A DNA stretch of 64,000 nucleotides from IMG/VR virus record IMGVR_UViG_3300017700_000469, positions 1 to 64,000 of that record. One strand, written 5' to 3'. Of this stretch, positions 1 through 64,000 are shown piece by piece. The position numbers and the translations under genes were made by a program. How positions within the stretch are numbered: position 1 is the first letter of the stretch; every line of letters starts with the position of its first letter. The stretch is from a virus (lineage: Duplodnaviria; Heunggongvirae; Uroviricota; Caudoviricetes). Under the pieces are notes generated by a model. The model was not told the DNA's origin. It worked only from the letters and a program-made list of their open reading frames with translations, and did not search any database.

Positions 1-390
1 GGCGAACACAGATCGGTGCGATCAAACCATAGCGTGCGAGTGAGTCTCTCCGTTCGAGAAACTCGACCGAGTCTTTGACGACCGGACGCATGAGAATCCA
101 GGGTTCGTGCAGGTCTGCCACGAGTATGTTTTTCAACTCGTCGGGCACTTGCACGTTCTCGCAGGAAGCCATCTCCGACCAACAATCTCACTTACAGCAT
201 ACGGAGAAGTGGCACCAAAATTCAGAACTCGTGCGGGATTGTTGGAATAGTTTCAAGCAGTACCAAAAGGCAGTACAGATGGCACTTTTCAGATGGTCCT
301 ACATTACCCTCTATATCTCTCTACTCTTTATCTTCCTATGACTGTCTATCTCTCTGTACTTCAATACTAAATACTGAAAGAGACAGAAGG

Positions 391-416
391 CTTTGTCGCG
401 GCAAGGGTTTGTCGCG
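391..416. promoter_or_regulatory. Two direct repeats (G)CTTTGTCGCGG 15 bp apart in an AT-rich (~35% GC) stretch upstream of the + strand replication genes; possible regulator-binding site
   Basis: Sequence ctttgtcgcgg at 391-401 and gtttgtcgcgg at 406-416. The CTTTGTC core recurs near promoters at ~47196 and ~56237. Confidence 0.3.
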
Positions 417-616
417 GTACACCAGACCGACCCTCCGGTACCACGGTACTATTCGCATAATTCCGAATCGAGTTCTGAATTTCGGAGCCTCGAATCCGTA
501 TGCTGTAAGTGAGATTGTTGGTCCACTTCCTGCCCGCCGTTCGGCGACCCACCTTGCCTCGCATCATTCCTCACGGCCTCCCCGCCGCAGAGTTCTGGGC
601 TCTCGTTCCAGACGCC

Positions 617-1024
617 ATGACCGGTAATACCGGCATCTGCTGGCGTTGGAATGGCCCGTACTCGCTGACCAACGCCGACTACGGAGAGTTCCGTGGCCAC
701 GGCGCACATCGGGTCGCCTACTTCCTAGACACCGACAACCAGCCGGGTCGTCTCAGCGTGTGCCACACCTGCGATCACCCGTGGTGCGTCAATCCAACGC
801 ACCTGTTCTTAGGCACCGCCAAGGACAACGCCGCCGATCGCGAAGCCAAAGGCCGTCATGCCCATGCAGGCAGAGAAGGTCCGCGAGAGAAGATCGATGA
901 AGCGGCGGTCAGAGACATACGGACCAGCAATGAGTCCATCCCGACACTGATGCAACGCTACGGCATCACTGAAAGTTGGGCTCACAAAATACGATCACGC
1001 AAAGCGTGGAAGCACGTCACCTGA
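617..1024 (+). CDS. HNH homing endonuclease (HNH_3-type); ORF track start 509, likely start at internal Met 617
   Basis: Motifs ICWRWNG ... CHTCDHPWCVNPTHLFLGTAKDN, the classic phage HNH signature. It lies immediately upstream of the primase. Confidence 0.75.
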   Translation: MTGNTGICWRWNGPYSLTNADYGEFRGHGAHRVAYFLDTDNQPGRLSVCHTCDHPWCVNPTHLFLGTAKDNAADREAKGRHAHAGREGPREKIDEAAVRDIRTSNESIPTLMQRYGITESWAHKIRSRKAWKHVT

Positions 1025-1031
1025 GATAAAC

Positions 1032-3776
1032 ATGCCCAAGGTTACTCAAGCTCTAAACCAGTTCATCACGGCGCGCAAGGCTCACCATAACGGGCCGGAC
1101 CTGCTTGAACGGTTTCTCCAATTCGCGCCGTGGCTCGAAACGCAAGTCAACGTCTCGGCCGGTAAAGGCTGGGCCGTGGACGGCAAGCGTTCGACCTACA
1201 CGGACGGGATCGACGAGTGGTTCAACATTCGCATCCCGAAGAACGCAAACTCCGATCCGACGTTCAAAGACTTCGAGTTGTCGTTCCCGCTCGACCTACA
1301 CGCCGATGCCATCGGCTGTACCGGTTGGGACTGGTCGAGCCGTGTGTCCCGCTGGGTCGGCTTCGACTTCGACTCGATCACCGGGCACGCCGCCGGCGTC
1401 GGCATCTCTGACGCCGAACTCGACAAGGTCCGGCAGGCGGCTTGCGCCCTACCGTGGGTTGAAGTGCGGCGTAGCACCGGCGGCAACGGACTTCATCTCT
1501 ACGTGCTCTTCCAAGACAAGGGCATCCCGACTGAGAACCACACGGTTCACGCCGCTCTCGGGCGGGCCGTTCTGGGACTCATGGCGAGCGAGACCGGCTT
1601 CGACTTCGCCCGACACATTGACGCCTGCGGCGGCAATATGTGGATTTGGGCTCGGAAGATGACCGCCGAGAACGAGGGCCTCGCTCTCGTTAAGAAGGCC
1701 AGCCAAGAACTCACGGCCGCCGAGCTTCCCGCCAACTGGCGTGACCATATCGAAGTCGTGAAGGGTCAGCGGACCAAGATCAAAATCGAAGGCGTGCCCG
1801 ACGAACATCTCGACCCGTTCGAGATTCTGGCGAGCAGCCGCCGGATGATCCCGCTCGACTCGAAGCACAAGCAGATCATCGACGAGCTTCGCCACGGCGG
1901 CGGCTCCGTGGTCTGGGTGCCGGACTACCACCTGCTGCAAGCCCACACGGCGATGCTTGCGAAGCTGATCGACGACGAGGCGAAGCGGAAAGCCCTGGGC
2001 ATCGTTGGGTTCTTCAAGACGAACTCGCAAGGCAAGGACTTGGGGCAGTCGAACTGTTTCCTCTTCCCGATCGACAACGGCGGCTGGAAGGTCTACCGCT
2101 TCTCGCCGGGCATCTCCGAAGCCGAGACGTGGGAGCAGGACGGCCAGGGTTGGACGACATGCTACTTCAACCACACGCCGAACCTGAAGGTGGCCGCCCG
2201 CGCGATGGGCGGTATCGAAGACGCCGAGAAGGGCGGCTTCACGTTCGACGACGCCGGTCGTGCTATGGAAGCCGCGAAGGCTCTCGGCCGTGATCTGCCG
2301 ATCCCCGATGGGATGCTGGGCCGCGAAGTGCGGCTCAAGGCTCACAAGGATGGGCGGCTCGTGGTGCAAGTCGTCTCGAAAGAGGGCGACGAGGGAATGA
2401 AGAAACTGGGATGGCAGGCCAAGAAAGGCTACTGGCTCCAAGTCTTCGAGACCCGTGCCGAGCACAAGAGCAGCGAGCTTCTCGCCTCGGAGCACGACAA
2501 CGTGATCCGGGCATTGGTCTCGATGTCCGGTGAGCGAGCGGGCTGGATGGTTCGCCAGAAGAACAATGAGTGGAACCGTGCCCCGAAGGACGACGCCAAG
2601 TCGTTGCTGCTGGCGTGCGGCTTCCCGAAGCCTGAGACCGACGTGATGCTCGGGCGGGCCGTGCAGGAAGCATGGAAGCTCGTCAACATGCCGTTCCAAC
2701 CGGAGTACCCCGGCGATCGGCAGTGGAACTACGGTGCGGCCGAGTTCAAGTATCAGCCGGCGGCGTTGGGCGACGACGAAGTCCCGCACCATCCGCACTG
2801 GGACATGATCCTCAAGCATTGCGGCCAGGACTTGGATGACGCACTGAAGAGCTTGGAATGGGCTCGCGCAGCGAACATCAAGACGGGTGCCGACTACTTG
2901 CTCATGTGGGCCACCTGCATGTTGCGGGAACCCTATGAGAAGCTGCCCTACCTGTTCTTCTACGGCGAGCAGAACTCGGGCAAGTCGATCTTCCACGAAG
3001 CTCTCGCGCTGCTGATGACGAAGGGCGTTGCTGCGGCCGACCGCGCGTTGACCAACAGCAACGACTTCAACGGTGAACTCGCGAACGCGGTGCTCGCCTA
3101 CATCGAAGAGAAGGACGTGGCGGCATCCAAGGGTGCCTACAACAAACTGAAGGACTGGGTCACGAGCCCGGTGCTTTGGATTCGCCGGATGCGGACCGAC
3201 GCTTACTCGCAGATCAACACGCTGCACATCGTGCAGTGTGCGAACGAACGAGATGCGTTGGCGATCAAGTCCGGCGACACGCGGATCACGGTGGCCTTCG
3301 TGCCGTCGCTCGATCCGGGTCAAGAGATTCCTAAGTCGGTCCTCATCGAACGACTGAAGGAAGAGGCACCGCATCTGATGCGGACGATCATGGACCTGCA
3401 ACTTCCGCCGCTACTCGGCCGCCTTCGTTTGCCGGTGGTCAACAACGATAACAAGGCCCGAGCCGAAGAGGCATCGCGGTCGCCGCTCGAAACCTTCATC
3501 GCCGAAGTCTGTTACGAAGTCCCCGGCGAGATGATTCAGTTCACCGAGTTCTACGACCGCTTTAAGCAGTGGCTCGAAGACGAAGAGGTTGAGAAGCGGA
3601 GCGAATGGTCGAGCAAGGCGAAGGTCATTAAGGCTCTTCCGCACAGCTTCCCCTATGGCATCCGACACTCGAACCAACGGTTCGTCGGCAACCTGTCGTG
3701 GGAAAACATGAAGCCCGCCCCAGAGTCGAAGTCTCTCACAGTGAAGAACGGGAAGCTGAAGCCGAAGGGCTCTTAG
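1032..3776 (+). CDS. Bifunctional primase-polymerase (prim-pol) N-terminal domain fused to a D5/P4-type SF3 helicase (replicative primase-helicase)
   Basis: GNGLHLYVLF prim-pol motif at the N-terminus. Walker A FFYGEQNSGKSIFHEALALLMTKG in the C-terminal half. 914 aa. Confidence 0.85.
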   Translation: MPKVTQALNQFITARKAHHNGPDLLERFLQFAPWLETQVNVSAGKGWAVDGKRSTYTDGIDEWFNIRIPKNANSDPTFKDFELSFPLDLHADAIGCTGWDWSSRVSRWVGFDFDSITGHAAGVGISDAELDKVRQAACALPWVEVRRSTGGNGLHLYVLFQDKGIPTENHTVHAALGRAVLGLMASETGFDFARHIDACGGNMWIWARKMTAENEGLALVKKASQELTAAELPANWRDHIEVVKGQRTKIKIEGVPDEHLDPFEILASSRRMIPLDSKHKQIIDELRHGGGSVVWVPDYHLLQAHTAMLAKLIDDEAKRKALGIVGFFKTNSQGKDLGQSNCFLFPIDNGGWKVYRFSPGISEAETWEQDGQGWTTCYFNHTPNLKVAARAMGGIEDAEKGGFTFDDAGRAMEAAKALGRDLPIPDGMLGREVRLKAHKDGRLVVQVVSKEGDEGMKKLGWQAKKGYWLQVFETRAEHKSSELLASEHDNVIRALVSMSGERAGWMVRQKNNEWNRAPKDDAKSLLLACGFPKPETDVMLGRAVQEAWKLVNMPFQPEYPGDRQWNYGAAEFKYQPAALGDDEVPHHPHWDMILKHCGQDLDDALKSLEWARAANIKTGADYLLMWATCMLREPYEKLPYLFFYGEQNSGKSIFHEALALLMTKGVAAADRALTNSNDFNGELANAVLAYIEEKDVAASKGAYNKLKDWVTSPVLWIRRMRTDAYSQINTLHIVQCANERDALAIKSGDTRITVAFVPSLDPGQEIPKSVLIERLKEEAPHLMRTIMDLQLPPLLGRLRLPVVNNDNKARAEEASRSPLETFIAEVCYEVPGEMIQFTEFYDRFKQWLEDEEVEKRSEWSSKAKVIKALPHSFPYGIRHSNQRFVGNLSWENMKPAPESKSLTVKNGKLKPKGS

Positions 3777-3951
3777 TGCAATGCTTGCTCTGGTCTACGC
3801 CTATACCGGCGATGTCACCCGGTCCGTGGTGAAAGCCTCGCTCGTGGCGGAAGTGGAGATCGACGAGGTTCCCGCGAACCAAGCCGACTTCGCTGCCGAA
3901 CACGGTGGTGACTTCATCGTAATCGAATCCCTCTTAGCCGTGAGATAACCC

Positions 3952-4203
3952 GTGGCCGATTACATCCCCGCTGCCGATCGTCCGATGCAGCGGAACATTC
4001 AAACCCCTCTGACGCTCACGCAGCTTCAGACGCTCGTCGCCGGCTTCGTGCGGTTCATCGAACTGGACGACGGCGACATCATCGTCATCAACGAAGCCTC
4101 GCCCGGTGAGGCTCCATTCAATTCCCTTGCGTCGTCCATTGCCGGTAAGGCCGGTCCCATCTACGGCGACGTCGTTCACTGCAAGTCTTCGGAGATCGCA
4201 TGA
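3952..4203 (+). CDS. hypothetical small protein
   Basis: 83-aa ORF in a coding-dense interval with good GC3. No recognisable motif. Confidence 0.35.
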   Translation: MADYIPAADRPMQRNIQTPLTLTQLQTLVAGFVRFIELDDGDIIVINEASPGEAPFNSLASSIAGKAGPIYGDVVHCKSSEIA

Positions 4204-4898
4204 CGTTCAATCCCGCCCTACGGGCACCCGATCAACCGCTCTTCATCGGGCTCGGTCACTACAAGCGGACCGGCAAAGACTCGTTCGCCGACTACCTCAT
4301 CGCCGCCCTCTACCGCCGCGATCAGAAGTTACGGGTCATTAAGAAGTCGATGGCCTGGAAGCTCAAGCAGATTTGCCACGAGCTATACGGCTGGGCCGGA
4401 CTTCGTGAACCGGAGTTCTACGAGACGATCCACGGTGGCGAGCTTCGCGAAGTGGTGCTCGAAGAGATCGGCAAGAGCCCTCGCCAGATTTGGATCGACT
4501 TCGGCACGGCCGCCGTCCGCGAGAAGGTCTACGACCGGACGTGGCTCGACTACGTGTTCCGCGCGAAGCACGAGGCCGACGTCATCATCGTCCCGGACAT
4601 CCGGTTCGAGAACGAAGCGATGGCGGTGCAGGGGCGCAACGGTACGCTCGTGAAGATCGTGCGGCCCGGCTACGGTCCCGGTGAGAATCGCCCGGACCGA
4701 GAACTGCTCGGCTTCCGTGGCTGGGACAACGTGATCGGCGAAGACGGCCAGATGGGCAGTCTGCAAGAATGGGCTGCTCTGTACGCCGACTGGATCGTCG
4801 GCGGAGCGCCTGTCGTCCGCACCCGAGAAGAGATGGATGCGGCGTTGTCGGTGGAGAGGATCACCGCTTGGGAAGAGAACCTGAAGGTGGCGGCATGA
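4200..4898 (+). CDS. deoxynucleoside monophosphate kinase-like protein (T4 gp1-like P-loop)
   Basis: N-terminal FIGLGHYKRTGKDSFADYLI resembles the T4 dNMP kinase opening LSGVKRSGKDTTADFI. Its ATGA stop overlaps the next gene's start. Confidence 0.55.
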   Translation: MTFNPALRAPDQPLFIGLGHYKRTGKDSFADYLIAALYRRDQKLRVIKKSMAWKLKQICHELYGWAGLREPEFYETIHGGELREVVLEEIGKSPRQIWIDFGTAAVREKVYDRTWLDYVFRAKHEADVIIVPDIRFENEAMAVQGRNGTLVKIVRPGYGPGENRPDRELLGFRGWDNVIGEDGQMGSLQEWAALYADWIVGGAPVVRTREEMDAALSVERITAWEENLKVAA

Positions 4899-5191
4899 TA
4901 AGCCGCCGTCTCTTCCTTGGACGTGTCGGAGCGGCGATAGCCGCCATGACGGCCGTCCCGTTTGCCCTGCCCGCAATCGAGCGGCAGGTAGTCGTGGCGG
5001 CCAAGCCCGTCATGGACGCCTTCATCCCGGAACTATGGGCTCGCGAGAGTCTCGCGATTCTCGAAGAGAACATGGTGCTCGGCAATCTCGTGCATCGAGA
5101 CTTCGGCGATCTCATCTTTAAGGAAGGCGATCAATGTCAAACCGCTCGGCTCGGTACCCGGCTTTCTGTCGCCTCTCCGCTGGCATCTTGA
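4895..5191 (+). CDS. Small protein with a twin-arginine (Tat) signal peptide fused to a segment ~80% identical to the N-terminus of the major capsid protein
   Basis: MISRRLFLGRVGAAIAAMTAVPFALPA matches the S-R-R-x-F-L-K Tat motif with an AxA cleavage site. AFIPELWARESLAILEENMVLGNLVHRDF compares with AFIPEIWAQEGLVILEENMVAANLVHRDF in the MCP at 20590-22137, and the nucleotide sequences also align at ~80%. RBS aaggtgg precedes the ATG at 4895. Confidence 0.5.
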   Translation: MISRRLFLGRVGAAIAAMTAVPFALPAIERQVVVAAKPVMDAFIPELWARESLAILEENMVLGNLVHRDFGDLIFKEGDQCQTARLGTRLSVASPLAS

Positions 5192-5305
5192 AGCACTGGT
5201 ACAAGAAATACACCGCTCGACGTAATCGCAAAGCTGTCAAGCAAGCTCGCGACATCGAAGCTCACACCGACAAACGGCTCGACAGCCGAGCACTGGACTA
5301 AACGA

Positions 5306-5926
5306 ATGGTAAAGACTTACTCGGGCCTCGTGAACCTCAACGGCAACGTCATGGCCGCTCTCGACTACGAGACGACCGGACGGCGGGCGGGGTTCCACGA
5401 GATCATCCAGATCGCGGTCGTGCCGCTGAACTCCGACCTGCGTCCGCTCGAAGGCGTGAAGCCGTTTTACACGACGATGCGGCCGATGTACCCGCATCGG
5501 CAAGAGAAGGGTGCGGGGTTCGTCCACGGGCTGGATATAAACGAACTAATCCTTCACGCTCCCGAACCGGGTCGCGTGAAGGACTTATTATTGGAGTGGT
5601 TCGAGCGACTTGAGCTACCCTTTAAGAAGGTACTCGTGCCGCTCGCACACAACTGGGCGTTTGAGTCATCCTTCACGAAGGCTTGGCTCGGTGTTGATCT
5701 GACGGACCAGATATTCCATTCGCACGCTCGCGACTCGATGCTGGCGGCGTTGAACATCAACGACCGCGCGGCGTTCGCCGGCGAAGCGGCACCGTTCAAC
5801 AGCGTGGGCCTCGGTGCCCTCTGTAAGAAGCTGGGCATCGCCAACCTGAAGCCGCACGACGCCTACTGCGACGCCGTCGCCGAGGCAGACTTATACCGTG
5901 CCCTGGTCCACTACGACCTTTTCTAA
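5306..5926 (+). CDS. DnaQ-like DEDDh 3'-5' exonuclease
   Basis: Exo I motif ALDYETTG, Exo II HNWAFESSF, Exo III HSHARDSMLAALN. Confidence 0.8.
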   Translation: MVKTYSGLVNLNGNVMAALDYETTGRRAGFHEIIQIAVVPLNSDLRPLEGVKPFYTTMRPMYPHRQEKGAGFVHGLDINELILHAPEPGRVKDLLLEWFERLELPFKKVLVPLAHNWAFESSFTKAWLGVDLTDQIFHSHARDSMLAALNINDRAAFAGEAAPFNSVGLGALCKKLGIANLKPHDAYCDAVAEADLYRALVHYDLF

Positions 5927-6418
5927 GAGCGCTCTACGGACCGGACACGCCTCGCATACCGCGAGCGTGACCGGCTGTCCGTGTCTTTCGCTCTCTTTAG
6001 ATGCGCACATCGCGTCTATCTTAATGCAGCCGCACCGCTGAACGGTGTTGGCCATCTCCCGATCGACGCAGGACGGCCACGCTGGGATGAACACCCAAGC
6101 GTCGGCCCCGTCTTCTCCCTTGCGCCGGTACCCGTTAGGCACCGAGGGCGGCTTCAGGCCGTTCGGCTCGTAAACCAAGTTGCCATCCACGATCCGGGGC
6201 TCGGCGTACTCGCGTTTAACGATCTGCCGTTCGTAGAATCCCTCGGGCCGCAGGGCCACCGTAAACACTCGTAGCGGGCAGGCGTTGCAATCCGCTGCTG
6301 TGACGTCGGTGTTGTATCGGCTGCACGCCTGATGCGAGCAGCGAGCCAGCAGCCCCGTCGTACCGTCCTTGTTGACTAGGGCGATCTCTTGGCGTTTGAC
6401 ACAGGGTAAATCGAACAT
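5891..6418 (-). CDS. Cys-rich hypothetical protein (start refined to the internal Met MFDLPCVKRQ)
   Basis: The ORF-track start at 6640 would overlap the SPFH gene by 220 nt. The internal ATG at 6418 abuts the SPFH stop. Cys clusters CSHQACS...CNACP and CGC...C...CEACP. Confidence 0.45.
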   Translation of the reverse strand: MFDLPCVKRQEIALVNKDGTTGLLARCSHQACSRYNTDVTAADCNACPLRVFTVALRPEGFYERQIVKREYAEPRIVDGNLVYEPNGLKPPSVPNGYRRKGEDGADAWVFIPAWPSCVDREMANTVQRCGCIKIDAMCASKESERHGQPVTLAVCEACPVRRALLEKVVVDQGTV

Positions 6419-6420
6419 GG

Positions 6421-6981
6421 TTATTCCGCGTTGTGAGCGATCAGCGTGCCACCGTGGCCGCCGATGTTCTTGATAACGAGTGCGGTCGAGAAGTCGGTCA
6501 GCGCTGTGCGATAGATTCGGACGCCGAACGGCTTCAGCTTGCGACGAGTCTCTTTGGTGAGTTCCGTCTGGATCGCATCGGTGAGGTTGGTGAGGATGTG
6601 TTGATAGTCGTGTTTGGTGATGACGTGCGTGATGGCGCACATCGTGATGTCGTTGATCGTGTCCGAGACGTCCCAGTTCATCGCCATGCAGGCGACGATG
6701 TCGTTGATCGCGTAAACGACCACGCCACCGACGACGACTTTCTTGCCGTCCTTAGTGGTGAGCGACTGGCTCGGCAGATTGTGAGTCTGCCGAGCCACCG
6801 GGATGATCTCGACTTCGGTAACGATCGGCCAGTAGATACACAGGCCGGGTTTGATAGCGATGGCGGTCTTACCATGCTTGAACCGGACACCGGCGTGGGT
6901 TGCACGCACGATCCGCAAGCGGGGAATGAAAGCCCCGATCCACTCGATGATATAGCCGAGCCACGCGAAAGCACTTTCCAT
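6421..6981 (-). CDS. SPFH/band-7 (stomatin/prohibitin-like) domain protein with an N-terminal membrane anchor
   Basis: Hydrophobic N-terminus, then a pattern matching the SPFH core (PVARQTHNLPSQSLTTKDGKKVVVGGVVVYAINDIVACMAMNW ... GVRIYRTALTDF). Confidence 0.6.
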   Translation of the reverse strand: MESAFAWLGYIIEWIGAFIPRLRIVRATHAGVRFKHGKTAIAIKPGLCIYWPIVTEVEIIPVARQTHNLPSQSLTTKDGKKVVVGGVVVYAINDIVACMAMNWDVSDTINDITMCAITHVITKHDYQHILTNLTDAIQTELTKETRRKLKPFGVRIYRTALTDFSTALVIKNIGGHGGTLIAHNAE

Positions 6982-6990
6982 ACAGCCTCT

Positions 6991-9900
6991 TTACTCGACT
7001 CCGGTTGATTCCTCTTGGTATCCGACCATCGCTTGGTCCTCACCGCCGGGTTCGCTGCAAGGCTGACCGAAGTTAGGACTGTCTGGGTCTTCGTCGATGC
7101 CGAGATCGGCAGTGTTGAAGACGAGCCACGTTTGCTTCTGACCGACCACCCAGCTATAGCCGTCCGTTCGAGCTTGAATCTCCGCACGCTTCGCGGTGGC
7201 GAACTGGTTCGCCGCAGCTTGCGAGTTGAAGGTGAAGCACTCGGTGTTGGCCGGGGTGCCGATCGCTAGGCGACCGCTGTCGCCTTCCTCTTCGGTGAAG
7301 AACGGCTCGGAGCCCGGAGGCTTGACGCACGTCGTCGGGAAGATGTACTGAATCTCGATGACGGCCGTGCAGTTGCCACCGCACTTACCGCTCGGCAAGT
7401 CCTGCTTAGCTTCGTCTTCCGACTTCTCTTTCGGCGTGCCCTGCCCCGCAGCGTCGGCGGCCTCGGCCGCTTCCTTGCGAGCTTGCTGAGCCTCGGCCAT
7501 CGCTTGGTTGGCTTTGTTCAAAGCCTCTTGGCAACAGGCCGACGAGCCACCGCTGATCGGCGAAGAGCCGCCACTGATCTCACCCGTGCTGTCCGCCTTC
7601 GCGTCCGGCACCGGTTTGGTATCGTTGATGTCCGAGGGATGCTTGTCGCCGTGATCCGCACGACACTGACCGTTGGCGAGGGAGCCTTCGACGGTGTCGC
7701 CGTTGCAGGCGAGGCTGAAGCCTTGGAACAACCCGCTCGCGTCGTTGGACAACGGGTGGGCGTTCGGAGCGATGACGCTGAAGTTCGGCTCGTGTCCGCT
7801 ACCCGCCAGACCCAGGGACCGCTCTTCGAGCGTCGGGAACAGCAAGGTCTCAGAGATGTCGGCCGGCCACGCGAAGTCATACGGGACGTTGGTGCCCGAT
7901 TTGCAGGGCGTCCATATCTCGAAGTCCATCGTGTGGGTGTCGGAGTTGTAGTTCGCCTTCTCGACGACGCACTTGATCGTTCCCGGACCGACGTCCGGCA
8001 GGGTGAGCCCGACCGTGTCGAAGGTTTCCAGCGTCAGCTTGTTCATCGGCGTCTGGAAGATCGCACGCCGCCATGTGTTGGCTTTGCGGATCAACCAGAA
8101 CGTCGCGGACTTGCGGACGAGATCGAGAATGTTGAAGCAATAGAAGTCGTACTTAAACTCGTGCGTGCCGTAAATCTTGACGTTGTTCCGCAGGATGACC
8201 GTGTTCGGCTTCTCGGCGGCGTAGTCCTTGGTCCACTCAGCGACGTACTTAGTCACCAAGTCTTCCGTGGGCGTATGCTCGATGCGGAGCGTGTTCGGCA
8301 TCACGTCGTCTTCGCTGATCGTGTCATCCACGTCCGGCTCGATCGACAGATACTTGATGTAGAAGACGTCGTCCTTGAGCCACAGAGCACAGCGGGCTTG
8401 GTACGCGATCTCTTCCAACACGTTGATGATGTTCTTACGCTCCAAGAGAGCGAAGTGCATCGGGTAGTTGTCGATCTGGGTGCGGACCGCATTGAAGCTC
8501 GTGGCATCAACGCCGTACTGGGTGTACGTGCCGATGAACCATTCAAGGATGTCCACGGTGTTCGGACCGACCGACGACGTCATCGTCACGTAGATGTCGT
8601 CCGACCAGCCGCCGCCGTTCGCTTGATCGCGAGTGCTGAGCGGTCGGGTGAACAGAATCTCCATGACGCCGGTGTAGCCGGTGTAGTTGGTCTGCCGGAT
8701 CGTGTAGTAGCTCGACGGTACCGTCAGCAGTTGACGGCCGCCATTAAGCTCGCGGTAAGCCGCGACCCGCAGGATCGTGGACGGCAGCAAGTTGGCGATG
8801 TAGAGAATCGCTTCGTCGCTGTCGATGGCCACGGTCGAGCCGGCGTTGGCCCAGAAGAAACTGGCGGCCGGGATGTTGTTGAGCTTGTCCCACGACGCCT
8901 TGGAGTTGGCGGCGTTGATCGTAGCAGTCTGACCTTCGATACCATTCGGAGCCAACTGGGCTTCCAGATCGGTGGCATCCGGGGCGTTGGTGCCGCAGGT
9001 GCTCTTGATCGCGTTCTGGTACGTGGTCTGGATGACGTTGCCGCGACCGTCGTTGTCCGGGTGCAGCCGACCGGTGATCGTGAACGTGTCACCGCTGAAC
9101 CGACCTTGGAACTTGCCGCCGTTGATGTTCAGCGTGAGCAGCACACCTTGCGGGAACTTGCTGCCGCCGAAGATCGTCACCGGGCTGTACTCGTAGGCGA
9201 GTTGCTCGCTGAGTTGCAGTTGCAGGCTTTCGAGAGCCTCGCACTTCGCCTTGATGCAGCCTTGGTCGATCTGATAGACCGCCGTGATTGTGAGACTGCC
9301 AGCGCCCCACGCGCCACCGGCTGCACTGGGCTCGGTTTGAGCTTGGTAGCCGGCGAAGTTCGACGGGCAGACGATCTGCTGAGCGGCCTGGATGCGACGG
9401 TTCAACGTGAAGTCGTGGATGCCGGTGCCCGAGGCGAGGATACCGCGACGTGTCGTCGTGCATCGCAGCGCCGGGACGTTGGTTACTGTACCGAAGCACA
9501 GCGGCCACGGCTTACCGATCAACTCTTCCGGCGGGTTGATGAAGTCGCCTTCCTCGATCGAGAAGCCGACTTCGACGTCTTCGATCTTGGACACGACGTC
9601 GAACTTGATCGTCCGATCGCCTTCGTTCCATTGGATCGGCGTGTTGAGCACGCCCTTGAAGATCAGGAACTTCTCGCTCGTGGCGATCCCATCGAACCAC
9701 TGGTAGACCCAGCACGGCCGCTTGTGGATGTCGTGCGAGTCCATGATTCCCTTGATGGAACCATCGGTGTCGTCGAGCGTGATGCTGATCTGCTGAGACT
9801 GCGACCCGCCCGAGACTTGGACGACGTCGTCGAGGCCGCTTACTTCCTGAATGCGACCGAGGATGCCGCCGGCGATGTCGCGATCCGAATAGGCCGACCG

Positions 9901-9999
9901 GGTGCCGTCCACCCACTCGATCTCGATGATGTTGATCGGCTCGGTGCCAAGTCGGGTGGCCAACTTAGCGAGCGATGCGACCGAGATATTGCGTGGCAT
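6991..9999 (-). CDS. Large tail fibre / central tail-tip (host-specificity-like) protein
   Basis: 1002 aa, the last gene of the tail module downstream of the TMP and tip proteins. Beta-rich with a Gly/Ser-rich linker and an Ala/Glu-rich C-terminus. Confidence 0.55.
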   Translation of the reverse strand: MPRNISVASLAKLATRLGTEPINIIEIEWVDGTRSAYSDRDIAGGILGRIQEVSGLDDVVQVSGGSQSQQISITLDDTDGSIKGIMDSHDIHKRPCWVYQWFDGIATSEKFLIFKGVLNTPIQWNEGDRTIKFDVVSKIEDVEVGFSIEEGDFINPPEELIGKPWPLCFGTVTNVPALRCTTTRRGILASGTGIHDFTLNRRIQAAQQIVCPSNFAGYQAQTEPSAAGGAWGAGSLTITAVYQIDQGCIKAKCEALESLQLQLSEQLAYEYSPVTIFGGSKFPQGVLLTLNINGGKFQGRFSGDTFTITGRLHPDNDGRGNVIQTTYQNAIKSTCGTNAPDATDLEAQLAPNGIEGQTATINAANSKASWDKLNNIPAASFFWANAGSTVAIDSDEAILYIANLLPSTILRVAAYRELNGGRQLLTVPSSYYTIRQTNYTGYTGVMEILFTRPLSTRDQANGGGWSDDIYVTMTSSVGPNTVDILEWFIGTYTQYGVDATSFNAVRTQIDNYPMHFALLERKNIINVLEEIAYQARCALWLKDDVFYIKYLSIEPDVDDTISEDDVMPNTLRIEHTPTEDLVTKYVAEWTKDYAAEKPNTVILRNNVKIYGTHEFKYDFYCFNILDLVRKSATFWLIRKANTWRRAIFQTPMNKLTLETFDTVGLTLPDVGPGTIKCVVEKANYNSDTHTMDFEIWTPCKSGTNVPYDFAWPADISETLLFPTLEERSLGLAGSGHEPNFSVIAPNAHPLSNDASGLFQGFSLACNGDTVEGSLANGQCRADHGDKHPSDINDTKPVPDAKADSTGEISGGSSPISGGSSACCQEALNKANQAMAEAQQARKEAAEAADAAGQGTPKEKSEDEAKQDLPSGKCGGNCTAVIEIQYIFPTTCVKPPGSEPFFTEEEGDSGRLAIGTPANTECFTFNSQAAANQFATAKRAEIQARTDGYSWVVGQKQTWLVFNTADLGIDEDPDSPNFGQPCSEPGGEDQAMVGYQEESTGVE

Positions 10000-10008
10000 G
10001 GTGGAACC

Positions 10009-10416
10009 TTAACAGCTTGGACTTGCGACCGGGGAGATCAGCTTGCCCTCTAGTTCGAGGGTGATGGTGACAGAGGTACCGCCGGGCTCTGAGGCCCCGA
10101 CGCCGCTGCCGAGTTCAAAGGGGTTGGACGTGAAGTACACGTCCCAGACTTCGCCCTTGTGGTTGGTCAATCGAATCAGTGCTCGGTAGTACGAGAGGAT
10201 GAAGGCTCGGAGTTCGAGCGACTTCATCCGGCTGAGCACGAACGTGTACTGAAGTTTCGAGCGGTCGTTCGACTTGACGTAGGAGTACAGCGTGCTGTTC
10301 ATCGACTGCTTGACGTCGATTGAATGGCTCGGCTTCTCGCTGTCACCGAACTTAGGGTTCGGCAAGATCGTCGTCGTGGTGAGACTTGGAACCGGAGCTT
10401 GAAGGATTACGCTCAT
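10009..10416 (-). CDS. small tail-tip associated protein (hypothetical)
   Basis: Translationally coupled between two tail-tip genes. Confidence 0.4.
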   Translation of the reverse strand: MSVILQAPVPSLTTTTILPNPKFGDSEKPSHSIDVKQSMNSTLYSYVKSNDRSKLQYTFVLSRMKSLELRAFILSYYRALIRLTNHKGEVWDVYFTSNPFELGSGVGASEPGGTSVTITLELEGKLISPVASPSC

Positions 10417-11609
10417 GCGAGAACTCCCTGGAACTCGAACGCCACGCTACGATCTCCACGTCCGACGTGCGTGATCTGAGCGTCGGGCGTCGTGATGATT
10501 CCTCGCCACTGCCGACTCTCCCAGTCGAGCAACCCGATCTCTTGACCGAGCGAATCTCGAAGGAACTGAATCAGGTCGGCGGCTTGGGCGGGCTTGAGTG
10601 AATCGACCTGGACGACGAGCGTCTGGGTCTTCGGCCACTTCGGATCGGCGAACACGATCAACGTGCCGCCGCGAGTCAGACGATTGATGCGGTTGAAGTT
10701 CAGCCGATCCTTGTCGCCTAGCTCCGGGTTGCGGAGCACGAGCGTCGTAGTCGGCGAGACATACGGATACGTGAGCGTCAGCACACCCTTGGTGAGCGTC
10801 GGGACCGTGAGGCTCGGCGGCGTGTACGACGGATCGGTACTCGACCCGACGAACGGACTGTAGAGCTTCTCGGTGCAACCTCGGCCGCCGATGTAATACG
10901 TGACCGACTGGTTCAAGCCGAGCACGTCGGCGAGAGTACGTCGCAGCACGAGTTGCCCCGTGGTGGACTGCACGAGTGCTAACGTCTGATCGACGTCGCC
11001 ACCCTTGCCTACCGTGGCGGTCTGGACGAGCGCGAGCACGTCTACGATCGCGTTGCGGCGTTCACCCGTCTGTGTGAAGGCGAGGGTCTGAGTCACCGAG
11101 CGTGTGAACGTCAAGCCGGCACGATCCGACAGCACCAACGCCTGGGCGACGAAGAGGTTGGCCACACCGACGTGACCGCCGTCATCGTTCTGCACGAAGT
11201 TCAGCGATTGGCCGACACTCACCCGGATCGCACCACGAGCCACGGCGTCTTGAACGAACGCTAGAGACTGAGTGACGTTGACCTGCTTGATGTTGTTGCC
11301 GACGTCTTGGACGAATACGAGCGTGTCGTTCACCGTGCGGGAGACACTGCGGCTGACCGTCGTCGCCTGCATCAACGCCAAGGCGTTGGAAGCGGTCATG
11401 TGCCGATGGACGACGGCCGTGGCACTTTGCGAGAAGGCGAGCGTGTCGTCGCCGTGCGGGTTGACCGGCTCGAAGGTCGCCGACTGAGAGAAGGATAGGG
11501 ATTGATTGACTTCCTGTTCGAGCGACGGATCGGGCGGCGCACCGAGGAAGGCTAATACGATGTTCCCGAGCCGCGAATCTGCTGTACCCAGCTTGCCGGT
11601 AAATGGCAT
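10413..11609 (-). CDS. Tail-tip/baseplate protein with internal ~20-aa peptide repeats (Q[ST]LAF[VT]Q...)
   Basis: Repeated QSLAFVQDAV / QSLNFVQND / QTLAFTQTG / QTLALVQST units. Position in the tail module. Confidence 0.45.
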   Translation of the reverse strand: MPFTGKLGTADSRLGNIVLAFLGAPPDPSLEQEVNQSLSFSQSATFEPVNPHGDDTLAFSQSATAVVHRHMTASNALALMQATTVSRSVSRTVNDTLVFVQDVGNNIKQVNVTQSLAFVQDAVARGAIRVSVGQSLNFVQNDDGGHVGVANLFVAQALVLSDRAGLTFTRSVTQTLAFTQTGERRNAIVDVLALVQTATVGKGGDVDQTLALVQSTTGQLVLRRTLADVLGLNQSVTYYIGGRGCTEKLYSPFVGSSTDPSYTPPSLTVPTLTKGVLTLTYPYVSPTTTLVLRNPELGDKDRLNFNRINRLTRGGTLIVFADPKWPKTQTLVVQVDSLKPAQAADLIQFLRDSLGQEIGLLDWESRQWRGIITTPDAQITHVGRGDRSVAFEFQGVLA

Positions 11610-11661
11610 GGACTACTCCCGACGAAAGATGGGTGCGAAACGGGCTCGGGAACGGGAGGGA

Positions 11662-12570
11662 TTACGGGTCTTCGTTCCAGTGAACGAGAGTCGTATAGCT
11701 GTCGTCCGCCGAGCTAACGGCGTCGAGGTAGAAGCCGACTTCATCAGGTCCGCCCGACATGAAGATGGTGCGGCTCGCGGAATAGACTTGAACCCAGTCG
11801 ATGCCGTCGTTGGAAACCTCGAAGATGATGTTGGTCCCGTTGTCGGTCCCACGCATCCAGATGATGCCGCAGAAGTTCGTAGCGACGAGCAGCGTCGGTG
11901 AGCTATCGACCGACGTCGGACTGGTGTAGTGCGTGATCCTGATGCCGGGCGAGCCGTTACCGACTTCCAACCATCGACACGTCGTGAACTTGCCCGTGCC
12001 GGCTTGGCGAAACACTAGACCCGTGACGTAAGCGCCGCCGCAGACGTAGTTGGGACGCAGACCGCAGACGATTGTGTACGGCGTCGAAGGTGCGGCCTTG
12101 GACATCCCGGAAGCGTGCTCGCCGCCGCCTTGTAGCGGCCGGGTCAGCACGATGGTTCCGTTACGGTCCGCGACCGACGATGAGTCTTGGTTGAACCAAG
12201 TGAAGTCGGCGGACGTGAGGACGTCGCCGTTGCCATCGACGATACGGCCCAGCGGCGGCCGACCGGAGTCGAATAGATCGTCGTTGTCGCGAGCGTAGCG
12301 TTGCAACGAACCTTGTGTCACGATGGCCGTGACGTCGAGTGCGTCGGCGTGCGAGGCACCCGAGGTTCCTTCAATGCCGCGAACGATCGTCAGCGTGTTT
12401 GTGGCTCGGGCCGTGACCAGCATGATCTCGTCTTCGACACGGACGCGGAAGTCGCCGGTGGACGGGAAGACCGAGCCGTCGAGGACGTCTAAGGTCGTCT
12501 GAGAACCGTCGATGCTGCCGTCGAGCACGGCGGTTGCATCGTTCACTAAGATTTCACGTCGAATGGTCAT
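11662..12570 (-). CDS. tail-tip protein (hypothetical; Dit/Tal-region position)
   Basis: Positional call: the second gene after the TMP. Beta-rich. Confidence 0.4.
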   Translation of the reverse strand: MTIRREILVNDATAVLDGSIDGSQTTLDVLDGSVFPSTGDFRVRVEDEIMLVTARATNTLTIVRGIEGTSGASHADALDVTAIVTQGSLQRYARDNDDLFDSGRPPLGRIVDGNGDVLTSADFTWFNQDSSSVADRNGTIVLTRPLQGGGEHASGMSKAAPSTPYTIVCGLRPNYVCGGAYVTGLVFRQAGTGKFTTCRWLEVGNGSPGIRITHYTSPTSVDSSPTLLVATNFCGIIWMRGTDNGTNIIFEVSNDGIDWVQVYSASRTIFMSGGPDEVGFYLDAVSSADDSYTTLVHWNEDP

Positions 12571-12653
12571 GGCGGCCTACCGAATGTGTATTGAGAAAAA
12601 CGCCCTGGTGCCGAGCGAACCCGGACACCAGAGCGCCTTGCAGGGAGAACGGA

Positions 12654-13232
12654 TTAACCGGACAACGTGTAGGTGACTTTCAGCGAGTCGCCGTTGGCGA
12701 CGCCGACTGTCGAACCGAACGCAGCCGTGGACCAGAGCGTGCCGGTCGTGCCGCTCTTGGTGTTGTTGGTGGTGATGAAGATGCCCTTAATGGTCTTCGT
12801 AGCGTTGATGCTGAAGTCCACCGTCGAGGCATTTGTGATCTGGCGAGACGAGGCCGTGCCCGGCGTCCAGGCCGGACGAGTGGCTTCGCTGTAGTCAGCG
12901 GATTCGATCCAGCCGGCGTGGCTCGCCATCGTGTCGGCGTTCGCGAGAGCACTGAAGCTCGCGTTGTCGATCAGGCCGATGTACCACGTCGTGACCTGCG
13001 AGCCGCTATGGAACTGCGTTTCGAGGATGTGGTTCAGGCCGACATCGACGATGCCGTTGGGAACTTCGTAGACGCCCTTCAAGACGCCATCGCTACCGCG
13101 ATGCTCGATCTTGAACTTGCCTTTCGGGCGGAAGGGCTCACACTCCAACTGCGGAGCACGAGAGACGGACGCGACCGCACGTTGACCGAGATTAAGCGGT
13201 TCGACGTGCAGATCGTTTTGATGATCGGACAT
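12654..13232 (-). CDS. distal tail protein-like (hypothetical), first gene after the tape measure
   Basis: Position only. Confidence 0.4.
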   Translation of the reverse strand: MSDHQNDLHVEPLNLGQRAVASVSRAPQLECEPFRPKGKFKIEHRGSDGVLKGVYEVPNGIVDVGLNHILETQFHSGSQVTTWYIGLIDNASFSALANADTMASHAGWIESADYSEATRPAWTPGTASSRQITNASTVDFSINATKTIKGIFITTNNTKSGTTGTLWSTAAFGSTVGVANGDSLKVTYTLSG

Positions 13233-13265
13233 GGAGAGTCTCCGAGTGGAGTAATGGGAATGGAA

Positions 13266-13290
13266 GCGGCGGCCCAGAGTGGGCCGCCGC
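13266..13290 (-). terminator. GC-rich hairpin (10-bp perfect stem) downstream of the tape-measure gene
   Basis: gcggcggccc agagt gggccgccgc. The flanking run on the - strand is only moderately U-rich. Confidence 0.3.
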
Positions 13291-13321
13291 TTGACGATCG
13301 AGATGCACGCCGAACGGCGGC

Positions 13322-16300
13322 TTAGAACCGGCTACCTGTTCCGCGTCGCTGTTCGCGGCGGATCAGGTTGATGACTTCGCGAGCGGTGGCTTTCGGATCG
13401 TTGGCACCGTTGACGTTGATGTCACCGATGTTGATCGTGTCGCCGCTGCGGTTGGGACTGTTGAACGACGGCTGGGCACCGGCGTTGATGGCCTGCAACT
13501 GAGAGAAGAACTTCTGGCTCGAACGAGCGTTGATGACCTGCTCATGCTGGGACAGCATCGCGGGGATCGTGTCCGTACCCTTGGCAGCCCCGCCACTGTT
13601 GAAGTAGTGGAACTGCGGTTGAGCTTGGACGACGCCACCAGTGGAGAACCGTTGGATCATGCCGCCGAGAGCGGCCGTCTCCGGTCGTGCCGCACTACCA
13701 CCCGCATCGATCGCGTTGGACGCTCGTGCCGCAGCCTCGGCTGCGGATTGAGCGGCACGCATGTTCGACGCGATTTGTGCTGTCGCACTGACCGACGAGT
13801 TGAAGGACGTCTTCATGGACTCGGCAGCGGTGGCCGCACCAGTCGTCGATGCGGCACCCTTGGCCTCGGCATCGGCAGCCGCTTTCGCAGCCGCTTCGCG
13901 AGCTTGGGTGTCGAGCACTTGCTGAGTGTTTTGCAGTGCTGGGTTGGTTTGACCCTGGGCGTCGAGAGCGTTGATTTGCTTTCGCAACTCAAAGACGCGA
14001 GTCAAGTTCTTGAACTCTTCGCTGGCGCGATTGATGTCGAACTTCAGGAAGGTCGGAGACGTGGTCTGGAACGCCTCGAACTTCCCGGCCAGAGAATTGA
14101 TCTGCTCTGCCGAGGCCGCCGTGTCGGTCAACAGCCTTTGCGTTTCCAATCGCAAGTTCGACAAGTCGGTCTTGGCTTGCCTCAGTGCGTCGAACGACTT
14201 TGACGAGAAGGCGATTTGAAGTACGCCGGCGAATGCCTCTGCGTCCGACTTACCTTCCTTCAGCGATGTGTTCGCCAAAGCGATGTTCGATGCGATCTCT
14301 TGCTCGGCCGCCGCACGGGCGACGCTGCTTGCTCGCAGTCGATCGAGACTCTCTTGCTGGTCCTTGAACTGGGAAGAGACTTCGTCGATCTGTTCCTTCT
14401 GCGATTTCCCTTCGAGCTTCTTAGGGTCTACCGCGAGGGAGACGATGAAGCTCGACTTGTCGAACGCACCCTGCACCTGCTGACGCAGGCGATCGAGTGA
14501 CGTGTCGGAAGCGAAGAGCGACTTGACTTCACCCTGTGTGAGCGACGATTCGAGCCGTTGTTGGAGCTTGTCGAACGAGAACAAGTCGTCGAGGTTGAAC
14601 TGGGCTCCGTTGCCGAAAGCGGTCTCTCGGAACTGGGCCAGCTTGTCCTTGGCGGTGGCAACCTGCTTGTCGATCTGATCCTTCGGCAGCAGATCGCCCT
14701 TCGAGTCGAAGAGCGAGGCGTTGTCGAGGAAGTCCTTCGCGAGCGTCTTGAGTTGCGTGATCCGAGCGGACTCGGCGGCAGCAGCTTGTTGGAGCTTCTG
14801 AGCGTCGTCTTGACGGTTCTTCTGGAAAACCTTCTCAGCATCGATCCGCCGTTGGAGGATCGATTCGAGCGTGCGTTCCGCAGCGATCTGCTGACCGAGG
14901 TTCCCGGATGTCTGAGCCGACGAGATGGCTTGCCGAGCGAACGACTCCGCTCGCGCGAAGGCGGACTGCGCGGCTTCCTTCTCTTCCGGCTTGCTAGCCG
15001 ATCCGAGCTTACTGGCACCTTGTGCTGCTAGGTCGAGAGCACGCTGCTGATCGCGGAACGCCTTCGTGGCGTCGTTGAACCGCTTGTTCTGGTTGTTGAA
15101 CCGTTGGTCATCAAGCTGACCCTGAACGTCGTTGACTCGCTTCCGTGAATCAATGACATCGGTGTCAGCTTGCTGAGCGGCTCGACGCAAGTCCTGGGCG
15201 AACTTCTCACGACCTGCGATGATCTTGTCGATCGTCGATTTGTCGTCATCGAGCAGTTGCTTGTTTGCTTCCTTCGCCGCATCGGTCTGCTCGAAGTATG
15301 CCTTACGGGCGACCGCGACCTGATTGTTGAGCAGGGCGAACTTCTTATCGGACTCGATCTTGTCGAGGTTGGACCGAGCTTCCGATTGCTCGCGTTGGAA
15401 CGCGAGCAGTTCGTTGGCGTTGTCCTTCAATAGCTGAGTGCTACGGTTCAGGGCAGTGGTGATTCGATCACCGATGAACTGACCGGCTTGGACCGCAGCG
15501 ACGATCGCGACCAGCCCGGAGATCGCACCACCGAAGATCGCAGCGCTTCCGGCAGCGGTGCCGAAGGACGTGGCGAGGGCTCGGGTGACGCCGGCGGCCG
15601 TGAGTGTCACGACGTTGTAGGCGACCAGTCCGCCGACTGCGATTGCGACGACTGGTGCGAGAGCCTTCATGGCTCCGAGCACAGTGTCTACACCGCCGAA
15701 CAACTTGAAGAAGCTGGCGGTCGTGGAGACTAGCTGAGCACCGAGATCGGCGGTGAAGAAGTTCTTGATCTTGTTCAGGTCGGCCGAGACTTTCTCGGCA
15801 TCCGACGAGACGCGAATCTCAAACTTCGAGTTCAACAGATCGCGCGAGGCGAGTTGGATTTCCTTGAGGTTCTCTTTGAAGACGTCCACGCCCGTCCCGG
15901 TCTCACGGAGAACACCGTTCAACGCTCGGACGTTCGGGAAGAGCTTGGCGATCGCTGACGTCGAACCGTCCGTCGTGGAGATCAAGGCTTGGAGGGCACC
16001 TTGGAAGCCACGGGCTCGGATCAACTGTTCACCGGTCTCGAAGCCCAACGTGCGTAGAGCCTTCTCGGCATCGCCGGACGGCTTGAGCAACGACGACAAT
16101 GCCGCACGAATCTGAGTCGCGGCTTCGCTGGCCTTCACACCACCGATCGTGATGCTGGAAAAGGCAGCGAGGATTTCGTCTTCAGTGGCACCGACTTCTT
16201 TGGCGATCGGAGCGACACGACCGAACGAGTTGGTCAACTCGCTGATGGTCACACGACCCACATCGACCGTCTTGAACAGCTTGGCGCTCAAGGTCTCCGC

Positions 16301-17128
16301 CTCGCTCGCGGACTTGCCGTAAGCGTTAAGGATCGTGGCCAAGAGATCGGCGGCTTGAGCGGTGTCCGACAGACCGATCTTCGACAGCTTGAGGGCCGCC
16401 GTGAGAATCGATGTGGACTCGGCCGCCGTCTGGAAGCCGTTCGACACGATGTCGTACTTCGCCTTGGCGACGTCGAGGATCGGGGCGTTGAACTCGTCGG
16501 ACAGTTGTCGGACTTGCTTGGCGAGGTTCTCGACGGGCTCGGGCGAGATCGTCTGGATAGTCGCGATCGCCCGGTTGAACTGGATGAAGCCCTCGAACGA
16601 GTCCTCGACCGCAGTGCGGATCGAGTTCAAGGCTCGCACGATCACTTGGGTACCGATGACTCGGCTGATCGTTTCCAGGTTGAGAGCGAAGCCCGAGGCC
16701 GAGCGACCTGCGTTGTTGAGAGCGTTGGTCGCTTGGGTGCCTGCGTTGGCGACGGCGTTACCGGCTGCGTTGGCGGCCGTGGTCGTTTGCCCGAGCAGTT
16801 GGTTCATCGCCTGCGCGGCGGCCGTACCTGTGAGCAGACCTTGCGAAGCGTTCCCGCCCGGAAGAGCAGGCAGCCCGCCGCCGGGGATGGACGGCGGTGC
16901 CTTGATCGTGTTGAGGCGGTTGAGAGCGTCCGCAGCTTCATTGGCGCGGGACGTGATCTGAATCAGAGCGGAGACGGTCTTGCCGGCACCCGCATTGAAC
17001 GTCGAGAACGTGCTGACCGAAGATTGCAGGTTGCTCTGCAACTTGGCGAAACCCTGATCGAGCAGGTTCAAAGCGTCGAGCGCCTGAGCGGCGTCGAAGC
17101 CGAGTACCTGCTTAATTTCGTCAGCCAT
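13322..17128 (-). CDS. Tail tape measure protein
   Basis: 1268 aa, Ala/Gln-rich and alpha-helical, with central hydrophobic segments. TMP-like region ...LSKIGLSDTAQAADLLATILNAYG... Lies between the chaperone-like genes and the tail-tip genes. Confidence 0.9.
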   Translation of the reverse strand: MADEIKQVLGFDAAQALDALNLLDQGFAKLQSNLQSSVSTFSTFNAGAGKTVSALIQITSRANEAADALNRLNTIKAPPSIPGGGLPALPGGNASQGLLTGTAAAQAMNQLLGQTTTAANAAGNAVANAGTQATNALNNAGRSASGFALNLETISRVIGTQVIVRALNSIRTAVEDSFEGFIQFNRAIATIQTISPEPVENLAKQVRQLSDEFNAPILDVAKAKYDIVSNGFQTAAESTSILTAALKLSKIGLSDTAQAADLLATILNAYGKSASEAETLSAKLFKTVDVGRVTISELTNSFGRVAPIAKEVGATEDEILAAFSSITIGGVKASEAATQIRAALSSLLKPSGDAEKALRTLGFETGEQLIRARGFQGALQALISTTDGSTSAIAKLFPNVRALNGVLRETGTGVDVFKENLKEIQLASRDLLNSKFEIRVSSDAEKVSADLNKIKNFFTADLGAQLVSTTASFFKLFGGVDTVLGAMKALAPVVAIAVGGLVAYNVVTLTAAGVTRALATSFGTAAGSAAIFGGAISGLVAIVAAVQAGQFIGDRITTALNRSTQLLKDNANELLAFQREQSEARSNLDKIESDKKFALLNNQVAVARKAYFEQTDAAKEANKQLLDDDKSTIDKIIAGREKFAQDLRRAAQQADTDVIDSRKRVNDVQGQLDDQRFNNQNKRFNDATKAFRDQQRALDLAAQGASKLGSASKPEEKEAAQSAFARAESFARQAISSAQTSGNLGQQIAAERTLESILQRRIDAEKVFQKNRQDDAQKLQQAAAAESARITQLKTLAKDFLDNASLFDSKGDLLPKDQIDKQVATAKDKLAQFRETAFGNGAQFNLDDLFSFDKLQQRLESSLTQGEVKSLFASDTSLDRLRQQVQGAFDKSSFIVSLAVDPKKLEGKSQKEQIDEVSSQFKDQQESLDRLRASSVARAAAEQEIASNIALANTSLKEGKSDAEAFAGVLQIAFSSKSFDALRQAKTDLSNLRLETQRLLTDTAASAEQINSLAGKFEAFQTTSPTFLKFDINRASEEFKNLTRVFELRKQINALDAQGQTNPALQNTQQVLDTQAREAAAKAAADAEAKGAASTTGAATAAESMKTSFNSSVSATAQIASNMRAAQSAAEAAARASNAIDAGGSAARPETAALGGMIQRFSTGGVVQAQPQFHYFNSGGAAKGTDTIPAMLSQHEQVINARSSQKFFSQLQAINAGAQPSFNSPNRSGDTINIGDINVNGANDPKATAREVINLIRREQRRGTGSRF

Positions 17129-17688
17129 TATTGCACCCGAATCGTTGTGATCTTGTATGTGGGTTCGGGTAGCCGAACGTCGGCGGCGACACGCTTGAAC
17201 GCCGCAAGTCCCTTCTCTTGGAACTTGTAAGGACCGGGATTGAGCAGCCGAGCAAAGAGGCTCGGGTCCGGTGAGATGTTGGCGTTATTGAACTCGTTGT
17301 AGATCAGGTGCTCTAAGGTCGTGCTGTACGTGAAAGTGAACAGCCCCTTACTTGTGTCTGTATTGATCTCACCAACAGCGTTGTTGAGCCCCAGTCCGAC
17401 ACGGTTAGTGAAGGCGGTTGGCTGAACACTGAGTGAGAACCCGATCGCGCTGGCGAGGGGTTGAAACGTGGCGAGGGACGCACCGCTCCATACAGGGATG
17501 GCAGCGGTGGTCGCGCCGAGCCACTCGAAGGCGGCTTGAACGATTGCTTCTCCAAGAACCTCTTGGAGTCGTGCGCGGTACTTAGCGAAGTCCACGCGAG
17601 GCACCTTAAAGGTGGCCTTGATTTTCATGGTCCCGAGCCTCGCTACTACGCTGCGGGCGTCCGTGCCCCTGCCAATTGAGCTTCCCAC
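17128..17688 (-). CDS. tail assembly chaperone-like / hypothetical (immediately upstream of the TMP)
   Basis: Position only. Confidence 0.3.
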   Translation of the reverse strand: MGSSIGRGTDARSVVARLGTMKIKATFKVPRVDFAKYRARLQEVLGEAIVQAAFEWLGATTAAIPVWSGASLATFQPLASAIGFSLSVQPTAFTNRVGLGLNNAVGEINTDTSKGLFTFTYSTTLEHLIYNEFNNANISPDPSLFARLLNPGPYKFQEKGLAAFKRVAADVRLPEPTYKITTIRVQ

Positions 17689-17848
17689 TCTTGCTTGTCG
17701 TGCGTGTGGAACTCGGCGAACGCTAGGATGCGAGCTTGCACCTGAGCGCCGTTGTCATCCCAGCGGGGCTTCACATCGGGTGGAAGGACACCGATGAGCC
17801 GACAGGCTTCCCAGGTCGCGTAGTCGCTGTTGCGATAGGGCGGCCAGC

Positions 17849-18343
17849 TTATGCGGCTGGCTGATCCGCCCGCTTGAGACCAAGAAGAAAAGACTCGCGG
17901 GCAGCCTTGAGCTTCGCGTCATCGAGACTGTTGGCTTGCAGCGCGAGGTTGAGCACGCGGTTGCACTCGATCTGCGTCAAGCCTGAGAGCTTCATGTCGG
18001 CTTCCCAGTTGGCCCAGGTCGCGGGGACGTCGAGCTTGACGGTGTCCCATTCGACTAGGCTCGGCTCGATCGACTTCACGACGATGTAGGCCAAACGTCG
18101 CTTCTGATATTCGTTCAGCACCGACAGATAGCCGGGGTCGCCGGTGTTCGGCACATAGCCGGACGATGTTAGTTTGCCGGGTGCTTTCGGCTCGGGCACC
18201 ATCGCATGGAACTCGTCCATGTCCGGCAGGCCCTTGGCGATAAACACGATGCGGGACTCGCCGCGCGGGAGCACAAGGTACTCTTCGGACGGCAACGACT
18301 TCGGATCAACTCCACCAATCTTCATCTGCGTTCTCCCTTGCAA
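17849..18343 (-). CDS. hypothetical tail assembly protein
   Basis: Lies between the major tail gene and the TMP. Confidence 0.3.
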   Translation of the reverse strand: MQGRTQMKIGGVDPKSLPSEEYLVLPRGESRIVFIAKGLPDMDEFHAMVPEPKAPGKLTSSGYVPNTGDPGYLSVLNEYQKRRLAYIVVKSIEPSLVEWDTVKLDVPATWANWEADMKLSGLTQIECNRVLNLALQANSLDDAKLKAARESFLLGLKRADQPAA

Positions 18344-18374
18344 GGAAACGTGTGTTCAAATACGGGTTAGTAAA

Positions 18375-18409
18375 TGAGCGAGGCCGGGGTACTAGCCCGG
18401 CCTCGCTCA
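18375..18409 (-). terminator. Rho-independent terminator-like hairpin downstream of the major tail protein gene
   Basis: 14-bp perfect stem tgagcgaggccggg / cccggcctcgctca with a 7-nt loop. It is followed on the - strand by tttactaac. Confidence 0.5.
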
Positions 18410-18433
18410 TAAAGTTCAGACAGAAAGCGACGA

Positions 18434-19174
18434 TTACACGCCGCGAGTGACGATCGGTTCCGTGGCGTTGCACTTACCGGTGATCGCGATGTTGGAATCC
18501 TTCAGCGACGCTTCACGCTTCTCGCTGCGGAAGTCCGGGAAGATGGTGACTTCGTTGTCGGCCCCACCGCACGGCGGCGTGAAGACGACCTTGATGTCGA
18601 CCGCATACGGTTCGCACGGGTCGGTGGCCGCGTTCACCCACTCGGACGCAGCGCCACGACGCTTGATGGCGTCCATCGGGGCGATCGCCTCGCCGGTGCC
18701 GGTCGTGATGTGCTCGTAGGTGAAGTTGAAGACCACGTCCATCGGGACTTGGTTGCCTTCGCGGACGGTGTCGAGATCGCCGCGATCGAGATCGTAGAGA
18801 TACTCGCTCGTCTCGGTGAACTTGACGTCGCCGTCACCGACCTTGATGGAGAGTTCCTGCGGCTGGAACGTGAGGACGCCGCCGTCCACATACGTTCCGG
18901 CACCGAGGACCGGGGCGAAAGTGATCGACGTCGTGGGACCGGTGTCGGCCGGGGTGCGAGCGGTGACGACGTGTACGGTCGGGTCCGTTTCACCGGCGAT
19001 GGTGAACCGAGCGCCGATCGGCACCTTCGTGGTGACGTCGGTGTTGAGCACGATCGTGTCGATCGTGATCGAGGCGTCCGTCGCGACCGGAGGCGTCATG
19101 TCGTTGATCGCCGCCGTGCCTGCGAGGCCATCCATGATGATTACATCGCAGTAACGCAATTCAATACGGGCCAT
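18434..19174 (-). CDS. Major tail (tube) protein
   Basis: 246-aa beta-rich protein. Position: after the head-tail joining genes and before a strong terminator and the chaperone/TMP genes. Confidence 0.5.
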   Translation of the reverse strand: MARIELRYCDVIIMDGLAGTAAINDMTPPVATDASITIDTIVLNTDVTTKVPIGARFTIAGETDPTVHVVTARTPADTGPTTSITFAPVLGAGTYVDGGVLTFQPQELSIKVGDGDVKFTETSEYLYDLDRGDLDTVREGNQVPMDVVFNFTYEHITTGTGEAIAPMDAIKRRGAASEWVNAATDPCEPYAVDIKVVFTPPCGGADNEVTIFPDFRSEKREASLKDSNIAITGKCNATEPIVTRGV

Positions 19175-19175
19175 G

Positions 19176-19697
19176 TTATTGGTTTTCCTGTTCTTCGAGA
19201 TACATGACGTAACGAGCGTCCACTGCGGACTGCTTCAGTTTGTCTGTCTTGTCCGACTGTCCGAAATTGAACAGCCGCACGCTTTCGTTCTTCCCCGGCC
19301 TCGGCAATAAGCAGCCGATGAAAACCTGGGTGTTGAGATCAGAGGCGACGTAATCGCCCGTCTCGTTGCCGTAGTTCCACACGGGAATCGGCCCATCCAT
19401 TGCCTCTTGAAAGAGGCCGGCGAACTTGAGGATGTCGTTCGCGTTCTTCTTTGCACCGTCGTAACGGCTTGTGAGAAGTACGTTGGCGTCAACCCAAATT
19501 CGGAAGTAGCCCTTGCTTTCCATTTGTGAGAACGGACCTGTGATCCGAATCTCAACCCGGTCGGCGGCCTTCATAAACGTGTCGTTACGTTCATCAAGGT
19601 GTTCCACTAGCACCGCAAGGTTGGCGTTAGTGGCGACGGTCTTCAGGTGGTAGGCGACCGATGCGAAAATCCAGCGTGCCCAGTTAGGGTTTGCCAT
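19176..19697 (-). CDS. tail terminator / neck protein (hypothetical)
   Basis: Position between the connector-like gene and the major tail gene. Start/stop abut the neighbouring genes. Confidence 0.35.
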   Translation of the reverse strand: MANPNWARWIFASVAYHLKTVATNANLAVLVEHLDERNDTFMKAADRVEIRITGPFSQMESKGYFRIWVDANVLLTSRYDGAKKNANDILKFAGLFQEAMDGPIPVWNYGNETGDYVASDLNTQVFIGCLLPRPGKNESVRLFNFGQSDKTDKLKQSAVDARYVMYLEEQENQ

Positions 19698-20209
19698 TAG
19701 GGATGCTCCACAACGGCCGTCGCGACCTGCTGGAAGTTCAGCAGGTGATCGGACTGGGCAGGGATGATCTGCTCGGGCACTTCACCCACTAGCTTGCGAG
19801 CGGTGATGATCCAGCCGATGTCAACTTCAAAAGACTCGACCGTCTTGATCTGATACTTACCGCCGCCGTACACGAGCCAGTCGTCGGCATTGAGTTCCGG
19901 CAACGTGGGACAATCGCGGCGATCGATAATGAAGTCACGAGCCCCGGCGTCGTAGGTGCCGCCGGTCACGAACTCTTTGTTGGATGAGATGAGGGAGATG
20001 CTTTGTTGAACGGTGCGATCAACTTTGACCGGCATCACGATCGCTCGCGTGACCGGGTACAAAGTCTTGGTGATCGTCTTGACGCCGGTGCGGACATCGG
20101 TGGCGGTACTCACCAGCTTGTAGATGTCGATCCGTGCGCCGTAGTCCCTCTTGAGTGAGTAGAGAGCCCGGCGTTGCAACATCATCAGGTTGCGATTAAC
20201 GGGCTGCAT
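19697..20209 (-). CDS. head-tail connector / head completion protein (hypothetical)
   Basis: Position only. Confidence 0.35.
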   Translation of the reverse strand: MQPVNRNLMMLQRRALYSLKRDYGARIDIYKLVSTATDVRTGVKTITKTLYPVTRAIVMPVKVDRTVQQSISLISSNKEFVTGGTYDAGARDFIIDRRDCPTLPELNADDWLVYGGGKYQIKTVESFEVDIGWIITARKLVGEVPEQIIPAQSDHLLNFQQVATAVVEHP

Positions 20210-20219
20210 AACTCACCCC

Positions 20220-20489
20220 TTAATCATCAAGATGTTTTTCCAGTCGATCCATGACTACTGTGTTTCGGGCGATCACGTTGGCACAGTCGCGGACGAGAGG
20301 GAGCAACACGTTGCGTGTCTCGTCTTCGAGTGATGTGATTCGCTTGACCAACTTGTCTTCGCGTTTCCAATCGCGCCAGATGAAGAACGCAACCGCAAGC
20401 ACGAGGCAGCCACAGAACGGGCCGTACTGCTTGAGGATTTCGATGGCATCAACAAAGCCGCCACCTTCAGCGAATAGTGCAATTTGCAT
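20220..20489 (-). CDS. small membrane protein (hypothetical)
   Basis: Hydrophobic segment PFCGCLVLAVAFFIW. 89 aa. Confidence 0.35.
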   Translation of the reverse strand: MQIALFAEGGGFVDAIEILKQYGPFCGCLVLAVAFFIWRDWKREDKLVKRITSLEDETRNVLLPLVRDCANVIARNTVVMDRLEKHLDD

Positions 20490-20526
20490 TGCGGTAAACT
20501 TTCATCGGCTATAGAGAAAGAAAGGC

Positions 20527-20557
20527 CGGCGGCCACACCTTTCGGATGTGGCCGCCG
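20527..20557 (-). terminator. Rho-independent terminator downstream of the major capsid gene
   Basis: Stem ggcggccaca / tgtggccgcc (10-11 bp) with loop cctttcgga. It is followed on the - strand by tttctttctct. Confidence 0.55.
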
Positions 20558-20589
20558 ACCTGGAAGGGCTTTGTGAAGCCTCGGGTGAA

Positions 20590-22137
20590 TTACCCTTGCA
20601 GCACGACCGCGAGACGGCTGTCGAGCATCGCGACACCGGCGAGGATGTCGAGATTCACGACGGTACCGCCGGCTTGGATGTCGTATTGCATCACGACGCG
20701 CATCGCGATGTCGTTGGCGACGGCGATGTCCGACATCGCACCCGACCGATCGCTCGGCAGGGCCAACGGACGAGTGACCAACGCGAGGGCTTCGCGGTGG
20801 AACGCCCAGTTGAACGAACCATACGGGCCGGGGAACGCGGCGGCGTCGTTGACCAACGCGACTTCGAGCGGCCGGTCGAGGACCAAGTCGCAGTTCGAGC
20901 CGTTGTCGGTCGATTCGATGATCGTGTAGACCCGGCGGCTACCGCCGGTCCCGAAGGCGATCATCTGGCCGACTTGCGGAGCCTTGCCGCTGGTGTACCC
21001 ATCGACGCGAACGTCTTCCGAGTAACCCGCGACGTACAGGCCGCCGGCGTCGTCCACCGCACACGCCTTGAAGCGCGTGGTGGCCGCAGCCGCCAGCGTG
21101 GCGTACTTGTTGGCTTCGTTCAGGGTGACGCCCGTCGTCGATCCGGCCTTGGCCGTGATGTACGTCGGTTGGTCGTTACCCGCCACGACGAAGAACTCAC
21201 CGACCGTCACGCCGGCGACGCCGTTCGTGATGGTCTGCGAGGCCGGGGTGACACCCGCCGCGAGGGCGTTGTCCACCGTGGCCGTGACGTCGGTGTCGGC
21301 ACCGGTCGCCATGCTGTTCACGTTCTGGTCCATGAACGTGTTGAAGCCGAGGATGCGGCCGAGCAAGGCGTTTTCCAACGCCGTGCCGCCGTCGCCGCGC
21401 TCGTTGGCCTTGATGAAGAGTTCGTTCTTCAACAGAGCCGTTTCGCTGGACGGCGAGAGGACGAGGTTGCGGTCGGTCGGATACGCCTTGTTGACGTTCA
21501 GGATTTCCCGCGCTTCGAGCACGGCGTCCTTGCTGTTCGCGGCGGTCAAGTTGCTCAGGCGACCGACACGGCTGGTCGGGCCACCGAGGAACTGATGGAT
21601 GCGGCCGAGGACGGCGCGATCCACACCGCGAGCGATGGTCTGCATCGCCGGCAAGAGGTACACGGTCACGAGTTCTTGGAACGACTTGCTGGCTTCGCCG
21701 TCCTTGATCGTGAACGAGTTGTAGAACCACTGATCGAGCGGCACGCGGACGTTCGTCGCGTTCGCGTCTTGCTGCGTCAGCGTGGTGCCGTCCTTCTTAC
21801 GCTTGATCTTGAACGTGCCCGGCCGACGAGTGTTGACCACGTCACCGTAGTCACGGATTTCGTCTTGGAAGTCGCGGTGGACCAAGTTGGCCGCGACCAT
21901 GTTCTCTTCGAGGATCACGAGACCCTCTTGAGCCCAGATTTCCGGGATGAAGGCGTCGTTGTCGTTCGCGAAGCAAGCGACGGCGGCGAGGGAGAGGTAC
22001 ATATTCTTCACAGACAGGTCTCCGAATGGAGTAGAGGAATGAGGGCGAGAGAAGCTCGCACCACAAAGGAAAGGGCCTCGCGAAATGCGAAGCCCTTGAT
22101 GGGGCGTGAACACGCCCTCAGAGAACGATCGTTTCAA
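20590..22137 (-). CDS. Major capsid protein (likely true start at internal ATG 22002, MYLSLAAV...)
   Basis: ~470-515 aa, directly downstream of the scaffold gene and followed by a terminator. N-terminal FIPEIWAQEG...LVHRDF motif. The upstream codon at 22137 is TTG. Confidence 0.7.
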   Translation of the reverse strand: MKRSFSEGVFTPHQGLRISRGPFLCGASFSRPHSSTPFGDLSVKNMYLSLAAVACFANDNDAFIPEIWAQEGLVILEENMVAANLVHRDFQDEIRDYGDVVNTRRPGTFKIKRKKDGTTLTQQDANATNVRVPLDQWFYNSFTIKDGEASKSFQELVTVYLLPAMQTIARGVDRAVLGRIHQFLGGPTSRVGRLSNLTAANSKDAVLEAREILNVNKAYPTDRNLVLSPSSETALLKNELFIKANERGDGGTALENALLGRILGFNTFMDQNVNSMATGADTDVTATVDNALAAGVTPASQTITNGVAGVTVGEFFVVAGNDQPTYITAKAGSTTGVTLNEANKYATLAAAATTRFKACAVDDAGGLYVAGYSEDVRVDGYTSGKAPQVGQMIAFGTGGSRRVYTIIESTDNGSNCDLVLDRPLEVALVNDAAAFPGPYGSFNWAFHREALALVTRPLALPSDRSGAMSDIAVANDIAMRVVMQYDIQAGGTVVNLDILAGVAMLDSRLAVVLQG

Positions 22138-22153
22138 ACAACCCCGGTGGGGT

Positions 22154-22990
22154 TTAGCGGCGTCCGCTCTTTCGTTGCGGAGCGAGGCCGAGAGCGGCCG
22201 GGTTCTTCTCTCGGAGTTCGCGGTACTGCGCGGTCGTCAAATTCTTCAGGTTGATCTTGCCGTTGGCACCGGGCACGACGCCCGTGGCCGAGTTCGAGCC
22301 GATGCCCGACACGACGTTCGACTTGAAGAGGTTGCCGTATGTTTCCGGCAGGTCTTTCATTCGCTTGACGGCTTCAGCCGGCGTGCGAACCGTGATCGTC
22401 GGGTTGCCATCGGCATCGACGTCCGGGAAGTCAACGACGGTCTTGAACTTGCCGGTGGACTTGCCGGTCTTCTCGTCGAGGTCTTCGACGAGCCGGGTCA
22501 TCGGCTTCAAGAGTGCGACGATCTGGCTGGCTTGGAAGGCTTCGGCGGTGATGGCGGCGTCTTGCAGCGAGCGGGCGACGGTTTCCGACTTGTATCGGGT
22601 CTCCCACTCAGCGGCCTTCTGCTCACCTTCCTTGATCTTGCCGGTCAACGTCTCTTCGAGTTGTCGCTTCTCCATCTTGGCTTGCTCTTCGCGGGTGCGA
22701 AGCTGGCCTTGGACGGTGGCGAGGTTCTCTTCGAGAGTCGAGCGTTCCTTCTCAGTCAGCGACTTGTTGGTCGCGAGCAAGTCTTTGAACCCTTGCTCCG
22801 TCTTCAACAGCGCGGCTTGGTGTTTCCGCTTGTCTTCAGCGAGCAGACGGTTGACGTCGTCTTGCGTGAAGGTCTTGCCTTCGTTTCCTGTGGCGGCAGC
22901 GGCAGCGGCGGCAGCCGCAGCGGCAGCCTCATCCTCAGCAGCATCGAAGCACGAAACGAGAGCGAGCGAGCGGTACGAATGGAGTTTCAT
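22154..22990 (-). CDS. Scaffolding protein (start refined to MKLHSYRS)
   Basis: Poly-Ala tract and a long Glu/Lys/Gln-rich coiled-coil region. Position between portal and capsid. RBS GGGGTAAAGG precedes the ATG at 22990. Confidence 0.6.
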   Translation of the reverse strand: MKLHSYRSLALVSCFDAAEDEAAAAAAAAAAAATGNEGKTFTQDDVNRLLAEDKRKHQAALLKTEQGFKDLLATNKSLTEKERSTLEENLATVQGQLRTREEQAKMEKRQLEETLTGKIKEGEQKAAEWETRYKSETVARSLQDAAITAEAFQASQIVALLKPMTRLVEDLDEKTGKSTGKFKTVVDFPDVDADGNPTITVRTPAEAVKRMKDLPETYGNLFKSNVVSGIGSNSATGVVPGANGKINLKNLTTAQYRELREKNPAALGLAPQRKSGRR

Positions 22991-23114
22991 TGTCAGCGGA
23001 CCTTTACCCCGATGTGTGAGATGCCGTAAATGCTGACCCAGCGGTAAGTCAGCAAGGCCCTGGCAGCCGCCAGTGGGACGATGACGCGCGGAATTGCGCG
23101 TCCTCGTAGAGTGG

Positions 23115-23642
23115 TCACGAGATGCGAGCGATCTTGATGGAGTCACCGTCACGTAAGAACGGGCGAATGAGTCGCCACGCCATCGCGTTGGGTACACCGT
23201 TAATCAAGTGTTCGATCGGAACTTGCGACCGTTGGTAGGTAGTGCGAACGGACGAGTAGCCTTGGCTGATGATGCCGAGGTTCTCCAACTCCAACTCCGG
23301 GTCTTTCCCGTCGAGCAGAGAGTGAGCGATCTCATAACAGGCACGACGGATCGCATCGGGGACGTCGGTGTCTGAGCCTCGCGGGAACTCAAGAGGTTGC
23401 GAGGCTTCGGCTTCCCGTATCTGCTCTTGCGTGGCGTCCGAGTCGGACTCAAGCAGAGCGTGAACGGCGGCCTTGTTGCCTTTGTAGTTCAGCGTGTCGA
23501 TGATCTGCGTAGCGGCCCAAAGAGCCTTCGGCCGATCGGCGACTGCTGCACCGGTCCAGGCGGTTTCATGGAGGCGATGATCGAAGTAGTCATACGCCTC
23601 TTGGAGAGTGCCGTAGTATTCGGTGTTGATCGACAACGTCAC
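23115..23642 (-). CDS. head morphogenesis protein (hypothetical) between portal and scaffold
   Basis: Position only. Its start overlaps the portal stop. Confidence 0.35.
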   Translation of the reverse strand: MTLSINTEYYGTLQEAYDYFDHRLHETAWTGAAVADRPKALWAATQIIDTLNYKGNKAAVHALLESDSDATQEQIREAEASQPLEFPRGSDTDVPDAIRRACYEIAHSLLDGKDPELELENLGIISQGYSSVRTTYQRSQVPIEHLINGVPNAMAWRLIRPFLRDGDSIKIARIS

Positions 23643-25456
23643 TCTCCCTTAGCTGTGGCACCCGAGACTCGGGCACCCTTGTTCTTGCCACGCTGACGGC
23701 GAGCCCTGCCGCCTTGCAGCGTTGGGTCACTCGATGCGGCCTTCTCGGCAGCGGCGGCCTTCGGGTCTGCCGAAAGGTCGGCCACACCGCGAGCGCCCGG
23801 ATCGCCTGCACCCGGTTTGACGGATGCTTGGGCTTGGGCGACTCGTGCAGCACGAGCCGCGTGATCGAGACGAGCTTGTAGAAAGATGCCTTGTGCGAAG
23901 CCCAAGGCTTCGGACCCGGTCTTCTCGTCGCAAAGTCCGGCTTCAACCGCAGCGATGATCGTGTCGGGATCGGATGTGAGGTAATCACAGCCGTCGATCT
24001 CGGCATGAATCTTGTCGATTGTTCCGACATCGACCTTGCCGCTGAGCAGCACGGTGATGATGTTCTTCGCGATCTCGATCTTGGCCTTGCGGCCTGGGAC
24101 CGTGTAGATGAGCTTGGCCAGTGCGGCGCACTCTTCGATACGGTCGGCGTCGGTCTTCAGCGAGTAGCGGTCCGGGTACTTGACCGTGGCCACTTCGCGT
24201 TCTTTGACGTTCTTGTTTTCGTAGGCCGCCCAGAACTGAGCGATCTGTTGCTCGGCACTCGCGAGGACCAAGCCGATGTAGGACAGGCCGGCTTCCAGCC
24301 CTTGGTTGTCGAGCGACTTCGACTCAGCGGAGCCGCGAGTCGCGATCGATTGGACGGACAGGTTGACCAGCTTGCGGATGTCGGCTTCGAGCTTCTCTTG
24401 GAGACCGATGGAGGCTAGGAGCGGCTCGGGCGACGGGTTAATGAACGCCGGGGCGTCCATGTCCTTACCGTAAGCACGACCATTACCCGCACCGACCATG
24501 ATGCTCTGTTCGCCGGCACCTTGACCGCCGGTGGTCGCCGTGCCGTCTGCGGTGCTCGCTTGCTTCAGGTGCGTCCCGATGGCCCGCATGTCCCGTTGTT
24601 CGATGTAGAACGGGAAGTTGGACTGAAGGGCGTACCACACGTCGCGAGACGCGAGGTTGAGCAGAGCGACTTGGTGTCGCCACACGTCTTTGATTAAGCT
24701 GTCGCCGATGTCTGGCATGACGAACGGGATGCGATTCAGTTCGAGTCGCACCGGGCCGCCTGGGTTGCCGTCTCGGTCGATCTCTTCGCCTGCGGCGTTG
24801 AAGAACTGAAGCATGACGTAGCCGTCTTCGAGCCACAGCAGACGAAACCGTTGGAAGGTTTGCATCGGCAGCATCGTGCGGCGGTCATAGTCCATGCAGG
24901 AATCGCGGACGAGCAACGCTTGGAACTCGGACGGGTTGTCCGCGCTGGCACTCGTGAACGACAGGATGTCTTCGACTTGGTAGGCGTAGAGATAGGGACG
25001 GGCACCGATCGAGTCGGCCACCGATTCACCGACCACCACTGAGTTGTCCACGTAGATGCCGCATCGACCCATCACAAGCAGGTCGCTGAGCACCTTCATC
25101 CCGAGGAAGGCGCTCATCGTGTTTCCACGACGATCGACCCCGAGGTTCTGGCCGGCGACGGCTTGACGGTAAGCAATGCTGCCACCGGTTCGCGTGACGT
25201 CGCACATCCGTTGAAAGATGCTGTTGCGAATGTCGTTGACTGCGGACTTAGCGAAGGCCGGCACGGGTGTGACCCGCTTGCGGGTCTGGAAGTCTTCGTT
25301 GTCTTCGCGGCTGTTGAAGCGTTCGAGAAACTTGTTCTTGAAGTCTTCGCCACCTTGATACGTGAGACGCCAGTTCTCCCAGTCGTTCATGGAGGCCATG
25401 AAGCTGGGGTGCCGACTATCGATAATCCGAGTCGGAGCGACTTGTGTCAGTGCCAT
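23639..25456 (-). CDS. Portal protein
   Basis: 605 aa, immediately downstream of TerL. Gly/Ala/Arg-rich charged C-terminal tail. Confidence 0.65.
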   Translation of the reverse strand: MALTQVAPTRIIDSRHPSFMASMNDWENWRLTYQGGEDFKNKFLERFNSREDNEDFQTRKRVTPVPAFAKSAVNDIRNSIFQRMCDVTRTGGSIAYRQAVAGQNLGVDRRGNTMSAFLGMKVLSDLLVMGRCGIYVDNSVVVGESVADSIGARPYLYAYQVEDILSFTSASADNPSEFQALLVRDSCMDYDRRTMLPMQTFQRFRLLWLEDGYVMLQFFNAAGEEIDRDGNPGGPVRLELNRIPFVMPDIGDSLIKDVWRHQVALLNLASRDVWYALQSNFPFYIEQRDMRAIGTHLKQASTADGTATTGGQGAGEQSIMVGAGNGRAYGKDMDAPAFINPSPEPLLASIGLQEKLEADIRKLVNLSVQSIATRGSAESKSLDNQGLEAGLSYIGLVLASAEQQIAQFWAAYENKNVKEREVATVKYPDRYSLKTDADRIEECAALAKLIYTVPGRKAKIEIAKNIITVLLSGKVDVGTIDKIHAEIDGCDYLTSDPDTIIAAVEAGLCDEKTGSEALGFAQGIFLQARLDHAARAARVAQAQASVKPGAGDPGARGVADLSADPKAAAAEKAASSDPTLQGGRARRQRGKNKGARVSGATAKGE

Positions 25457-25471
25457 TGGCTCGAACTCCGA

Positions 25472-27163
25472 CTAGAGAAATTTCTTGATGTCCAAGTTCG
25501 TCTGCTGGGCCGCACAAAGCGGTAGCGCGATCTCGCTGTAAGTTCGAGCGTGGGCAAAGTGGTCTGGACCCGTCTTCACGTAATCCAAAACCGGGTTGCC
25601 GTCGTCGTCTCGAACGTAGGTTGATGTGAGAGCCTTCATGTGCTCGCGGTACTCAAGCGGGATGTCGCTCGGGAGCCAGAGGCGGGTCGGGTCGGTCTTG
25701 AAACGGCCGAGTGAGGCACTCAGCCAGTTCGACCGATCAACGGTCGCGACGGGGGCACCGTCTTCCTCTTCGCTCAATGCGATTTCTTTGGCGGACGTTC
25801 CTCGGCGGTACTGGCAGAGCCAGACGTAACCAGGGAACCGACGAGCGAAGCGTCGAGCTTCCATTCGGCCTGGATCGGCATCCACGACGCAGGCGAGGAC
25901 TTGCCACTCCCGCATCAGGTTGTCGACCGTCTTGTCGAAGTCTTCGTCAAGGAACTTATGCACGTAGAGCGTCTTGCCGCGAGCGGCGACGTTCAGGTCT
26001 AGGCCCCACTTGTCGAAGAACCATTCGGTCACTTCGGCATAGTTCCATTTCCCGCGATCGATACCCATCGTGATGATGCGACCTGCTTGGCTCGGCCGGC
26101 AGTCGTTCATCATGTAGCCGCCGCCAGCGGCGACGGATCGATCGAGCATCACGTCGTCTACCTTCGCACCGTCACCGATGAAGGGCAGACCGAGCTTCGA
26201 GTTGTGGAACTCTTTCTGAGCGAGTTCATCGCCGAGGCCACGGAAGTGGGCGACGACGAGTTCGCCAGGATTGATAGTGAAGCTGTAAAGCTGATTGATG
26301 TAGAAGCCACGCACGTCCGGGTTGGCGTTCTTGTCGAAGGCTTCCCAGTAGGCATTCTTGAGGAAGTTCGGCTTGTCTCGCTGATCGAGGCGGCCCTTAC
26401 ATTCCTTGCACTTCAGGTATGACTCTTTGCAGCGGACGTCCGTGACGTGCTCGCCGATGATCTCGATGCACTCGGGCCAGACCAACTCGGTCAGTCGCGA
26501 GCAGCACGGACACTTGAACACGAAGTGTTCTTGCGTCGTGCCCATGTACAGTTTGTGGATACCGAAGTTCGGAATGGTCGGCGTCGAGATGCCCCAAACG
26601 TGCTTCTCGATCTTGCCAGACAACCGCTCTAAGGCGAGCCACACTTGCTTCTGTTCCATCCGGTCCACTTCGTCGAGAAGTAGTTCGGACACAGGAATCG
26701 ACACGAGGTTGCTGTCGCCGCGCGAGCCGCGAATGTACAACGTGTTCGATCCGGCTTGCTTCAAGTTCACCGCATTGGTGTCGGTGAACAGCGACTTCAG
26801 GTACGGGCTCAAGCTGAGGGCACCGCCGAAGCGAGCCTTGCTGAAGTCGGAAGCTGTCAGCGACGTGGGGAGAACGTAGAGTACGTCTCGTTTCAGCTTG
26901 TCGATGATGTAGAGGGCGCGGTTGATCGCAACCTCGGTCACACCAAGCTGAGCACCCTTCATCGCGTAGTTGTAGGACGCCTTGGAATCGTGCATCGCGA
27001 CCACCCACGGGTGGAGGCGTGCCGAATACGGGGCGGGTTGGTTCGTCTCAACCCCTTGGATGATTCGCCGGCGTTCAGCCCAACGGAAACAACTCGTCAG
27101 CGTCCGATTCTTCAGGCCGTCCACGAGGGACTCCCGGAAATCGTCGATTAGTTTGTCGCTCAT
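25472..27163 (-). CDS. Terminase large subunit (GpA-like, with a Zn-finger insertion)
   Basis: 563 aa with an ATPase N-terminal half and a nuclease C-terminal half. FKCPCCSRL...CKECKGRL zinc-ribbon element as in lambda GpA-type terminases. Directly upstream of the portal. Confidence 0.85.
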   Translation of the reverse strand: MSDKLIDDFRESLVDGLKNRTLTSCFRWAERRRIIQGVETNQPAPYSARLHPWVVAMHDSKASYNYAMKGAQLGVTEVAINRALYIIDKLKRDVLYVLPTSLTASDFSKARFGGALSLSPYLKSLFTDTNAVNLKQAGSNTLYIRGSRGDSNLVSIPVSELLLDEVDRMEQKQVWLALERLSGKIEKHVWGISTPTIPNFGIHKLYMGTTQEHFVFKCPCCSRLTELVWPECIEIIGEHVTDVRCKESYLKCKECKGRLDQRDKPNFLKNAYWEAFDKNANPDVRGFYINQLYSFTINPGELVVAHFRGLGDELAQKEFHNSKLGLPFIGDGAKVDDVMLDRSVAAGGGYMMNDCRPSQAGRIITMGIDRGKWNYAEVTEWFFDKWGLDLNVAARGKTLYVHKFLDEDFDKTVDNLMREWQVLACVVDADPGRMEARRFARRFPGYVWLCQYRRGTSAKEIALSEEEDGAPVATVDRSNWLSASLGRFKTDPTRLWLPSDIPLEYREHMKALTSTYVRDDDGNPVLDYVKTGPDHFAHARTYSEIALPLCAAQQTNLDIKKFL

Positions 27164-27263
27164 TGTGCGCCGTGTGTATTTGGGATCGCTTCATGGAGCG
27201 GGTTCGCTTGATGTGCCAGCGGCACTAAAGTTGTGGCGTTCTTCCCGCGCGATCCCATTAAAG

Positions 27264-27295
27264 AAGCCCAGGCCGGATGTGCCCGGCCTGGGCTT
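27264..27295 (-). terminator. Hairpin (13-bp perfect stem) between the Gly/Thr-rich protein gene and the terminase
   Basis: aagcccaggccgg atgtgc ccggcctgggctt. On the - strand it is followed by ctttaat. It may separate the paralog-array operon from the late operon. Confidence 0.4.
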
Positions 27296-27324
27296 AGATG
27301 TTGATGCAGACTTGGGAGCTTGGC

Positions 27325-28035
27325 TTAGTAGCCGAGCTTGGTGAGCAGGGTCGCTTCGGCCGTCGTGCTGAGATCGGCGATCGCGGCTTCGCGGACGAGA
27401 GCACGGATCGTGTCTTCGCCCATCGAGAACGGATACTTCCCGCGAGGACACCGAGCGGTGACGCTGGAAGGATCGGAGCCTTGGTCGGGGATCGTGCCGC
27501 CGAGAATGCCGAGGGCGAAGAGCAGAGCCCAGGCCGTGCGTTCGGCTTGACCGGCCGTCGTGACCGAGATCACACCGGCGGAACCGCCGCCGGTGAGGCC
27601 GGCACCGTTGATGGTCGTGAGAGCGTGGTTCGCACCCTTGACCGAGTTGCCGCTGAACGTCAACACGACCGGCGTCGTGGTGAGCGGGCCACCGGAGACG
27701 GCGATGTCGCCGTTCGTCCAACCGGTGATGGAAGCCGACGTGGCGGCCGTGTTGATCGCGGAGAGGATCGCGGCGGCGTTGCCGTCGTGAGCGATGTTCG
27801 CCGTCGTGAAGGTCTGGCCGCTTCGCAGCGTGACCGTCAGCGTGTAGTTGCCGCCGCTGACGGTGGCGACGTGGATCGCGATCGACTGCACTTCGTTCCG
27901 TACCGCACAGTTGGTCGGAACGTCGAAGTCACCGATCTGTTGCAGGAGGGCCTTCAGATCACGGATGCCGGGGCGACCCGTGTGGTTGTCTTCGATACTG
28001 GCCGAGCTAGCGATGATGGATGCGATTACCGACAT
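27325..28035 (-). CDS. Gly/Thr/Ala-rich beta-rich hypothetical protein (fibre/adhesin-like; distant relative of the downstream paralog family?)
   Basis: TGWTNGDIAVSGGPLTTTPVVLTFSG loosely resembles the TGQWD..GGLT..LTTT.P core of the paralog array. Confidence 0.4.
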   Translation of the reverse strand: MSVIASIIASSASIEDNHTGRPGIRDLKALLQQIGDFDVPTNCAVRNEVQSIAIHVATVSGGNYTLTVTLRSGQTFTTANIAHDGNAAAILSAINTAATSASITGWTNGDIAVSGGPLTTTPVVLTFSGNSVKGANHALTTINGAGLTGGGSAGVISVTTAGQAERTAWALLFALGILGGTIPDQGSDPSSVTARCPRGKYPFSMGEDTIRALVREAAIADLSTTAEATLLTKLGY

Positions 28036-28104
28036 GGTAATGGTGGTTCCTGGTTGTGTTGGGCGGATCGACCGCGATGTGGATTCGGCGACGGCCGAGA
28101 AGCG

Positions 28105-28578
28105 TTACAGAAGGACCGGCGACTTGATGCTGAGCAACATCGTCGTGGCGGTGAGTGCGACACCGACTTCGACGACGAACTGCGTCACCGTGACGGGCGC
28201 TGTCGTCGTGAGCATTCCGGCGGTAGCCGCACTGAGGTAGTAGACGGAACCCGGCGTCAAGCCACCGGTCTGTCCCGTCACTGCATCCCATTGGCCGGTC
28301 GTTGCCGACAGTTGGCCGGCGGATTGGCCGACGATGTCACCGGCTGTGGCCACCGTGACGTCGGTCACGAGACCTGTTACACGCGATGTGCCCGCTGCGT
28401 CGGCTTTAGCCTTGTCGGCTTTGCCGTTTGATTTGCCATAGATCGGTGTGCCGATTACGACGGCACCGGCGTTGTCATTGACGGTGTCGAAGTTCGTGCC
28501 GATGCCATCGGCACCAGGAGTGCCGGGGCCGCCACCGCCACCGCCACCGCCACCGCCTGTCATGGAAAAGGTGCTCAT
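28105..28578 (-). CDS. Paralog-array member 1 (poly-Gly N-terminus; conserved C-terminal TTGQWD...GGLTPGSVYYL module)
   Basis: ATTGQWDAVTGQTGGLTPGSVYYLSAATAGMLTTTAPVTVTQFVVEVGVAL. Ten consecutive Gly at residues 8-17. Confidence 0.55.
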   Translation of the reverse strand: MSTFSMTGGGGGGGGGGPGTPGADGIGTNFDTVNDNAGAVVIGTPIYGKSNGKADKAKADAAGTSRVTGLVTDVTVATAGDIVGQSAGQLSATTGQWDAVTGQTGGLTPGSVYYLSAATAGMLTTTAPVTVTQFVVEVGVALTATTMLLSIKSPVLL

Positions 28579-28581
28579 GGC

Positions 28582-28914
28582 TTACACCCCCATCCAGGCA
28601 ACATCTTGGTCAACGGCGGACGAGATCACGTAGATCGCGGTCGGATCGTCGATCGGAATGAGAACCGATTGGCCGGGCGGGATCGGTAGGCCGCCGGTAC
28701 CGGGATCACTGTCGGCCGTCACGCCTTTGCGGCCGACCCACACACAGGCGGTGTTCGCAGACGGGTCTTCGCTGCCGGGAGTGCGAACAAGAATCCCCTT
28801 GTCGAACTTCAGACCAAGGCTTGTCAGCGGTACGGCCGTGGTACCCACGACTGTGTGACCGTGAGCGAATCGCGAAGGTTCGGACGTCTCTTTCGAGACT
28901 TGAATAACGGACAT
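28582..28914 (-). CDS. small beta-rich hypothetical protein inside the paralog array (not a family member)
   Basis: 110 aa with no shared C-terminal module. Tightly packed between array members. Confidence 0.4.
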   Translation of the reverse strand: MSVIQVSKETSEPSRFAHGHTVVGTTAVPLTSLGLKFDKGILVRTPGSEDPSANTACVWVGRKGVTADSDPGTGGLPIPPGQSVLIPIDDPTAIYVISSAVDQDVAWMGV

Positions 28915-28925
28915 CGTGGCTATCC

Positions 28926-29408
28926 TTACGGAATGATTCTTGGTGGTTGTGGGAGCACCAGCAGTTCGGTGCTACTGATGGCGAGGCCCACGATGGTGAC
29001 GTACTGGCCGCTTGTAGACGGCGCTGTCTTTGTGAGTCGTTGTGCGGTGGTCGGGTCGAGGTAGTACCAAGAACCGGGTGTCAGCCCGCCGGACTGGCCG
29101 GTGATAGAGTCCCAAAGGGCCGTCGCTTGGACGTAGATGCCTCGGAAGATCATCGGACCGGGCGAGCTTGTGCCCAACGTAGTACCAGCGAGGCCGACGA
29201 CTGTGGCTGCGGCGGCCGACGTGGCAATCCCCTTGGTGACGACGCCGGCGGCCGAGGCGTACACCGCGCCGCCTGTGTTGATGCTGCCGGTGTTTGCTTT
29301 GCATGAACCGACGTCTTGCGGTGTGTAGTCCGCATTGCCGAAGGATTGCAGCAGGTCGATGAATGTTCCCGTGCCAAGGCCGAGGAAGCGTCGTAGAGCA
29401 GCGGGCAT
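28926..29408 (-). CDS. Paralog-array member 2
   Basis: ALWDSITGQSGGLTPGSWYYLDPTTAQRLTKTAPSTSGQYVTIVGLAISSTELLVLPQPP. Confidence 0.55.
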   Translation of the reverse strand: MPAALRRFLGLGTGTFIDLLQSFGNADYTPQDVGSCKANTGSINTGGAVYASAAGVVTKGIATSAAAATVVGLAGTTLGTSSPGPMIFRGIYVQATALWDSITGQSGGLTPGSWYYLDPTTAQRLTKTAPSTSGQYVTIVGLAISSTELLVLPQPPRIIP

Positions 29409-29417
29409 GTTGACGCC

Positions 29418-29888
29418 TTACAGTGCGATTGGTGGTTGGAGCAAGATGGCAAGCTCGGTCGTGCTGAGAGCGATACCGACTTGAACCACGAACTGACCGG
29501 GTGTGGTTGGCTTGGTTGTGGTCAGCTTTCCGGCGGTGGCCGGGTCGAGATAGTAGACGGAGCCCGAAGTCAGACCGCCGCTCTGTCCGGTCACTACATC
29601 CCACTGGCCGGTAGTCGCCTCGAATCTGCCAGCGACTTGAACGATGCCCGTCCCGGCCGAGGCGATGGACGTGTCGAAGACAAGGCCGAAGACACTCGCG
29701 GTGCCCGCAGCATCAGCCCGAGCTAAGTCGAAGTGGCCACTCGTGGTCTTCGGATAGACGACGCTGCAAATGACCGCCGCACCCGCGTTGTCATTGATCT
29801 TGGACGTCGCAAGGTGGTCCCAGATGTCACCGGCTTGTAGTTGGCGGGTGTATCCACCGGACCAAACAAGTCCTTTTCTCAATGCCAT
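29418..29888 (-). CDS. Paralog-array member 3
   Basis: QLQAGDIWD N-terminal motif. ATTGQWDVVTGQSGGLTSGSVYYLDPATAGKLTTTKPTTPGQFVVQVGIALSTTELAILLQPPIAL. Confidence 0.6.
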   Translation of the reverse strand: MALRKGLVWSGGYTRQLQAGDIWDHLATSKINDNAGAAVICSVVYPKTTSGHFDLARADAAGTASVFGLVFDTSIASAGTGIVQVAGRFEATTGQWDVVTGQSGGLTSGSVYYLDPATAGKLTTTKPTTPGQFVVQVGIALSTTELAILLQPPIAL

Positions 29889-29897
29889 TGGATTACC

Positions 29898-30377
29898 TTA
29901 AAGTTGGATCGGAGGTTGCAACTCGATGTTCATCTGCGTCAGACTGATCGCGTATCCGACGCGGACGATCCATTGCCCCGGAGTCGTAGGAGCGGTAGTC
30001 GTCATCTTCCCGGCCGTTGTCGGGTCAAGGTAATAGACTGAGGCCGTCACGAGACCGGCGGTGCCGACGATCGCGTTCCACTCTGTCGTCGTCAGTGTGA
30101 GAACGCCGTCGCAGACGACGATGCCATTACCACCGCTGGCCGTACTCGCACTGAGCATCAGGCCGATCAACTCGGACGTTGAGATGGAATCGGCTCGCCC
30201 CTTGTCGATGTGGTCGGCACTCGACACATAAACCGGCGTACCGCAAACCAATGCACCGGCGTTGGCGTTAGTCATCGTGAACTTGACCAGTTCACTGATC
30301 GGACTATCGACCGTGTCGCCGGCCTGAAGCTGTTGGACTTGACCGTCAACCATGACCAGCGGGATTCGAGTGGCCAT
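29898..30377 (-). CDS. Paralog-array member 4
   Basis: DGQVQQLQAGDTVD N-terminal motif. TTTEWNAIVGTAGLVTASVYYLDPTTAGKMTTTAPTTPGQWIVRVGYAISLTQMNIELQPPIQL. Confidence 0.6.
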   Translation of the reverse strand: MATRIPLVMVDGQVQQLQAGDTVDSPISELVKFTMTNANAGALVCGTPVYVSSADHIDKGRADSISTSELIGLMLSASTASGGNGIVVCDGVLTLTTTEWNAIVGTAGLVTASVYYLDPTTAGKMTTTAPTTPGQWIVRVGYAISLTQMNIELQPPIQL

Positions 30378-30393
30378 TGTTTGGCTCCAACAC

Positions 30394-30909
30394 TTACAAG
30401 TAGATCGAGGCGATGACTTTCTTCTGGGGCAGCAAGAGCAGCTTGGTGCTACTCAGTGCGATTCCCATGCGGACATACTGGGCACTGACGGTCGGCGGCA
30501 GGCCCGCGAACAACTTACCGGAGTTGTTGGAGTTGAATGAGTACACGCTGCCCGCAATCAGGCCGCCGCTACCGCTCGTTACCACGGCGTCCCATTGACC
30601 CGTGGTCAACTCGACGACGCCGCGAATCTGCACGTTACCTGTGCCGGACGCTAAGATTCCGCCCGACTCGGTAACGATGCCGAACGGGCGCTCGGGCGGG
30701 TTGGCCAATGAGAGGACTTGACGCAAGGTTGCGCTACCGTTGGTCATCGCGACTGGCAACCCGATTGCAAACGTGCCACCCGTTCCGTTTCGGCAGACCA
30801 CTTGGCGGCCTTCGACGTAAGCGGGAAGAGCCGGCATCGTGTCATTGGCGGTGTCGAGTTGTTTCGGCTGGCCGTCGTACAACGCCAACGCTCGTCGTCC
30901 CATTACCAT
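30394..30909 (-). CDS. Paralog-array member 5 (most divergent)
   Basis: DGQPKQLDTANDT N-terminus. LTTGQWDAVVTSGSGGLIAGSVYSF...LSSTKLLLLPQ. Confidence 0.5.
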   Translation of the reverse strand: MVMGRRALALYDGQPKQLDTANDTMPALPAYVEGRQVVCRNGTGGTFAIGLPVAMTNGSATLRQVLSLANPPERPFGIVTESGGILASGTGNVQIRGVVELTTGQWDAVVTSGSGGLIAGSVYSFNSNNSGKLFAGLPPTVSAQYVRMGIALSSTKLLLLPQKKVIASIYL

Positions 30910-30921
30910 GACTGCACCTGC

Positions 30922-31356
30922 TTATTTGCGGACGGCCGGCGTCACTTCGACGGCGGCTTTGGTGACGGGCGCTTGTTCGACGGCGGCTTCACCGACTGGT
31001 TTAACGTCGGCAGGCTTTTCATCAGCAGCGACATCGGTGACATGGACGGCGGCATCGAGAAGCTGCCGGACGGCGGGCTCGACAACGGGAGTCTCGACGC
31101 GAGGTTTGACGGGTTCGGGCTCGACTTCGAGTTCGACTTCATGGACGGTTCGCTCGCGGAGGATCATGGTCTCGCTGAGATGCACGCCATCGGGCGCGAC
31201 GAACACGGCGGAAAGTTCCCCATCGGCGAGTTCGTCGGGGATTTCCAAAGTGCTGTGCGTGTCGTCAAGCATCCACTCCAACTGTTTGGTCGGGTGGTCC
31301 AGCATGATCTTGACCAGCGGGTAGTTGCTGTTTTTCGGAAGCGAGAGTAGCGACAT
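30922..31356 (-). CDS. acidic Pro/Val/Glu-rich hypothetical protein
   Basis: 144-aa ORF. Its C-terminus is a PEPVKP/VEP low-complexity region. It overlaps the next ORF by ~90 nt, so the true start may be an internal Met. Confidence 0.35.
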   Translation of the reverse strand: MSLLSLPKNSNYPLVKIMLDHPTKQLEWMLDDTHSTLEIPDELADGELSAVFVAPDGVHLSETMILRERTVHEVELEVEPEPVKPRVETPVVEPAVRQLLDAAVHVTDVAADEKPADVKPVGEAAVEQAPVTKAAVEVTPAVRK

Positions 31357-31662
31357 GGGCGAGTCGGCCTTCTGTTTGGTGGATGACGGTGTTGAGCCGA
31401 TCGCGCATCTGCACGAGAGCTTCGAGAGGGTTTCCGGGCATGGCCAAGAGCGTGTAGCCCTCGATCATCCCGATGCACGAGCTTGTACCGAACAAGACGT
31501 GCTTCCAGAGCCTCAGTCCCTCTTCCTCACTGGTCGCGAAGTTGAACTTCACGCTGGCGTGCTCGGGCGTGGGAACGGGCGGTCGTGTGATTTTGGGAGC
31601 CATGAATTGCGACGTCGGCGGTGGGCAGTTGTTGCAAGGGCGCTTGTTGCGAACGGCCATCG

Positions 31663-31977
31663 TTACTTCCTTCGCAGGCGGAACAGAAAGACGATCACCT
31701 TCAGCGCGGCCATGATCTCGGACCAGTGCAGGACGATGAAGGCGACGATCACACCGATCGGCACCCAGGTCGTCTTGCGACCGGTTGCACGAACGTGGAT
31801 GCGTTGCACACGTCGCTCGAAGGCGGCGACAGCGTTGACCGCTCGGCCTCGCCCGTCGAACTGCACTGGGTTCTTGAACAGCGTGTCGATCATCGTGGCT
31901 TCGGCGTCGGTGGCGTTGGCCACTCGGGTCTGAGCCAGTCGCATCGCAGCTTCAAAGTCTTTTAGAGTCGTTGCCAT
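31663..31977 (-). CDS. tail-anchored membrane protein (two C-terminal hydrophobic segments, basic end; holin-like?)
   Basis: ...VPIGVIVAFIVLHWSEIMAALKVIVFLFRLRRK. Confidence 0.4.
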   Translation of the reverse strand: MATTLKDFEAAMRLAQTRVANATDAEATMIDTLFKNPVQFDGRGRAVNAVAAFERRVQRIHVRATGRKTTWVPIGVIVAFIVLHWSEIMAALKVIVFLFRLRRK

Positions 31978-32339
31978 CGTTTGCTCGGCACCAGTTTGCG
32001 GTAGAGGACGTTGGCGTTCTGCGTCCTGAAGGTCTCGACACCCCTCGTCACGATGACGTAGGTGGGCACGCTTTCGACACCGTACTTGGCGGCCAACTCG
32101 GGCTGCTTGTCGATGTCCACCCGAACGACTTTCACACCGCTGTCTTCAACGGCGTCAACGATCGGGGCTTGAATCTTGCAGGGGTTACACCAAGTCGCAT
32201 GGAAGTCGTAGACGACTAGCTGCGTGACGGGCTTGACCGGAGCAGGCTTCACCGGCGGCTTGGGCTTCTCGCATCCGATGAGGGCGGCGATCGCGATCAG
32301 AGCGGCGTACAGAGCGAGGAAGTGAACGAGTCGCTTCAT
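31962..32339 (-). CDS. Thioredoxin-fold lipoprotein (start refined to MKRLVHFL)
   Basis: Active site WCNPCK (CxxC). Signal peptide with a LIGC lipobox. RBS AAAAGGAAA precedes the ATG at 32339. Confidence 0.75.
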   Translation of the reverse strand: MKRLVHFLALYAALIAIAALIGCEKPKPPVKPAPVKPVTQLVVYDFHATWCNPCKIQAPIVDAVEDSGVKVVRVDIDKQPELAAKYGVESVPTYVIVTRGVETFRTQNANVLYRKLVPSKRWQRL

Positions 32340-32419
32340 GGTGGTTTCCTTTTCGGTTATCGAGCCCACTCGGTTGAATGGGCTGGACAACCGACCGTCG
32401 CGAGACGGTCGGAAGCGTG

Positions 32420-32830
32420 TTAGACCGGAGCCTTCAGATCGGCGACCGGGACGGTCGGTTCGACGGGCGTGGCGGCGGCGAGCTTGGCGGCGAGCAACGC
32501 ACGACCTTCCGGTGTGCCGAGCTTGGCGTTGAGCACATTGGCGTAGACTTGATCGAACTCTTTCAGGATCGCGTCGTCGCCGGACAGGGCGAGCTTGGCG
32601 AGATCGTGAATCTGCTCGAACATCCCGGAGTAGTCGCCCACGGCATAGTCACCGAGGAAGGCCGGAATCTTGTTGAGGCCGTAGACCTTCAACGTACCGG
32701 CGAGTTGGAAGGCCGCACGCCGGCGGGCTTCGACTTCGGTGTCTTTGCCGAAGGCCCACTTGGCACCGTATGCGCCGCCAGCCAAGGCGATCACAGCGGA
32801 GAGAACGAGAGTCATTGTGTCGGGGTTCAT
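32420..32830 (-). CDS. N-terminally membrane-anchored hypothetical protein
   Basis: MTLVLSAVIALAGGAYGAKWAF TM segment, then an Ala/Leu-rich soluble domain. Confidence 0.4.
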   Translation of the reverse strand: MNPDTMTLVLSAVIALAGGAYGAKWAFGKDTEVEARRRAAFQLAGTLKVYGLNKIPAFLGDYAVGDYSGMFEQIHDLAKLALSGDDAILKEFDQVYANVLNAKLGTPEGRALLAAKLAAATPVEPTVPVADLKAPV

Positions 32831-32902
32831 GGAGTACCTTCGTTACGTGATGGGCCTGTGGCCCGGATGGATCAAATGGAAACGGACGGGAACCGGGACG
32901 AC

Positions 32903-33598
32903 TTACTTCGCGCCCGGCTTGTACTTGTCGCGGTACTTCTTAACGCCCATGCCGCCCGCTCCGGTGAAGAGCCCGCCACCGATCGCGGCGAGGTAGCTGA
33001 GCAGTGAATTTCCGTTATCGACCGGAGCGACGTCGGGTTGAGCATTCAGGTCGGGCGAAACGTCCGGCGACGGATTCGTGTCCGGGATCGGGTCCGGCTC
33101 GGGCGTGGCGTTGTTTCGATTCCGCCACCGACGCAGACACTCGGTATTGATCGCCTTCGACAGTGACTCACCGCTCATCGGGACGTTGACGCCGCTCGAC
33201 TGATACAGCACAGTGCCGTCGCTGGACTGCACGCGAATGCAGGGCGTATTCGGCACCGTCGCTCGGTACCTCTCGGCGAACATCGCACTCGTCGTCTCGA
33301 CGGCGCTGAAGTGCGTCTGAGCCTTGATCGACTTCAGTTCGGGCACGCTGTTGAACCAGCTAAGCACCGATTGGTACTTCGAGTCGGACGTCGAACCCAT
33401 GACGGTGACGTAGAACTTGTTCTGATCTTGCGGCAGGGCGACGACTCGCTCTTCGGTGTAGGCCACGCCATAAGCGGCGTCGGCCTTCATACCGTTGGCG
33501 AGCGTGAGTGTGTCGGGGATCGTCGGCGAACCTTCGCCAGCGACGACGGTGCTGCAAAGGCTGACGAGCAGCAACAGGGACAGAAGGTATCGATACAT
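32903..33598 (-). CDS. Secreted protein with an N-terminal signal peptide and a C-terminal TM anchor (u-spanin-like topology; inference)
   Basis: MYRYLLSLLLLVSLCSTVVAG signal. C-terminal LLSYLAAIGGGLFTGAGGMGV followed by basic KKYRDKYK. Pro/Asp-rich linker. Confidence 0.4.
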   Translation of the reverse strand: MYRYLLSLLLLVSLCSTVVAGEGSPTIPDTLTLANGMKADAAYGVAYTEERVVALPQDQNKFYVTVMGSTSDSKYQSVLSWFNSVPELKSIKAQTHFSAVETTSAMFAERYRATVPNTPCIRVQSSDGTVLYQSSGVNVPMSGESLSKAINTECLRRWRNRNNATPEPDPIPDTNPSPDVSPDLNAQPDVAPVDNGNSLLSYLAAIGGGLFTGAGGMGVKKYRDKYKPGAK

Positions 33599-33647
33599 GC
33601 GTGTTCCTCTTTCAAAATGGAGTCGCGGACATCGCGGCTCGGACGTG

Positions 33648-34241
33648 TTAGTTCAGCGGCAGCGGCGGTGCGGGCGTATAGACGGGCGTGACGGCCCAGC
33701 TATGACTGTTGAGCCATTCGGCAACGAACGTCGCTCGCGGCACCCAGATGATTCCCTGGGTCTGGTTGTTGTCGAGAATGCCGGCCCACTTCGCGTCGAA
33801 GTGAACCAGGGCGACCATGTGTCGGCCGCCCATCACGGTGACGCCGCAGCCTCGACGTGTTGAGCAGGCCCATTCGAGGAACCGCACATCACCCTTCTGC
33901 GACGTGTAGGCGTACTTGACGCCGGCTCGATCGAACTTGGCTGCGAGATCGACGTCCCACTCGCCATCACCGTTGTGCGTCCGCCAATACTCGGCGAGCT
34001 TCATCTGGCCTTGCCAGCGGAAGAGGCTCGTCATCGTGGCGTGGACGCAACTACCTTGTCCCATCGGACCGAGCCAGTTGGACTGACGCAGGCTGAGAGG
34101 CAGGTTGACTGTCGGGTACTCGCCCTTGAAGACCGGGACGGCCTTCGTGCGAATCACGACAGGGACGTTCGGCTTGCAGCCGGTGACGGCTAGCGAGGCG
34201 ATCGCGAGGTAGACGATTGCAAGTCGGAAGAGACGAATCAT
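33648..34241 (-). CDS. Lipoprotein with a putative papain-like/C39-like cysteine peptidase domain (candidate cell-wall hydrolase)
   Basis: LAVTGC lipobox. GQGSCVHATMTSLFRWQG (Cys motif resembling C39_2 CGPTSLAMVL) with downstream GGRHMVALVHFD (His). Confidence 0.4.
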   Translation of the reverse strand: MIRLFRLAIVYLAIASLAVTGCKPNVPVVIRTKAVPVFKGEYPTVNLPLSLRQSNWLGPMGQGSCVHATMTSLFRWQGQMKLAEYWRTHNGDGEWDVDLAAKFDRAGVKYAYTSQKGDVRFLEWACSTRRGCGVTVMGGRHMVALVHFDAKWAGILDNNQTQGIIWVPRATFVAEWLNSHSWAVTPVYTPAPPLPLN

Positions 34242-34858
34242 TTGAGCCTCATCGGTTTCTTGAGAATGCCCAAACGTCGCTCGGCCCGTGTGAACTTGTT
34301 AGGATTCCAGCGCGAGCCGCTGTCGGTTTGGAACAGGCCGATGTCGGCGTGCGCCGCAGCGCACCATTCCGAGCAGAAGAGAGAGTGCAGGTCTTCGTTC
34401 TGAAGATGCGACTCGATCCAGTTGAAGGCGTGTCCGCCGGATCGGAAGGCTCCGATCGTGTCGTAGGGCAGACCTAGCGTGGCGTGCAGGAAGTCAGTCA
34501 GCCGTGTTCGTTCGTGGTCGAAGAGGGGCCGGTATAAGGGATAATGCCAAACTTTGCCTCGATAGCCCTTGAGTCGGGTACCAAGGTCGTGCGCTTGGGA
34601 GCCACTGAAGACCTTACCGGCGATTTCGCAGGGTTCGTCATCCAGGGTCGTGGACTCGAAGAGTAGAAGGCGACCATCATGCTCACCCATAATCCCGACG
34701 TGGCTGATGGACCACCACGGGATTCCGTAAGTCGCGAGGTTGATGCCCCAGCTAACCCAGTTGTCACCGGTGAACCCGATGATGTCACCCGCCTGGATGA
34801 CTGACGGGTCGCGGATCGGCTTGCGGTTGAACATGAGACGCCTTCGCGAAGATTGCAC
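34238..34858 (-). CDS. Permuted papain-fold (His-then-Cys order, NlpC/P60- or C92-like) putative peptidase/amidase
   Basis: SISHVGIMGEHDG upstream of LFCSEWCAAAH. Overlaps the upstream peptidase gene. Confidence 0.35.
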   Translation of the reverse strand: MQSSRRRLMFNRKPIRDPSVIQAGDIIGFTGDNWVSWGINLATYGIPWWSISHVGIMGEHDGRLLLFESTTLDDEPCEIAGKVFSGSQAHDLGTRLKGYRGKVWHYPLYRPLFDHERTRLTDFLHATLGLPYDTIGAFRSGGHAFNWIESHLQNEDLHSLFCSEWCAAAHADIGLFQTDSGSRWNPNKFTRAERRLGILKKPMRLK

Positions 34859-35067
34859 TGACTTGGGCAGATCGACGCTCGATCTCAGCCTCTTGCTCGA
34901 CCGAGAGCGTGGCGACTTGGACGTGGTGCGAACGACCGTCGTACCGCTCGTGGTGATCCACGTAGCAGTCCTCGCAGCGAGTGCCGCTGGGGTAGTTCAC
35001 AAGATTGCCGCAAGCACACCAGACCGGGAGCGTGACCAAAGGAACCTCAGCGAAGAGCGAAGATGAA

Positions 35068-35142
35068 AGAGCTAACGGAGGGAATCGAACCCACAACCTG
35101 CGGTTTACAAAACCGCTGCTCTGCCAGTTGAGCTACGCGAGC
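35068..35142 (-). tRNA. tRNA-Thr(TGT)-like; possibly a degenerate or pseudo tRNA
   Basis: Reverse complement gives GCTCGCG-TA-GCTC-AACTGGCA-GAGC-A-GCGGT-TTTGTAA-ACCGC-AGGTT-GTGGG-TTCGATT-CCCTC-CGTTAGC-T. Canonical D-arm, anticodon arm (TGT) and T-loop. One mismatch in the T-stem and one mismatch plus a G-U pair in the acceptor stem. Confidence 0.4.
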
Positions 35143-35390
35143 AGGACTCGCCGTTGATTCACGTCATCGCGGTGGCACTTGACCAGTCGCGAGAGCGGTG
35201 AGGCGAGCGTGTTGTTAGAGGGACGCACTCACTCTTGGCTGAGCAAGCTGTTGGCCTCACCGTGGCCGAGTGCGTCATGGTCTCGGGATACTATCCCGAG
35301 CGGGGTGTTGGTGATCGCGCGGGAAGCGTCATGGCATCAGGACTGTCGCATTGCACTGCTTGGCCTTTGATGATTCGCATGACTCTTCCA

Positions 35391-35467
<77 letters not shown>

Positions 35468-35766
35468 CTAAAGACCGATCGAGAGAAGGCTTCTTCGAGA
35501 GGCCCGATCGGTGTAATACGAAGACCAACGCAGAGCGTCGGTCCAACTCAACCCGCCGTGGGCGAGTGAATGAAGGGCAACCGTAAAGGCGGCCCGCTGA
35601 TCGACTGATTCGATCAGGAAGGTTTCTTGGTGTGGCTCGTGGCCAACGTCGCGACCGTCTTGCTTGCCGGATGAAGACCGGCCTTCAAGGCGACGACAAC
35701 TTGTGGAGCGGTCGGCTTCGACTGCTCCACTTTCTTATGCGAATGCGTGTTTCCGAGCATGGTGTC

Positions 35767-36762
35767 CTATGCCGCGAGGCGGCGTCGTGATCTGTCGTAG
35801 GGCGTGGAGATGATCTTCTCCACGATTCGATCAGTGAGTTTCTCATGTTCCGGCACGTCGGCCAGAGAGAGTTCATCAGCGATGATCTGGCTCACAGCTT
35901 GACCGAGTCGTTGGATCGACTCGACCGTGAGCAGGTTGCCCATCTTTTGTTCGATCTCGTGAGCGGCCTTGATTTGCTTTTCCAAGGTCTTCATCGCGAG
36001 GCACAGCGGGGCGGAAGCCGCGATCAAGTCCATGTCGGACTTGACCATGTTCCAACGTCGCTCGATCAGGATGATCTGAAGGGCGATGTCTTCGTTGAGC
36101 GACTTCAGTCTCTCGTGCTTGACCATCTCCGCGATGCGAAGCTGATCTTCAATGCTCTCGATCAGGAAGGTTCCGGCTTCACGCTTGATTCTTCCGACGA
36201 GCGACGGCACGTTCACGAGAGCGGGCGTGGCGTGATTGTTGGCCACCGTGATGGCTTCGATCGTCTGTCCCGCGATTCGCTGGACGACTTCGCCGTAGTT
36301 GACGATGCCTTTTAGTTCATCGATCACGATCTGAATGATGTGCTGGCCGTACCGGATCAGGTCCGGTTTACCCAGCAAGGTGTCAAGGTTTTGCTCAATC
36401 TTATGGGCTGATGTTACGAGACGCGCCACGGTGAGTTGGAGCGTGAGCAAGTCACGGAATGCAAGTAGGAGATCGGCGTCCTGCTCTGTGATATTGACAC
36501 GACGCTCGACCAGCCGGCGAGCGATCGCGATTAGTTCATTCAGAGCGGAGAGAGGGTCTTGTTCAGACAGTTCGGCCAGCCGTTGCCGATTACGTGCATC
36601 CGTCAGATGGTACAGCCGCAGGTCTTCGACCTTGGCCATATTTGAACCGCCGTTGTGGACCTTGCAGTACGTCGAGCCGAGTTCGGCTCGGTTCATGCAC
36701 TGGCCGTCCGGCGCTCGGCCTTGGCATCGCTGCGGGTCGGCGGGATCGTCAACGCGGTTCAT
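35767..36762 (-). CDS. Hypothetical protein with an N-terminal Zn-ribbon (CQGRAPDGQC...CKVH) and a long helical/coiled-coil region; start refined to MNRVDDPAD
   Basis: The ORF-track start at 36879 is farther upstream. The internal ATG at 36762 has RBS AGGTAACAAG. Divergent from the HNH gene at 36906. Confidence 0.45.
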   Translation of the reverse strand: MNRVDDPADPQRCQGRAPDGQCMNRAELGSTYCKVHNGGSNMAKVEDLRLYHLTDARNRQRLAELSEQDPLSALNELIAIARRLVERRVNITEQDADLLLAFRDLLTLQLTVARLVTSAHKIEQNLDTLLGKPDLIRYGQHIIQIVIDELKGIVNYGEVVQRIAGQTIEAITVANNHATPALVNVPSLVGRIKREAGTFLIESIEDQLRIAEMVKHERLKSLNEDIALQIILIERRWNMVKSDMDLIAASAPLCLAMKTLEKQIKAAHEIEQKMGNLLTVESIQRLGQAVSQIIADELSLADVPEHEKLTDRIVEKIISTPYDRSRRRLAA

Positions 36763-36905
36763 CTTGTTACCTAACTTCTGGGTACTTACAGCATACTCAA
36801 CTCGGCGGCCGATGTTTAAGACACGCGGCAAAATTGATAGAAATAGTACAACCCGCGTCAAACGACGTTCTAAAACCAATAGACTCGTTTCGACGTGATA
36901 ACGGA

Positions 36906-37487
36906 ATGAGAATCATTCCTATAAGCGGCCGGAACTCACGCGGCAGGTTCACTCTCGTTGACGACGCGGACTATCACTGGGTTTCTGAACTCAGTTGGGC
37001 CTATGTAAACTGCCGGCCGCCCGAGCGTCACAACAAGACGCGAGCCGGGACCGGGTATGCAATTGGACGCGGCACGACTCGGTCGCTGCACCGCGCCGTA
37101 CTCGAACACGCTGGCCACGATCTGACCGAACTTATCGTCGATCACCACAACGGCTGGGGACTCGACAACAGGCGTATCAACCTGCGGCCGGGAACCAGTC
37201 GCGACAACGCGCGGAACCACCGTGGTGAAAACATCCGCGCCTTTGGCGGCGGCTTCCAGGTCTGGTTCGGCTCTATCCGACTGCCGACCGTGTATCCATC
37301 GCTGGACGACGCCAAGACCGCCCGCGACGAACTGGCAGCGTCGTATGGCTTCGTATCGCACTCAGAGCGGCGAGCCCTGCTACAGCCCGTGCTGGACTTT
37401 ATGGAGTGGATGGTAGACGAAGGCACACTCAAGCGGCACATCATAGGTGCGCCACTGGTCGAAGACCGGTACCGCATAAAATTCTGA
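36906..37487 (+). CDS. HNH endonuclease (start refined to MRIIPISG)
   Basis: LIVDHHNGWGLDNRRINLRPGTSRDNARN, an HNH motif. N-terminal AP2-like region. Confidence 0.75.
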   Translation: MRIIPISGRNSRGRFTLVDDADYHWVSELSWAYVNCRPPERHNKTRAGTGYAIGRGTTRSLHRAVLEHAGHDLTELIVDHHNGWGLDNRRINLRPGTSRDNARNHRGENIRAFGGGFQVWFGSIRLPTVYPSLDDAKTARDELAASYGFVSHSERRALLQPVLDFMEWMVDEGTLKRHIIGAPLVEDRYRIKF

Positions 37488-37548
37488 AAACCAGATCGCG
37501 GGTTTCATCGTGGTACTTCTCAGACATCACCCCACTGCGAGATCAACG

Positions 37549-37842
37549 ATGCCCCGCCAGTACCGAATCCTTTACAAGCGCGACGCCGGCCCTTTCACGG
37601 CAATGAAGCCCTTCGTGAACACGCGGTTGTACGACCGGCCTGAAGTGGCCGTCGCGATCGAGTACATGCGGCAGAATCCGCACGTCGAAGGAATGGCGAT
37701 GAAGCTCGACACCGAACGATTCAACATCATGTCGTTCGAGCAAGACGCCGAGGCTCCGAACAGTTTCACGTTCGAGCCGCTGCCGGCCGCCGCAAAAGAC
37801 GTCGTCCTTGACGCCTCGCAGCCGGCCGACTCCACCGAATAA
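37549..37842 (+). CDS. hypothetical protein (ORF-track start 37510)
   Basis: ORF with good GC3. No motif. Confidence 0.35.
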   Translation: MPRQYRILYKRDAGPFTAMKPFVNTRLYDRPEVAVAIEYMRQNPHVEGMAMKLDTERFNIMSFEQDAEAPNSFTFEPLPAAAKDVVLDASQPADSTE

Positions 37843-37886
37843 AAGAGTCGCGTGGGCGGTGTTGGCACGCCACAACCGCCCGCGAC

Positions 37887-38141
37887 TCACGCCCTTTGCT
37901 TAGCGATCAGAGACCGAGCTTCCTTCACCGGGATGCCCTTCTCTTTCGCGAGCTTCCGTGCCTTGGCCCACAAAGCCTTGGCAGCCTTGCCTCGACCATC
38001 GGGCTTACCCGTCTTGGTCTTCGCAGGTGCGGTCGCCACAGCAGTGGCACTCGCGGTCTTCGCAGGCTTACCGAGTGCCGACTGTAGTTCCTCGAACGTG
38101 TCGCACTCGACGCGCGTTGAGCCTAGCTCGAAACGATACAT
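37887..38141 (-). CDS. small Lys/Ala-rich basic protein (start refined to MYRFELGS)
   Basis: RBS GAGGATCAGCT precedes the ATG at 38141. C-terminal KTKTGKPDGRGKAAKALWAKARKLAKEKG could be nucleic-acid-binding. Confidence 0.4.
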   Translation of the reverse strand: MYRFELGSTRVECDTFEELQSALGKPAKTASATAVATAPAKTKTGKPDGRGKAAKALWAKARKLAKEKGIPVKEARSLIAKQRA

Positions 38142-38214
38142 AGCTGATCCTCTAAAGAAGTGATTACCCGAGCGTTCGGGCAGTCCTTTACAGGCTAGTC
38201 GAAGGTACATCACT

Positions 38215-38532
38215 GTGCAACTCAAGTTCAACAACGAGCCGAAGCGACCGGCGCTCCCGACGCTCGGGCAATTCGTCGAGCAGCTTCGCGATGACCGGGC
38301 CGAGCCACAGCTTCGCAAGGCCGCCACGTTTCTCTACGACGGGTACGTGTACGCCTTGATCGACAAGTTCGGACAAGGTGTCGTAGTCAACACTGACCAC
38401 GGCACCGCACCGTGCTTCAACCTGAAGTCGCAAACGGTCCGTGCGATCAACCTGCGGAACGAGATTGAACCCGTGGACGCCACGGTATGTGTCGATCACC
38501 CGAAGACTCACCGGTACCCGCACCAATGCTGA
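38215..38532 (+). CDS. hypothetical protein
   Basis: 105-aa ORF. Its stop overlaps the next gene's start. Confidence 0.35.
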   Translation: MQLKFNNEPKRPALPTLGQFVEQLRDDRAEPQLRKAATFLYDGYVYALIDKFGQGVVVNTDHGTAPCFNLKSQTVRAINLRNEIEPVDATVCVDHPKTHRYPHQC

Positions 38533-39050
38533 TCGACCGCGACTTCACGCCCAAGCCTAAGCCGGCGCGTCAGATGCCGACCGATCCGAAGCCTGTTCTC
38601 GAAATGGTGCGGCTCCCGGTCTTCCGGGTCCACTACTTGGCTCTCAACGCCTTCGTCGAGAAAGTGTTCGGCTTTGAGTTCGACTTCATGGAAGTCGCCG
38701 GCGTGACGCCCAACTGCGGCGTGGACTACCGAGTTCAAGCCGTGAGCGGCGGCTTCGGATGGGATCGCCGAGCAAGCGATCTCCGTCGAGGCAAACGCTC
38801 GAAGGACATGGGACTGATCTTCGACGTGCTCGCTCTCGACGGGTACATCCCGGCGGGGATGTACACGGTCAGCACGAAGTTGCTCCCGGAGCCGACCGCG
38901 ATCTACACGGCGATGCTGCAAGGCGGTCGCCGGCCACTCGACCCTGAGTGCGTGGCCTTCAAAGAGAAACACAAGGGCGACAAGGTATTCACCGAGCGAG
39001 CCAAGGTGCTCGACCAAGCCGTCTTGGACTTCCTACGCGATGCAGGTTAA
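38526..39050 (+). CDS. hypothetical protein (start refined to MLIDRDF)
   Basis: ATGCTGA overlap with the upstream gene. Confidence 0.35.
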   Translation: MLIDRDFTPKPKPARQMPTDPKPVLEMVRLPVFRVHYLALNAFVEKVFGFEFDFMEVAGVTPNCGVDYRVQAVSGGFGWDRRASDLRRGKRSKDMGLIFDVLALDGYIPAGMYTVSTKLLPEPTAIYTAMLQGGRRPLDPECVAFKEKHKGDKVFTERAKVLDQAVLDFLRDAG

Positions 39051-39053
39051 GGC

Positions 39054-39578
39054 ATGAAGACGTTCTTTGACACCGAGTTCATTGAAGACGGCAAGACGAT
39101 CGACCTGATCTCGATCGGCTTCTCTCGCGAAGACGGCGACGAACTCTACCTGATCTCAAGCGAGTTCGACGCCAGCAAGGCGAGCGACTGGGTGCGAGAC
39201 AACGTGCTCGTCCACCTGCCGAAAGAGATCGACGTGCCTCGCTACACGCGGGCGCAGATGAAGGCCCGCATCCAAGGGTTCTTCTGGGACGATCCGAACC
39301 CGCAGTTCTGGGCGTACTATGCCGACTACGACTGGATCGCCTTGTGCCAACTGTTCGGCACGATGATGGACCTGCCGAGCAAGTATCCGAAGTATTGCCG
39401 TGACCTGAAGCAAGTCATCGATCAACTCGGCATCGAGCCGCCACGGCAGGTCGGCAACGAGCACCACGCCCTGGCCGACGCTCGCTGGGTCCGACAGTCG
39501 CACAAGTTCATTGCTGACCGCCTCACCGAACGTCGCATGAACCACGGCACGTTCTCCGAGTTTCAATTCGAGATGTAG
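39054..39578 (+). CDS. DEDDh 3'-5' exonuclease (second copy)
   Basis: Exo I FFDTEFIEDG, Exo II YYADYDWIAL, Exo III HHALADARW. Confidence 0.75.
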   Translation: MKTFFDTEFIEDGKTIDLISIGFSREDGDELYLISSEFDASKASDWVRDNVLVHLPKEIDVPRYTRAQMKARIQGFFWDDPNPQFWAYYADYDWIALCQLFGTMMDLPSKYPKYCRDLKQVIDQLGIEPPRQVGNEHHALADARWVRQSHKFIADRLTERRMNHGTFSEFQFEM

Positions 39579-39689
39579 TCATGCTCATCGCCTGTGGCCT
39601 CTGCGGAGGCGTGATCGAACTTGCCCTTATCGGCGGTGCCACCGGCGTCGCCGCGCTCGGTTCCCTCGTCATCACCAAGATTCACAACC

Positions 39690-39971
39690 ATGCTCAAGCT
39701 CTTCGATCCCGACCGGTACGTGGACCCGTTCCTGTTCAACCCGAACGAGAACAATCGGTCGAAGCTGAAGCTCTACGATCCGGGCCAGTCGGAACCGAAG
39801 ACTGAACCGGCTCGACGCCTGAAGCTCTACACGGAGTTGAAGGCGACCTTTGCGGATCGGCCGGCGACGGTGGCTCGGGGCGTTAAGACCTTCTCGGTCC
39901 TCGTGCTGCTCTTCGCCGTGCTCATCATCTCGGCGTTGGTGATCGCCTACAGCCCCGGAGGGCCGCGATGA
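39690..39971 (+). CDS. small protein with a C-terminal TM helix. An overlapping alternative small TM ORF at 39581..39805 in another frame is also possible.
   Basis: High GC3 in this frame from 39690 onward. VKTFSVLVLLFAVLIISALVIAYS. Confidence 0.35.
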   Translation: MLKLFDPDRYVDPFLFNPNENNRSKLKLYDPGQSEPKTEPARRLKLYTELKATFADRPATVARGVKTFSVLVLLFAVLIISALVIAYSPGGPR

Positions 39972-40162
39972 TCCCTTGGAAGATTCGACGCTGGCTGACG
40001 TGGTCGCTCGGAATCGTTTGGTTCCTGATGCTGATCCTGCTCCATGAAACTCTCGCCGCCTGGGTGCGCATCCTCACGGAGCGTCCTCGGGCAATCGTAC
40101 AAACGATAGGAAATTTGTCCTTCGCGTTCCTCACGCGAAGGTATCCGTCCGGGTTCGCTTAG
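39968..40162 (+). CDS. small membrane protein
   Basis: WLTWSLGIVWFLMLILL TM. ATGA overlap with the upstream gene. Confidence 0.35.
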   Translation: MIPWKIRRWLTWSLGIVWFLMLILLHETLAAWVRILTERPRAIVQTIGNLSFAFLTRRYPSGFA

Positions 40163-40202
40163 GTACCGGCACTGCTAGGCATGTACCCAACAAACGAGTT
40201 TG

Positions 40203-40245
40203 AAGCGGACCAGGGTCGCGACTCACAAGTCACCCTGGTCCGCTT
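40203..40245 (+). terminator. Perfect 14-bp inverted repeat hairpin in an intergenic region (terminator or regulatory hairpin)
   Basis: aagcggaccagggt cgcgactcacaagtc accctggtccgctt. It is followed by agtgtccctttc, not a clean U-tract. Confidence 0.35.
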
Positions 40246-40269
40246 AGTGTCCCTTTCAGAAAGATACCC

Positions 40270-40587
40270 ATGCTCAAGCGTCTCTGGCGCGACCAGTCGG
40301 GAGTCCTCGTCACCGCCGAGATCGTCTTGGTGGCTTCGATCCTGATTCTCGGCGTCCTCGCCGGCCTCACCGCAGTTCGCAACGCCGTCTCATCGGAGTT
40401 GGGCGACTTCGCGACGGGCATCGCCCGCCTCGACCAGTCGTACTACTTCAGCGGCACTGTCGGCTGTGGCGCGTACACCGCCGGCGGTTACTTCAACGAC
40501 CGGGCCGACTACTGTGACCAACACGGCGTCCTCGTCTGTGCCGATTTCGTCACGGAGCAAAAGTGCCCGTGCTGGTTCCACCGTTAA
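40270..40587 (+). CDS. membrane-anchored Cys-rich small protein (6 Cys in the C-terminal 45 aa)
   Basis: N-terminal TM VLVTAEIVLVASILILGVLAGL. C-terminus GCGAYTAGGYFNDRADYCDQHGVLVCADFVTEQKCPCWFHR. Confidence 0.4.
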   Translation: MLKRLWRDQSGVLVTAEIVLVASILILGVLAGLTAVRNAVSSELGDFATGIARLDQSYYFSGTVGCGAYTAGGYFNDRADYCDQHGVLVCADFVTEQKCPCWFHR

Positions 40588-40644
40588 ACAACGAGAGCCG
40601 GGCGGCCCGCAGTCGGGCTGCCCGGCTCGTTTCATACAAAGACT

Positions 40645-41073
40645 ATGGCAAGCACCGACATCGACGGCTCGACGATCGTGATCCTCAGTTCCGAGAACGC
40701 ACAACTCGTGCTGGCGATCGCCGCGCGTTGTGACGTCCTCTTCCAGCCTGAAGTGAGGCTGTGCGAGAAGATCGTTCGCGATCTCGAACTCAAAGCACCC
40801 GTCGAGCCCGTCAACCCACAGCCGCCGCAGGACAAGTTCGACGCCTTCATGGCCGAAGTCCGCCAGCGTGTCTCGTGCTGGCCTGAGTGGAAGCAACGTG
40901 TGCTCGGCGGCGAGCCGATCACTCCGCACATCAGCCCGAACGGTGCAGAGCCCGGCTCGATCGTTCACGACGCCGAGGCATGGATGCTGAAGCAGGGTCT
41001 CACGATCCCGCTCGAACGGAAGCATCGTAATCTCTACCAAGCCATGATCGACGACTACTCGGATAGCCAATGA
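40645..41073 (+). CDS. hypothetical protein
   Basis: 142-aa ORF. Its stop overlaps the next gene's start. Confidence 0.4.
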   Translation: MASTDIDGSTIVILSSENAQLVLAIAARCDVLFQPEVRLCEKIVRDLELKAPVEPVNPQPPQDKFDAFMAEVRQRVSCWPEWKQRVLGGEPITPHISPNGAEPGSIVHDAEAWMLKQGLTIPLERKHRNLYQAMIDDYSDSQ

Positions 41074-41651
41074 ACCGCCGTGACCTGTTGAAGACCGCTG
41101 CCGCCTTCGCTCCCGCCTGCTGCACCACGGCCTCGGCCGCCGCCTTTATGGCGCGCCCGACGTCGATGACCAAGGCGTGGCCGCAGCCGAGCGGCAAGAT
41201 GATTCCGTATCTGCCGAAGTTCTGGGCGACGCACGCCGCGCCGATCATCGACCGGAAGCTCGGTGGCCGGATTCAGCGTTCAGTGATCGAAGTGAACGGC
41301 GAGGGCTGTACGCTGAACTTCGGTGATGGCCACAAAGAGTTGGTTACGACGATCTACCAAGCCGATGGATTCTACGAGTCCGTCGATCCTTACGAGTTCT
41401 TGGAAGGCCGGCTCATCGGAATGGCCGAGCGACTTGGCGACGATCTCGTATCACGGCTCGGGCCGAAGGGCATCTTGACGACTTACGAGCTACCGATCGG
41501 CAAGGTCGAGGAACCGATCTGGCAAGGCGCTCGCGTGTGGCTGAACGATTTCCTGCTGCACTGCCACTTCTTTCAGAACGTCGAGTCGATTTACGACAAA
41601 GAATTTTGCGTCGTGCTGGAAGTGTCGGCCGCCATTCGGAAGCATGGCTAA
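41070..41651 (+). CDS. Tat-secreted hypothetical protein
   Basis: MNRRDLLKTAAAFAPACCTTASAAAF is a classic RRxFLK twin-arginine signal. Confidence 0.5.
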   Translation: MNRRDLLKTAAAFAPACCTTASAAAFMARPTSMTKAWPQPSGKMIPYLPKFWATHAAPIIDRKLGGRIQRSVIEVNGEGCTLNFGDGHKELVTTIYQADGFYESVDPYEFLEGRLIGMAERLGDDLVSRLGPKGILTTYELPIGKVEEPIWQGARVWLNDFLLHCHFFQNVESIYDKEFCVVLEVSAAIRKHG

Positions 41652-41815
41652 TGACGCTGCTCTCTCACATCCTGCGGTGCCTCGTCTGCACCTTCAAGTG
41701 GACCGCCACGTATGCCAAGCAAGAAACGGTGCGATGCCCGGAGTGCAACTCCAACCGATCCGAAGTCTTCGACTCCGAAGATGACGGAGTCGGAAGCATT
41801 GAAGATCATCACTAA
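41651..41815 (+). CDS. Zn-ribbon mini-protein (CxxC...CxxC)
   Basis: MTLLSHILRCLVCTF...RCPECNS. TAATG overlap with the upstream gene. Confidence 0.35.
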   Translation: MTLLSHILRCLVCTFKWTATYAKQETVRCPECNSNRSEVFDSEDDGVGSIEDHH

Positions 41816-41934
41816 GCACGCGCGCTTCAACCCTGAATCACCGGTCGAGTACCAATACTCGGTGCGGTGGCCTTTAAGCTCGCCGAAGGCAATCTATTCG
41901 AGCGACACTCGCGATCTGCTCTTGAAGCTGATCG

Positions 41935-42264
41935 CTAACTCTTCGCCTTCTTCTTAGGCGTGGCCTTGGCCTTCGGCTTAGGCTCTTTCATCTCGGTCGC
42001 AATCTTGCGTGCCTCGGACTGGATCGCGTTCAGTTGCGACGCCCAGACGACGACGTCCGACGCTCTCAGCGGATTGGACACCGGTACTCCGGTGAAGCGA
42101 GTGCGCATCTCTGCGCCTCGTCCCGATCGCGGCAGCGTGATCTCCACGCTGATCTCCATCCCCGCGTAGTGAGCGTCCGGGAACGGTCGCAGCAGTAGAC
42201 GCACGCCCCAGTCGTGATCTTCTCGCGTGATGGTCGGTACCATAGTCGTCGGCTTCTTTGCCAT
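41935..42264 (-). CDS. hypothetical protein with a Lys-rich C-terminus
   Basis: C-terminal tail KEPKPKAKATPKKKAKS. 109-aa ORF. Confidence 0.35.
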   Translation of the reverse strand: MAKKPTTMVPTITREDHDWGVRLLLRPFPDAHYAGMEISVEITLPRSGRGAEMRTRFTGVPVSNPLRASDVVVWASQLNAIQSEARKIATEMKEPKPKAKATPKKKAKS

Positions 42265-42505
42265 ATCGATTCCCTTCTAAGAGTCGTCCGTTGAAATCAG
42301 TCCTTCTGCACGACGATCAACTGACCTAGATTCGTCTTGAACAGTGCCCACTCGAACTTGTCGCCGCCATCGGTCCGAAAGTATGTACTCCGCTCGTCCT
42401 CGGCCGGCACGGCCTGTTGTGGCAGCTTGTCCAGCGTGCCGTCGTTAGGCTTGCGTCGGTAAACGATACAGCGGTGGTCGTCCTGATAAAAGGCCGTGTA
42501 TGTGC

Positions 42506-42928
42506 TCACAGCAGTTTTTGCCAAAGGCTCACCGTATTCCCGCTCAGACCTTGGAACTGCAACGTGGACGTGAAGCCGTCAAGAGCGAATAAGCTCAGTG
42601 ACGGGTAGTTATCGGTTCGGATCGTGCATTGTGCAACCTTCAGGCCGGCCTCGCGTGCCTCGGAGCACGCTTTAGCGAGAACGTCGCTGCCCAGGCCGTG
42701 GCGTCGGTAGTCCGGCAACACGACGAGATGTCTGATCTCGGCCTGATACCAACTCACCCGGTGAACCTCGACGCAGGCTACGACCTTCTCGTCAGCCTCG
42801 ATCGAGACGTACCACGAGTTCGAGACGTCGCTTATCCGCAGCTTGCGGACGATCGGCGAGTGCTCGTTGACCATCTCCATGATCTGGCGATTCACCGACC
42901 CTAGATGGTCAAGCTGTTCAGGCGTCAT
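42506..42928 (-). CDS. GNAT family N-acetyltransferase
   Basis: LVVLPDYRRHGLGSDVLAKACSEAREAGL (acetyl-CoA binding motif A). Confidence 0.7.
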   Translation of the reverse strand: MTPEQLDHLGSVNRQIMEMVNEHSPIVRKLRISDVSNSWYVSIEADEKVVACVEVHRVSWYQAEIRHLVVLPDYRRHGLGSDVLAKACSEAREAGLKVAQCTIRTDNYPSLSLFALDGFTSTLQFQGLSGNTVSLWQKLL

Positions 42929-43188
42929 TTAAGTTCCATCTGATTGAACACGTACTCGCACGCATACGCGAGGTACTTGGCGTCGTTTGCCTGCCCGAGC
43001 TTGCGATCGATCTCGGCCATGTTGGGCGTGATGATCTTCTCGGCGACCAGCGTGGCGAACGTGCCCGGCGCTGCCGTCTTGTAAATCTCGATCGCTTCTT
43101 TGATCTGGTCTTCGGTGAGGAAGTCCGGCAAGGTCATCTGTTTCATACTGCGATCTTTCGTCGTTGAAATCGTCGGGCGACGCGCCAC
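42925..43188 (-). CDS. hypothetical protein
   Basis: 87-aa ORF, coupled to the GNAT gene. Confidence 0.35.
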   Translation of the reverse strand: MARRPTISTTKDRSMKQMTLPDFLTEDQIKEAIEIYKTAAPGTFATLVAEKIITPNMAEIDRKLGQANDAKYLAYACEYVFNQMELK

Positions 43189-43481
43189 CGGGCGCAGTCT
43201 TCAATGTACGGCACGAGTGAGTCGGTAGACTCCCAGAATACTTTGCCGAAGTCCCAAAGTACCGGGATTTTCCCATCGAGCAAGCCCTGAGACTTGCACC
43301 ATTGCACATGGCAGGCGACGGCATCGGGATCGGGCGTCTCGGTTGAGAACGCGATCGTCCCCGCCCAGGCTCGCGGATCATCCATTTCCAGCACAGTTCC
43401 GCCGAGCGGCCGTTCCCAGGTGTCCGGGTGTGATGCGGAGTTCGGCCAACGTCCGGCACCGACTCGTGTTCCGGTTTTCAT
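43143..43481 (-). CDS. hypothetical protein
   Basis: 112-aa ORF. Confidence 0.35.
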   Translation of the reverse strand: MKTGTRVGAGRWPNSASHPDTWERPLGGTVLEMDDPRAWAGTIAFSTETPDPDAVACHVQWCKSQGLLDGKIPVLWDFGKVFWESTDSLVPYIEDCARWRVARRFQRRKIAV

Positions 43482-43483
43482 GG

Positions 43484-44008
43484 TTAGACCTTAATCATCC
43501 GGGCCGAGTTGTCGTATTGGCACCCACTGCTGATGACGAAACAGAACTTCTTTTCGCCTCGCGTGATGTGGAGCGAGAGGCGATCGCCGTGGAGCTTGTG
43601 TTCGTCCATGTTCCCGTTCGTGTCGTAGTCCCGACCCCAGTGCAGCTTCAGCATGTCGCCCGGCTTGAGGAACGCCGTGATCGTCCGCCACTGCGTCCCG
43701 ACTTCGCCGCAGTCCACCCAGATCAACTCGTGGCAGCGGGCCTTAGCGAGAGACTCCGGGCGGTTCTCGTCGAGATGCGTGCGGGTCGAGCGGACAACCG
43801 ACTCGACGTCGATCTGCGTGCGGACTTCGTCGTCCGCCGGGTTGACGAGGTTCACACGCTTGTGCGTCGTCGTCATGCACGAAAAGTTCTCGTTGCGAGC
43901 GAACGAGACCTTAGTCGTGGTGCGGAGAAGTCGGAGTTCGCCCTTTGAGAGCGGCTGATAGGTCGTGGTGGCGGTCATGGTGATCTCGCGTTGAAGTAGT
44001 TGCCTCAA
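43484..44008 (-). CDS. hypothetical protein (probable start at internal MTATTTYQ)
   Basis: 174-aa ORF. Confidence 0.35.
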   Translation of the reverse strand: MRQLLQREITMTATTTYQPLSKGELRLLRTTTKVSFARNENFSCMTTTHKRVNLVNPADDEVRTQIDVESVVRSTRTHLDENRPESLAKARCHELIWVDCGEVGTQWRTITAFLKPGDMLKLHWGRDYDTNGNMDEHKLHGDRLSLHITRGEKKFCFVISSGCQYDNSARMIKV

Positions 44009-44044
44009 CTCAATACTATGTCAAAGCTGGTGAAATGCAAGCGG

Positions 44045-44641
44045 CTAGCGAGAAGAAATTCCCACTCGGGCGTACTTGGCGTCCCACTCGGCCTTCGTGA
44101 TCTTTCGCACGCGGGTCTCGAAGACGAAGTCCTTGGCCCAGCCGGTCTGATCGACTTCGTCGTCCCATCGTGGTGCGTGCTGGGTCTCCACGGCCGTTAG
44201 GTGGGCTCGCTGAGCGGCGAGGACTTCGGCGGCGGTCCTCTTCAGACCTTCGATGTAGAACGCCGGCGTCCACGCTTTGTTCGGATCGGCCGGGTTGAAC
44301 TTGAGCCACTGCACCCGCTCTTCGATAAGCCAGTAGAACATCGGCTCTGGCCGGCGGTACCGCAGTTCCCAGTCGCGGGCCTCGATCGCGTTGTCGATCC
44401 TCGCACGTCGCGGACCTACCTGCTGATCCTCGGACCGAGTCGGATCGGTGGTCCGAGCACCTTCCCACTGGGTGCCGCAGAGTGGGCAGAACTTCCAGAC
44501 CGGCGTGTAGACGCCGCTGTCACGGTCGGTCCAGCCGGGTAGGTCTCTGGCTTCCCACTTACCGCTGCACTTCAGGCATTGGTAGACCGCGCACCCGTCG
44601 TCGGTGTATCTAACGTACCGCCACAAGTTGATCGACATCAA
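44045..44641 (-). CDS. Zn-ribbon hypothetical protein
   Basis: CLKCSG...CPLCG. Confidence 0.4.
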   Translation of the reverse strand: MMSINLWRYVRYTDDGCAVYQCLKCSGKWEARDLPGWTDRDSGVYTPVWKFCPLCGTQWEGARTTDPTRSEDQQVGPRRARIDNAIEARDWELRYRRPEPMFYWLIEERVQWLKFNPADPNKAWTPAFYIEGLKRTAAEVLAAQRAHLTAVETQHAPRWDDEVDQTGWAKDFVFETRVRKITKAEWDAKYARVGISSR

Positions 44642-45077
44642 CCGTCTCTTTCTGAAGAATGTTGTGCAACGTCCGTAGGTGCCGGGCGTCTTCGAGTGCG
44701 TGGTGCCGCGCGTTGCGAGGCGGGAGCTTTTTACGAATCGCTTGCAACGGCTTCTCTAAGTCGATTTTGGCGAACCAGAACTCACCGAGCAGTGCTTCGA
44801 GTATCGCGAAGTCGTTCTTACCACCGCGAACGATGACTTCAGTGACCGGCCGCATGAATCGTTTCACTTGCATCCCGATGACTGTGAAGCAAGTCTTCTC
44901 GGCGTCAACGATGTGCGGCCAGACGTTCTTCTTAAACCACGGTCCCATGTGCTTCTTTCGCACGCCGTTCGAGACGAGGTACAGTTCTTGCCCGTCTTCT
45001 CTCGTGATCCCGATCGACGCCAGTGTGAGCGGGCGTCGGAACAGTTGCGTGTGCTCAGTGTCTAAGTAGGCTCTCAT
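44610..45077 (-). CDS. DEDDh 3'-5' exonuclease (third copy; start refined to MRAYLDTEH)
   Basis: YLDTEH Exo I and HHALEDARH Exo III. ATGA overlap with the upstream 420-aa gene. Confidence 0.7.
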   Translation of the reverse strand: MRAYLDTEHTQLFRRPLTLASIGITREDGQELYLVSNGVRKKHMGPWFKKNVWPHIVDAEKTCFTVIGMQVKRFMRPVTEVIVRGGKNDFAILEALLGEFWFAKIDLEKPLQAIRKKLPPRNARHHALEDARHLRTLHNILQKETVDVDQLVAVR

Positions 45078-46336
45078 GCTGCTTTCTTCTTTCGGGTCTT
45101 CTTCGGCTTCGGGAGTCCCTCGACCACTCGTTGCAGAAGGGTTTGCGGAACGCCTTGGTAGTCGTCGTGTTTCTTCACGGTGCCGGTGATGTCGATGACT
45201 TGATCCTTCTCCCACTCCGTGTCGCCGCTCTTCCACCACACGAGCACGGAGCCGCCGGCGTCCTCGAAGCGGATCATCGTGCGGACGCCGAACTCGCTGT
45301 CGAAGCTCTTGACGCCCTTGATCGTCAACTGGGCGAAGCCCATCCGCTCGCCGACGACGCCAAGATGCACGCGGACCTTAGCGGCGGCCTGGGCACGCTT
45401 CATATTCAGTTCTTCCTCACGCTCCATGTGGCGTTGGTAGGCCGAGATCAAACTGGCCACCAACCCGGCCGTCTTGAAGCGGACGAATCCGAGGCGGCAA
45501 GCCACGCCGAGGTTGTAGAGGTAGTCGCCGTCATCAGTCGGCAGCGCGACGCCCCACGCGAGTGCGTCCGTGGCGAGCTTCTCATCGCGAGGTTCGAGCA
45601 CGAGCTTGTGCTGCTCGATGAAGTGCTGCTTGTCGAGCTTGTCTTGATCGTTGAAGCTACGGCCGAGTAGCCACGTCACGGTTGTCACCGTAGCACCGCC
45701 CTGGTCGCCGGCGGCCGTCCGACTGACCCATCCGCACTTGCGGATCACGGCCGACGTCATCTTCAGGAACTCGTCGAGGTTGAAGCCGGTCTCACCGCCG
45801 CCCGAGCCACCGAAGCCCTCGAACTCGGATTCTGCTGATGACAACAGCGACGTGACTTCAAAGCCCCACGAGGCATAACTGAGAACGCCTTCCGGCGACT
45901 GGCCGCCGAGGAAGTCCGAGAGGCAGTTGCGACCGACCTGCTTATGGTGGCCGTCCTCGTGACGGAGCACGAAGACTTCGTTGCGGCGTCGTTGCGACGA
46001 GCAGTGGTCGCAGTGCGTGCCGGCGGTGCGGTACTCGACCGGGACGGTCTCGCCGGGGACGCACGAGATGAGGTTCTCGCCGCTGGCCTGCGGCTCGATG
46101 ACACCGACGAGCTTCCAGCCGTCGAGCATCGGCGTCCGGCCTTCGACCGAGACGAGCTTGAACGTCTTGGTGAACTCGAAGCCCGTGAGTTCGTTCTTGA
46201 ACGTCTTGGTCTCTTCACCGTGGACCGTCAAGATGGCCTGGGCGACCTTCAGCTTCAACGCCTTCTTATTCAGCTTGGCGATCTGCTCGGCGAGCAGGTC
46301 CATGTGCAGGACGTTGATCTTGTAGACGGTGTTCAT
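45074..46336 (-). CDS. 420-aa hypothetical protein (CDHC...NC zinc motif), first gene of the operon driven by the promoter at 46.38 kb
   Basis: No family recognised. Translationally coupled to the exonuclease. Confidence 0.5.
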   Translation of the reverse strand: MNTVYKINVLHMDLLAEQIAKLNKKALKLKVAQAILTVHGEETKTFKNELTGFEFTKTFKLVSVEGRTPMLDGWKLVGVIEPQASGENLISCVPGETVPVEYRTAGTHCDHCSSQRRRNEVFVLRHEDGHHKQVGRNCLSDFLGGQSPEGVLSYASWGFEVTSLLSSAESEFEGFGGSGGGETGFNLDEFLKMTSAVIRKCGWVSRTAAGDQGGATVTTVTWLLGRSFNDQDKLDKQHFIEQHKLVLEPRDEKLATDALAWGVALPTDDGDYLYNLGVACRLGFVRFKTAGLVASLISAYQRHMEREEELNMKRAQAAAKVRVHLGVVGERMGFAQLTIKGVKSFDSEFGVRTMIRFEDAGGSVLVWWKSGDTEWEKDQVIDITGTVKKHDDYQGVPQTLLQRVVEGLPKPKKTRKKKAA

Positions 46337-46373
46337 GGTGTGACTCGACGAAGCTGGTGTGATTGGCTACATA

Positions 46374-46407
46374 CCAATCTTACACCAGCTTCGACCTAAG
46401 TCAAACC
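46374..46407 (-). promoter_or_regulatory. Conserved early promoter/operator copy 1 (TTGACT-16-TAAGAT)
   Basis: The - strand reads tttgacttaggtcgaagctggtgtaagattgg. TTTGAC-N4-GTCGAA imperfect palindrome. Confidence 0.5.
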
Positions 46408-46421
46408 AAAATAAATGACGC

Positions 46422-47120
46422 CTAAGCGACACTCTCGTCGTATCGCTTGAGAATCCGCCAAACGGCAACCGAAGTGAACGGCTTACCGGCCGTCGTCTGG
46501 TGATCTTCGTCGTTCAGCTTCTTTGCGATGACGGGTAGAGTGTCACCGGCCGCGTGCCACTCCCTGATCTTCGGAATGAGGAACGAATATGCCGACAGCG
46601 CCCGTTGGCTACGGACGATGGCCGAGTTCTTCGCGCCTTTCTTCCAGCCTCGCTTACCCTCTCGCCCCTTCCAGTGGTCCGGGCGGGCGGAACCGAGCAG
46701 CGTTCCATTCTTCTTAGCAACCGCCAGGGCGTCCTTGGTGCGGCGGCTCGTCATCGTGGCCTCGTTCTCGGCCACGGCCGCGAGGATATGGATCGTGAGA
46801 CGGGTGGCGTGTGGATTGTCACAGCAGACGAAATCGACGCCGCTGTTCATCAGTGCGGCCGTGAACTCCATGTTTCGGGACAGTCGATCGAGCTTGGCGA
46901 CTACGAGCGTGGCCTTGGCCAGCTTTGCATGGGCCAACGCCTTCTGAAGCTCGACGCGATCGGATCGCTTACCGGTCTCGACTTCGATATACTCGGCGAT
47001 GATCTTCCCATCGTTGTGTGCCGAGTAGTCGCCGACCGTCTTCTTCTGTGCGTCCAGACCGAGGCCGGATTGTCCTTGTTTCTTCGTGCTGACTCGGTAG
47101 TACGAGATAAATTTCTTCAT
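46422..47120 (-). CDS. Small serine recombinase (resolvase/invertase family; start refined to MKKFISYYRVSTKKQ)
   Basis: YYRVSTKKQ catalytic Ser motif, LVVAKLDRLSRN, C-terminal HTH-like region. 232 aa. Confidence 0.85.
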   Translation of the reverse strand: MKKFISYYRVSTKKQGQSGLGLDAQKKTVGDYSAHNDGKIIAEYIEVETGKRSDRVELQKALAHAKLAKATLVVAKLDRLSRNMEFTAALMNSGVDFVCCDNPHATRLTIHILAAVAENEATMTSRRTKDALAVAKKNGTLLGSARPDHWKGREGKRGWKKGAKNSAIVRSQRALSAYSFLIPKIREWHAAGDTLPVIAKKLNDEDHQTTAGKPFTSVAVWRILKRYDESVA

Positions 47121-47159
47121 GGAACGTCCGTGGTTCATGCCGCTGTTTCTGTCTACCCA

Positions 47160-47195
47160 TAACATTACATCGGCTTTGTCCGTTTGTCAAATTGT
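47160..47195 (-). promoter_or_regulatory. Recombinase promoter, a diverged member of the conserved promoter family (TTGACA-17-TAATGT)
   Basis: The - strand reads caatttgacaaacggacaaagccgatgtaatgtta, with TTTGAC..GACAAA half-sites. Confidence 0.4.
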
Positions 47196-47337
47196 GCAAA
47201 TGAAATGATTCTGACGACGCCTCGCCCGCAAAAACGGAATAATCGTTCGTGGCGTAAGTTCGTCAGAGTATTTTCTGGATTCGCGTGGTATGCCGCACCA
47301 TTTCATTGGCTTTGACACCCCTAGATGATAGTGTTGA

Positions 47338-47375
47338 ATTGAAGGTCGAACTGAAGGTCGAACAGAAGGTCGAAA
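47338..47375. repeat. Three tandem direct repeats of GAAGGTCGAA(C/A) (11-12 bp period) in a 255-bp AT-richer intergenic region beside the recombinase gene
   Basis: ttgaaggtcgaac tgaaggtcgaac agaaggtcgaaa, followed by aaggagg. Confidence 0.6.
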
Positions 47376-47421
47376 AGGAGGACACATCTATCAACGGGTT
47401 TAGGTATTTTGGACTGACACC

Positions 47422-47862
47422 ATGCGGATTGAAATTGAAAGTGCGATGAAGAAAGCTGCCCGAGAGGGCATCGACAGCTACATCCCCGTCTTCAACGGCG
47501 TAGATTTGGAAGTCGAAGCATGTATCCCAGAAGTATCGTTGCGTAATCTTCGCACGATGCTGAAGACGGGGTTGAAGGTCGCTTCCGTGACCGTCGTCGA
47601 TGACGGTCACATCCTGGTCGCTTTCGCTACCGGTGAGACTTACTTGGCCACTGGCTTCGCAGTCGGCCCAGCCAGCGATCTTACGCTTGGGTTGTCCAAG
47701 TTCATGGCCTCGGCGTTCCCGAAATTGAGCGCCTCGGACTGGGAAGGCGTCATCACAGTCGGGCACGACGAATACTTCCGTGGCGTCATCGATCACCAGT
47801 GTTACATCGACTTGAAGATCAAAGAGACGGCCGGTATCAAGCTATTCGACCACGACGAATAA
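47422..47862 (+). CDS. hypothetical protein
   Basis: 146-aa ORF. Confidence 0.4.
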   Translation: MRIEIESAMKKAAREGIDSYIPVFNGVDLEVEACIPEVSLRNLRTMLKTGLKVASVTVVDDGHILVAFATGETYLATGFAVGPASDLTLGLSKFMASAFPKLSASDWEGVITVGHDEYFRGVIDHQCYIDLKIKETAGIKLFDHDE

Positions 47863-47903
47863 TCTGAAAACCGTTTGGTGTCCGCAGGCGTGATAGACAC
47901 GCC

Positions 47904-48626
47904 ATGCAAGTCACCGCCGACATCGCCGTACCGCCGCTGCTCTCGGGTGAAGCACCGATCGTTGGACAGTGGTACCTCGTGCCTTGTGCCAACGGCATTC
48001 CAGTCATCGGTGAGCCGCACGTTGACGCAGACCACTTCAACAATACACCGTCGCACTATCACTGCGACTCCCGGTTTCACGACCGCGATACTCGGCACGG
48101 GCCTGCCGACTGTGCCGTGCTTTCCGAATACGGTCCCGCCCGGATCGGCCGACTGAGTTCGGACACGGGCGCTGAGATGACCGTCGAACCGAGGCAGTGT
48201 CTACGGGACACGCCCGCTCCGTGGGTAGATGAGCACTTTGCCATCGCCACGATGAGCCTCTATTGCGACTTCGGCTTCGCTAAGTCGAAGTGCGGAGTCT
48301 GCCCACACAAGCGAATGCCGATCCTCAACGGCGTCTGCTCCGGGCACCGCCTTGCTTGGCTGCCGGACGGCGAGATCAAGCATAAGCCGCCGTACACGTT
48401 CCGCATCAGGGGCACCGCCAACGTCCTTGTCATCACCGAGCGGTGCGAACTCGACATCATCAGGATCGAGATCATCGAAGATTGCGTCGCGCCTTACGTC
48501 CTCGACTTCTCAGGGATCGACGGGCAGGTATTGGCTACCCGTACCTTCCCGAATCAACCTTCAATGCAAGTCGGCGATCACTTCAGGGTCGCTTTCTACA
48601 ACCATCAGCAGCCTACCTATGCTTGA
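47904..48626 (+). CDS. Cys/His-rich hypothetical protein (possible metal-binding)
   Basis: CPHKRMPILNGVCSGH and other Cys/His clusters. Confidence 0.4.
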   Translation: MQVTADIAVPPLLSGEAPIVGQWYLVPCANGIPVIGEPHVDADHFNNTPSHYHCDSRFHDRDTRHGPADCAVLSEYGPARIGRLSSDTGAEMTVEPRQCLRDTPAPWVDEHFAIATMSLYCDFGFAKSKCGVCPHKRMPILNGVCSGHRLAWLPDGEIKHKPPYTFRIRGTANVLVITERCELDIIRIEIIEDCVAPYVLDFSGIDGQVLATRTFPNQPSMQVGDHFRVAFYNHQQPTYA

Positions 48627-49206
48627 AAGCCGATACCGACTCACCGGATCGAACGCTCTCCCGCCGCAGTCGCCCATCTATATGCCACCTGCACTTCGCG
48701 GTGTGGTCAGCGGCGGCACCTGGGACGGACCGCCGTCGATCGCCGCACAGCGGCTCGGACTCGAACTCCGCTGGAACCGGTACTTGACGTTGATCGTCGG
48801 CAACCGGGACGGCGAGTTGGAAGTATCCGGCGGTGACGATCCCGATCTCGTCGAACGAATCGATGAGGACCACTACTCGGTCCTCACGCAACACCACGTC
48901 GTGTTCCCGCGAGGCTTCAACGGCCTCGTGCTGCCAGTGCCTCGCTACTACGAGCCGCTCCCGGAGAACGCCTACTGTGACTCACCGGCGATCGTACCGA
49001 TCCTCATCGAGTTCGACCGCGACCCGCTGCCGTTGAAGATCGTGTGCCGTATGCCTCGGAATCGGTGCGAGCAAATTTTCTATTCCGGCGAAGCGTTCTG
49101 CCAGATCGTTCCGACGCCGCGCGGTGACGTCACCGTCCGCTCGATGACCACGGAAGAGAAGGAAGCCGCCGTGGCTAAGGAAAAGGAAGCCAATGCTGCA
49201 CGATAA
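48619..49206 (+). CDS. hypothetical protein (start refined to MLESRYRL)
   Basis: The 5' part of the ORF-track ORF is Ser/Arg low-complexity out-of-frame overlap. An 8-nt overlap joins it to the upstream gene. Confidence 0.35.
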   Translation: MLESRYRLTGSNALPPQSPIYMPPALRGVVSGGTWDGPPSIAAQRLGLELRWNRYLTLIVGNRDGELEVSGGDDPDLVERIDEDHYSVLTQHHVVFPRGFNGLVLPVPRYYEPLPENAYCDSPAIVPILIEFDRDPLPLKIVCRMPRNRCEQIFYSGEAFCQIVPTPRGDVTVRSMTTEEKEAAVAKEKEANAAR

Positions 49207-49744
49207 CGGATTTGAGTACCGAGGTTTCGAGATCGTGCCCGACCCGAACTGGGCAGTTTCGTACAAGCCGTACTTCATCGCCTGCGGACCTGAGTTCGGT
49301 ACGAAGGCCGGATGCCGACCGCGATGGGCTCGCGGCGAGTACACGTCGGACGAAGCTCGACAGTTGATCGACGCTTATCGCGAGTCGCCGGTCGATGGGC
49401 CGGTTCGGGAGACCGTGTCGATCCGCCTCGCAAGGCACTACGTGGAGTGGCTCGATCTCTACCATCTCTCGATGAAGAGCGGGCAGTTCGAGACCGGTTG
49501 CAATGCCAAGCGTCGAGCAGTTTTCTACGCCCAAGAATTGATCCGCCGTAAGAAGCCGCTGCCGAAGCCTCTGACGACCGCGACCGGAGAGCCCTTAGCT
49601 CTCAACCCGCCGCGAGATGACGATGACCGGCCGAGCGGGGCCAACCGTCCACGTCGCCGACGTCGCGCCTATTCCGTCGTGGATGAGCTAAACGCCAAGT
49701 TCTCCGTGTATCGACGTGCCAAGCATCGCGAAGACGCCTGTTAG
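49193..49744 (+). CDS. hypothetical protein with an Arg-rich C-terminus
   Basis: C-terminal run RPRRRRRAY. 183-aa ORF. Confidence 0.35.
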   Translation: MLHDNGFEYRGFEIVPDPNWAVSYKPYFIACGPEFGTKAGCRPRWARGEYTSDEARQLIDAYRESPVDGPVRETVSIRLARHYVEWLDLYHLSMKSGQFETGCNAKRRAVFYAQELIRRKKPLPKPLTTATGEPLALNPPRDDDDRPSGANRPRRRRRAYSVVDELNAKFSVYRRAKHREDAC

Positions 49745-49893
49745 CGATCATCACCCAGGTTTGAACATGCCTCACGACGTCATCGCGATTATGGCCAGAC
49801 AACTGATGCTCAACATAGAGCGTCGGTTGGCTGCACAGATTGCCTCATCACCATTCACTGGCTTGCCCCATGCGAACGTCGAATCGACGCACA

Positions 49894-50214
49894 ATGCAAC
49901 GCTCCAAATGGCGACCCAAGCGAAAATTGGGTATCGCCGGTCGCATCAACGCCCTTTCGTGGCTGAGTACGATTCGACTCTGGCTCTTCGTGGCATCCGC
50001 GTGGGCCGTGGTTATTACTGCCCTTACTAGCGGCTGGGAGTACGAGCTTGTAGACGGCCGCGAAATGCGTGCCTGGAACATCAAGCTCCCAGGTTGGAAG
50101 CACTACGTCGATCTGACGACGGACCCGCCGCAGGTCCGCACCTACTTCTCGCTTCGCTCGCCTTATCGAGTGAGCCCGTACATCGAACCGGAATGGGCAA
50201 ATGAAACCCCTTAG
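49894..50214 (+). CDS. membrane protein (hypothetical)
   Basis: High GC3 from ~49890 onward. TM LWLFVASAWAVVITALT. Confidence 0.3.
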   Translation: MQRSKWRPKRKLGIAGRINALSWLSTIRLWLFVASAWAVVITALTSGWEYELVDGREMRAWNIKLPGWKHYVDLTTDPPQVRTYFSLRSPYRVSPYIEPEWANETP

Positions 50215-50578
50215 CATCGGCCAGCTTGTTCGCGTGCGGAAGTTCGCCGAAGTCGGTTACTACGACGGCCTGGAAAAGAAACTGGCGACGTTCGACGTCG
50301 AGCCCTTCTTAGCACTGATCGTCGGTCAGACCGTGAAGCGGCTCGGCACCTACCATTCAGGCTCTCGCGGCGACGGTTGGAGCGGTGACTACGAAGAGGC
50401 GTCGCTGTCCATCAGCGGCTCCGTCACGCTCTGGCTTGTCCGGGCGGGAATGGTCAACAAGCCGCTCTGCATCCGCGATGAGGACATTGAACCGGTCCCG
50501 AGCGAGTCGAGCGAGTTCAAACTGCCGTGGCGAGCGGCAAAGCCTCGGCGGATCAAGACGGCAACGGAACCGGCATAG
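50201..50578 (+). CDS. hypothetical protein
   Basis: 125-aa ORF. Confidence 0.35.
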   Translation: MKPLSIGQLVRVRKFAEVGYYDGLEKKLATFDVEPFLALIVGQTVKRLGTYHSGSRGDGWSGDYEEASLSISGSVTLWLVRAGMVNKPLCIRDEDIEPVPSESSEFKLPWRAAKPRRIKTATEPA

Positions 50579-50998
50579 GTGCGCATGGCCTCTGAACGCA
50601 GAGCGGGCCGTGACGTTAAATAGCCAAGACACCAGCATCGTCTGCGGCGATGCGATCATCACGAAGATGTGACGGACAGCAGCCTATGCGACGCAAAGAG
50701 ATCGCGGCGAAGACAATCACGCAGAGTAATGACGCCTCGTGCCATAGTCCTCGGGCGAACGGGCACAAGGCTCGTGCATCCCTCAAGAGGACGAGCAGTA
50801 AGAAGCTGCGGCAGGCCGTGGCCAAGGACACGGCCGAGCAGGTCGCCGACGCCGACCCGTTGAAGCCGGGGCTCGGCCTGTTGGTCAAACTTGGTTCGAT
50901 CGCGGTCCATGTGGACGAAATGCTTTCACCCGGCGGCCATGAGGCCGACCGGATCGCGATCAATCAGCTTCTCAACGATGAAGACGTCAAAGCCTGGG

Positions 50999-51604
50999 TC
51001 ATCGCGCTGACGCGATCTGGGATGCTTCCTGTGAAGCGATGAACTGACCCATCGCGGCTCCCACCAGCCCGCCTATCGTGCGGGCACCGAGCTTATCCTT
51101 TAGTTTCTTGATCTTCGAGTCGATGGCGCTCTCGGACAAGAACATCTTTTCTGCGATCTCTCGCAGCGTGTGGTCGGCGCAGAGCAACGACAACAGAATC
51201 TTGTCGTCGGTCGTGATCTCGGCATAGATGGCCGGCAGTCGCGAGCTTATGCACACGAACGACAGGCCGGGTATCAGGGCGGCGACCGCACCGACCTTGA
51301 ACGTGTCGGCGGGGATCAGCGTCACACGCCAGAGCACGTCCGGCATGTTCGGACCGAAGCTCGTGTTGACCACGTAGCCCACGATCTGACCCCGCATCAC
51401 GCAGTCGTCGATGGCGGCGTTCTGTGTGGCGTGATCGTCTCCGACCCAGAACTCGCGAAAGCACCGACCGACCCAGCCACGCTCGTTGCAAGGGTCGCTG
51501 CTCGCCCAAAGTATGCGAGCGTGCGCGTCGTGGAGGCTCACTACTAAGTTGCTAAGATTGTGCTTTTCATCGTCTGAGCCCGGTTCTTTCAGCGGCGTTT
51601 TCAT
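50999..51604 (-). CDS. LuxR-family transcriptional regulator (C-terminal HTH) with an N-terminal putative ligand-binding domain
   Basis: DDKILLSLLCADHTLREIAEKMFLSESAIDSKIKKLKDKLGARTIGGLV is a LuxR/FixJ-type HTH. ~160-aa N-terminal domain with a WASSDP...W pattern. Confidence 0.65.
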   Translation of the reverse strand: MKTPLKEPGSDDEKHNLSNLVVSLHDAHARILWASSDPCNERGWVGRCFREFWVGDDHATQNAAIDDCVMRGQIVGYVVNTSFGPNMPDVLWRVTLIPADTFKVGAVAALIPGLSFVCISSRLPAIYAEITTDDKILLSLLCADHTLREIAEKMFLSESAIDSKIKKLKDKLGARTIGGLVGAAMGQFIASQEASQIASAR

Positions 51605-51683
51605 GGTTTTCCCGGTTGGACTCAGTAGGAAAAATAACGGAGAGTTGATTACGGCAATGACAGCTTCAAAACGGGAGTTTCCG

Positions 51684-51884
51684 ATGATCGTCCGCACAGA
51701 ACTCATTACTCTTCACGCAGTCGATCTGCTCGAACTACTGGGAACACCCGGCGACGGCCAAGGCTCGCTGTCGTTGATGACCGATGGTGAAGAGCAAATT
51801 GAAATCGATCTCGATGCGTTGTGTCTTGTCGTGAAGTTGGAACTCGCCAACGATGCGCCGCCAAGCTACATCTTGCCGATGTGA
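51684..51884 (+). CDS. small acidic protein divergent from the LuxR gene
   Basis: RBS GGGAG 6 nt upstream of the ATG. 66 aa. Confidence 0.3.
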   Translation: MIVRTELITLHAVDLLELLGTPGDGQGSLSLMTDGEEQIEIDLDALCLVVKLELANDAPPSYILPM

Positions 51885-51885
51885 T

Positions 51886-52359
51886 TCAAACTCCCGACGA
51901 CTTTAGGACGGCCTCCAACGGCTCAAGTGATTCGTGGCTTGCGCCGAGCCTTCGCAGCGCATCCACAGCTATCGTGAGACTGTCACGTAGCTTTCGGTTC
52001 ACCGGCGGTGCTGAGCAATCCATGTGGCTCAGACCGCTGTCTGGAAACAGCCGGCACAGCTTGTCAACGAAGTGCTCTTCGTCAACAATGACCGTTCCGA
52101 GAATCTTGTCGGCGTCCGGTACCCCGCAACATGGTACCGATTCCACATACATCACGATCGGGACGAGCTTATCGGCAGGTTCACCGATGTGCATTCTAGA
52201 TACGCACACCGCGATGGATACGCCGGTCGTACTGTCACGACCGCGAAGTGTGACCGGATTCTCTGAGCCCGAGGCCGGAGGCATGTGTCCCTCTGATTGG
52301 TAGATAGCGGACGCTCTCGATAACGGGATCGACATTAGCCTAAGTTTCGGCCAGCCCAT
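51886..52359 (-). CDS. hypothetical protein
   Basis: 157-aa ORF. Confidence 0.3.
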   Translation of the reverse strand: MGWPKLRLMSIPLSRASAIYQSEGHMPPASGSENPVTLRGRDSTTGVSIAVCVSRMHIGEPADKLVPIVMYVESVPCCGVPDADKILGTVIVDEEHFVDKLCRLFPDSGLSHMDCSAPPVNRKLRDSLTIAVDALRRLGASHESLEPLEAVLKSSGV

Positions 52360-52670
52360 AATGAATTTGGGCTAGTTTGGCGTAAGTCCGCAACGCCAAT
52401 CTCTACTATGCCAATCTGTCGTGCTACTGCTCGCCTATGCTTTTGTGGCGAAGCGGTGCTCTTGCAATATGCGTGCCGAGCGCACAAACCGTATGGCCTC
52501 GATCGTGAGGCAGAGTGTTCCCACTAGCCAAGGGCTGAACCCTGGGAACAAGATGCGGTAGCTGCAAAGAATCAAGCAGTTGGCAATGATGAACGGCATG
52601 GGCTATCTCTGAGGAATGGTCGATACTTCAACCATAGCTCACAAACGGCAACCGTCAAAGCTGCTGATAT

Positions 52671-52979
52671 TCAAAACCAGCGGAGTCCGGTCCGAGGCGG
52701 GTCCGCGACCGCCGGCGTCGTGTCGGCCTCGTCGGCTTCGAGCAAGGCCCGCAGGCCGCGACTGCCAACCATGAAGAGGCGGCGGCATCTCAGACAGTCC
52801 TCATTGCAGCTAGGCCATCCCTGCCACTGCCACGGACCGGAGACTTTGAAGGTCAGACGCCCGCAGAGCGAGCGGACCGTTTGGAAACCATCGCCGGCCG
52901 ACTCCACGAAGTAGAAGCAATGGAGTCGGTCGCTTTTCGTCGAGCCCATCCATCCCCACGGCTTAGGCGGCTCGGTCAT
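52671..52979 (-). CDS. hypothetical Cys-containing small protein
   Basis: CFYF..C...CNEDCLRC. Confidence 0.35.
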   Translation of the reverse strand: MTEPPKPWGWMGSTKSDRLHCFYFVESAGDGFQTVRSLCGRLTFKVSGPWQWQGWPSCNEDCLRCRRLFMVGSRGLRALLEADEADTTPAVADPPRTGLRWF

Positions 52980-53275
52980 TTCTTAGGCCAAGGTCGAGTC
53001 ATCTTGAAGCGGGTATCCCGCAAAACTTCTTGGATCGGTTTGGCTTCCATGCTCGCGAGCTTCTCGTCGAGCGTGTCGGACGTTGACTTTCCCCACCGCT
53101 TGCGTCGGTAGGCACGAAGTTGCTTGATGAACTGCTCCGTTTCGGCGATCAGTTCGTCATCCCCGCCGCCTCTGCACGGCTCCATAGCGGCTAGGAACCC
53201 GACACGATCCTGCTCGGCGTAGTTGCACGCCCTTCTCAGCAGTTCGTCTACGCTCAGATTCTTTGGCTTGGGCAT
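52976..53275 (-). CDS. hypothetical protein
   Basis: 99-aa ORF. Confidence 0.4.
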   Translation of the reverse strand: MPKPKNLSVDELLRRACNYAEQDRVGFLAAMEPCRGGGDDELIAETEQFIKQLRAYRRKRWGKSTSDTLDEKLASMEAKPIQEVLRDTRFKMTRPWPKK

Positions 53276-53476
53276 CTCTCAGTAGCTCCACGCTTCGTTT
53301 CGTAATATACCACGAGACGCCCGACATTGGGATCGACGACTGACGGCCACCGTGGGCGGTCCAGTGTTCGATGATCTCGGCGTGGCCGTTCTCCAAGACG
53401 AGCAACTCCGCGCCTGAGTCGATCATCTTGAGAGCTTCACGCCAACTCGTTCGGCGGATCGGGATCGGCTTTCTCA

Positions 53477-53716
53477 TTAGTTGGACCACGCGAACGTGTG
53501 CCAATACTGACCGACCGCTGTGAGCACGCCATCGCAATCCGGCATCGTGTACCACTTCTTCACCTGCCGGACTCGCTGCAATCCCCAGCGACGCTCCGAG
53601 CGGGTCGGGTTGTCGGCGAGTAGCGTCACCGGCCGTAGGAAGAACCGTGTGACCGTGCGGTAGACGCCTTTAAGGTCCGGCCCGAATACGTGTCCGTCGC
53701 CGATGTGCTTTCTCAT
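53477..53716 (-). CDS. hypothetical small protein (refined from ORF 53477..53974)
   Basis: ATGA overlap with the upstream gene. Confidence 0.3.
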   Translation of the reverse strand: MRKHIGDGHVFGPDLKGVYRTVTRFFLRPVTLLADNPTRSERRWGLQRVRQVKKWYTMPDCDGVLTAVGQYWHTFAWSN

Positions 53717-54042
53717 GTGACGTGTTTCACCTTCATCAGCTTGACTAGCGTTCGTAGCGTCTTGTTCTTGCACATGAACAACCGTTTCGGGTTGTTGACG
53801 ATGTAGCCGACCAGTTCGTGCCGCTCGATGATGTCGAGCCGCTCTTGCGTCCGCTCGATGATCTTCATCCCAGGCTCGCCGATCATCACGCCGTCGCTGC
53901 GACGGAATCGCCAGTTGCCGATGACGAACTGCGTCGGCGTGACCTTGTCGATCTTGTACTCGCGGAGCGGGCAATTGTGCATCGATCTCCCAAGGTCCAC
54001 GATGACCGGGTCGCCCTTCTTCAGTTCAAGTGACCAGTTCAT
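53713..54042 (-). CDS. hypothetical protein
   Basis: 109-aa ORF with clean composition. Confidence 0.4.
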   Translation of the reverse strand: MNWSLELKKGDPVIVDLGRSMHNCPLREYKIDKVTPTQFVIGNWRFRRSDGVMIGEPGMKIIERTQERLDIIERHELVGYIVNNPKRLFMCKNKTLRTLVKLMKVKHVT

Positions 54043-54247
54043 TTGTTCCTCGTGATCGTGTAGGCGTTGCCGCCGTGGTGAACCGTCATCGATTCACCTG
54101 GCGTAAGCGGGTTCCAGCCCGCCAGGGCCGCCATGATGTCCGGGAAGTGCGGTTGCATTGCGTGCGGCGGCCAGCGGCTCAAGATTCGCTCGATGGTGGT
54201 TCGCACGACAACCGGGTCGGTGTCTCGCGGGCAATCGGTGATGTGGA

Positions 54248-54751
54248 TCATTGATGCGTTGAGAAGATGGAGTGTGGGATCGCTGGCAGTCGGAAGACGG
54301 CACCCGCGATGACGTGGTCGTTCGGTAGGCTCTGGCTGTTGTTGAGCGCGACCATCGCAGCGCGATCGAGACTCGTCAGATGCAGGTCGAGGGCACTCTG
54401 CCCGACGAACGGCGGCGACCAGTACGTCGTCGGTGGTTGCCCATCCGTTCGAGCACGCCAGCCTTGAGCGATGTACAAGGCGTCCGGCACGATCCCGTTG
54501 TCTTCAGCGTCGTGAAGCCTGTCGATGGACACGAAGCAGTTGAAGATTTCGGTTTGAAGCTCGGACTCCGTCTTAGGTGCTCGGATGGCGGCGACAAGCA
54601 CTTCCAAGTCCATGTAGACTCGTTCGCTGTCCCATTGCCCGACCTTCGGCTTAGGCATTTGCTTCAAAACTGGGATGACACGTTGCTCTAAGGCCCAGAG
54701 CAGCTTGCCGATCGCGTCTTCAGGCTCGGGTGGTACTTGATCGTCGCTCAT
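54248..54751 (-). CDS. hypothetical protein (start refined to MSDDQVPPE)
   Basis: ATGA overlap with the upstream Zn-ribbon gene. Confidence 0.35.
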   Translation of the reverse strand: MSDDQVPPEPEDAIGKLLWALEQRVIPVLKQMPKPKVGQWDSERVYMDLEVLVAAIRAPKTESELQTEIFNCFVSIDRLHDAEDNGIVPDALYIAQGWRARTDGQPPTTYWSPPFVGQSALDLHLTSLDRAAMVALNNSQSLPNDHVIAGAVFRLPAIPHSIFSTHQ

Positions 54752-54981
54752 GCGCCGGCACATTCCTTGCAAAGTTCGTCGAAGTTCTTTTCCAGGTCGG
54801 CGATAGGCAACCATTGGTCGCACTGCTCGCACTTGAAGATTTTGCCGACTTTCTGAAGCTGGTCGAACACTTCGTCCTCGACTTCAACGCCGAACATCTT
54901 CTCGGCGACCCGGAAGACGTTCTGGCTCGAATGCACGAGCTTGCCGGCCAGCTTGTCGATCTGTTCGTCGGTCAGTCGCAT
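54748..54981 (-). CDS. Zn-ribbon mini-protein
   Basis: CEQCDQW...CKEC. Confidence 0.45.
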   Translation of the reverse strand: MRLTDEQIDKLAGKLVHSSQNVFRVAEKMFGVEVEDEVFDQLQKVGKIFKCEQCDQWLPIADLEKNFDELCKECAGA

Positions 54982-55199
54982 AGTTCAACTCGTTTCAGGT
55001 TGCGGAGCAGGTTGTAATCGCGTCGTCGAGTCTTGTCCGGTCGGACGAAGATGGGTTTCCTGTGCCTTTGGAAGCGAACGAGAGCGCCCGTCTTCGAGCC
55101 ACACGAGCACTTCCGCATCGTGTAGCGATCCGGCTCGCCTCGCTTCTCCCACGCTCCGATCTGGGTTTGCTTACCGCAGCCGCAGCAGTAGCCGATCAT
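54972..55199 (-). CDS. Zn-ribbon mini-protein
   Basis: CCGCGK...CSCGS. Confidence 0.45.
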   Translation of the reverse strand: MIGYCCGCGKQTQIGAWEKRGEPDRYTMRKCSCGSKTGALVRFQRHRKPIFVRPDKTRRRDYNLLRNLKRVELCD

Positions 55200-55201
55200 C
55201 G

Positions 55202-55414
55202 TCAGTTCCCTTCGATCTGTTCAGAGCCGCAGAGCGGGCAGTGTTTGATCTCGAAGCTCTCGGCGGTGGGTACGTTGGGCTCGACCGTGACGTTTGCCTC
55301 GTGACTGCACGAAAAGCAGTAGACCTTCACGGTTTCGCGTCCCCGGACAGCAATACCGTCACCAGCGGGTTGCAACGAGGGCTTGCGGAGCTTGACGGCA
55401 CGTTTCTTGGACAC
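55202..55414 (-). CDS. Zn-ribbon mini-protein
   Basis: CFSCSH...CPLCGS. Confidence 0.45.
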   Translation of the reverse strand: MSKKRAVKLRKPSLQPAGDGIAVRGRETVKVYCFSCSHEANVTVEPNVPTAESFEIKHCPLCGSEQIEGN

Positions 55415-55416
55415 GG

Positions 55417-56007
55417 TTATCCCTCGGGTTGGTACTCTTTGACGTCCCAGCCGTTCTTCTTAGCGTCGATCAGCCACGACAGCTTGCTCTCGGCTTCATC
55501 CAGCGATGCGAGATCGGCGTCGGACCGGTTGAGTCGGTATCGGAACTTGGCTTCCCTCGCCAGTCCCGCTTGTTCGGCGATCGCTCGGTCGTAGATGGCC
55601 GCCTGCAAGGCCGCGAGGGTCAGTTCGCTGGCCTTTAGGTCTAGCGAGACGTCGCGGGCGTCGAATTGAGCACAGAAAGACCGCTTCGGGTTCGGTAGCT
55701 CGATGACGCCGAGGCTTTCGATGTCGAACGGCTCGCCGGCGTTGCCGAGGAACGAGATTCCCTCTTCGTTCTCGTAGTCCTTCATGTCGCCTTCGGCGAT
55801 CAGGTATCGGTCGAGCTTATCAGCATCGACGGCCTCGTCGAGCGCGTCTTGGAGGCTGTCGGCGAAGACGACGCAGAGCACGAAGCCGTGATCGTGGAAG
55901 AGCCACGGTCGGACTGAGTGCGGATTGTATTCGCCTGCGGCGATCCAGTTGTCGAGATCGACGACGTCGGCGTCACTGAACTTGATGTCTTGGAAGCTGG
56001 TTTGCAT
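55417..56007 (-). CDS. Highly acidic hypothetical protein (DNA-mimic/anti-restriction-like composition; inference)
   Basis: 196 aa, strongly Asp/Glu-rich throughout. Second gene behind promoter copy 2. Confidence 0.4.
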   Translation of the reverse strand: MQTSFQDIKFSDADVVDLDNWIAAGEYNPHSVRPWLFHDHGFVLCVVFADSLQDALDEAVDADKLDRYLIAEGDMKDYENEEGISFLGNAGEPFDIESLGVIELPNPKRSFCAQFDARDVSLDLKASELTLAALQAAIYDRAIAEQAGLAREAKFRYRLNRSDADLASLDEAESKLSWLIDAKKNGWDVKEYQPEG

Positions 56008-56147
56008 TAGAGCAGGCTCTTCAATGCAGTGGCTTCTTCGACCGTAATCGACACCAAGGTGACTCGGCTCAAGACCGAGACGGCGAGTTCGATGGCGACA
56101 GGGTTCTTCTCTTCGAGACCCTTCTTAATGGCTTCCAGCAGGTTCAT
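56007..56147 (-). CDS. 46-aa leader mini-ORF coupled (TAATG) to the acidic protein gene; not in the ORF track
   Basis: Read by eye: ATG at 56147 with RBS AGGAA, MNLLEAIKKGLEEKNPVAIELAVSVLSRVTLVSITVEEATALKSLL. Confidence 0.3.
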   Translation of the reverse strand: MNLLEAIKKGLEEKNPVAIELAVSVLSRVTLVSITVEEATALKSLL

Positions 56148-56180
56148 GGCGGCGTTCCTGAGTTGTGTTGCAGTGCCCTA

Positions 56181-56218
56181 CAACTCAAGATTACACCAGC
56201 TTTGAGCAAAGTCAAAGC
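56181..56218 (-). promoter_or_regulatory. Conserved early promoter/operator copy 2 (TTGACT-16-TAATCT)
   Basis: The - strand reads ctttgactttgctcaaagctggtgtaatcttgagttgtag. Confidence 0.5.
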
Positions 56219-56228
56219 ATTTTGTAGA

Positions 56229-56627
56229 TTATGCGACTTTGTCCGTGAGAACCTTAATGACTTGCAGGTGCCGACTGCCGCTACATTCGGAACCGTCGAA
56301 CAGGCGAACGGCGTGCGTGTCGGATGTCTTTCGGAACAGATACGAGCCTTTGCGGAAGCCGCCATGCCCGCTGTCGTCGCCGTCGCTAGGGAAACCGATG
56401 TAGTGATCGCCGATCATCAGGTCCGTGAAGACGAGCGGCTGGCTTTGTGCATGGCGGGCTCGCCGGTCCTTGGCTTGGAACCGCTCGAACGGCCGCACCA
56501 TGACGCCCTCTAAGTCCGACTCAGGGCCGTGGCTAGCGACGAACTTGTTCATCTTCGGCGTCAACATGCAGGAGAGTCCTTGGATCGGTGCGACGCCGCC
56601 GTTCGGTAGTTCAATGAAGTGAGGCAT
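56229..56627 (-). CDS. hypothetical protein
   Basis: 132-aa ORF. Confidence 0.35.
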   Translation of the reverse strand: MPHFIELPNGGVAPIQGLSCMLTPKMNKFVASHGPESDLEGVMVRPFERFQAKDRRARHAQSQPLVFTDLMIGDHYIGFPSDGDDSGHGGFRKGSYLFRKTSDTHAVRLFDGSECSGSRHLQVIKVLTDKVA

Positions 56628-56886
56628 GGTGTTGTTCTAAGAGGGTGTTGACGCCGGACGCGCGATTGCGGGTGAAGGCACCTTTGGTGTATTGCTTCGG
56701 TGTCTGGTACCGCCAGATCGTCGGATGGAAGTCTTTGAGTCGGATGCCTCGGTTCCAGCCTTGCATCCCTCGGTACGAAAGTTCCTTCGACGAGTAGACG
56801 TGTCCGATCAGTGTCTCGCCGAGCATGACGTCGTAGCGGGTCTGCTCGCCGGGGCGAGGCTTCTGTTTGATGAGTGTCGGCGTCAC
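56611..56886 (-). CDS. hypothetical protein
   Basis: 91-aa ORF. Confidence 0.35.
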   Translation of the reverse strand: MTPTLIKQKPRPGEQTRYDVMLGETLIGHVYSSKELSYRGMQGWNRGIRLKDFHPTIWRYQTPKQYTKGAFTRNRASGVNTLLEQHHASLH

Positions 56887-57098
56887 AGAACGGTCTCGGG
56901 ATCGGTGAGGAACTCCCAGGCTTGCGCAACCGCCCAGTCCTTCTGGCCTGCGAAGACCGCATAGCGTTGGAACGGGTTGATCGTGTGCAGGCTGTAGGCT
57001 TGCTCGAATCCCTCGAACGCCTCGACACCCTGGCGGATTTCGAGATCGTCACGCAGGTAGTAGCCGTGCCGGTTGAGTTCAGCTTCGTCAAGGATCAT
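56883..57098 (-). CDS. hypothetical protein
   Basis: 71-aa ORF. Confidence 0.35.
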   Translation of the reverse strand: MILDEAELNRHGYYLRDDLEIRQGVEAFEGFEQAYSLHTINPFQRYAVFAGQKDWAVAQAWEFLTDPETVL

Positions 57099-57101
57099 CG
57101 G

Positions 57102-57416
57102 TCAGTCTTGGGATGAGAGGTAGTCGTTGTAGGCCGCACCACACGCGAGGCAGCCGCATTTCCCACTACATGAATCCCAGCAGCCAGATAGGCAGGTGCA
57201 AGGCTCACCGTCGTAGAGCCCGTCCGGCGGGTATAGCCGAAGGCCGAACTCGGTGGGTTGTGGCTTCGGATCGGGCGGCTCAGGTGTGGGCGGTACATAG
57301 TCCGCGACGAGCTTCAGCAGTTCGTCACGCTCGGTACCGGCGGTGCGAGCGATCTGTTGGGCGCGGTGGACGTGGTTCGTGAGTAGGCACGCTTCGACTT
57401 GTTTTCTGGCGTTCAT
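57102..57416 (-). CDS. Cys-rich small protein (start refined to MNARKQVEA)
   Basis: CTCLSGCWDSCSGKCGCLACG. ATGA overlap with the upstream gene. Confidence 0.4.
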   Translation of the reverse strand: MNARKQVEACLLTNHVHRAQQIARTAGTERDELLKLVADYVPPTPEPPDPKPQPTEFGLRLYPPDGLYDGEPCTCLSGCWDSCSGKCGCLACGAAYNDYLSSQD

Positions 57417-58648
57417 TCCCACCGCCGTCCCTTCAAGGGCTTGGTGAACATCGGGCGGATCGGAAGTTCCTGCCGAGCGACCCAGTCCTTGACACGCTGG
57501 CTGGACGTCGAGGACGTGGGCGGCGTCTCTTCGATCACCGCGAGCTTGGCGTCTTCGAGCGGCGGTACGTGAATCATGGTGATCCGCGAGTCGCCTGGAA
57601 TGATCGGGCACGCATCCTTATCGCTTGCGCACTGGATGAAGTGCGTAGTGGCCGGCGGATCGATCTTCGTGATCTTGCCGTCTCGCTTCGCGCGACCGAG
57701 AGCCTGTTCCCAACTTGCAGCGGTGTAGTTCTGCGGCGTGCCCATGCCGAGCGTGCAGATTCGGCACTCGACCACCGATTCGTCTTCCTCGAACGTGAAT
57801 CCCGGCCGACCCGTGACCGGATGCTCGATGATTCCCTTCACGGTGGCCCATTTGAAACGTGATTTGAACGGCTTCGCACTGATCTTTCGTACCTTTTGGC
57901 CGATCCACGACGTCCAGATCGCGACGGTACGCTCTTCCCAAGGCTCTGGGCGTTCCTTCGGAGCGGGTTTCGTCGGCGAGCCATACATGGCCGCGAAGAC
58001 GCCGAGATGTGTCGCCGTGTATGGCTTGCCGGCGTACTTAGCCGCCAAGTCCTTCAAGCTCGGTCCACGCCTCTCTTCAAGCTCTTCGATCATCTTGATC
58101 TGGTGATTCCACAGCCTCGTTTCAAGCGGCTTGTAGTCGGGCATCGGCGGCCCATAGAAGTTGTTGTCGCACCGCCAACGAATCCAAGCCATGTCGTCGG
58201 CGTGACGAGCACGTACTTGGACGTCGGTTGGAGCATCTTTGAAGCTCGGACCGAAGATTTTGACGACCGGAAGGCCCGATTCCATGAGTTTGGCGAGGTT
58301 TTCGGCGTCCGGGACCGCCTCGGTGCCCTGATTCTTGAGCAATTCGCTGACTTGAGCGAGCAACGCCGCCTGTTCTTCGGCCGTGGGAGCTACGCAGATG
58401 ACCATCATCGCGCCGGTGACGATGACTTGCGGTTCGAGCGGCCTCGACTTGAGAACCTCGGCCTCTTCCAACGCCGTCATCTTCGGATAGCTGTACGGCG
58501 ACATCGTCTCGAAGTCATACGCCATCTTCCCATCGGGCAGACGAACTGCGGCGACGTTGAGCCGAACCGGAGGCTTGTCCAAATTTTCCACGCCGTCAAT
58601 GTCGCTCATAAGGTGTTTCAATGCGTCTAAGGGCTTCGGATCGGTCAC
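57413..58648 (-). CDS. 411-aa hypothetical protein, first gene behind promoter copy 3 (GTG start or a leaderless mRNA possible)
   Basis: No family recognised. The first codon is GTG, 3 nt after the promoter element. Confidence 0.45.
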   Translation of the reverse strand: MTDPKPLDALKHLMSDIDGVENLDKPPVRLNVAAVRLPDGKMAYDFETMSPYSYPKMTALEEAEVLKSRPLEPQVIVTGAMMVICVAPTAEEQAALLAQVSELLKNQGTEAVPDAENLAKLMESGLPVVKIFGPSFKDAPTDVQVRARHADDMAWIRWRCDNNFYGPPMPDYKPLETRLWNHQIKMIEELEERRGPSLKDLAAKYAGKPYTATHLGVFAAMYGSPTKPAPKERPEPWEERTVAIWTSWIGQKVRKISAKPFKSRFKWATVKGIIEHPVTGRPGFTFEEDESVVECRICTLGMGTPQNYTAASWEQALGRAKRDGKITKIDPPATTHFIQCASDKDACPIIPGDSRITMIHVPPLEDAKLAVIEETPPTSSTSSQRVKDWVARQELPIRPMFTKPLKGRRWE

Positions 58649-58686
58649 AATTCAAGATTACGTCAGCTTCGACCGATGTCAAACGA
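58648..58686 (-). promoter_or_regulatory. Conserved early promoter/operator copy 3 (TTGACA-16-TAATCT)
   Basis: The - strand reads cgtttgacatcggtcgaagctgacgtaatcttgaattg. Confidence 0.5.
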
Positions 58687-58689
58687 GAA

Positions 58690-59763
58690 TTACAGACTGC
58701 CGAACACTTCTTTGCACGATCCCTGCCCGTTCATCATGCAAAACACGCATTCGCAAGGCGTGGTCGGGCTCTCAACGCCCGTGAACTCGACGTTGAGGCG
58801 ACGCCACATCTCCAACCGGTTGACTCGCTGCTCGGCTTCACGCTTCTTCTGTGCGGCCTTGGCCTCGGCGTCAGCTTCGGCCCGCGTCTTGAAGCCGAGC
58901 TTGACCAACTCGTCTAGGTCGAGATCGGTGCCGATGTTCAGGTACGGGTCGCCGTCATCGAGATCGGCCACGACTCGCAGCACGGAGTCATCGTCGAACT
59001 GGATCAGGAACGATCGCCAAGCGGATTCAACGCGCTTGACCGTCTTACCGACCGTCTCTTCGAGATCAATGGTCTTGTTGCTCGGTCTGGCCTTAGGCAC
59101 CACGCGAGTCCGGTCGGGCCGGGCCATCTCGGCGTCCTCGGGATTCGCAGCGAAGCTCATGGCGGCGATATTCGCCAGCGACACGCCGTGCGATGTCGCA
59201 TGAGCGCGGGCCGCAGCCTCGGACGGATGGTAGAACGGCGAGGCTGCATCGATCCACACCCCGTCTTCGAGCAGGCATTCGATGTGATCGCCGACGATGC
59301 GGCCGATCCAGAAGCCCTCGGCATCGCGACTGATGGTGATCTGCGGGTGCTCTTCATCCACGACGGGTGGGCGGAAGTACAAAGTGCAGGCTGACGGCAA
59401 CACGGCACCGATGTTGCCCGGACCGAGCACGTCAAGGTCGGGCCGCTTCTCAGTCGGGTACATCTTGAAGCGGACGCCGGCCGTGACGTCGATCACTTCT
59501 CGACGGTGAGGCGGGTCGATACCGTCGATGACCACGATGTCGCCGGCCTGCGGCAACTCGCCGCTCGCGTACCGGTTGTGATCGCGGCCGGTGAGCGAGC
59601 ACCAACGGGCGCTGAAGCCTGCGGGCTCGCCGTTGAGTTCGACGGTGACTTCGTCGCCGTTACCGCTGTGCCAAATGACAGTGACGTCCTCGATCTTCTC
59701 TTCGTTGCGGACTTGGACGTCGATCGTGTCGCCGATGTGCGGGTGTTCGCCGGTCTTATACAT
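58690..59763 (-). CDS. Hypothetical protein with two YxTGE.P..GD.I modules (paralog of the next gene)
   Basis: MYKTGEHPHIGDTIDV and YASGELPQAGDIVVIDG. Confidence 0.45.
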   Translation of the reverse strand: MYKTGEHPHIGDTIDVQVRNEEKIEDVTVIWHSGNGDEVTVELNGEPAGFSARWCSLTGRDHNRYASGELPQAGDIVVIDGIDPPHRREVIDVTAGVRFKMYPTEKRPDLDVLGPGNIGAVLPSACTLYFRPPVVDEEHPQITISRDAEGFWIGRIVGDHIECLLEDGVWIDAASPFYHPSEAAARAHATSHGVSLANIAAMSFAANPEDAEMARPDRTRVVPKARPSNKTIDLEETVGKTVKRVESAWRSFLIQFDDDSVLRVVADLDDGDPYLNIGTDLDLDELVKLGFKTRAEADAEAKAAQKKREAEQRVNRLEMWRRLNVEFTGVESPTTPCECVFCMMNGQGSCKEVFGSL

Positions 59764-59772
59764 GGTGTCTCG

Positions 59773-60573
59773 TTATGAAGGGATGTGAGTCTTGGCGCGT
59801 TTGAGTGCGAACGGTTGGATGGCCGAGCACGGCATCCGCAAAGCGAAGACGATGGCTTCGTCACGCTTACCCTCACGGATCAGACGATCGATGGTGAGGA
59901 ATGTTTTGATTTCGAGGCAGCTATTGGCCAGCCTGATCGCCTTCGCGGCATCGGCCAGCACGACGGACTCATAGAGGTAGTCGAACGGGATCACTGCGTG
60001 TCCCATAGCGAAGGCGGTGATCTCTTCGCGAGTCGGCAGGTAGTGCCGCTTGGTCTTGATCTTTGACCACGTCCCGTCCGTCTCTAAGCCCCACTCGTAG
60101 TCGTTGTCCTTCGAGACGTAGAATCCCTCGCCGGTCCAGAGGATGTTGATCGGCGTGAACGGCATGTTGTTCGAGACCTGCCGAACCGGTGGATTGCCCG
60201 GCCCGCGCTCGATGAGCGTGCAGCGACTTGAGTTGACCGGATACTTGCCGTGGCTGTGCCTGTACCAAACGATGTGGCCGCTGACTTTGAAGACCGTGAC
60301 GTGCGATCCGCTCTCACCGACCATGATGACGTCGCCGACGCACGGCAGTTCACCACTGGCGTAGACTCGCGGACGCTTCACGAGGAAACATCGCGACGGC
60401 TTCTCCGTCTTGAGATGCTCGCCGAGCTTGAACCCTGGTCGGAACTGCACAAGTCCTTCGGCGACGATGGCCGACACCCTTCGTCGTTGGGTGTCAGTCC
60501 CTTCGGTGAGGATGTCGATGATGTCGCCGACCATCGGCGCTTCGCCAGTCTTGTACAAGAGAGTCATAGTCAA
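59773..60573 (-). CDS. Hypothetical protein with two YxTGE.P..GD.I modules (paralog of the previous gene)
   Basis: LYKTGEAPMVGDIIDIL and YASGELPCVGDVIMVGESG. Confidence 0.45.
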   Translation of the reverse strand: MTMTLLYKTGEAPMVGDIIDILTEGTDTQRRRVSAIVAEGLVQFRPGFKLGEHLKTEKPSRCFLVKRPRVYASGELPCVGDVIMVGESGSHVTVFKVSGHIVWYRHSHGKYPVNSSRCTLIERGPGNPPVRQVSNNMPFTPINILWTGEGFYVSKDNDYEWGLETDGTWSKIKTKRHYLPTREEITAFAMGHAVIPFDYLYESVVLADAAKAIRLANSCLEIKTFLTIDRLIREGKRDEAIVFALRMPCSAIQPFALKRAKTHIPS

Positions 60574-60592
60574 AATTATTGAGGCGTGAATG

Positions 60593-61024
60593 TTACGAGG
60601 CGATCAGGTGTCTCCACCGTTCCACGAACTTGCGGATGACGGTGATCTCTTTCTTGGAATAGACGCCCTCGACGCTGTCTTGGCCCTCTTCGATCAGGTC
60701 AAGCTCGGTGAGCACGGCCCAGACCACGTCTTCCGGCGTCTTAGCGTCGTCGGCCGCATCGCACGGCAGCGGCAACTCCATCTTGAGGTAGTCGGCGGTC
60801 GGCTTCGCCTTCTTACCCTTCGCGAGCTTCTCTTCGGGCGGTGCGTTCAGCGCTGCTCTCGCGGCCGAGCACGACGGGCAGCGGCATCCGGCCTTGGTGA
60901 GCCAGTCCTTGCCCGCCTTGGTGTCGGCGGCCTTGTGCTTCGCGGCTGTTGCCTTGAACCAGGGATCAGCCGCCGGCGGCACGGTCGGCTTCGCGGGCTT
61001 CTTTGGCTTGGGCGTCCGAGGCAT
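60593..61024 (-). CDS. Lys/Pro-rich hypothetical protein with a CRCPSC motif
   Basis: 143-aa ORF. Confidence 0.35.
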   Translation of the reverse strand: MPRTPKPKKPAKPTVPPAADPWFKATAAKHKAADTKAGKDWLTKAGCRCPSCSAARAALNAPPEEKLAKGKKAKPTADYLKMELPLPCDAADDAKTPEDVVWAVLTELDLIEEGQDSVEGVYSKKEITVIRKFVERWRHLIAS

Positions 61025-61186
61025 TGACGTACTCCGAGATGAGGCAGACGATCGAGGCGGTAGTGGCGACGGCGAAGGCGATGATGCCGAGCAGCGTGAA
61101 CATGCCGTTGACGCCGCAGATGTCGTAGACGAACTTGAGGATGCCGATGACGACGACGGTGAGCCAAGCAGCGGCGAGGTAGGTCT

Positions 61187-61351
61187 TCATTTGGTCTCAG
61201 TTGGTTTAACGAAGAGTTGGATCAAGACGAGGGCCAGGACGAGCAGGATCATTACGACTGCGGCACCGGTGAACCCGACCGACCAATACTGCACCGACAG
61301 CAGCGAGCCGCAGGCGACGATCAGTGCGGTGATGGCAAGGTTTTCCTGCAT
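61187..61351 (-). CDS. 54-aa double-TM mini membrane protein
   Basis: MQENLAITALIVACGSLLSVQYWSVGFTGAAVVMILLVLALVLIQLF. The 301-aa ORF-track call 61187..62092 is an Arg-rich out-of-frame artefact. Confidence 0.35.
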   Translation of the reverse strand: MQENLAITALIVACGSLLSVQYWSVGFTGAAVVMILLVLALVLIQLFVKPTETK

Positions 61352-62019
61352 CAGAAGTTCTCTTTCATCCAGGCTTCGCTCGGGCTCTTGACGGCGACGC
61401 CGTCCTTGACCACGTCCGAGAAGCGGCTGGGAAATTGGTTGAAGTAGGTGGTCGAGCCCTTCGAGTGGTTGTAGCGGCAGTTCACGATGATGCTCATGCT
61501 CAACGCGAAGCTGAGCCCTTCCTTGAGCTTCACGGAGATCAGACCCGTGATCGGGTTGCTGAGCGTGAGGCTCCCGCCGACAGCAGGCTTGGCTCGCGGG
61601 TGTTTGGCACAGGCGTTGTCGAGCTTCTTCGACTGCTTGATGATAAAGTGCGACTTGGCACTCGCGACGACGTCCAGAGCGTTCTTCTCGGCGAGGGCAT
61701 AGTCGATCGTGTGCGTGAGCTTCGTGATCTGCTCCCACCACTGCGCGTTGTCTTGGCCGGATGTGCGGAAGTCTTCGGGGTCTTTCTTGAGCTTGACGTA
61801 CTGGCCGGGCAGTGCCTTGCGACGGAGTTCGTCCTTGGCACGCCAGTTGAGCTTCGATTCGTCCGGCCACGGCTCGGTCTTCTTCGTCTCCCAGAACTTT
61901 CCTTGGCGTTCGGCGAGCCCTCGGAAGTCCGCGATCATGCGTTCCTTGAAGGCGGGCTCGATCTGCTCGAACATGGCCTTCAGGATCGACTCGAACGTCT
62001 TGATGCGGGTGGCGGACAT
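61351..62019 (-). CDS. 222-aa hypothetical protein (start refined to MSATRIKTF, RBS GGAG)
   Basis: First gene behind promoter copy 4. Confidence 0.45.
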   Translation of the reverse strand: MSATRIKTFESILKAMFEQIEPAFKERMIADFRGLAERQGKFWETKKTEPWPDESKLNWRAKDELRRKALPGQYVKLKKDPEDFRTSGQDNAQWWEQITKLTHTIDYALAEKNALDVVASAKSHFIIKQSKKLDNACAKHPRAKPAVGGSLTLSNPITGLISVKLKEGLSFALSMSIIVNCRYNHSKGSTTYFNQFPSRFSDVVKDGVAVKSPSEAWMKENF

Positions 62020-62042
62020 CGTCGTGCTCCGTGTTGTTTGGT

Positions 62043-62085
62043 GACAACTCAATCTTACACCAGCTTTGACGTCTGTCAAACCAAA
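62043..62085 (-). promoter_or_regulatory. Conserved early promoter/operator copy 4 (TTGACA-16-TAAGAT; perfect TTTGAC-agac-GTCAAA palindrome)
   Basis: The - strand reads ggtttgacagacgtcaaagctggtgtaagattgagttgtcacc. Confidence 0.55.
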
Positions 62086-62432
62086 ATATCAACGACCTGA
62101 ACGGGAATCCCTGCGGCCGTGGCCACGCTGACCATGTCGGCGGTGCCTCGGTTGCCAGGAAACGCTACGCAACGGTCCGGTTTGTCCTTCAGCATCGCTC
62201 GGTTGCGGATCAATCCCGCCCACGGCGTGCCGTATCTCTTCCAATTCGCAGGCCGACCGAGGCGTTCGATGCCTCGCGACTCAGCCCAGGCGTCGCACAG
62301 ACTGTCTGCGCCCTCGGCTCCACCGTGGATCAGCACGGCGATGCCCTCGTCCTCGTGTATGTGGTCGAGTACCCGAGCCACCGTCTCGGCGTCGGCGTAC
62401 TTTCGACCGCCGGTGACGAGAAGACGGATCAC
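62076..62432 (-). CDS. DUF2493-like SLOG-superfamily protein (Rossmann-like, DprA/LOG-related)
   Basis: LLVTGGRKY...VLIHGGAEGAD pattern. Confidence 0.45.
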   Translation of the reverse strand: MIRLLVTGGRKYADAETVARVLDHIHEDEGIAVLIHGGAEGADSLCDAWAESRGIERLGRPANWKRYGTPWAGLIRNRAMLKDKPDRCVAFPGNRGTADMVSVATAAGIPVQVVDILV

Positions 62433-62680
62433 AGCGTCTCGGCGGGTTCGGGGTTCTCACGCATGAAACGACGCTCAAGGCCGGCGGTCTGCCGCTCGAT
62501 GGCACGCACCTTTCGCCATCGGCGATCGACTTCGTAGTGTTCGAGCCTGCTCTGGTGGGCTTCGACGACGGCTTTACGAGCTTCAGTCTCGGCGAGGTAC
62601 GAGGCTTCGATCTGAGCGAGCGTGACGGGCTCGCGGATCAGGCCGAGCAGCTTGGCGATTCGGATCAGGATGTTCTTCAT
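62429..62680 (-). CDS. hypothetical helical protein
   Basis: 83-aa ORF. Confidence 0.35.
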   Translation of the reverse strand: MKNILIRIAKLLGLIREPVTLAQIEASYLAETEARKAVVEAHQSRLEHYEVDRRWRKVRAIERQTAGLERRFMRENPEPAETL

Positions 62681-62681
62681 G

Positions 62682-62879
62682 TTATGTGTCCTTGGAAGGT
62701 TGGAGAACGCACAGGGCAGCGGCAGTGAGCCCGATCGGCAGCACGAAGGTCAGAAGCGTGTACCCTACGGCCCTCGGCTCATAGTAAATCGCCATGCAGG
62801 CACCGCCGAGCAGGATGGCACCGCCGGCGATAGCCACGAACACGAGCCAGATGCGTGAGAGGATGCGGATGAACTTCAT
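62682..62879 (-). CDS. small double-TM membrane protein
   Basis: IWLVFVAIAGGAILLGGACMAIYY and LLTFVLPIGLTAAALCVL. Confidence 0.4.
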   Translation of the reverse strand: MKFIRILSRIWLVFVAIAGGAILLGGACMAIYYEPRAVGYTLLTFVLPIGLTAAALCVLQPSKDT

Positions 62880-62881
62880 GT

Positions 62882-63280
62882 CTACTTCCAGTCCGGGTAG
62901 AAGATGCCGCCGTTGCCGAACTCGTTGATGATCTCGATCGCCGCCACTCGCGGCAGTGCGCCCACGGCGTGAACGATCTCGGAAGGCATCGGCTTGACGG
63001 CGAGCTTCTGAATCGTCGCTTGGATTTCGGCGTCGGCACCCATTTGGAAGCCCGGCTCTTCACGCCAGACGCGAATGGTCCAGTTGCCGAGCTTCACCTT
63101 CGTCATCGTCTCGAAGACAGGGTTCTTCGGAACCGGTGTGCAGTCGAGCACGTCGGCCCACTGCTCGCGGCCACCCGGAGTCCTGAAGAGGACGCCCTGG
63201 GCGACGTCTCGCTCGACGACTTCGCAGCCGTACCATGTGTCGTCGCCTACTCGGACGCTGATCTTGTCGCCTCGCTTCAT
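62882..63280 (-). CDS. hypothetical protein
   Basis: 132-aa ORF. Confidence 0.4.
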   Translation of the reverse strand: MKRGDKISVRVGDDTWYGCEVVERDVAQGVLFRTPGGREQWADVLDCTPVPKNPVFETMTKVKLGNWTIRVWREEPGFQMGADAEIQATIQKLAVKPMPSEIVHAVGALPRVAAIEIINEFGNGGIFYPDWK

Positions 63281-63288
63281 GGTGTCTC

Positions 63289-63501
63289 TCAGTTGGGTAC
63301 GGGCATGTGGCCGACAGCATCACTGACCGTCTCGCGGGCCTTACGCAGCCCGAGGATCAATACGTCGATCTGGCCGTCCGGCGTCGGAGCTTCACGTTGC
63401 AGCTTCTTTGCAGCCGCGATGACGTCGGCGAGTTCGTTCATGCAACCGAAGAGGTTGGCACGAGCTTGTGCGATCTGAGCGGGTAGGTTCATCGTGCTCA
63501 C
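63289..63501 (-). CDS. hypothetical small protein
   Basis: 70 aa. Confidence 0.35.
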   Translation of the reverse strand: MSTMNLPAQIAQARANLFGCMNELADVIAAAKKLQREAPTPDGQIDVLILGLRKARETVSDAVGHMPVPN

Positions 63502-63707
63502 GAGATGGCGGTGACGGCTTTGACGGTGTGCTGCTTGGCTTCGGTGATCTTGTCGATCAGGCGGATCACGGCGTGCTCATCGGTATCCGGGCAGGTCTCG
63601 AAGACAGTGTGCTCGGCGTGGTGGGCGAGATCGGTGAGTTCGAGCGAGAGGCTGAGCATCGCCTTGCGGACGGCCTCGACTCGCAGTTCGACGTCTTGAA
63701 TGGTCAT
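63498..63707 (-). CDS. hypothetical small protein
   Basis: 69 aa, coupled to the upstream gene. Confidence 0.35.
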   Translation of the reverse strand: MTIQDVELRVEAVRKAMLSLSLELTDLAHHAEHTVFETCPDTDEHAVIRLIDKITEAKQHTVKAVTAIS

Positions 63708-63913
63708 GCTGTCTCCGTGGTGAAGCGTTCGAGAGCCTTGACGGCAACGGCGACACCAACACGAGCGTCCTCGGCATGGATGCAGTCATCGCTCGATTCA
63801 TCGCCATCGATCTCGCTGTCGAGGCGGTCGGCGATGACGTCGAGCTTGCCTTTGATGGTGAGAAGCTCGACGTGCAGGACGTTGAGTTCGAGGCGGGTGT
63901 CTTCAGTGGCCAT
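63704..63913 (-). CDS. hypothetical small acidic protein, first gene behind promoter copy 5
   Basis: 69 aa. Confidence 0.35.
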   Translation of the reverse strand: MATEDTRLELNVLHVELLTIKGKLDVIADRLDSEIDGDESSDDCIHAEDARVGVAVAVKALERFTTETA

Positions 63914-63931
63914 GATGTGCTCGTGCTAGGT

Positions 63932-63975
63932 GACAACTCAATCTTACACCAGCTTTGACCAGTGTCAAACTGTGC
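63932..63975 (-). promoter_or_regulatory. Conserved early promoter/operator copy 5 (TTGACA-16-TAAGAT)
   Basis: The - strand reads agtttgacactggtcaaagctggtgtaagattgagttgtcacc. Confidence 0.55.
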
Positions 63976-64000
63976 GTATAGATTTCGCCCGAGTGATTCA

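Follow-up and report, generated by a model that had tools for sequence, protein, structure and literature searches.

Five paralogous genes upstream of a phage terminase belong to a widespread, undescribed family of putative tail-fibre building blocks

Upstream of the large terminase gene in the 64,000-nucleotide stretch of phage DNA analyzed here (the window) lie five small paralogous genes, P1 to P5, whose products share a C-terminal domain of ~130 residues (the C domain) and, in four of the five, a short N-terminal motif (the N-motif). What are such proteins for? We think that they are stand-alone copies of an undescribed building block of tail fibres (that is, of receptor-binding proteins), acting as connector or knob subunits, and we give this reading a probability of about 0.5. 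The family is widespread, and no curated library names it: the Pfam, NCBIfam, and annotated PHROG models hold no match to its domain.

The array and its cassette

All five genes are on the minus strand, at the positions where an earlier note on this DNA had seen them. The first copy is P5 (30394-30909; 171 aa), the most diverged (family HMM, E 9e-44; N-motif HMM, E 8e-8; C-domain HMM, E 8e-36). It is followed by P4 (29898-30377; 159 aa), with a near-consensus N-motif, MATRIPLVMVDGQVQQLQAGDTVD (family HMM, E 1e-64; N-motif, E 1e-13), by P3 (29418-29888; 156 aa), the copy used for the structure model, and by P2 (28926-29408; 160 aa), in which the N-motif is strongly diverged (family HMM, E 3e-48; N-motif, E 4e-8). 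These four are of the type that we call N+C; P5 and P2 form long branches in a neighbor-joining tree. P1 (28105-28578; 157 aa) has the C domain only: a poly-Gly/Pro segment, GGGGGGGGGGPGTPG, replaces the N-motif, a search of P1 with the N-motif HMM gave no match, and the family HMM covers only positions 30-160 (E 3e-55); the domain itself is nearest to those of N+C-type proteins (55-62% identity).

The five are mutually homologous (pairwise BLASTP, E 1e-10 to 9e-43; 30-57% identity over aligned stretches), and because no DNA-level repeats were found between the copies, the duplications are old. Their composition (G 9-19%, T 8-16%, A 9-13%) bears out the Gly/Thr/Ala richness that had been remarked on, and the C-terminal motif given in the earlier note reads correctly in an alignment of the five. 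That note had counted five to seven members, three of them with the N-motif; five are real, and the family HMM finds only these five in all six frames of the window, whereas the motif, also real, is detectable in four (P2-P5; HMM E 4e-8 to 1e-13). A 236-aa ORF that had been offered as a distant member (X236, 27325-28035) aligns to the family with an hhalign probability of 0.05%, and a 110-aa ORF inside the array (X110, 28582-28914) with one of ~0%, so neither is counted here.

Both of these ORFs, likewise on the minus strand, are part of the same cassette. X110 encodes a jelly-roll protein and travels with the cassette in relatives. X236 matches phrog_10909 (“major tail protein”) weakly and has a segment in common with extended major-tail-like proteins of relatives; its homologs stand alongside the cassette at four loci (L014, L034, L041, and L068) and form a segment of larger ORFs at three others (L020, L022, and L029). 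Closing the cassette is a terminator-like hairpin (27264-27295, minus strand) with a perfect 13-bp stem, a 6-nt loop, and a weak U tract, which confirms the hairpin noted between array and terminase; the minus-strand RNA of 27164-27324 has a minimum free energy of −65 kcal/mol, where shuffled sequences average −45.4 (z = −4.9), and a second scan recovered the hairpin as a weaker site. Beyond it lies the large terminase (TerL) gene, of GpA type (25472-27163, minus strand; PF05876, E 5e-26; PF20454, E 1e-8; phrog_675, E 6e-77), and the array is thus upstream of TerL in transcription order, as had been proposed.

On the other side, at 30922-31660 on the minus strand, are two conserved small pre-terminase ORFs, X144 (30922-31356) and orf131 (31265-31660), whose homologs sit directly upstream of TerL, 385-700 bp away, at L034, L047, L080, L082, and L088. 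They have no PHROG assignment and are candidates for the small terminase (TerS) or its partner. The array belongs to an accessory cassette of ~3.6 kb, closed by the hairpin, that has been inserted between these ORFs and TerL, and the idea that it stands in the place of TerS does not survive, the pre-TerL position being held in relatives by homologs of orf131 and X144. As for P1-P5 being small terminases themselves, none of the five matches a terminase family, and the modelled P3 is predominantly β-stranded.

A modular family and its order of genes

P3 was modelled as a monomer (AF2 pLDDT 92.7). The C domain has the fold of a β-tulip joined to a second subdomain, as in gpD and Pam3 gp6, rather than as the C1q/TNF-like or β-helical fold that had been guessed, and all of the top matches are capsid decoration proteins, not fibres; the earlier suggestion of decoration proteins is right as to fold only. 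The N-motif, ~24 aa at the N terminus with the consensus MAxRKPLVIxxGQIQQLQAGDTLD, is predicted in the same model to be a β-hairpin. The β-tulip has already been described as a general module of protein-protein interaction in phages (PMC9942802), and it is known from the phi29 preneck appendage as well (PMC7602432).

At a threshold of E ≤ 1e-3, the family comprises 7,279 cluster representatives from siphophage, podophage, and jumbo-phage backgrounds, with hosts from Planctomycetota to Actinobacteria. Its architecture is modular: motif and domain occur together or apart, and there are proteins in which two to four domains stand in tandem or are strung out along a Ser/Ala-rich fibre, and others in which the C domain is fused to a collagen-like stalk. 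The proteins that have the C domain without the motif match PHROGs for “tail fiber protein” (E 4.8e-79), “tail protein,” and “collagen like minor tail.” Those that start with the motif and lack the domain form a set of 31 nonidentical proteins, and the 28 scanned against PHROG and Pfam include matches to “tail spike protein” (E 1.6e-37), “tail fiber protein,” and “virion structural protein,” as well as to β-propeller/BNR Pfams.

These parts keep an order. At 76 nonidentical viral loci and 11 loci from an independent genome collection, a tail-fibre-like protein with the C domain at its end comes first, then an N+C protein of ~160 aa, and last an N-motif protein that is tailspike-like or fibre-like. 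Counted in the viral loci, an ORF ending in the C domain precedes 88 of 104 N-motif ORFs within 200 bp, with no upstream C domain detectable for the other 16, and an N-motif ORF follows 90 of the 135 ORFs that end in the domain; the rule was replicated in all 11 genome loci, from roughly eight bacterial lineages. Xanthomonas phage BUDD offers an instance: the domain closes a fibre-like protein of 578 aa, and what follows is an annotated tail fibre, which begins with a stretch resembling the N-motif and finishes in a Peptidase_S74 chaperone. Among the roles imagined in the earlier note, it is therefore the fibre that has gained from these 87 loci, where the domain ends or punctuates tail-fibre-like proteins and the motif heads tailspike-like or fibre-like ones; no evidence was found for the anti-defence role that it had also entertained.

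The unit itself moves about. It lies in the tail module, in the gap between portal and adaptor, after the capsid gene, or before TerL; in many siphophage relatives it belongs to the tail module, flanked by the tape-measure protein and a 1002-aa tip protein, and here, as in many relatives, the cassette stands among head and packaging genes. This phage also departs from the canonical syntax. Four N+C genes come before the C-only gene, X144, without a C domain of its own, stands ahead of the first copy, P5, and the tail protein T398 lacks the domain that its counterparts in relatives carry. With four N+C copies and one C-only copy, all strongly diverged, the array is the most expanded that we have seen. 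The earlier note had reckoned that a match to a well-characterized family, with the array conserved as it is in many related phages, would make this ordinary structural content; we found no curated match, and none of the other loci among the 87 holds more than two N+C copies.

Among 56 other phages, single-copy N+C proteins show 53-68% identity whichever region is compared, whereas P1-P5, at 22-55%, have diverged from one another far more than have single-copy orthologs of unrelated phages. Between phages that lack BLAST-detectable capsid-protein similarity, N+C proteins are still ~50-58% identical; P3, for example, has 53% identity to the family member of a podovirus-like contig in which a BLAST search with the window's capsid protein turned up no relative. 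Judged from these sequences, such conservation suggests an adaptor.

Connector, adhesin, cement, or chaperone?

How might such parts fit together? In the reading that we prefer, the C domain would be a trimeric knob serving as a socket, and the N-motif probably a plug fitting the socket of the protein encoded before it. The upstream partner would be a tail-fibre-like base that ends in the domain and has no motif, the downstream partner a tailspike-like or fibre-like protein that begins with the motif and has no domain, and the ~160-aa N+C protein either a connector between the two or a terminal knob. P2-P5 would then be plug-and-socket copies and P1 a socket-only copy, and the five would most probably join up in series or combine in mixed trimers, giving the virion a short segmented fibre or a cluster of knobs. 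Several observations count against the model: the departure of this window from the canonical syntax, capsid proteins as the best structural matches, the head/packaging location of the cassette, and the 16 exceptions to the rule. The plug and socket consensus sequences are, moreover, near-identical across classes, which also counts against the model, since N+C proteins might then be expected to polymerize with themselves.

One could instead suppose that the pieces attach in parallel, with the N-motif as a common anchor to one conserved virion site (a baseplate or neck protein) and P1-P5 as alternative short fibres or adhesins standing side by side, their binding specificity set by the variable residues ~25-92. 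Alternative receptor-binding proteins do commonly share N-terminal anchors (PMC8262889, PMC12692247). It is in residues 25-92 and the N-motif that the paralogs diverge most, and nowhere does the 64-kb window contain a long C-terminated base from which a chain could grow, or an N-only tailspike. This account is unlikely in our judgment: it leaves unexplained both the regular placing of a C-ending ORF before an N-motif ORF (88/104 and 11/11) and the absence of the motif from C-only proteins, sipho-, podo-, and jumbo-phage backgrounds alike conserve the motif and the domain, and the single-copy N+C proteins are too conserved across hosts for receptor-specific adhesins.

The folds themselves raise the thought that P1-P5 are true capsid cement, gpD/Pam3-gp6-like trimers that would sit on three-fold and quasi-three-fold sites and bind the major capsid protein through an N-terminal arm, with paralogs for different quasi-equivalent sites or for heterotrimers, after the pattern of herpesvirus triplexes or the Borrelia BB1 decorators. 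The likeness to known cement proteins (lambda gpD, P74-26 gp87, Pam3 gp6, the HFTV1 capsid stabilisation protein, and mycobacteriophage Adjutor gp16) extends to a length of ~160 aa, a short N-terminal arm, a β-tulip, and a second subdomain (PMC9942802, PMC7602432), with the N-loop laid out as in Pam3 gp6, where 23 such residues make most of the capsid contacts (PMC9942802), and a “Dec-arm” principle has been described (PMC7602432). The cassette lies in the head/packaging region here, many relatives have it in the portal-adaptor gap or behind the capsid gene, and no other decoration gene is evident beside the capsid gene. The sequences themselves give a weak profile match, to the Pam3 cement protein, and at E 0.045, the best value obtained, it is not significant. 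What makes cement improbable is the rest of the family. Long tail-fibre-like proteins end in this domain or are punctuated by it, and its partners, headed by the N-motif, are tailspike-like; the unit is in the tail-tip module of at least 12 siphophage relatives and in a podovirus tail module; and at L037 the N-arm and the domain are at opposite ends of a 1000-aa fibre, so that both cannot bind the capsid. Nor is the gene tied to the major capsid protein in position or in co-evolution: N+C identity that is independent of capsid-protein relatedness is unexpected for a ligand of the capsid lattice.

It is very hard to believe that these are nonstructural assembly factors, of the Tfa/gp38 type or like the phi29 gp12 auto-chaperone, which would template the trimerization of neighboring fibres without entering the virion: as small genes placed just after fibre genes they do resemble those for tail-fibre assembly proteins, and the BUDD fibre does end in Peptidase_S74 where others end in the C domain, but the domain is also internal, N-terminal, and tandem within long fibres and so is not a cleaved C-terminal chaperone, the motif shared by small and tailspike-like proteins suggests incorporation rather than transient action, none of the scanned Pfam, NCBIfam, or PHROG models matches (tail-fibre-assembly families included), and five chaperones with no client fibre in the cassette are difficult to rationalize. 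To the chaperone class itself (Tfa, gp38, Peptidase_S74, and phi29 gp12 D4) the family shows no homology in those models, and its position is not an exclusively C-terminal, cleavable one.

Known couplings and what a new one would mean

In the branched receptor-binding proteins of Klebsiella and related phages (the KP32, K11, and KP34 types), RBP1 carries an anchor and a T4gp10-like branching domain, which receives a conserved N-terminal docking peptide of RBP2 (PMC6872550, PMC13352976). The connector would be a β-tulip-based analogue of these systems, which likewise have adjacent receptor-binding-protein genes, a short conserved N-terminal peptide downstream, a docking-type domain upstream, and mix-and-match modularity. 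The putative docking domain here differs in being a β-tulip and in lying at the C terminus of the upstream protein, and a free-standing plug-and-socket connector, which can be multiplied, is intercalated between the partners; docking is read from gene order. In phi29, the C-terminal domain of gp12 is an auto-cleaved chaperone and the base of the head fibre gp8.5 binds the capsid, whereas our domain, which may be repeated, internal, or free-standing, goes together with a conserved motif at the N terminus.

Fibres can also be encoded sequentially and assembled serially, as are the gp34-gp35-gp36-gp37 fibres of T4 and the donor-strand pilins of the chaperone-usher pathway. By analogy only, gene order here appears to mirror assembly order, and the syntax of socket-only, plug-and-socket, and plug-only proteins matches the division of donor-strand-exchange pili into tip, middle, and terminator subunits. 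The likeness is one of syntax and not of homology; strand complementation is hypothetical here, and the subunits are presumably trimers rather than monomers.

We offer the boldest form of the idea tentatively, as less probable than not: a hitherto unrecognized pan-phage coupling in which a plug hairpin would dock, donor-strand-like, on a β-tulip trimer and link fibre segments noncovalently, with the five paralogs of this Planctomycetota-type phage self-assembling in defined order as a segmented “beads-on-a-string” fibre. Such a fibre would be the noncovalent equivalent of the fused three- and four-domain proteins seen elsewhere, and a capsid-cement fold would be documented as having been exapted into tail fibres, indeed as their universal connector.

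At least 7,000 sequence clusters without a name in any curated library give the scale of the gap. If the plug-and-socket reading is right, receptor-binding proteins in environmental phages, a weak point of current annotation, would be located and put in order by a simple rule of sequence (C-terminated base, N+C connector, N-headed tailspike), and fibre swapping would gain a second naturally portable coupling system beside the T4gp10-like branching domain and its docking peptide. The five-copy array is a natural test bed for the evolution of specificity between near-identical plugs and sockets, and the family, if we are right, may define a new way for phages to snap the segments of their fibres together.

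An expanded array upstream of the terminase gene

All genes of the array region lie on the minus strand, and in transcription order the small pre-terminase ORF X144 (30922-31356) comes first, directly followed by P5 (30394-30909) and then by P4 (29898-30377), P3 (29418-29888), P2 (28926-29408), the non-family gene X110 (28582-28914), P1 (28105-28578) and a second non-family gene, X236 (27325-28035), after which come a hairpin (27295-27264), the GpA-type terminase gene TerL (25472-27163) and the portal gene (23639-25456). Spacing from P5 to P1 is 3-16 nt; the gap between P1 and X236 is 69 nt.

Are the five proteins really kin, and when did they part? P1-P5 match one another in BLASTP at E 1e-10 to 9e-43 (30-57% identity across aligned stretches), and a six-frame search of the 64-kb window with the family HMM finds exactly these five members. 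On such comparisons they are true paralogs, and the array described in the earlier note is largely confirmed. That note had also thought X236 a possible distant member, a status that HMM and hhalign comparisons deny to both X236 and X110. A sub-HMM for the ~24-aa N-terminal motif (N, the putative “plug”) matches P2-P5 alone in the window (E 4e-8 to 1e-13); in P1, a poly-Gly/Pro stretch replaces it ahead of the ~130-aa beta-tulip domain (C, the putative “socket”). The duplications must be old, because we found no DNA-level repeats between the copies and because the five do not form a single clade when joined with relatives in a neighbour-joining tree, which together rule out recent duplication or gene conversion. 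Identity among P1-P5 (22-55%) is far below that of between-phage orthologs, and the plug has diverged too. The idea that P1 is a collapsed ortholog of the C-only proteins with collagen stalks, which come after X110 in relatives, was likewise rejected, since the P1 domain is nearest to the N+C type.

The window shows the family in its most expanded form: four N+C genes and one C-only copy, against at most two N+C genes in every other locus (87 examined). Its order (four N+C genes, then X110, then C-only) is non-canonical, and searches of the 64 kb with the family and N-motif HMMs turned up neither an N-only tailspike nor a long base protein ending in C. No curated assignment came from scanning P1-P5, X110, X236 and X144 against Pfam, NCBIfam and PHROG, the sole match being a weak one to phrog_12121, of unknown function; a solved-structure sequence search with X110 and X236 gave no match. 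X110 is modelled as a confident jelly-roll (pLDDT 94.9), whose fold matches (generic jelly-roll/cupin) are non-specific and reveal no anchor function. Homologs of X110 and X236 often accompany the unit in relatives. In three related loci (L087 8001-12594, L088, L089), X110 homologs lie just downstream of the portal gene, followed by a pair of collagen-like proteins (264 aa and ~690-730 aa) without the C domain and then, inside the head gene block, by a glycosyltransferase (PF00534), which might point to glycosylation of virion or fibre.

Insertion and genomic surroundings

Relatives whose TerL, portal and capsid genes are homologous carry the unit in four different places: the tail module, the gap between portal and adaptor, downstream of the capsid gene, and upstream of TerL. 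In L034, L047, L080, L082 and L088, homologs of X144 and of its neighbour orf131 (31265-31660) are found 385-700 bp ahead of TerL; the corresponding distance in the window is 4.1 kb. By this gene order, the unit in the window is an insertion, its block ending in the hairpin; as it lies between orf131/X144 and TerL, it does not replace the small terminase gene (TerS), in whose expected place the earlier note had seen it. PHROG scans of the pre-terminase ORFs identified no TerS, and the small ORFs just upstream of the array are candidates by position. The hairpin, a 13-bp perfect stem (27295-27264, minus; z = -4.9) in the intergenic region before TerL, became convincing only after RNA folding; a terminator scan was not above chance, and a sigma-70 promoter scan gave no match.

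Several neighbouring features deserve mention. orf131 and X144 (30922-31660, minus) overlap by 92 nt in different frames, both with homologs in relatives, and the pre-terminase block holds a thioredoxin-like gene (WCNPC motif, phrog_22; 31962-32390, minus), whose position is kept in L008, L010, L047, L082 and L088. At the start of the late block, two genes (33648-34858, minus; 206 and 197 aa) have 53-60% identity with counterparts on podovirus-like contigs (L004, L006, L024) that share no other gene with the window phage; the pair looks like a mosaic module, and one of the two has a weak PHROG match to “enoyl-CoA hydratase-like”. Just upstream of the late gene block lie tRNA-Thr(TGT) (35069-35142, minus) and tRNA-Met(CAT) (35391-35467, minus). 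Replication and recombination genes (1032-5926, plus; 46422-47165, minus) include a 914-aa DUF5906 primase/helicase-like protein, a deoxynucleotide monophosphate kinase, an RNase_T-type exonuclease and a serine resolvase; on related contig L001, the pair of kinase and exonuclease flanks the tail module as well. A contig from a Thermoguttaceae (Planctomycetota) MAG, JBDKTJ010000060, is a clear relative (capsid protein 65%, portal 56% identical) whose genes keep to the canonical order (portal, X110, a C-only protein of 657 aa, N+C), which suggests a planctomycete host.

A proposed grammar of plugs and sockets

A word-indexed search returned 345 relatives, nearly all of 156-161 aa and every one “hypothetical”, and an exhaustive profile search returned 7,279 cluster representatives at E<=1e-3 (513 at E<=1e-30). 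Many members are long proteins, in which the domain may be C-terminal, repeated 2-4 times in tandem, set at intervals along Ser/Ala-rich fibres or N-terminal to collagen-like stalks; its internal and tandem occurrences rule out the reading of a cleaved C-terminal auto-chaperone. Some members (P0126, P0127, P0133, P0136, P0142) are single polypeptides with 3-4 domain copies, covalent “beads on a string” versions of the tandem genes, and in P0126 an N-motif-like element (…DGTALKYKTLTSGNNI…) precedes each copy. A second recurrent lead, F/P-x-WDG-(T/S)…(S/A)EI(I/V)A(I/L), heads C-only proteins in L020, L022, L029, L041, L068 and L007, and P0126; it may be another virion anchor.

When the profile was split into its N-motif (~24 aa) and C domain (~130 aa) and mapped on 76 non-identical IMG/VR loci, one order recurred: a variable protein ending exactly in C and without N, then the ~160-aa N+C protein, then a protein that starts with N and continues for 100-1300 unrelated residues. 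In L004/L005, for example, the C-only, N+C and N-only proteins have 184, 160 and 441 aa. In these loci an ORF ending in C lies within 200 bp upstream of 88 of the 104 N-bearing ORFs, and an N-bearing ORF comes next after 90 of the 135 ORFs ending in C. When genome assemblies of bacteria and archaea were scanned as an independent set, 11 loci emerged (Dehalococcoidia, a cyanobacterium, Thermoguttaceae, an actinobacterium, sphingomonads, Polaromonas, Chloroflexales and Bacteroidia), with C-only directly upstream of N+C in all 11 and an N-only ORF next in four. Single-copy N+C proteins from very different phages and hosts keep 53-68% identity in each region.

The partner proteins belong to the tail. 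Those with N alone match the PHROG “tail spike protein” (E 1.6e-37), as well as “tail fiber protein”, “minor tail protein”, “virion structural protein” and beta-propeller and BNR Pfams; those with C alone match “tail fiber protein” (E 4.8e-79), “tail protein” and “collagen like minor tail”. Among cultured phages only Xanthomonas phages BUDD and X1 matched; in BUDD, a 578-aa fibre-like protein with the domain at its end is followed by an annotated tail fibre of 1386 aa, which starts with an N-motif-like stretch and closes with a Peptidase_S74 chaperone. With its series of adaptor, scaffold, capsid protein (20590-22137), 1268-aa tape-measure protein and then T192, T302, T398, T135 and T1002, the window phage is a siphophage. 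At least 12 relatives whose tail genes are homologous have an extended version of its tail protein T398, ending in the domain and followed by the N+C gene inside the tail-tip module; the tail module of a podovirus-like contig carries the C-only, N+C and N-headed triple too. The window's own T398 (10413-11609, minus) lacks the C domain, stopping before it, and has degenerate short N-terminal repeats (LAFSQSAT / LxFVQ); homologs in L001 (7781-9985), L026, L057 and L059 are 500-970 aa, end in the beta-tulip domain and have clear RVTRQYVEVL-type repeats instead.

Two possible roles: capsid cement or fibre coupling

The capsid-cement reading, in which P1-P5 would decorate the head, keeps real weight, given the head-proximal location of the array and the fold. 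AlphaFold2, from a 61-sequence alignment, models P3 confidently (pLDDT 92.7, pTM 0.80), with a beta-hairpin at residues 7-16 and a largely beta domain after it. P3 has a layout in common with the cement protein Pam3 gp6, in which an N-loop of 23 residues comes before a beta-tulip and a C-terminal beta domain (PMC9942802); further fold matches are T1, BB1, TW1, YSD1, lambda gpD and herpesvirus triplex proteins. By sequence, nothing in Pfam or NCBIfam and none of the annotated PHROGs matches the proteins, and their only PDB match, a marginal one, is Pam3 cement (E 0.045). The beta-tulip itself has been termed a general protein-protein interaction module by the Pam3 gp6 authors (PMC9942802; review PMC7602432).

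The earlier note had proposed fibre, decoration or receptor-binding modules; the fibre proposal is supported by the tail-protein partners, decoration only by the fold. For an anti-defence role, which it also entertained, nothing was found. For the small N+C protein, a structural adaptor seems to us a better reading than an adhesin specific to a receptor or a ligand of the capsid lattice, because the domain serves as a knob in fibres, because the N-motif heads tailspike-like proteins, because the small protein sits between C-ended and N-headed partners and because its single-copy form is so well conserved across phages and hosts.

Serial plug-and-socket assembly would predict just the grammar “socket only / plug+socket / plug only”, and we infer that the N-motif docks on the C domain. 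A functional analogue exists in the branching-domain/docking-peptide systems of Klebsiella phages, which are experimentally validated (PMC6872550, PMC13352976); the resemblance to T4 gp34-37 and to donor-strand pili is analogy only. Neither this family nor fibre coupling of the donor-strand type was described in the literature that we searched. In the window, P1-P5 may form a serial stack or mixed trimers, or may act in parallel. The family is large and unannotated; as we read it, P1-P5 belong to a modular tail-fibre coupling system built on the beta-tulip domain, in which plug would dock on socket.

Follow-up and report, generated by a model that had tools for sequence, protein, structure and literature searches.

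A conserved family of sigma-70-like promoters with a constrained spacer in an uncultured tailed phage

Five copies of one intergenic block

The window considered here is the whole stretch of DNA that was analyzed, 64,000 nucleotides from a tailed phage whose genome is at least 130 kb (about 136 kb). On its minus strand lie five near-identical copies of a block reading TTTGAC-N4-GTCRAAGCTGGTG-TAA(GA/TC)T. A search with the pattern TTTGACN4GTCRAAGCTGGTGTAAKMTTGAGTTGT, with up to three mismatches, returned 46369-46405, 56180-56216, 58647-58683, 62044-62080, and 63933-63969, all on the minus strand, and nothing in 100 shuffled controls; the five copies proposed in the initial annotation are thus borne out, at positions that differ from its coordinates by 1 to 6 bases. 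With a family PWM made from 14 copies, the five reach 41 to 47 bits (best score in 20 shuffled windows, 13.3), and the next-best sites give 14.8 bits (47311, plus strand) and 13.9 bits (the copy ahead of a recombinase gene, c47 below). In the same scan of the window, the structural module is without the motif; this module carries ordinary terminators, i.e., a hairpin followed by a T run. All five copies sit in intergenic gaps of 56 to 85 bp and point at the gene downstream, whose start codon follows 27 to 45 nt later, so the claim that each copy precedes minus-strand genes also stands.

The genes behind the copies are of several kinds. The promoter at 63933-63969 (c63; -35 TTGACA at 63968-63963, -10 TAAGAT at 63946-63941, predicted start near 63934) is followed by seven small genes running from 63913 down to 62076. 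The next promoter, at 62044-62080 (c62; -35 at 62079-62074, -10 at 62057-62052, predicted start near 62045), precedes a gene for a 222-aa protein (61351-62019) and then five more genes, and it has in common with c63 an identical 31-nt run that reaches past the conserved core. The copy at 58647-58683 (c58; -10 TAATCT at 58660-58655) heads a gene for a 398-aa protein (57413-58609), for which a search of 5.8 billion proteins gave no full-length homologue. The copy at 56180-56216 (c56; -10 TAATCT at 56193-56188) is followed by genes for 46-aa and 196-aa proteins and a run of small genes. Finally, the copy at 46369-46405 (c46; -35 TTGACT at 46404-46399, -10 TAAGAT at 46382-46377) is predicted to drive transcription of the minus-strand gene for a RecT-like protein (phrog_2319; 45074-46336).

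Two diverged relatives lie close to c46. One, c47 (minus strand, 47154-47191; TTGACA at 47190-47185, TAATGT at 47167-47162), is the predicted promoter of a gene for a small serine recombinase of the resolvase/invertase type (minus strand, 46422-47120). The initial annotation had placed it in the family as a sixth, diverged copy. The kinship holds, in that c47 represents a subtype of its own kept in five genomes (the window and, upstream of the resolvase, L116, L028, L032, and L117); the spacer is 17 bp, and the palindrome is broken by one extra base. The other is a seventh, diverged copy on the plus strand at 47311-47339 (TTTGAC-ACCC-...-TTGAAT, with 16-nt spacing), the 14.8-bit site above, which faces a plus-strand gene cluster beginning at 47446; L117 has an analogous divergent copy at 6802 on the minus strand. 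Just downstream of the plus-strand copy lies the top-scoring tandem repeat of the window, 3.2 copies of a 12-bp unit (GAAGGTCGAAC-like; plus strand, 47336-47374) that includes GGTCGAA, the right-arm variant of c46 and c58. This array is possibly a set of sites for a regulator. A further motif put forward as recurrent, CTTTGTC(C/G), is at chance level (4 occurrences versus 5.06 expected), and its match at 47174-47181 is part of c47 read on the opposite strand.

Promoter geometry and the predicted start of transcription

In a scan of 44 to 64 kb for the sigma-70 consensus, the top sites are c63, c62, and c46 (TTGACA or TTGACT, a 16-nt spacer, and TAAGAT), in agreement with the -35 and -10 elements and the exact 16-bp spacing first assigned to the canonical copies. 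Across the family, the hexamers (TTGACA or TTGACT; TAAGAT, TAATCT, or TAATGT) fit a TTGACA-like -35 and a TAnnnT -10, and the spacers (16 bp, or 17 bp for the recombinase subtype) fall within 16 to 18 bp. Among the 15 canonical copies in six genomes, information is low only at the N4 and at -10 positions 4 and 5. In sigma-70 -10 elements, positions 4 and 5 matter least, whereas the copies retain T-12, A-11, and T-7. A+T makes up 48 to 64% of the 25 nt preceding the -35 in the window copies, versus about 40% of the genome. In all six genomes, each copy, whether canonical, of the recombinase subtype, or divergent, stands before a transcription unit that runs in the same direction. From their consensus, the promoters are presumed to be of sigma-70 type, and the units are presumed to be early.

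Where might transcription begin? An ATG lies exactly 6 nt past the -10 in four copies of relatives (three in L034 and one in L117), and three of the four are called gene starts. This geometry suggests leaderless mRNAs and hence transcription that begins some 7 nt beyond the -10. If so, phages of this clade would switch a given gene between a leadered and a leaderless form.

Conservation in related phages

The block was compared with its counterparts in five metagenomic phages (L116, L028, L032, L034, and L117). At orthologous genes, block identity is 84 to 100% versus 55 to 82% for the adjoining genes: the RecT gene is 66 to 82% identical, and the 222-aa gene is about 55% identical, with its protein at about 33%. 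Conservation well past the hexamers, as first described, is therefore real, and the data support selection on the extended block above the divergence of the genes behind it. Promoter and gene have also stayed together: c46 occurs in five genomes (orthologous copies in L116, L028, L032, and L117), and c62 corresponds to the copies at L034-456 and L117-563. Such orthologous copies, kept with their genes, argue that conservation reflects selection rather than recent spread. In total, these observations give good support to a promoter-linked family, a familiar kind of element.

Part of this conservation seems to be independent of the dyad described below. More distant relatives of a TTGCAT type, aligned as TTTGCAT-N3-GTCAA-N5-GA(T/A)GTA-N3-TTGAAGTAG, keep GTCAA and G-N2-G-TA and have no palindrome, which argues that some of the spacer conservation is a lineage-wide promoter feature. 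These relatives encode Sigma70_r2/r4_2 proteins (ECF-type sigma factors) a few kb upstream, so a phage-modified polymerase is conceivable.

The dyad, the hairpins, and a candidate regulator

The palindrome TTTGAC-N4-GTCAAA covers -35 to -20, with the -35 itself as its left arm; 8 of the 15 copies match it perfectly, and the other 7 have one mismatch. The initial annotation took it for an embedded operator. A dyad over the -35 is indeed present, but in the close family the right arm changes (GTCGAA, CTCAAA, TTCAAA, GTCAAT, or GTCTAA) and the left arm never compensates (7/15 copies), and the dyad arm is no better conserved than the spacer as a whole (-25 to -13). Compensation and extension do appear in the distant relative L004, which has a perfect 8+8 palindrome, CCATTGAC-N4-GTCAATGG, over the -35 while the remaining spacer differs; L037 has a TTGAC-N4-GTCAA dyad. 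Outside the five copies, the palindrome alone has just two matches in the window, each with two mismatches, which is chance level. That the palindrome is an operator shared by a dedicated repressor is plausible but unproven.

Some copies can also fold. At the RecT promoter only, a long inverted repeat (minus strand, 46349-46393) has the spacer and -10 as its 5' arm and its 3' arm in the 5' untranslated region; it gives z-scores of -3.4 to -6.2 in five of five orthologues, whose inner-stem sequences differ, with a weak covariation term in the alignment. Smaller hairpins of this kind occur at c56, where the leader contains ACAACTCA, a pairing partner of the TGAGTTGT that follows the -10, and at L117-2598. 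By copy, c46 and c56 have clear stem-loops, c58 and c62 weak ones, and c63 none, and no T run follows any of them.

The gene at 50999-51604 (minus strand), noted initially as LuxR-like, encodes a 201-aa protein with an N-terminal PAS-like domain and a C-terminal LuxR/GerE-type helix-turn-helix (HTH). Its AF2 model, of moderate quality (pLDDT 64), matches VqmA and EL222 structures with a Foldseek E value of about 1e-6 and a global TM of about 0.3, at 14 to 17% sequence identity to regulators of this type, and its N-terminal domain is a PAS-like beta-sheet, not sigma region 2. The protein is conserved in the window, L028, L032, L034, and L035, and gene and motif occur together in four of six motif-bearing genomes, the remaining two being partial contigs (L116, 3.5 kb, and L117). 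In the motif-bearing L117 contig (17.6 kb), the gene is missing at the syntenic position and everywhere else. The description as an HTH regulator, probably of a dimer type, thus stands; as a binder of the motif, the modeled protein is a reasonable candidate, against which the L117 contig counts.

A proposed mechanism and its rivals

We think it probable that these repeats form a family of housekeeping-sigma (sigma-70-type) promoters conserved within the lineage, with a spacer that is read by a second protein. In this model, the host RNA polymerase holoenzyme would take TTGAC(A/T) as -35 and TAAnnT as -10 and begin transcription about 7 nt past the latter, each promoter serving one leftward unit, which is either the recombinase, the RecT-like operon, or a block made up largely of small genes with no known function. 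Since GTCAAAGCTGGTG, the spacer from -25 to -13, does not vary even though polymerase normally ignores those bases, we posit a second sequence-specific reader, most likely a phage-encoded DNA-binding protein sitting between -35 and -10, partly on the TTTGAC-N4-GTCAAA dyad. Such a putative protein would switch all units together and, judged from its position, would act as a repressor.

Could the spacer instead be the recognition element of a phage class of promoters, i.e., middle-type promoters served by a phage sigma on host core or by sigma-70 re-targeted in the manner of T4 MotA/AsiA? The conservation of the whole spacer would suit this, as would the aligned TTTGCAT-type family with its Sigma70_r2/r4_2 proteins encoded nearby and a weak PHROG "sigma factor" match over the HTH of the window protein at 50999-51706. 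Yet the hexamers are near-consensus housekeeping type rather than ECF type, the window proteins scanned contain no sigma domain, the N terminus of the 201-aa protein is PAS-like, and copies precede the small-gene blocks that come first and would require a polymerase present at infection; we consider this reading unlikely. A structural reason for keeping the spacer, with no protein involved, would be a composite terminator or processing site of read-through transcripts overlapping the next promoter. The RecT-promoter hairpin, present in all five orthologues with differing inner stems, and the smaller hairpins at c56 and L117-2598 speak for it. Against it, c62, c63, and the leaderless copies keep the spacer without a comparable partner sequence, the hairpins lack T runs in a phage that uses canonical terminators elsewhere, and covariation is weak, so that we give this explanation only a slim chance.

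Recombination raises two further readings. Adding to a promoter role, the copies might resemble PeSL cassettes, promoters plus stem-loops that are also dispersed homology for shuffling, deleting, or inserting small genes. The 31-nt identity between c62 and c63 fits this idea, the genes between copies are poorly conserved with few matches in relatives, stem-loops overlap the -10 at c46 and c56, and the phage encodes a RecT-like annealing protein; on the other hand, a number of copies have orthologues and were passed on vertically together with their genes, no indel between the relatives, compared as partial contigs, mapped to a copy pair, and the stem-loops are not G/C-tract hairpins and have no T run behind them. 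We regard this added role as possible, if on the doubtful side. Dispersal, a dyad within the motif, and a resolvase/invertase gene between two copies might even suggest a MITE-like mobile element or res/hix-like sites of the adjacent serine recombinase. Crossover sites of serine recombinases are built 12-2-12, with an inverted half-site of about 12 bp on each side of a 2-bp crossover; the dyad here is 6-4-6, it is broken in the recombinase's own promoter, and five direct repeats acting as res sites would delete the region. Nor does any copy have terminal inverted repeats or target duplications. With copies in a single orientation relative to the downstream gene, all intergenic, similar over no more than about 40 bp, and orthologous across genomes, we rejected a MITE-like repeat; the dispersed mobile element that would have undone the promoter assignment lacks its hallmarks here, and we see almost no room for either version.

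If the preferred reading, sigma-70-type promoters with a protein-read spacer, is correct, the promoter model TTTGAC-N4-GTCAAAGCTGGTG-TAAnnT, with a start about 7 nt downstream, would define the transcription units of an uncultured clade without a cultured relative. The unusually constrained spacer is itself a candidate for a specific protein-DNA interaction, through which at least seven units would be controlled together. On a practical level, assemblies of the phage made with k=31 break because copies share 31 identical nt.

Relation to known systems

Temperate phages such as P1, with its C1 operators, and phiC31, with its conserved inverted repeats, have repressor sites spread over the genome. 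A comparison is offered by the stoperators of Cluster A mycobacteriophages (PMC9283540, PMC6550527), in which, as here, one short site occurs at many transcription units and is conserved among relatives, and a single protein could control all units. However, stoperators are asymmetric 13- to 14-bp sites, mostly within transcription units, that stop elongation (PMC9283540, PMC6550527), whereas the candidate site here is a dyad inside each promoter. Stoperators also belong to temperate phages, whereas in the present phage both lysogeny and a repressor would be hypothetical.

VqmA, the VqmA of phage VP882, and EL222 (PMC8284805; PDB 7dwm, 6ide, 8a5r) have the two-domain PAS/LOV-plus-HTH architecture of the 201-aa model, and VqmA proteins are dimers that bind palindromes (PMC8284805). 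As in VqmA systems, a small gene (51684-51884) divergently adjoins the regulator gene. VqmA-type proteins activate one or two promoters, whereas the candidate here would repress many. Might this PAS-LuxR protein bind the dyad of every family promoter, gating the whole host-polymerase-dependent program via one signal or small-molecule sensor? We hold this to be very unlikely; if true, the single-promoter VqmA(Phage)-qtip switch would have a counterpart here that acts across the genome.

The T4-type early promoters and their PeSL cassettes (PMC2839356, PMC4122927) likewise comprise many near-identical sigma-70-like promoters, with conservation past the hexamers and A+T-richer upstream DNA, ahead of small, functionally uncharacterized genes within a variable, orphan-rich region, and some have stem-loops overlapping or adjoining the -10. 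PeSL cassettes are further marked by a stable terminator stem-loop in or beside each element, by mini-circles, and by gene gains and losses that the elements bound. Unlike these, the present lineage has a P22-like coat and a GpA-type terminase (only about 24% identical to those of SPO1-like phages) and is not a T4-like myovirus; in contrast to PeSL, its stem-loops stand at some copies only and without terminator features, and its promoters carry a dyad over the -35.

A family of probable promoters and its diverged members

The initial annotation described five near-identical copies of a promoter-like block on the - strand and a sixth, diverged copy at the recombinase gene, and both were recovered. 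The five-copy pattern matches the - strand at 46369-46405, 56180-56216, 58647-58683, 62044-62080 and 63933-63969 (c46, c56, c58, c62 and c63, named by kilobase position) with 0 to 3 mismatches, and shuffled sequence gave no matches to it; a looser pattern returns the recombinase promoter, c47 (47154-47191, -), which has a 17-nt spacer. With a PWM built from 14 copies, the five canonical copies score 41 to 47 bits, the next sites are a member on the + strand at 47311 (14.8 bits) and c47 (13.9 bits), and the best score in 20 shuffled windows is 13.3 bits. Both diverged members map close to the recombinase gene, in its divergent region. By PWM scan, the structural module (6-35 kb) contains no family member; its intergenic regions carry ordinary hairpin and T-run terminators. 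Because c63 sits at the window edge, further copies probably lie beyond it. A CTTTGTC(C/G) motif that had been said to recur is at chance level (4 matches versus 5.06 expected), and one match is c47 read on the opposite strand.

Exactly 31 identical bases are common to c62 (62044-62074) and c63 (63933-63963). At this identity, the Logan assembly of the source sample (k=31) is interrupted, with a separate 1,918-bp contig covering the stretch from one copy to the other; it is also interrupted at a (CCGCCA)n repeat within a gene (28529-28557). Just upstream of c56, in the end of the preceding gene, ACGGACAAAGTCGCATAATCT (~56224-56247, -) resembles the spacer and -10 of the recombinase subtype (ACGGACAAAGCCGATGTAATGT) but lacks a -35. 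It could be what is left of a promoter, or a weak tandem one, and this region explains one of the earlier CTTTGTCC matches.

On a codon-usage gene map, each copy occupies an intergenic gap of 56 to 85 bp, 27 to 45 nt upstream of the ATG of a co-oriented gene. Seven genes of 65 to 132 aa stand behind c63; genes of 222, 54, 74, 143, 264 and 357 aa behind c62; a 398-aa gene and then small genes behind c58; a 46-aa gene, a 196-aa gene and a run of small genes behind c56; the small serine recombinase behind c47; and a RecT-like protein (phrog_2319; annotated RecT-like in Tunturiibacter phage Tunturi_5) behind c46. Most of these proteins lack a family assignment, a homologue search with the 398-aa protein found no real homologues, and single-protein locus searches in IMG/VR with the early proteins yielded nothing useful.

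Promoter identity and start site

A sigma-70-type consensus scan of 44-64 kb places c63, c62 and c46 at the top, each read as TTGACA or TTGACT, a 16-nt spacer and TAAGAT. The hexamers and spacer first assigned hold, and, judged from sequence, promoter identity appears secure, with little doubt remaining. In four copies from related phages, the ATG falls exactly 6 nt past the -10: three in contig L034 (position 456, TAAGAT-AGATAC-ATG; 6765, TAAGAT-TGCTGT-ATG; 8452, TATGGT-TCTAGT-ATG) and one in L117 (563, TAGGAT-ATTGGT-ATG). Three of these ATGs are database-called gene starts, and the fourth lies in frame, 15 nt ahead of the start given in the database. Such spacing is the geometry expected of leaderless mRNA, in which the A of the ATG would be +1; this geometry fixes the -10 register and would place the start 7 nt downstream, as initially proposed. 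The 222-aa gene behind c62 has a leader in the window, with GGAG ahead of the ATG; its L034 and L117 orthologues are leaderless.

The two variable -10 positions read GA, TC, TG, AT, AG or GG, with T-12, A-11 and T-7 kept; these two positions are the least important in sigma-70 -10 elements. Two other readings of the block were tried and rejected. Against an extended -10 element, the TG is at -14/-13, with no gap to the hexamer, and in relatives the shifted register would place T at -11 (TATAGT would become ATAGTT). A bidirectional promoter arising from the dyad would have a passable opposite-strand -10 only at c63, where nothing is encoded.

Conservation in related phages

The RecT-like protein has many homologues, and their contigs led to phages syntenic with the window; L034 was found via the candidate regulator. 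Five phages share a gene order of PAS-LuxR regulator, inverted gene cluster, then resolvase followed by RecT, with RecT identities to the window of 79% (L116), 64% (L028), 62% (L117) and 58% (L032). The block is kept in all five syntenic relatives (L116, L028, L117, L032 and L034). In L116, L028, L032 and L117, the canonical form lies upstream of RecT and the recombinase subtype upstream of the resolvase; canonical copies number four in L034 and three in L117. The consensus of 15 canonical copies is TTTGAC-N4-GTCAAAGCTGGTG-TAAGAT; N4 and -10 positions 4 and 5 are its only low-information sites, and beyond the -10 the information decays. Block identity without N4 is 84 to 100%, compared with 66 to 82% nucleotide identity for RecT and about 55% (protein, about 33%) for the 222-aa gene behind c62, whose orthologues in L034 and L117 also stand directly behind a copy. 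Evolution of the block is slower than that of the genes behind it. The copies are accordingly old, orthologous and under purifying selection rather than a recently spread repeat.

A RecT profile search yielded 80 loci, all at most 45% identical, among which related promoter-like repeats occur only in L037 and L039/L040. Three more distant phages with RecT 59 to 60% identical (L029, L030 and L118) have an aligned, different promoter family, TTTGCAT-N3-GTCAA-N5-GA(T/A)GTA-N3-TTGAAGTAG, at L029 11566, 15300 and upstream of 10001, at L030 16251 and upstream of 10001, and at L118 upstream of 10001. L030 also encodes a tyrosine integrase. The motif pattern TTTGACNNNNNNNRAAGCTGRYGTAA gave a single, unrelated match across the viral contig collection (L033), and only chance matches came from a blastn comparison of the motif with GenBank phages.

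What reads the spacer?

The initial annotation had named a MITE-like repeat as a finding that would count against promoter linkage. Orientation, position, extent of similarity, orthology and site geometry rule out both such a repeat and a recombinase site, and the copies are promoter linked. A gene-shuffling role like that of PeSL, the promoter-early stem-loop cassettes of T4-type phages, is compatible with promoter function and is partly suggested by the identical 31-nt run in c62 and c63, the poorly conserved genes between copies and the stem-loops over the -10 at some copies; however, no indel was traced to the copies, and several were inherited vertically with their genes.

Beyond promoter function, the 13 bases from -25 to -13 are as conserved as the hexamers in the 15 canonical copies. 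Bases at these positions are not normally read by polymerase, and their conservation therefore points to a second sequence-specific reader. Is this reader a repressor, as was first claimed? The best explanation of the spacer is a protein bound between the -35 and -10, a reading to which we give close to an even chance; judged by its position, such a protein would be a repressor. An operator is plausible. The TTTGAC-N4-GTCAAA dyad lies over the -35, extending from -35 to -20. A 6-mer exactly complementary to the -35 and four bases off is unlikely to arise by chance, and the free N4 is like the gap between dimer half-sites. In L004, a more distant IMG/VR relative (117-kb contig; terminase 69% and recombinase 60% identical), the recombinase promoter (3597-3630) reads CCATTGAC-TACT-GTCAATGG-TGAGT-TAATAT, a perfect 8+8 palindrome over the -35 with the rest of the spacer unlike that of the window, and L037 has TTGAC-TTCT-GTCAA. 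Against an operator, none of seven single right-arm changes in the close family is compensated, GCTGGTG, which lies beyond the dyad, is conserved equally, and the L029, L030 and L118 family keeps GTCAA and G-N2-G-TA with no dyad. Alternatively, a phage-modified polymerase may read the block; in the group with TTTGCAT promoters, genes for ECF-type sigma factors (Sigma70_r2/r4_2) lie a few kilobases upstream in L029 and L030/L031.

A candidate regulator

If a separate protein does bind the spacer, could it be the LuxR-like protein (50999-51604, -) proposed at the outset? With a start at 51604, it has 201 aa (orthologues, 185 to 190 aa), and its C terminus weakly matches a GerE/LuxR-type HTH, the best relatives of solved structure being DosR and GerE. 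A homologue search found only two homologues, and the AF2 model, built from three input sequences only, has a mean pLDDT of 64. In this model, the N-terminal half is a PAS-like five-stranded sheet, and Foldseek ranks VqmA first, including the quorum-sensing receptor VqmA of vibriophage VP882, followed by EL222 and LuxR-type receptors (E about 1e-6, global TM about 0.3). VqmA proteins are PAS and HTH dimers that bind palindromes (PMC8284805). The regulator is present in the window, L028, L032, L034 and L035 but absent from the whole 17.6-kb contig of L117, syntenic position included, despite the motif being kept there; the 3.5-kb L116 contig is uninformative on its presence. No family member was found upstream of the regulator gene. 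We treat the protein as a candidate only. A 66-aa gene (51684-51884, +), conserved in L028, diverges from the regulator gene about 80 bp away, an arrangement that resembles a sensor plus small-effector module.

Local structure around the recombinase and RecT genes

Among the promoters, that of RecT alone has a long hairpin (46349-46393, -), with the promoter spacer and -10 in its 5' arm and its 3' arm in the 5' UTR. It folds in 5 of 5 orthologues (z-scores, -3.4 to -6.2) with differing inner-stem sequences; orthologous hairpins lie at L116 ~1525-1572, L028 ~9546-9600, L032 ~9941-9992 and L117 ~7723-7775. No T run follows it. Since the predicted start is inside the hairpin, its formation would be limited to single-stranded DNA or to RNA reading through from the recombinase gene.

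The top-scoring tandem repeat in the window (47336-47374, +; 12 bp by 3.2 copies, GAAGGTCGAAC-like) is intergenic and closely follows the diverged + strand promoter. All its units contain GGTCGAA, the variant found in the right arm at c46 and c58, and the array may bind a regulator; GGTCGAA alone is unenriched in the window (17 found versus 16 expected).

Genome context

The window carries tailed-phage genes (a tape-measure protein, a P22-like coat protein, a GpA-type large terminase and a DUF5906 primase/helicase-like protein) and two tRNA genes, at a G+C content of about 60%. Megablast of 44-64 kb against GenBank phages found nothing, terminase identity to SPO1-like phages reaches only about 24%, and by these comparisons there appears to be no close GenBank relative. 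The source genome exceeds the window: a 94.6-kb Logan contig reaches 66 kb left of position 1, and the RecT-like protein is also recorded on a 136.5-kb JGI contig. The analysis covered the 64 kb plus 9 kb to the left, where L010 encodes a ParB_N and HTH_ParB protein (8197-9141) about 0.1 to 0.8 kb from position 1, with no recognisable ParA adjoining its gene. ParB and the small resolvase could hint at a plasmid-prophage lifestyle. Ribosome-binding sites are weak, with any 4-mer of the GGAGG core in 36 of 92 window genes and many having only GAG(A), and two RecT homologues (39 to 41% identical) are labelled Planctomycetota MAGs; weak SD use, the leaderless starts in L034 and L117 and these labels are weak clues to the host.

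Two other repeated elements were seen. A 16-bp direct repeat (387-417, +; 1.9 copies, AAGGCTTTGTCGCGGC) is located upstream of gene 509-1024 and the primase/helicase-like gene and has no relation to the promoters described above. A CATT(A/C)CTC(C/T)ACTCCA(TT)CGGAGAC-like element is common to two structural-module leaders (~13233-13262 and ~22003-22045, -), upstream of gene 12654-13232 and of the coat-protein gene, respectively, and may be a late-gene promoter or translation signal.

Comparison with known systems

The promoter model is of use and can be tested, and the same holds for the leadered/leaderless switch and the strong constraint on the spacer; as a promoter family in an uncultured clade, this one is known in kind and not surprising. 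P1 C1 operators and the conserved inverted repeats of phiC31 are dispersed single-repressor sites of temperate phages. For one protein acting on many units, the closest known system is likewise such dispersed sites, i.e., stoperators (PMC9283540, PMC6550527), and for a repeated extended promoter, it is the conserved early promoters and PeSL cassettes of T4-type phages (PMC2839356, PMC4122927). The family described here belongs to neither.
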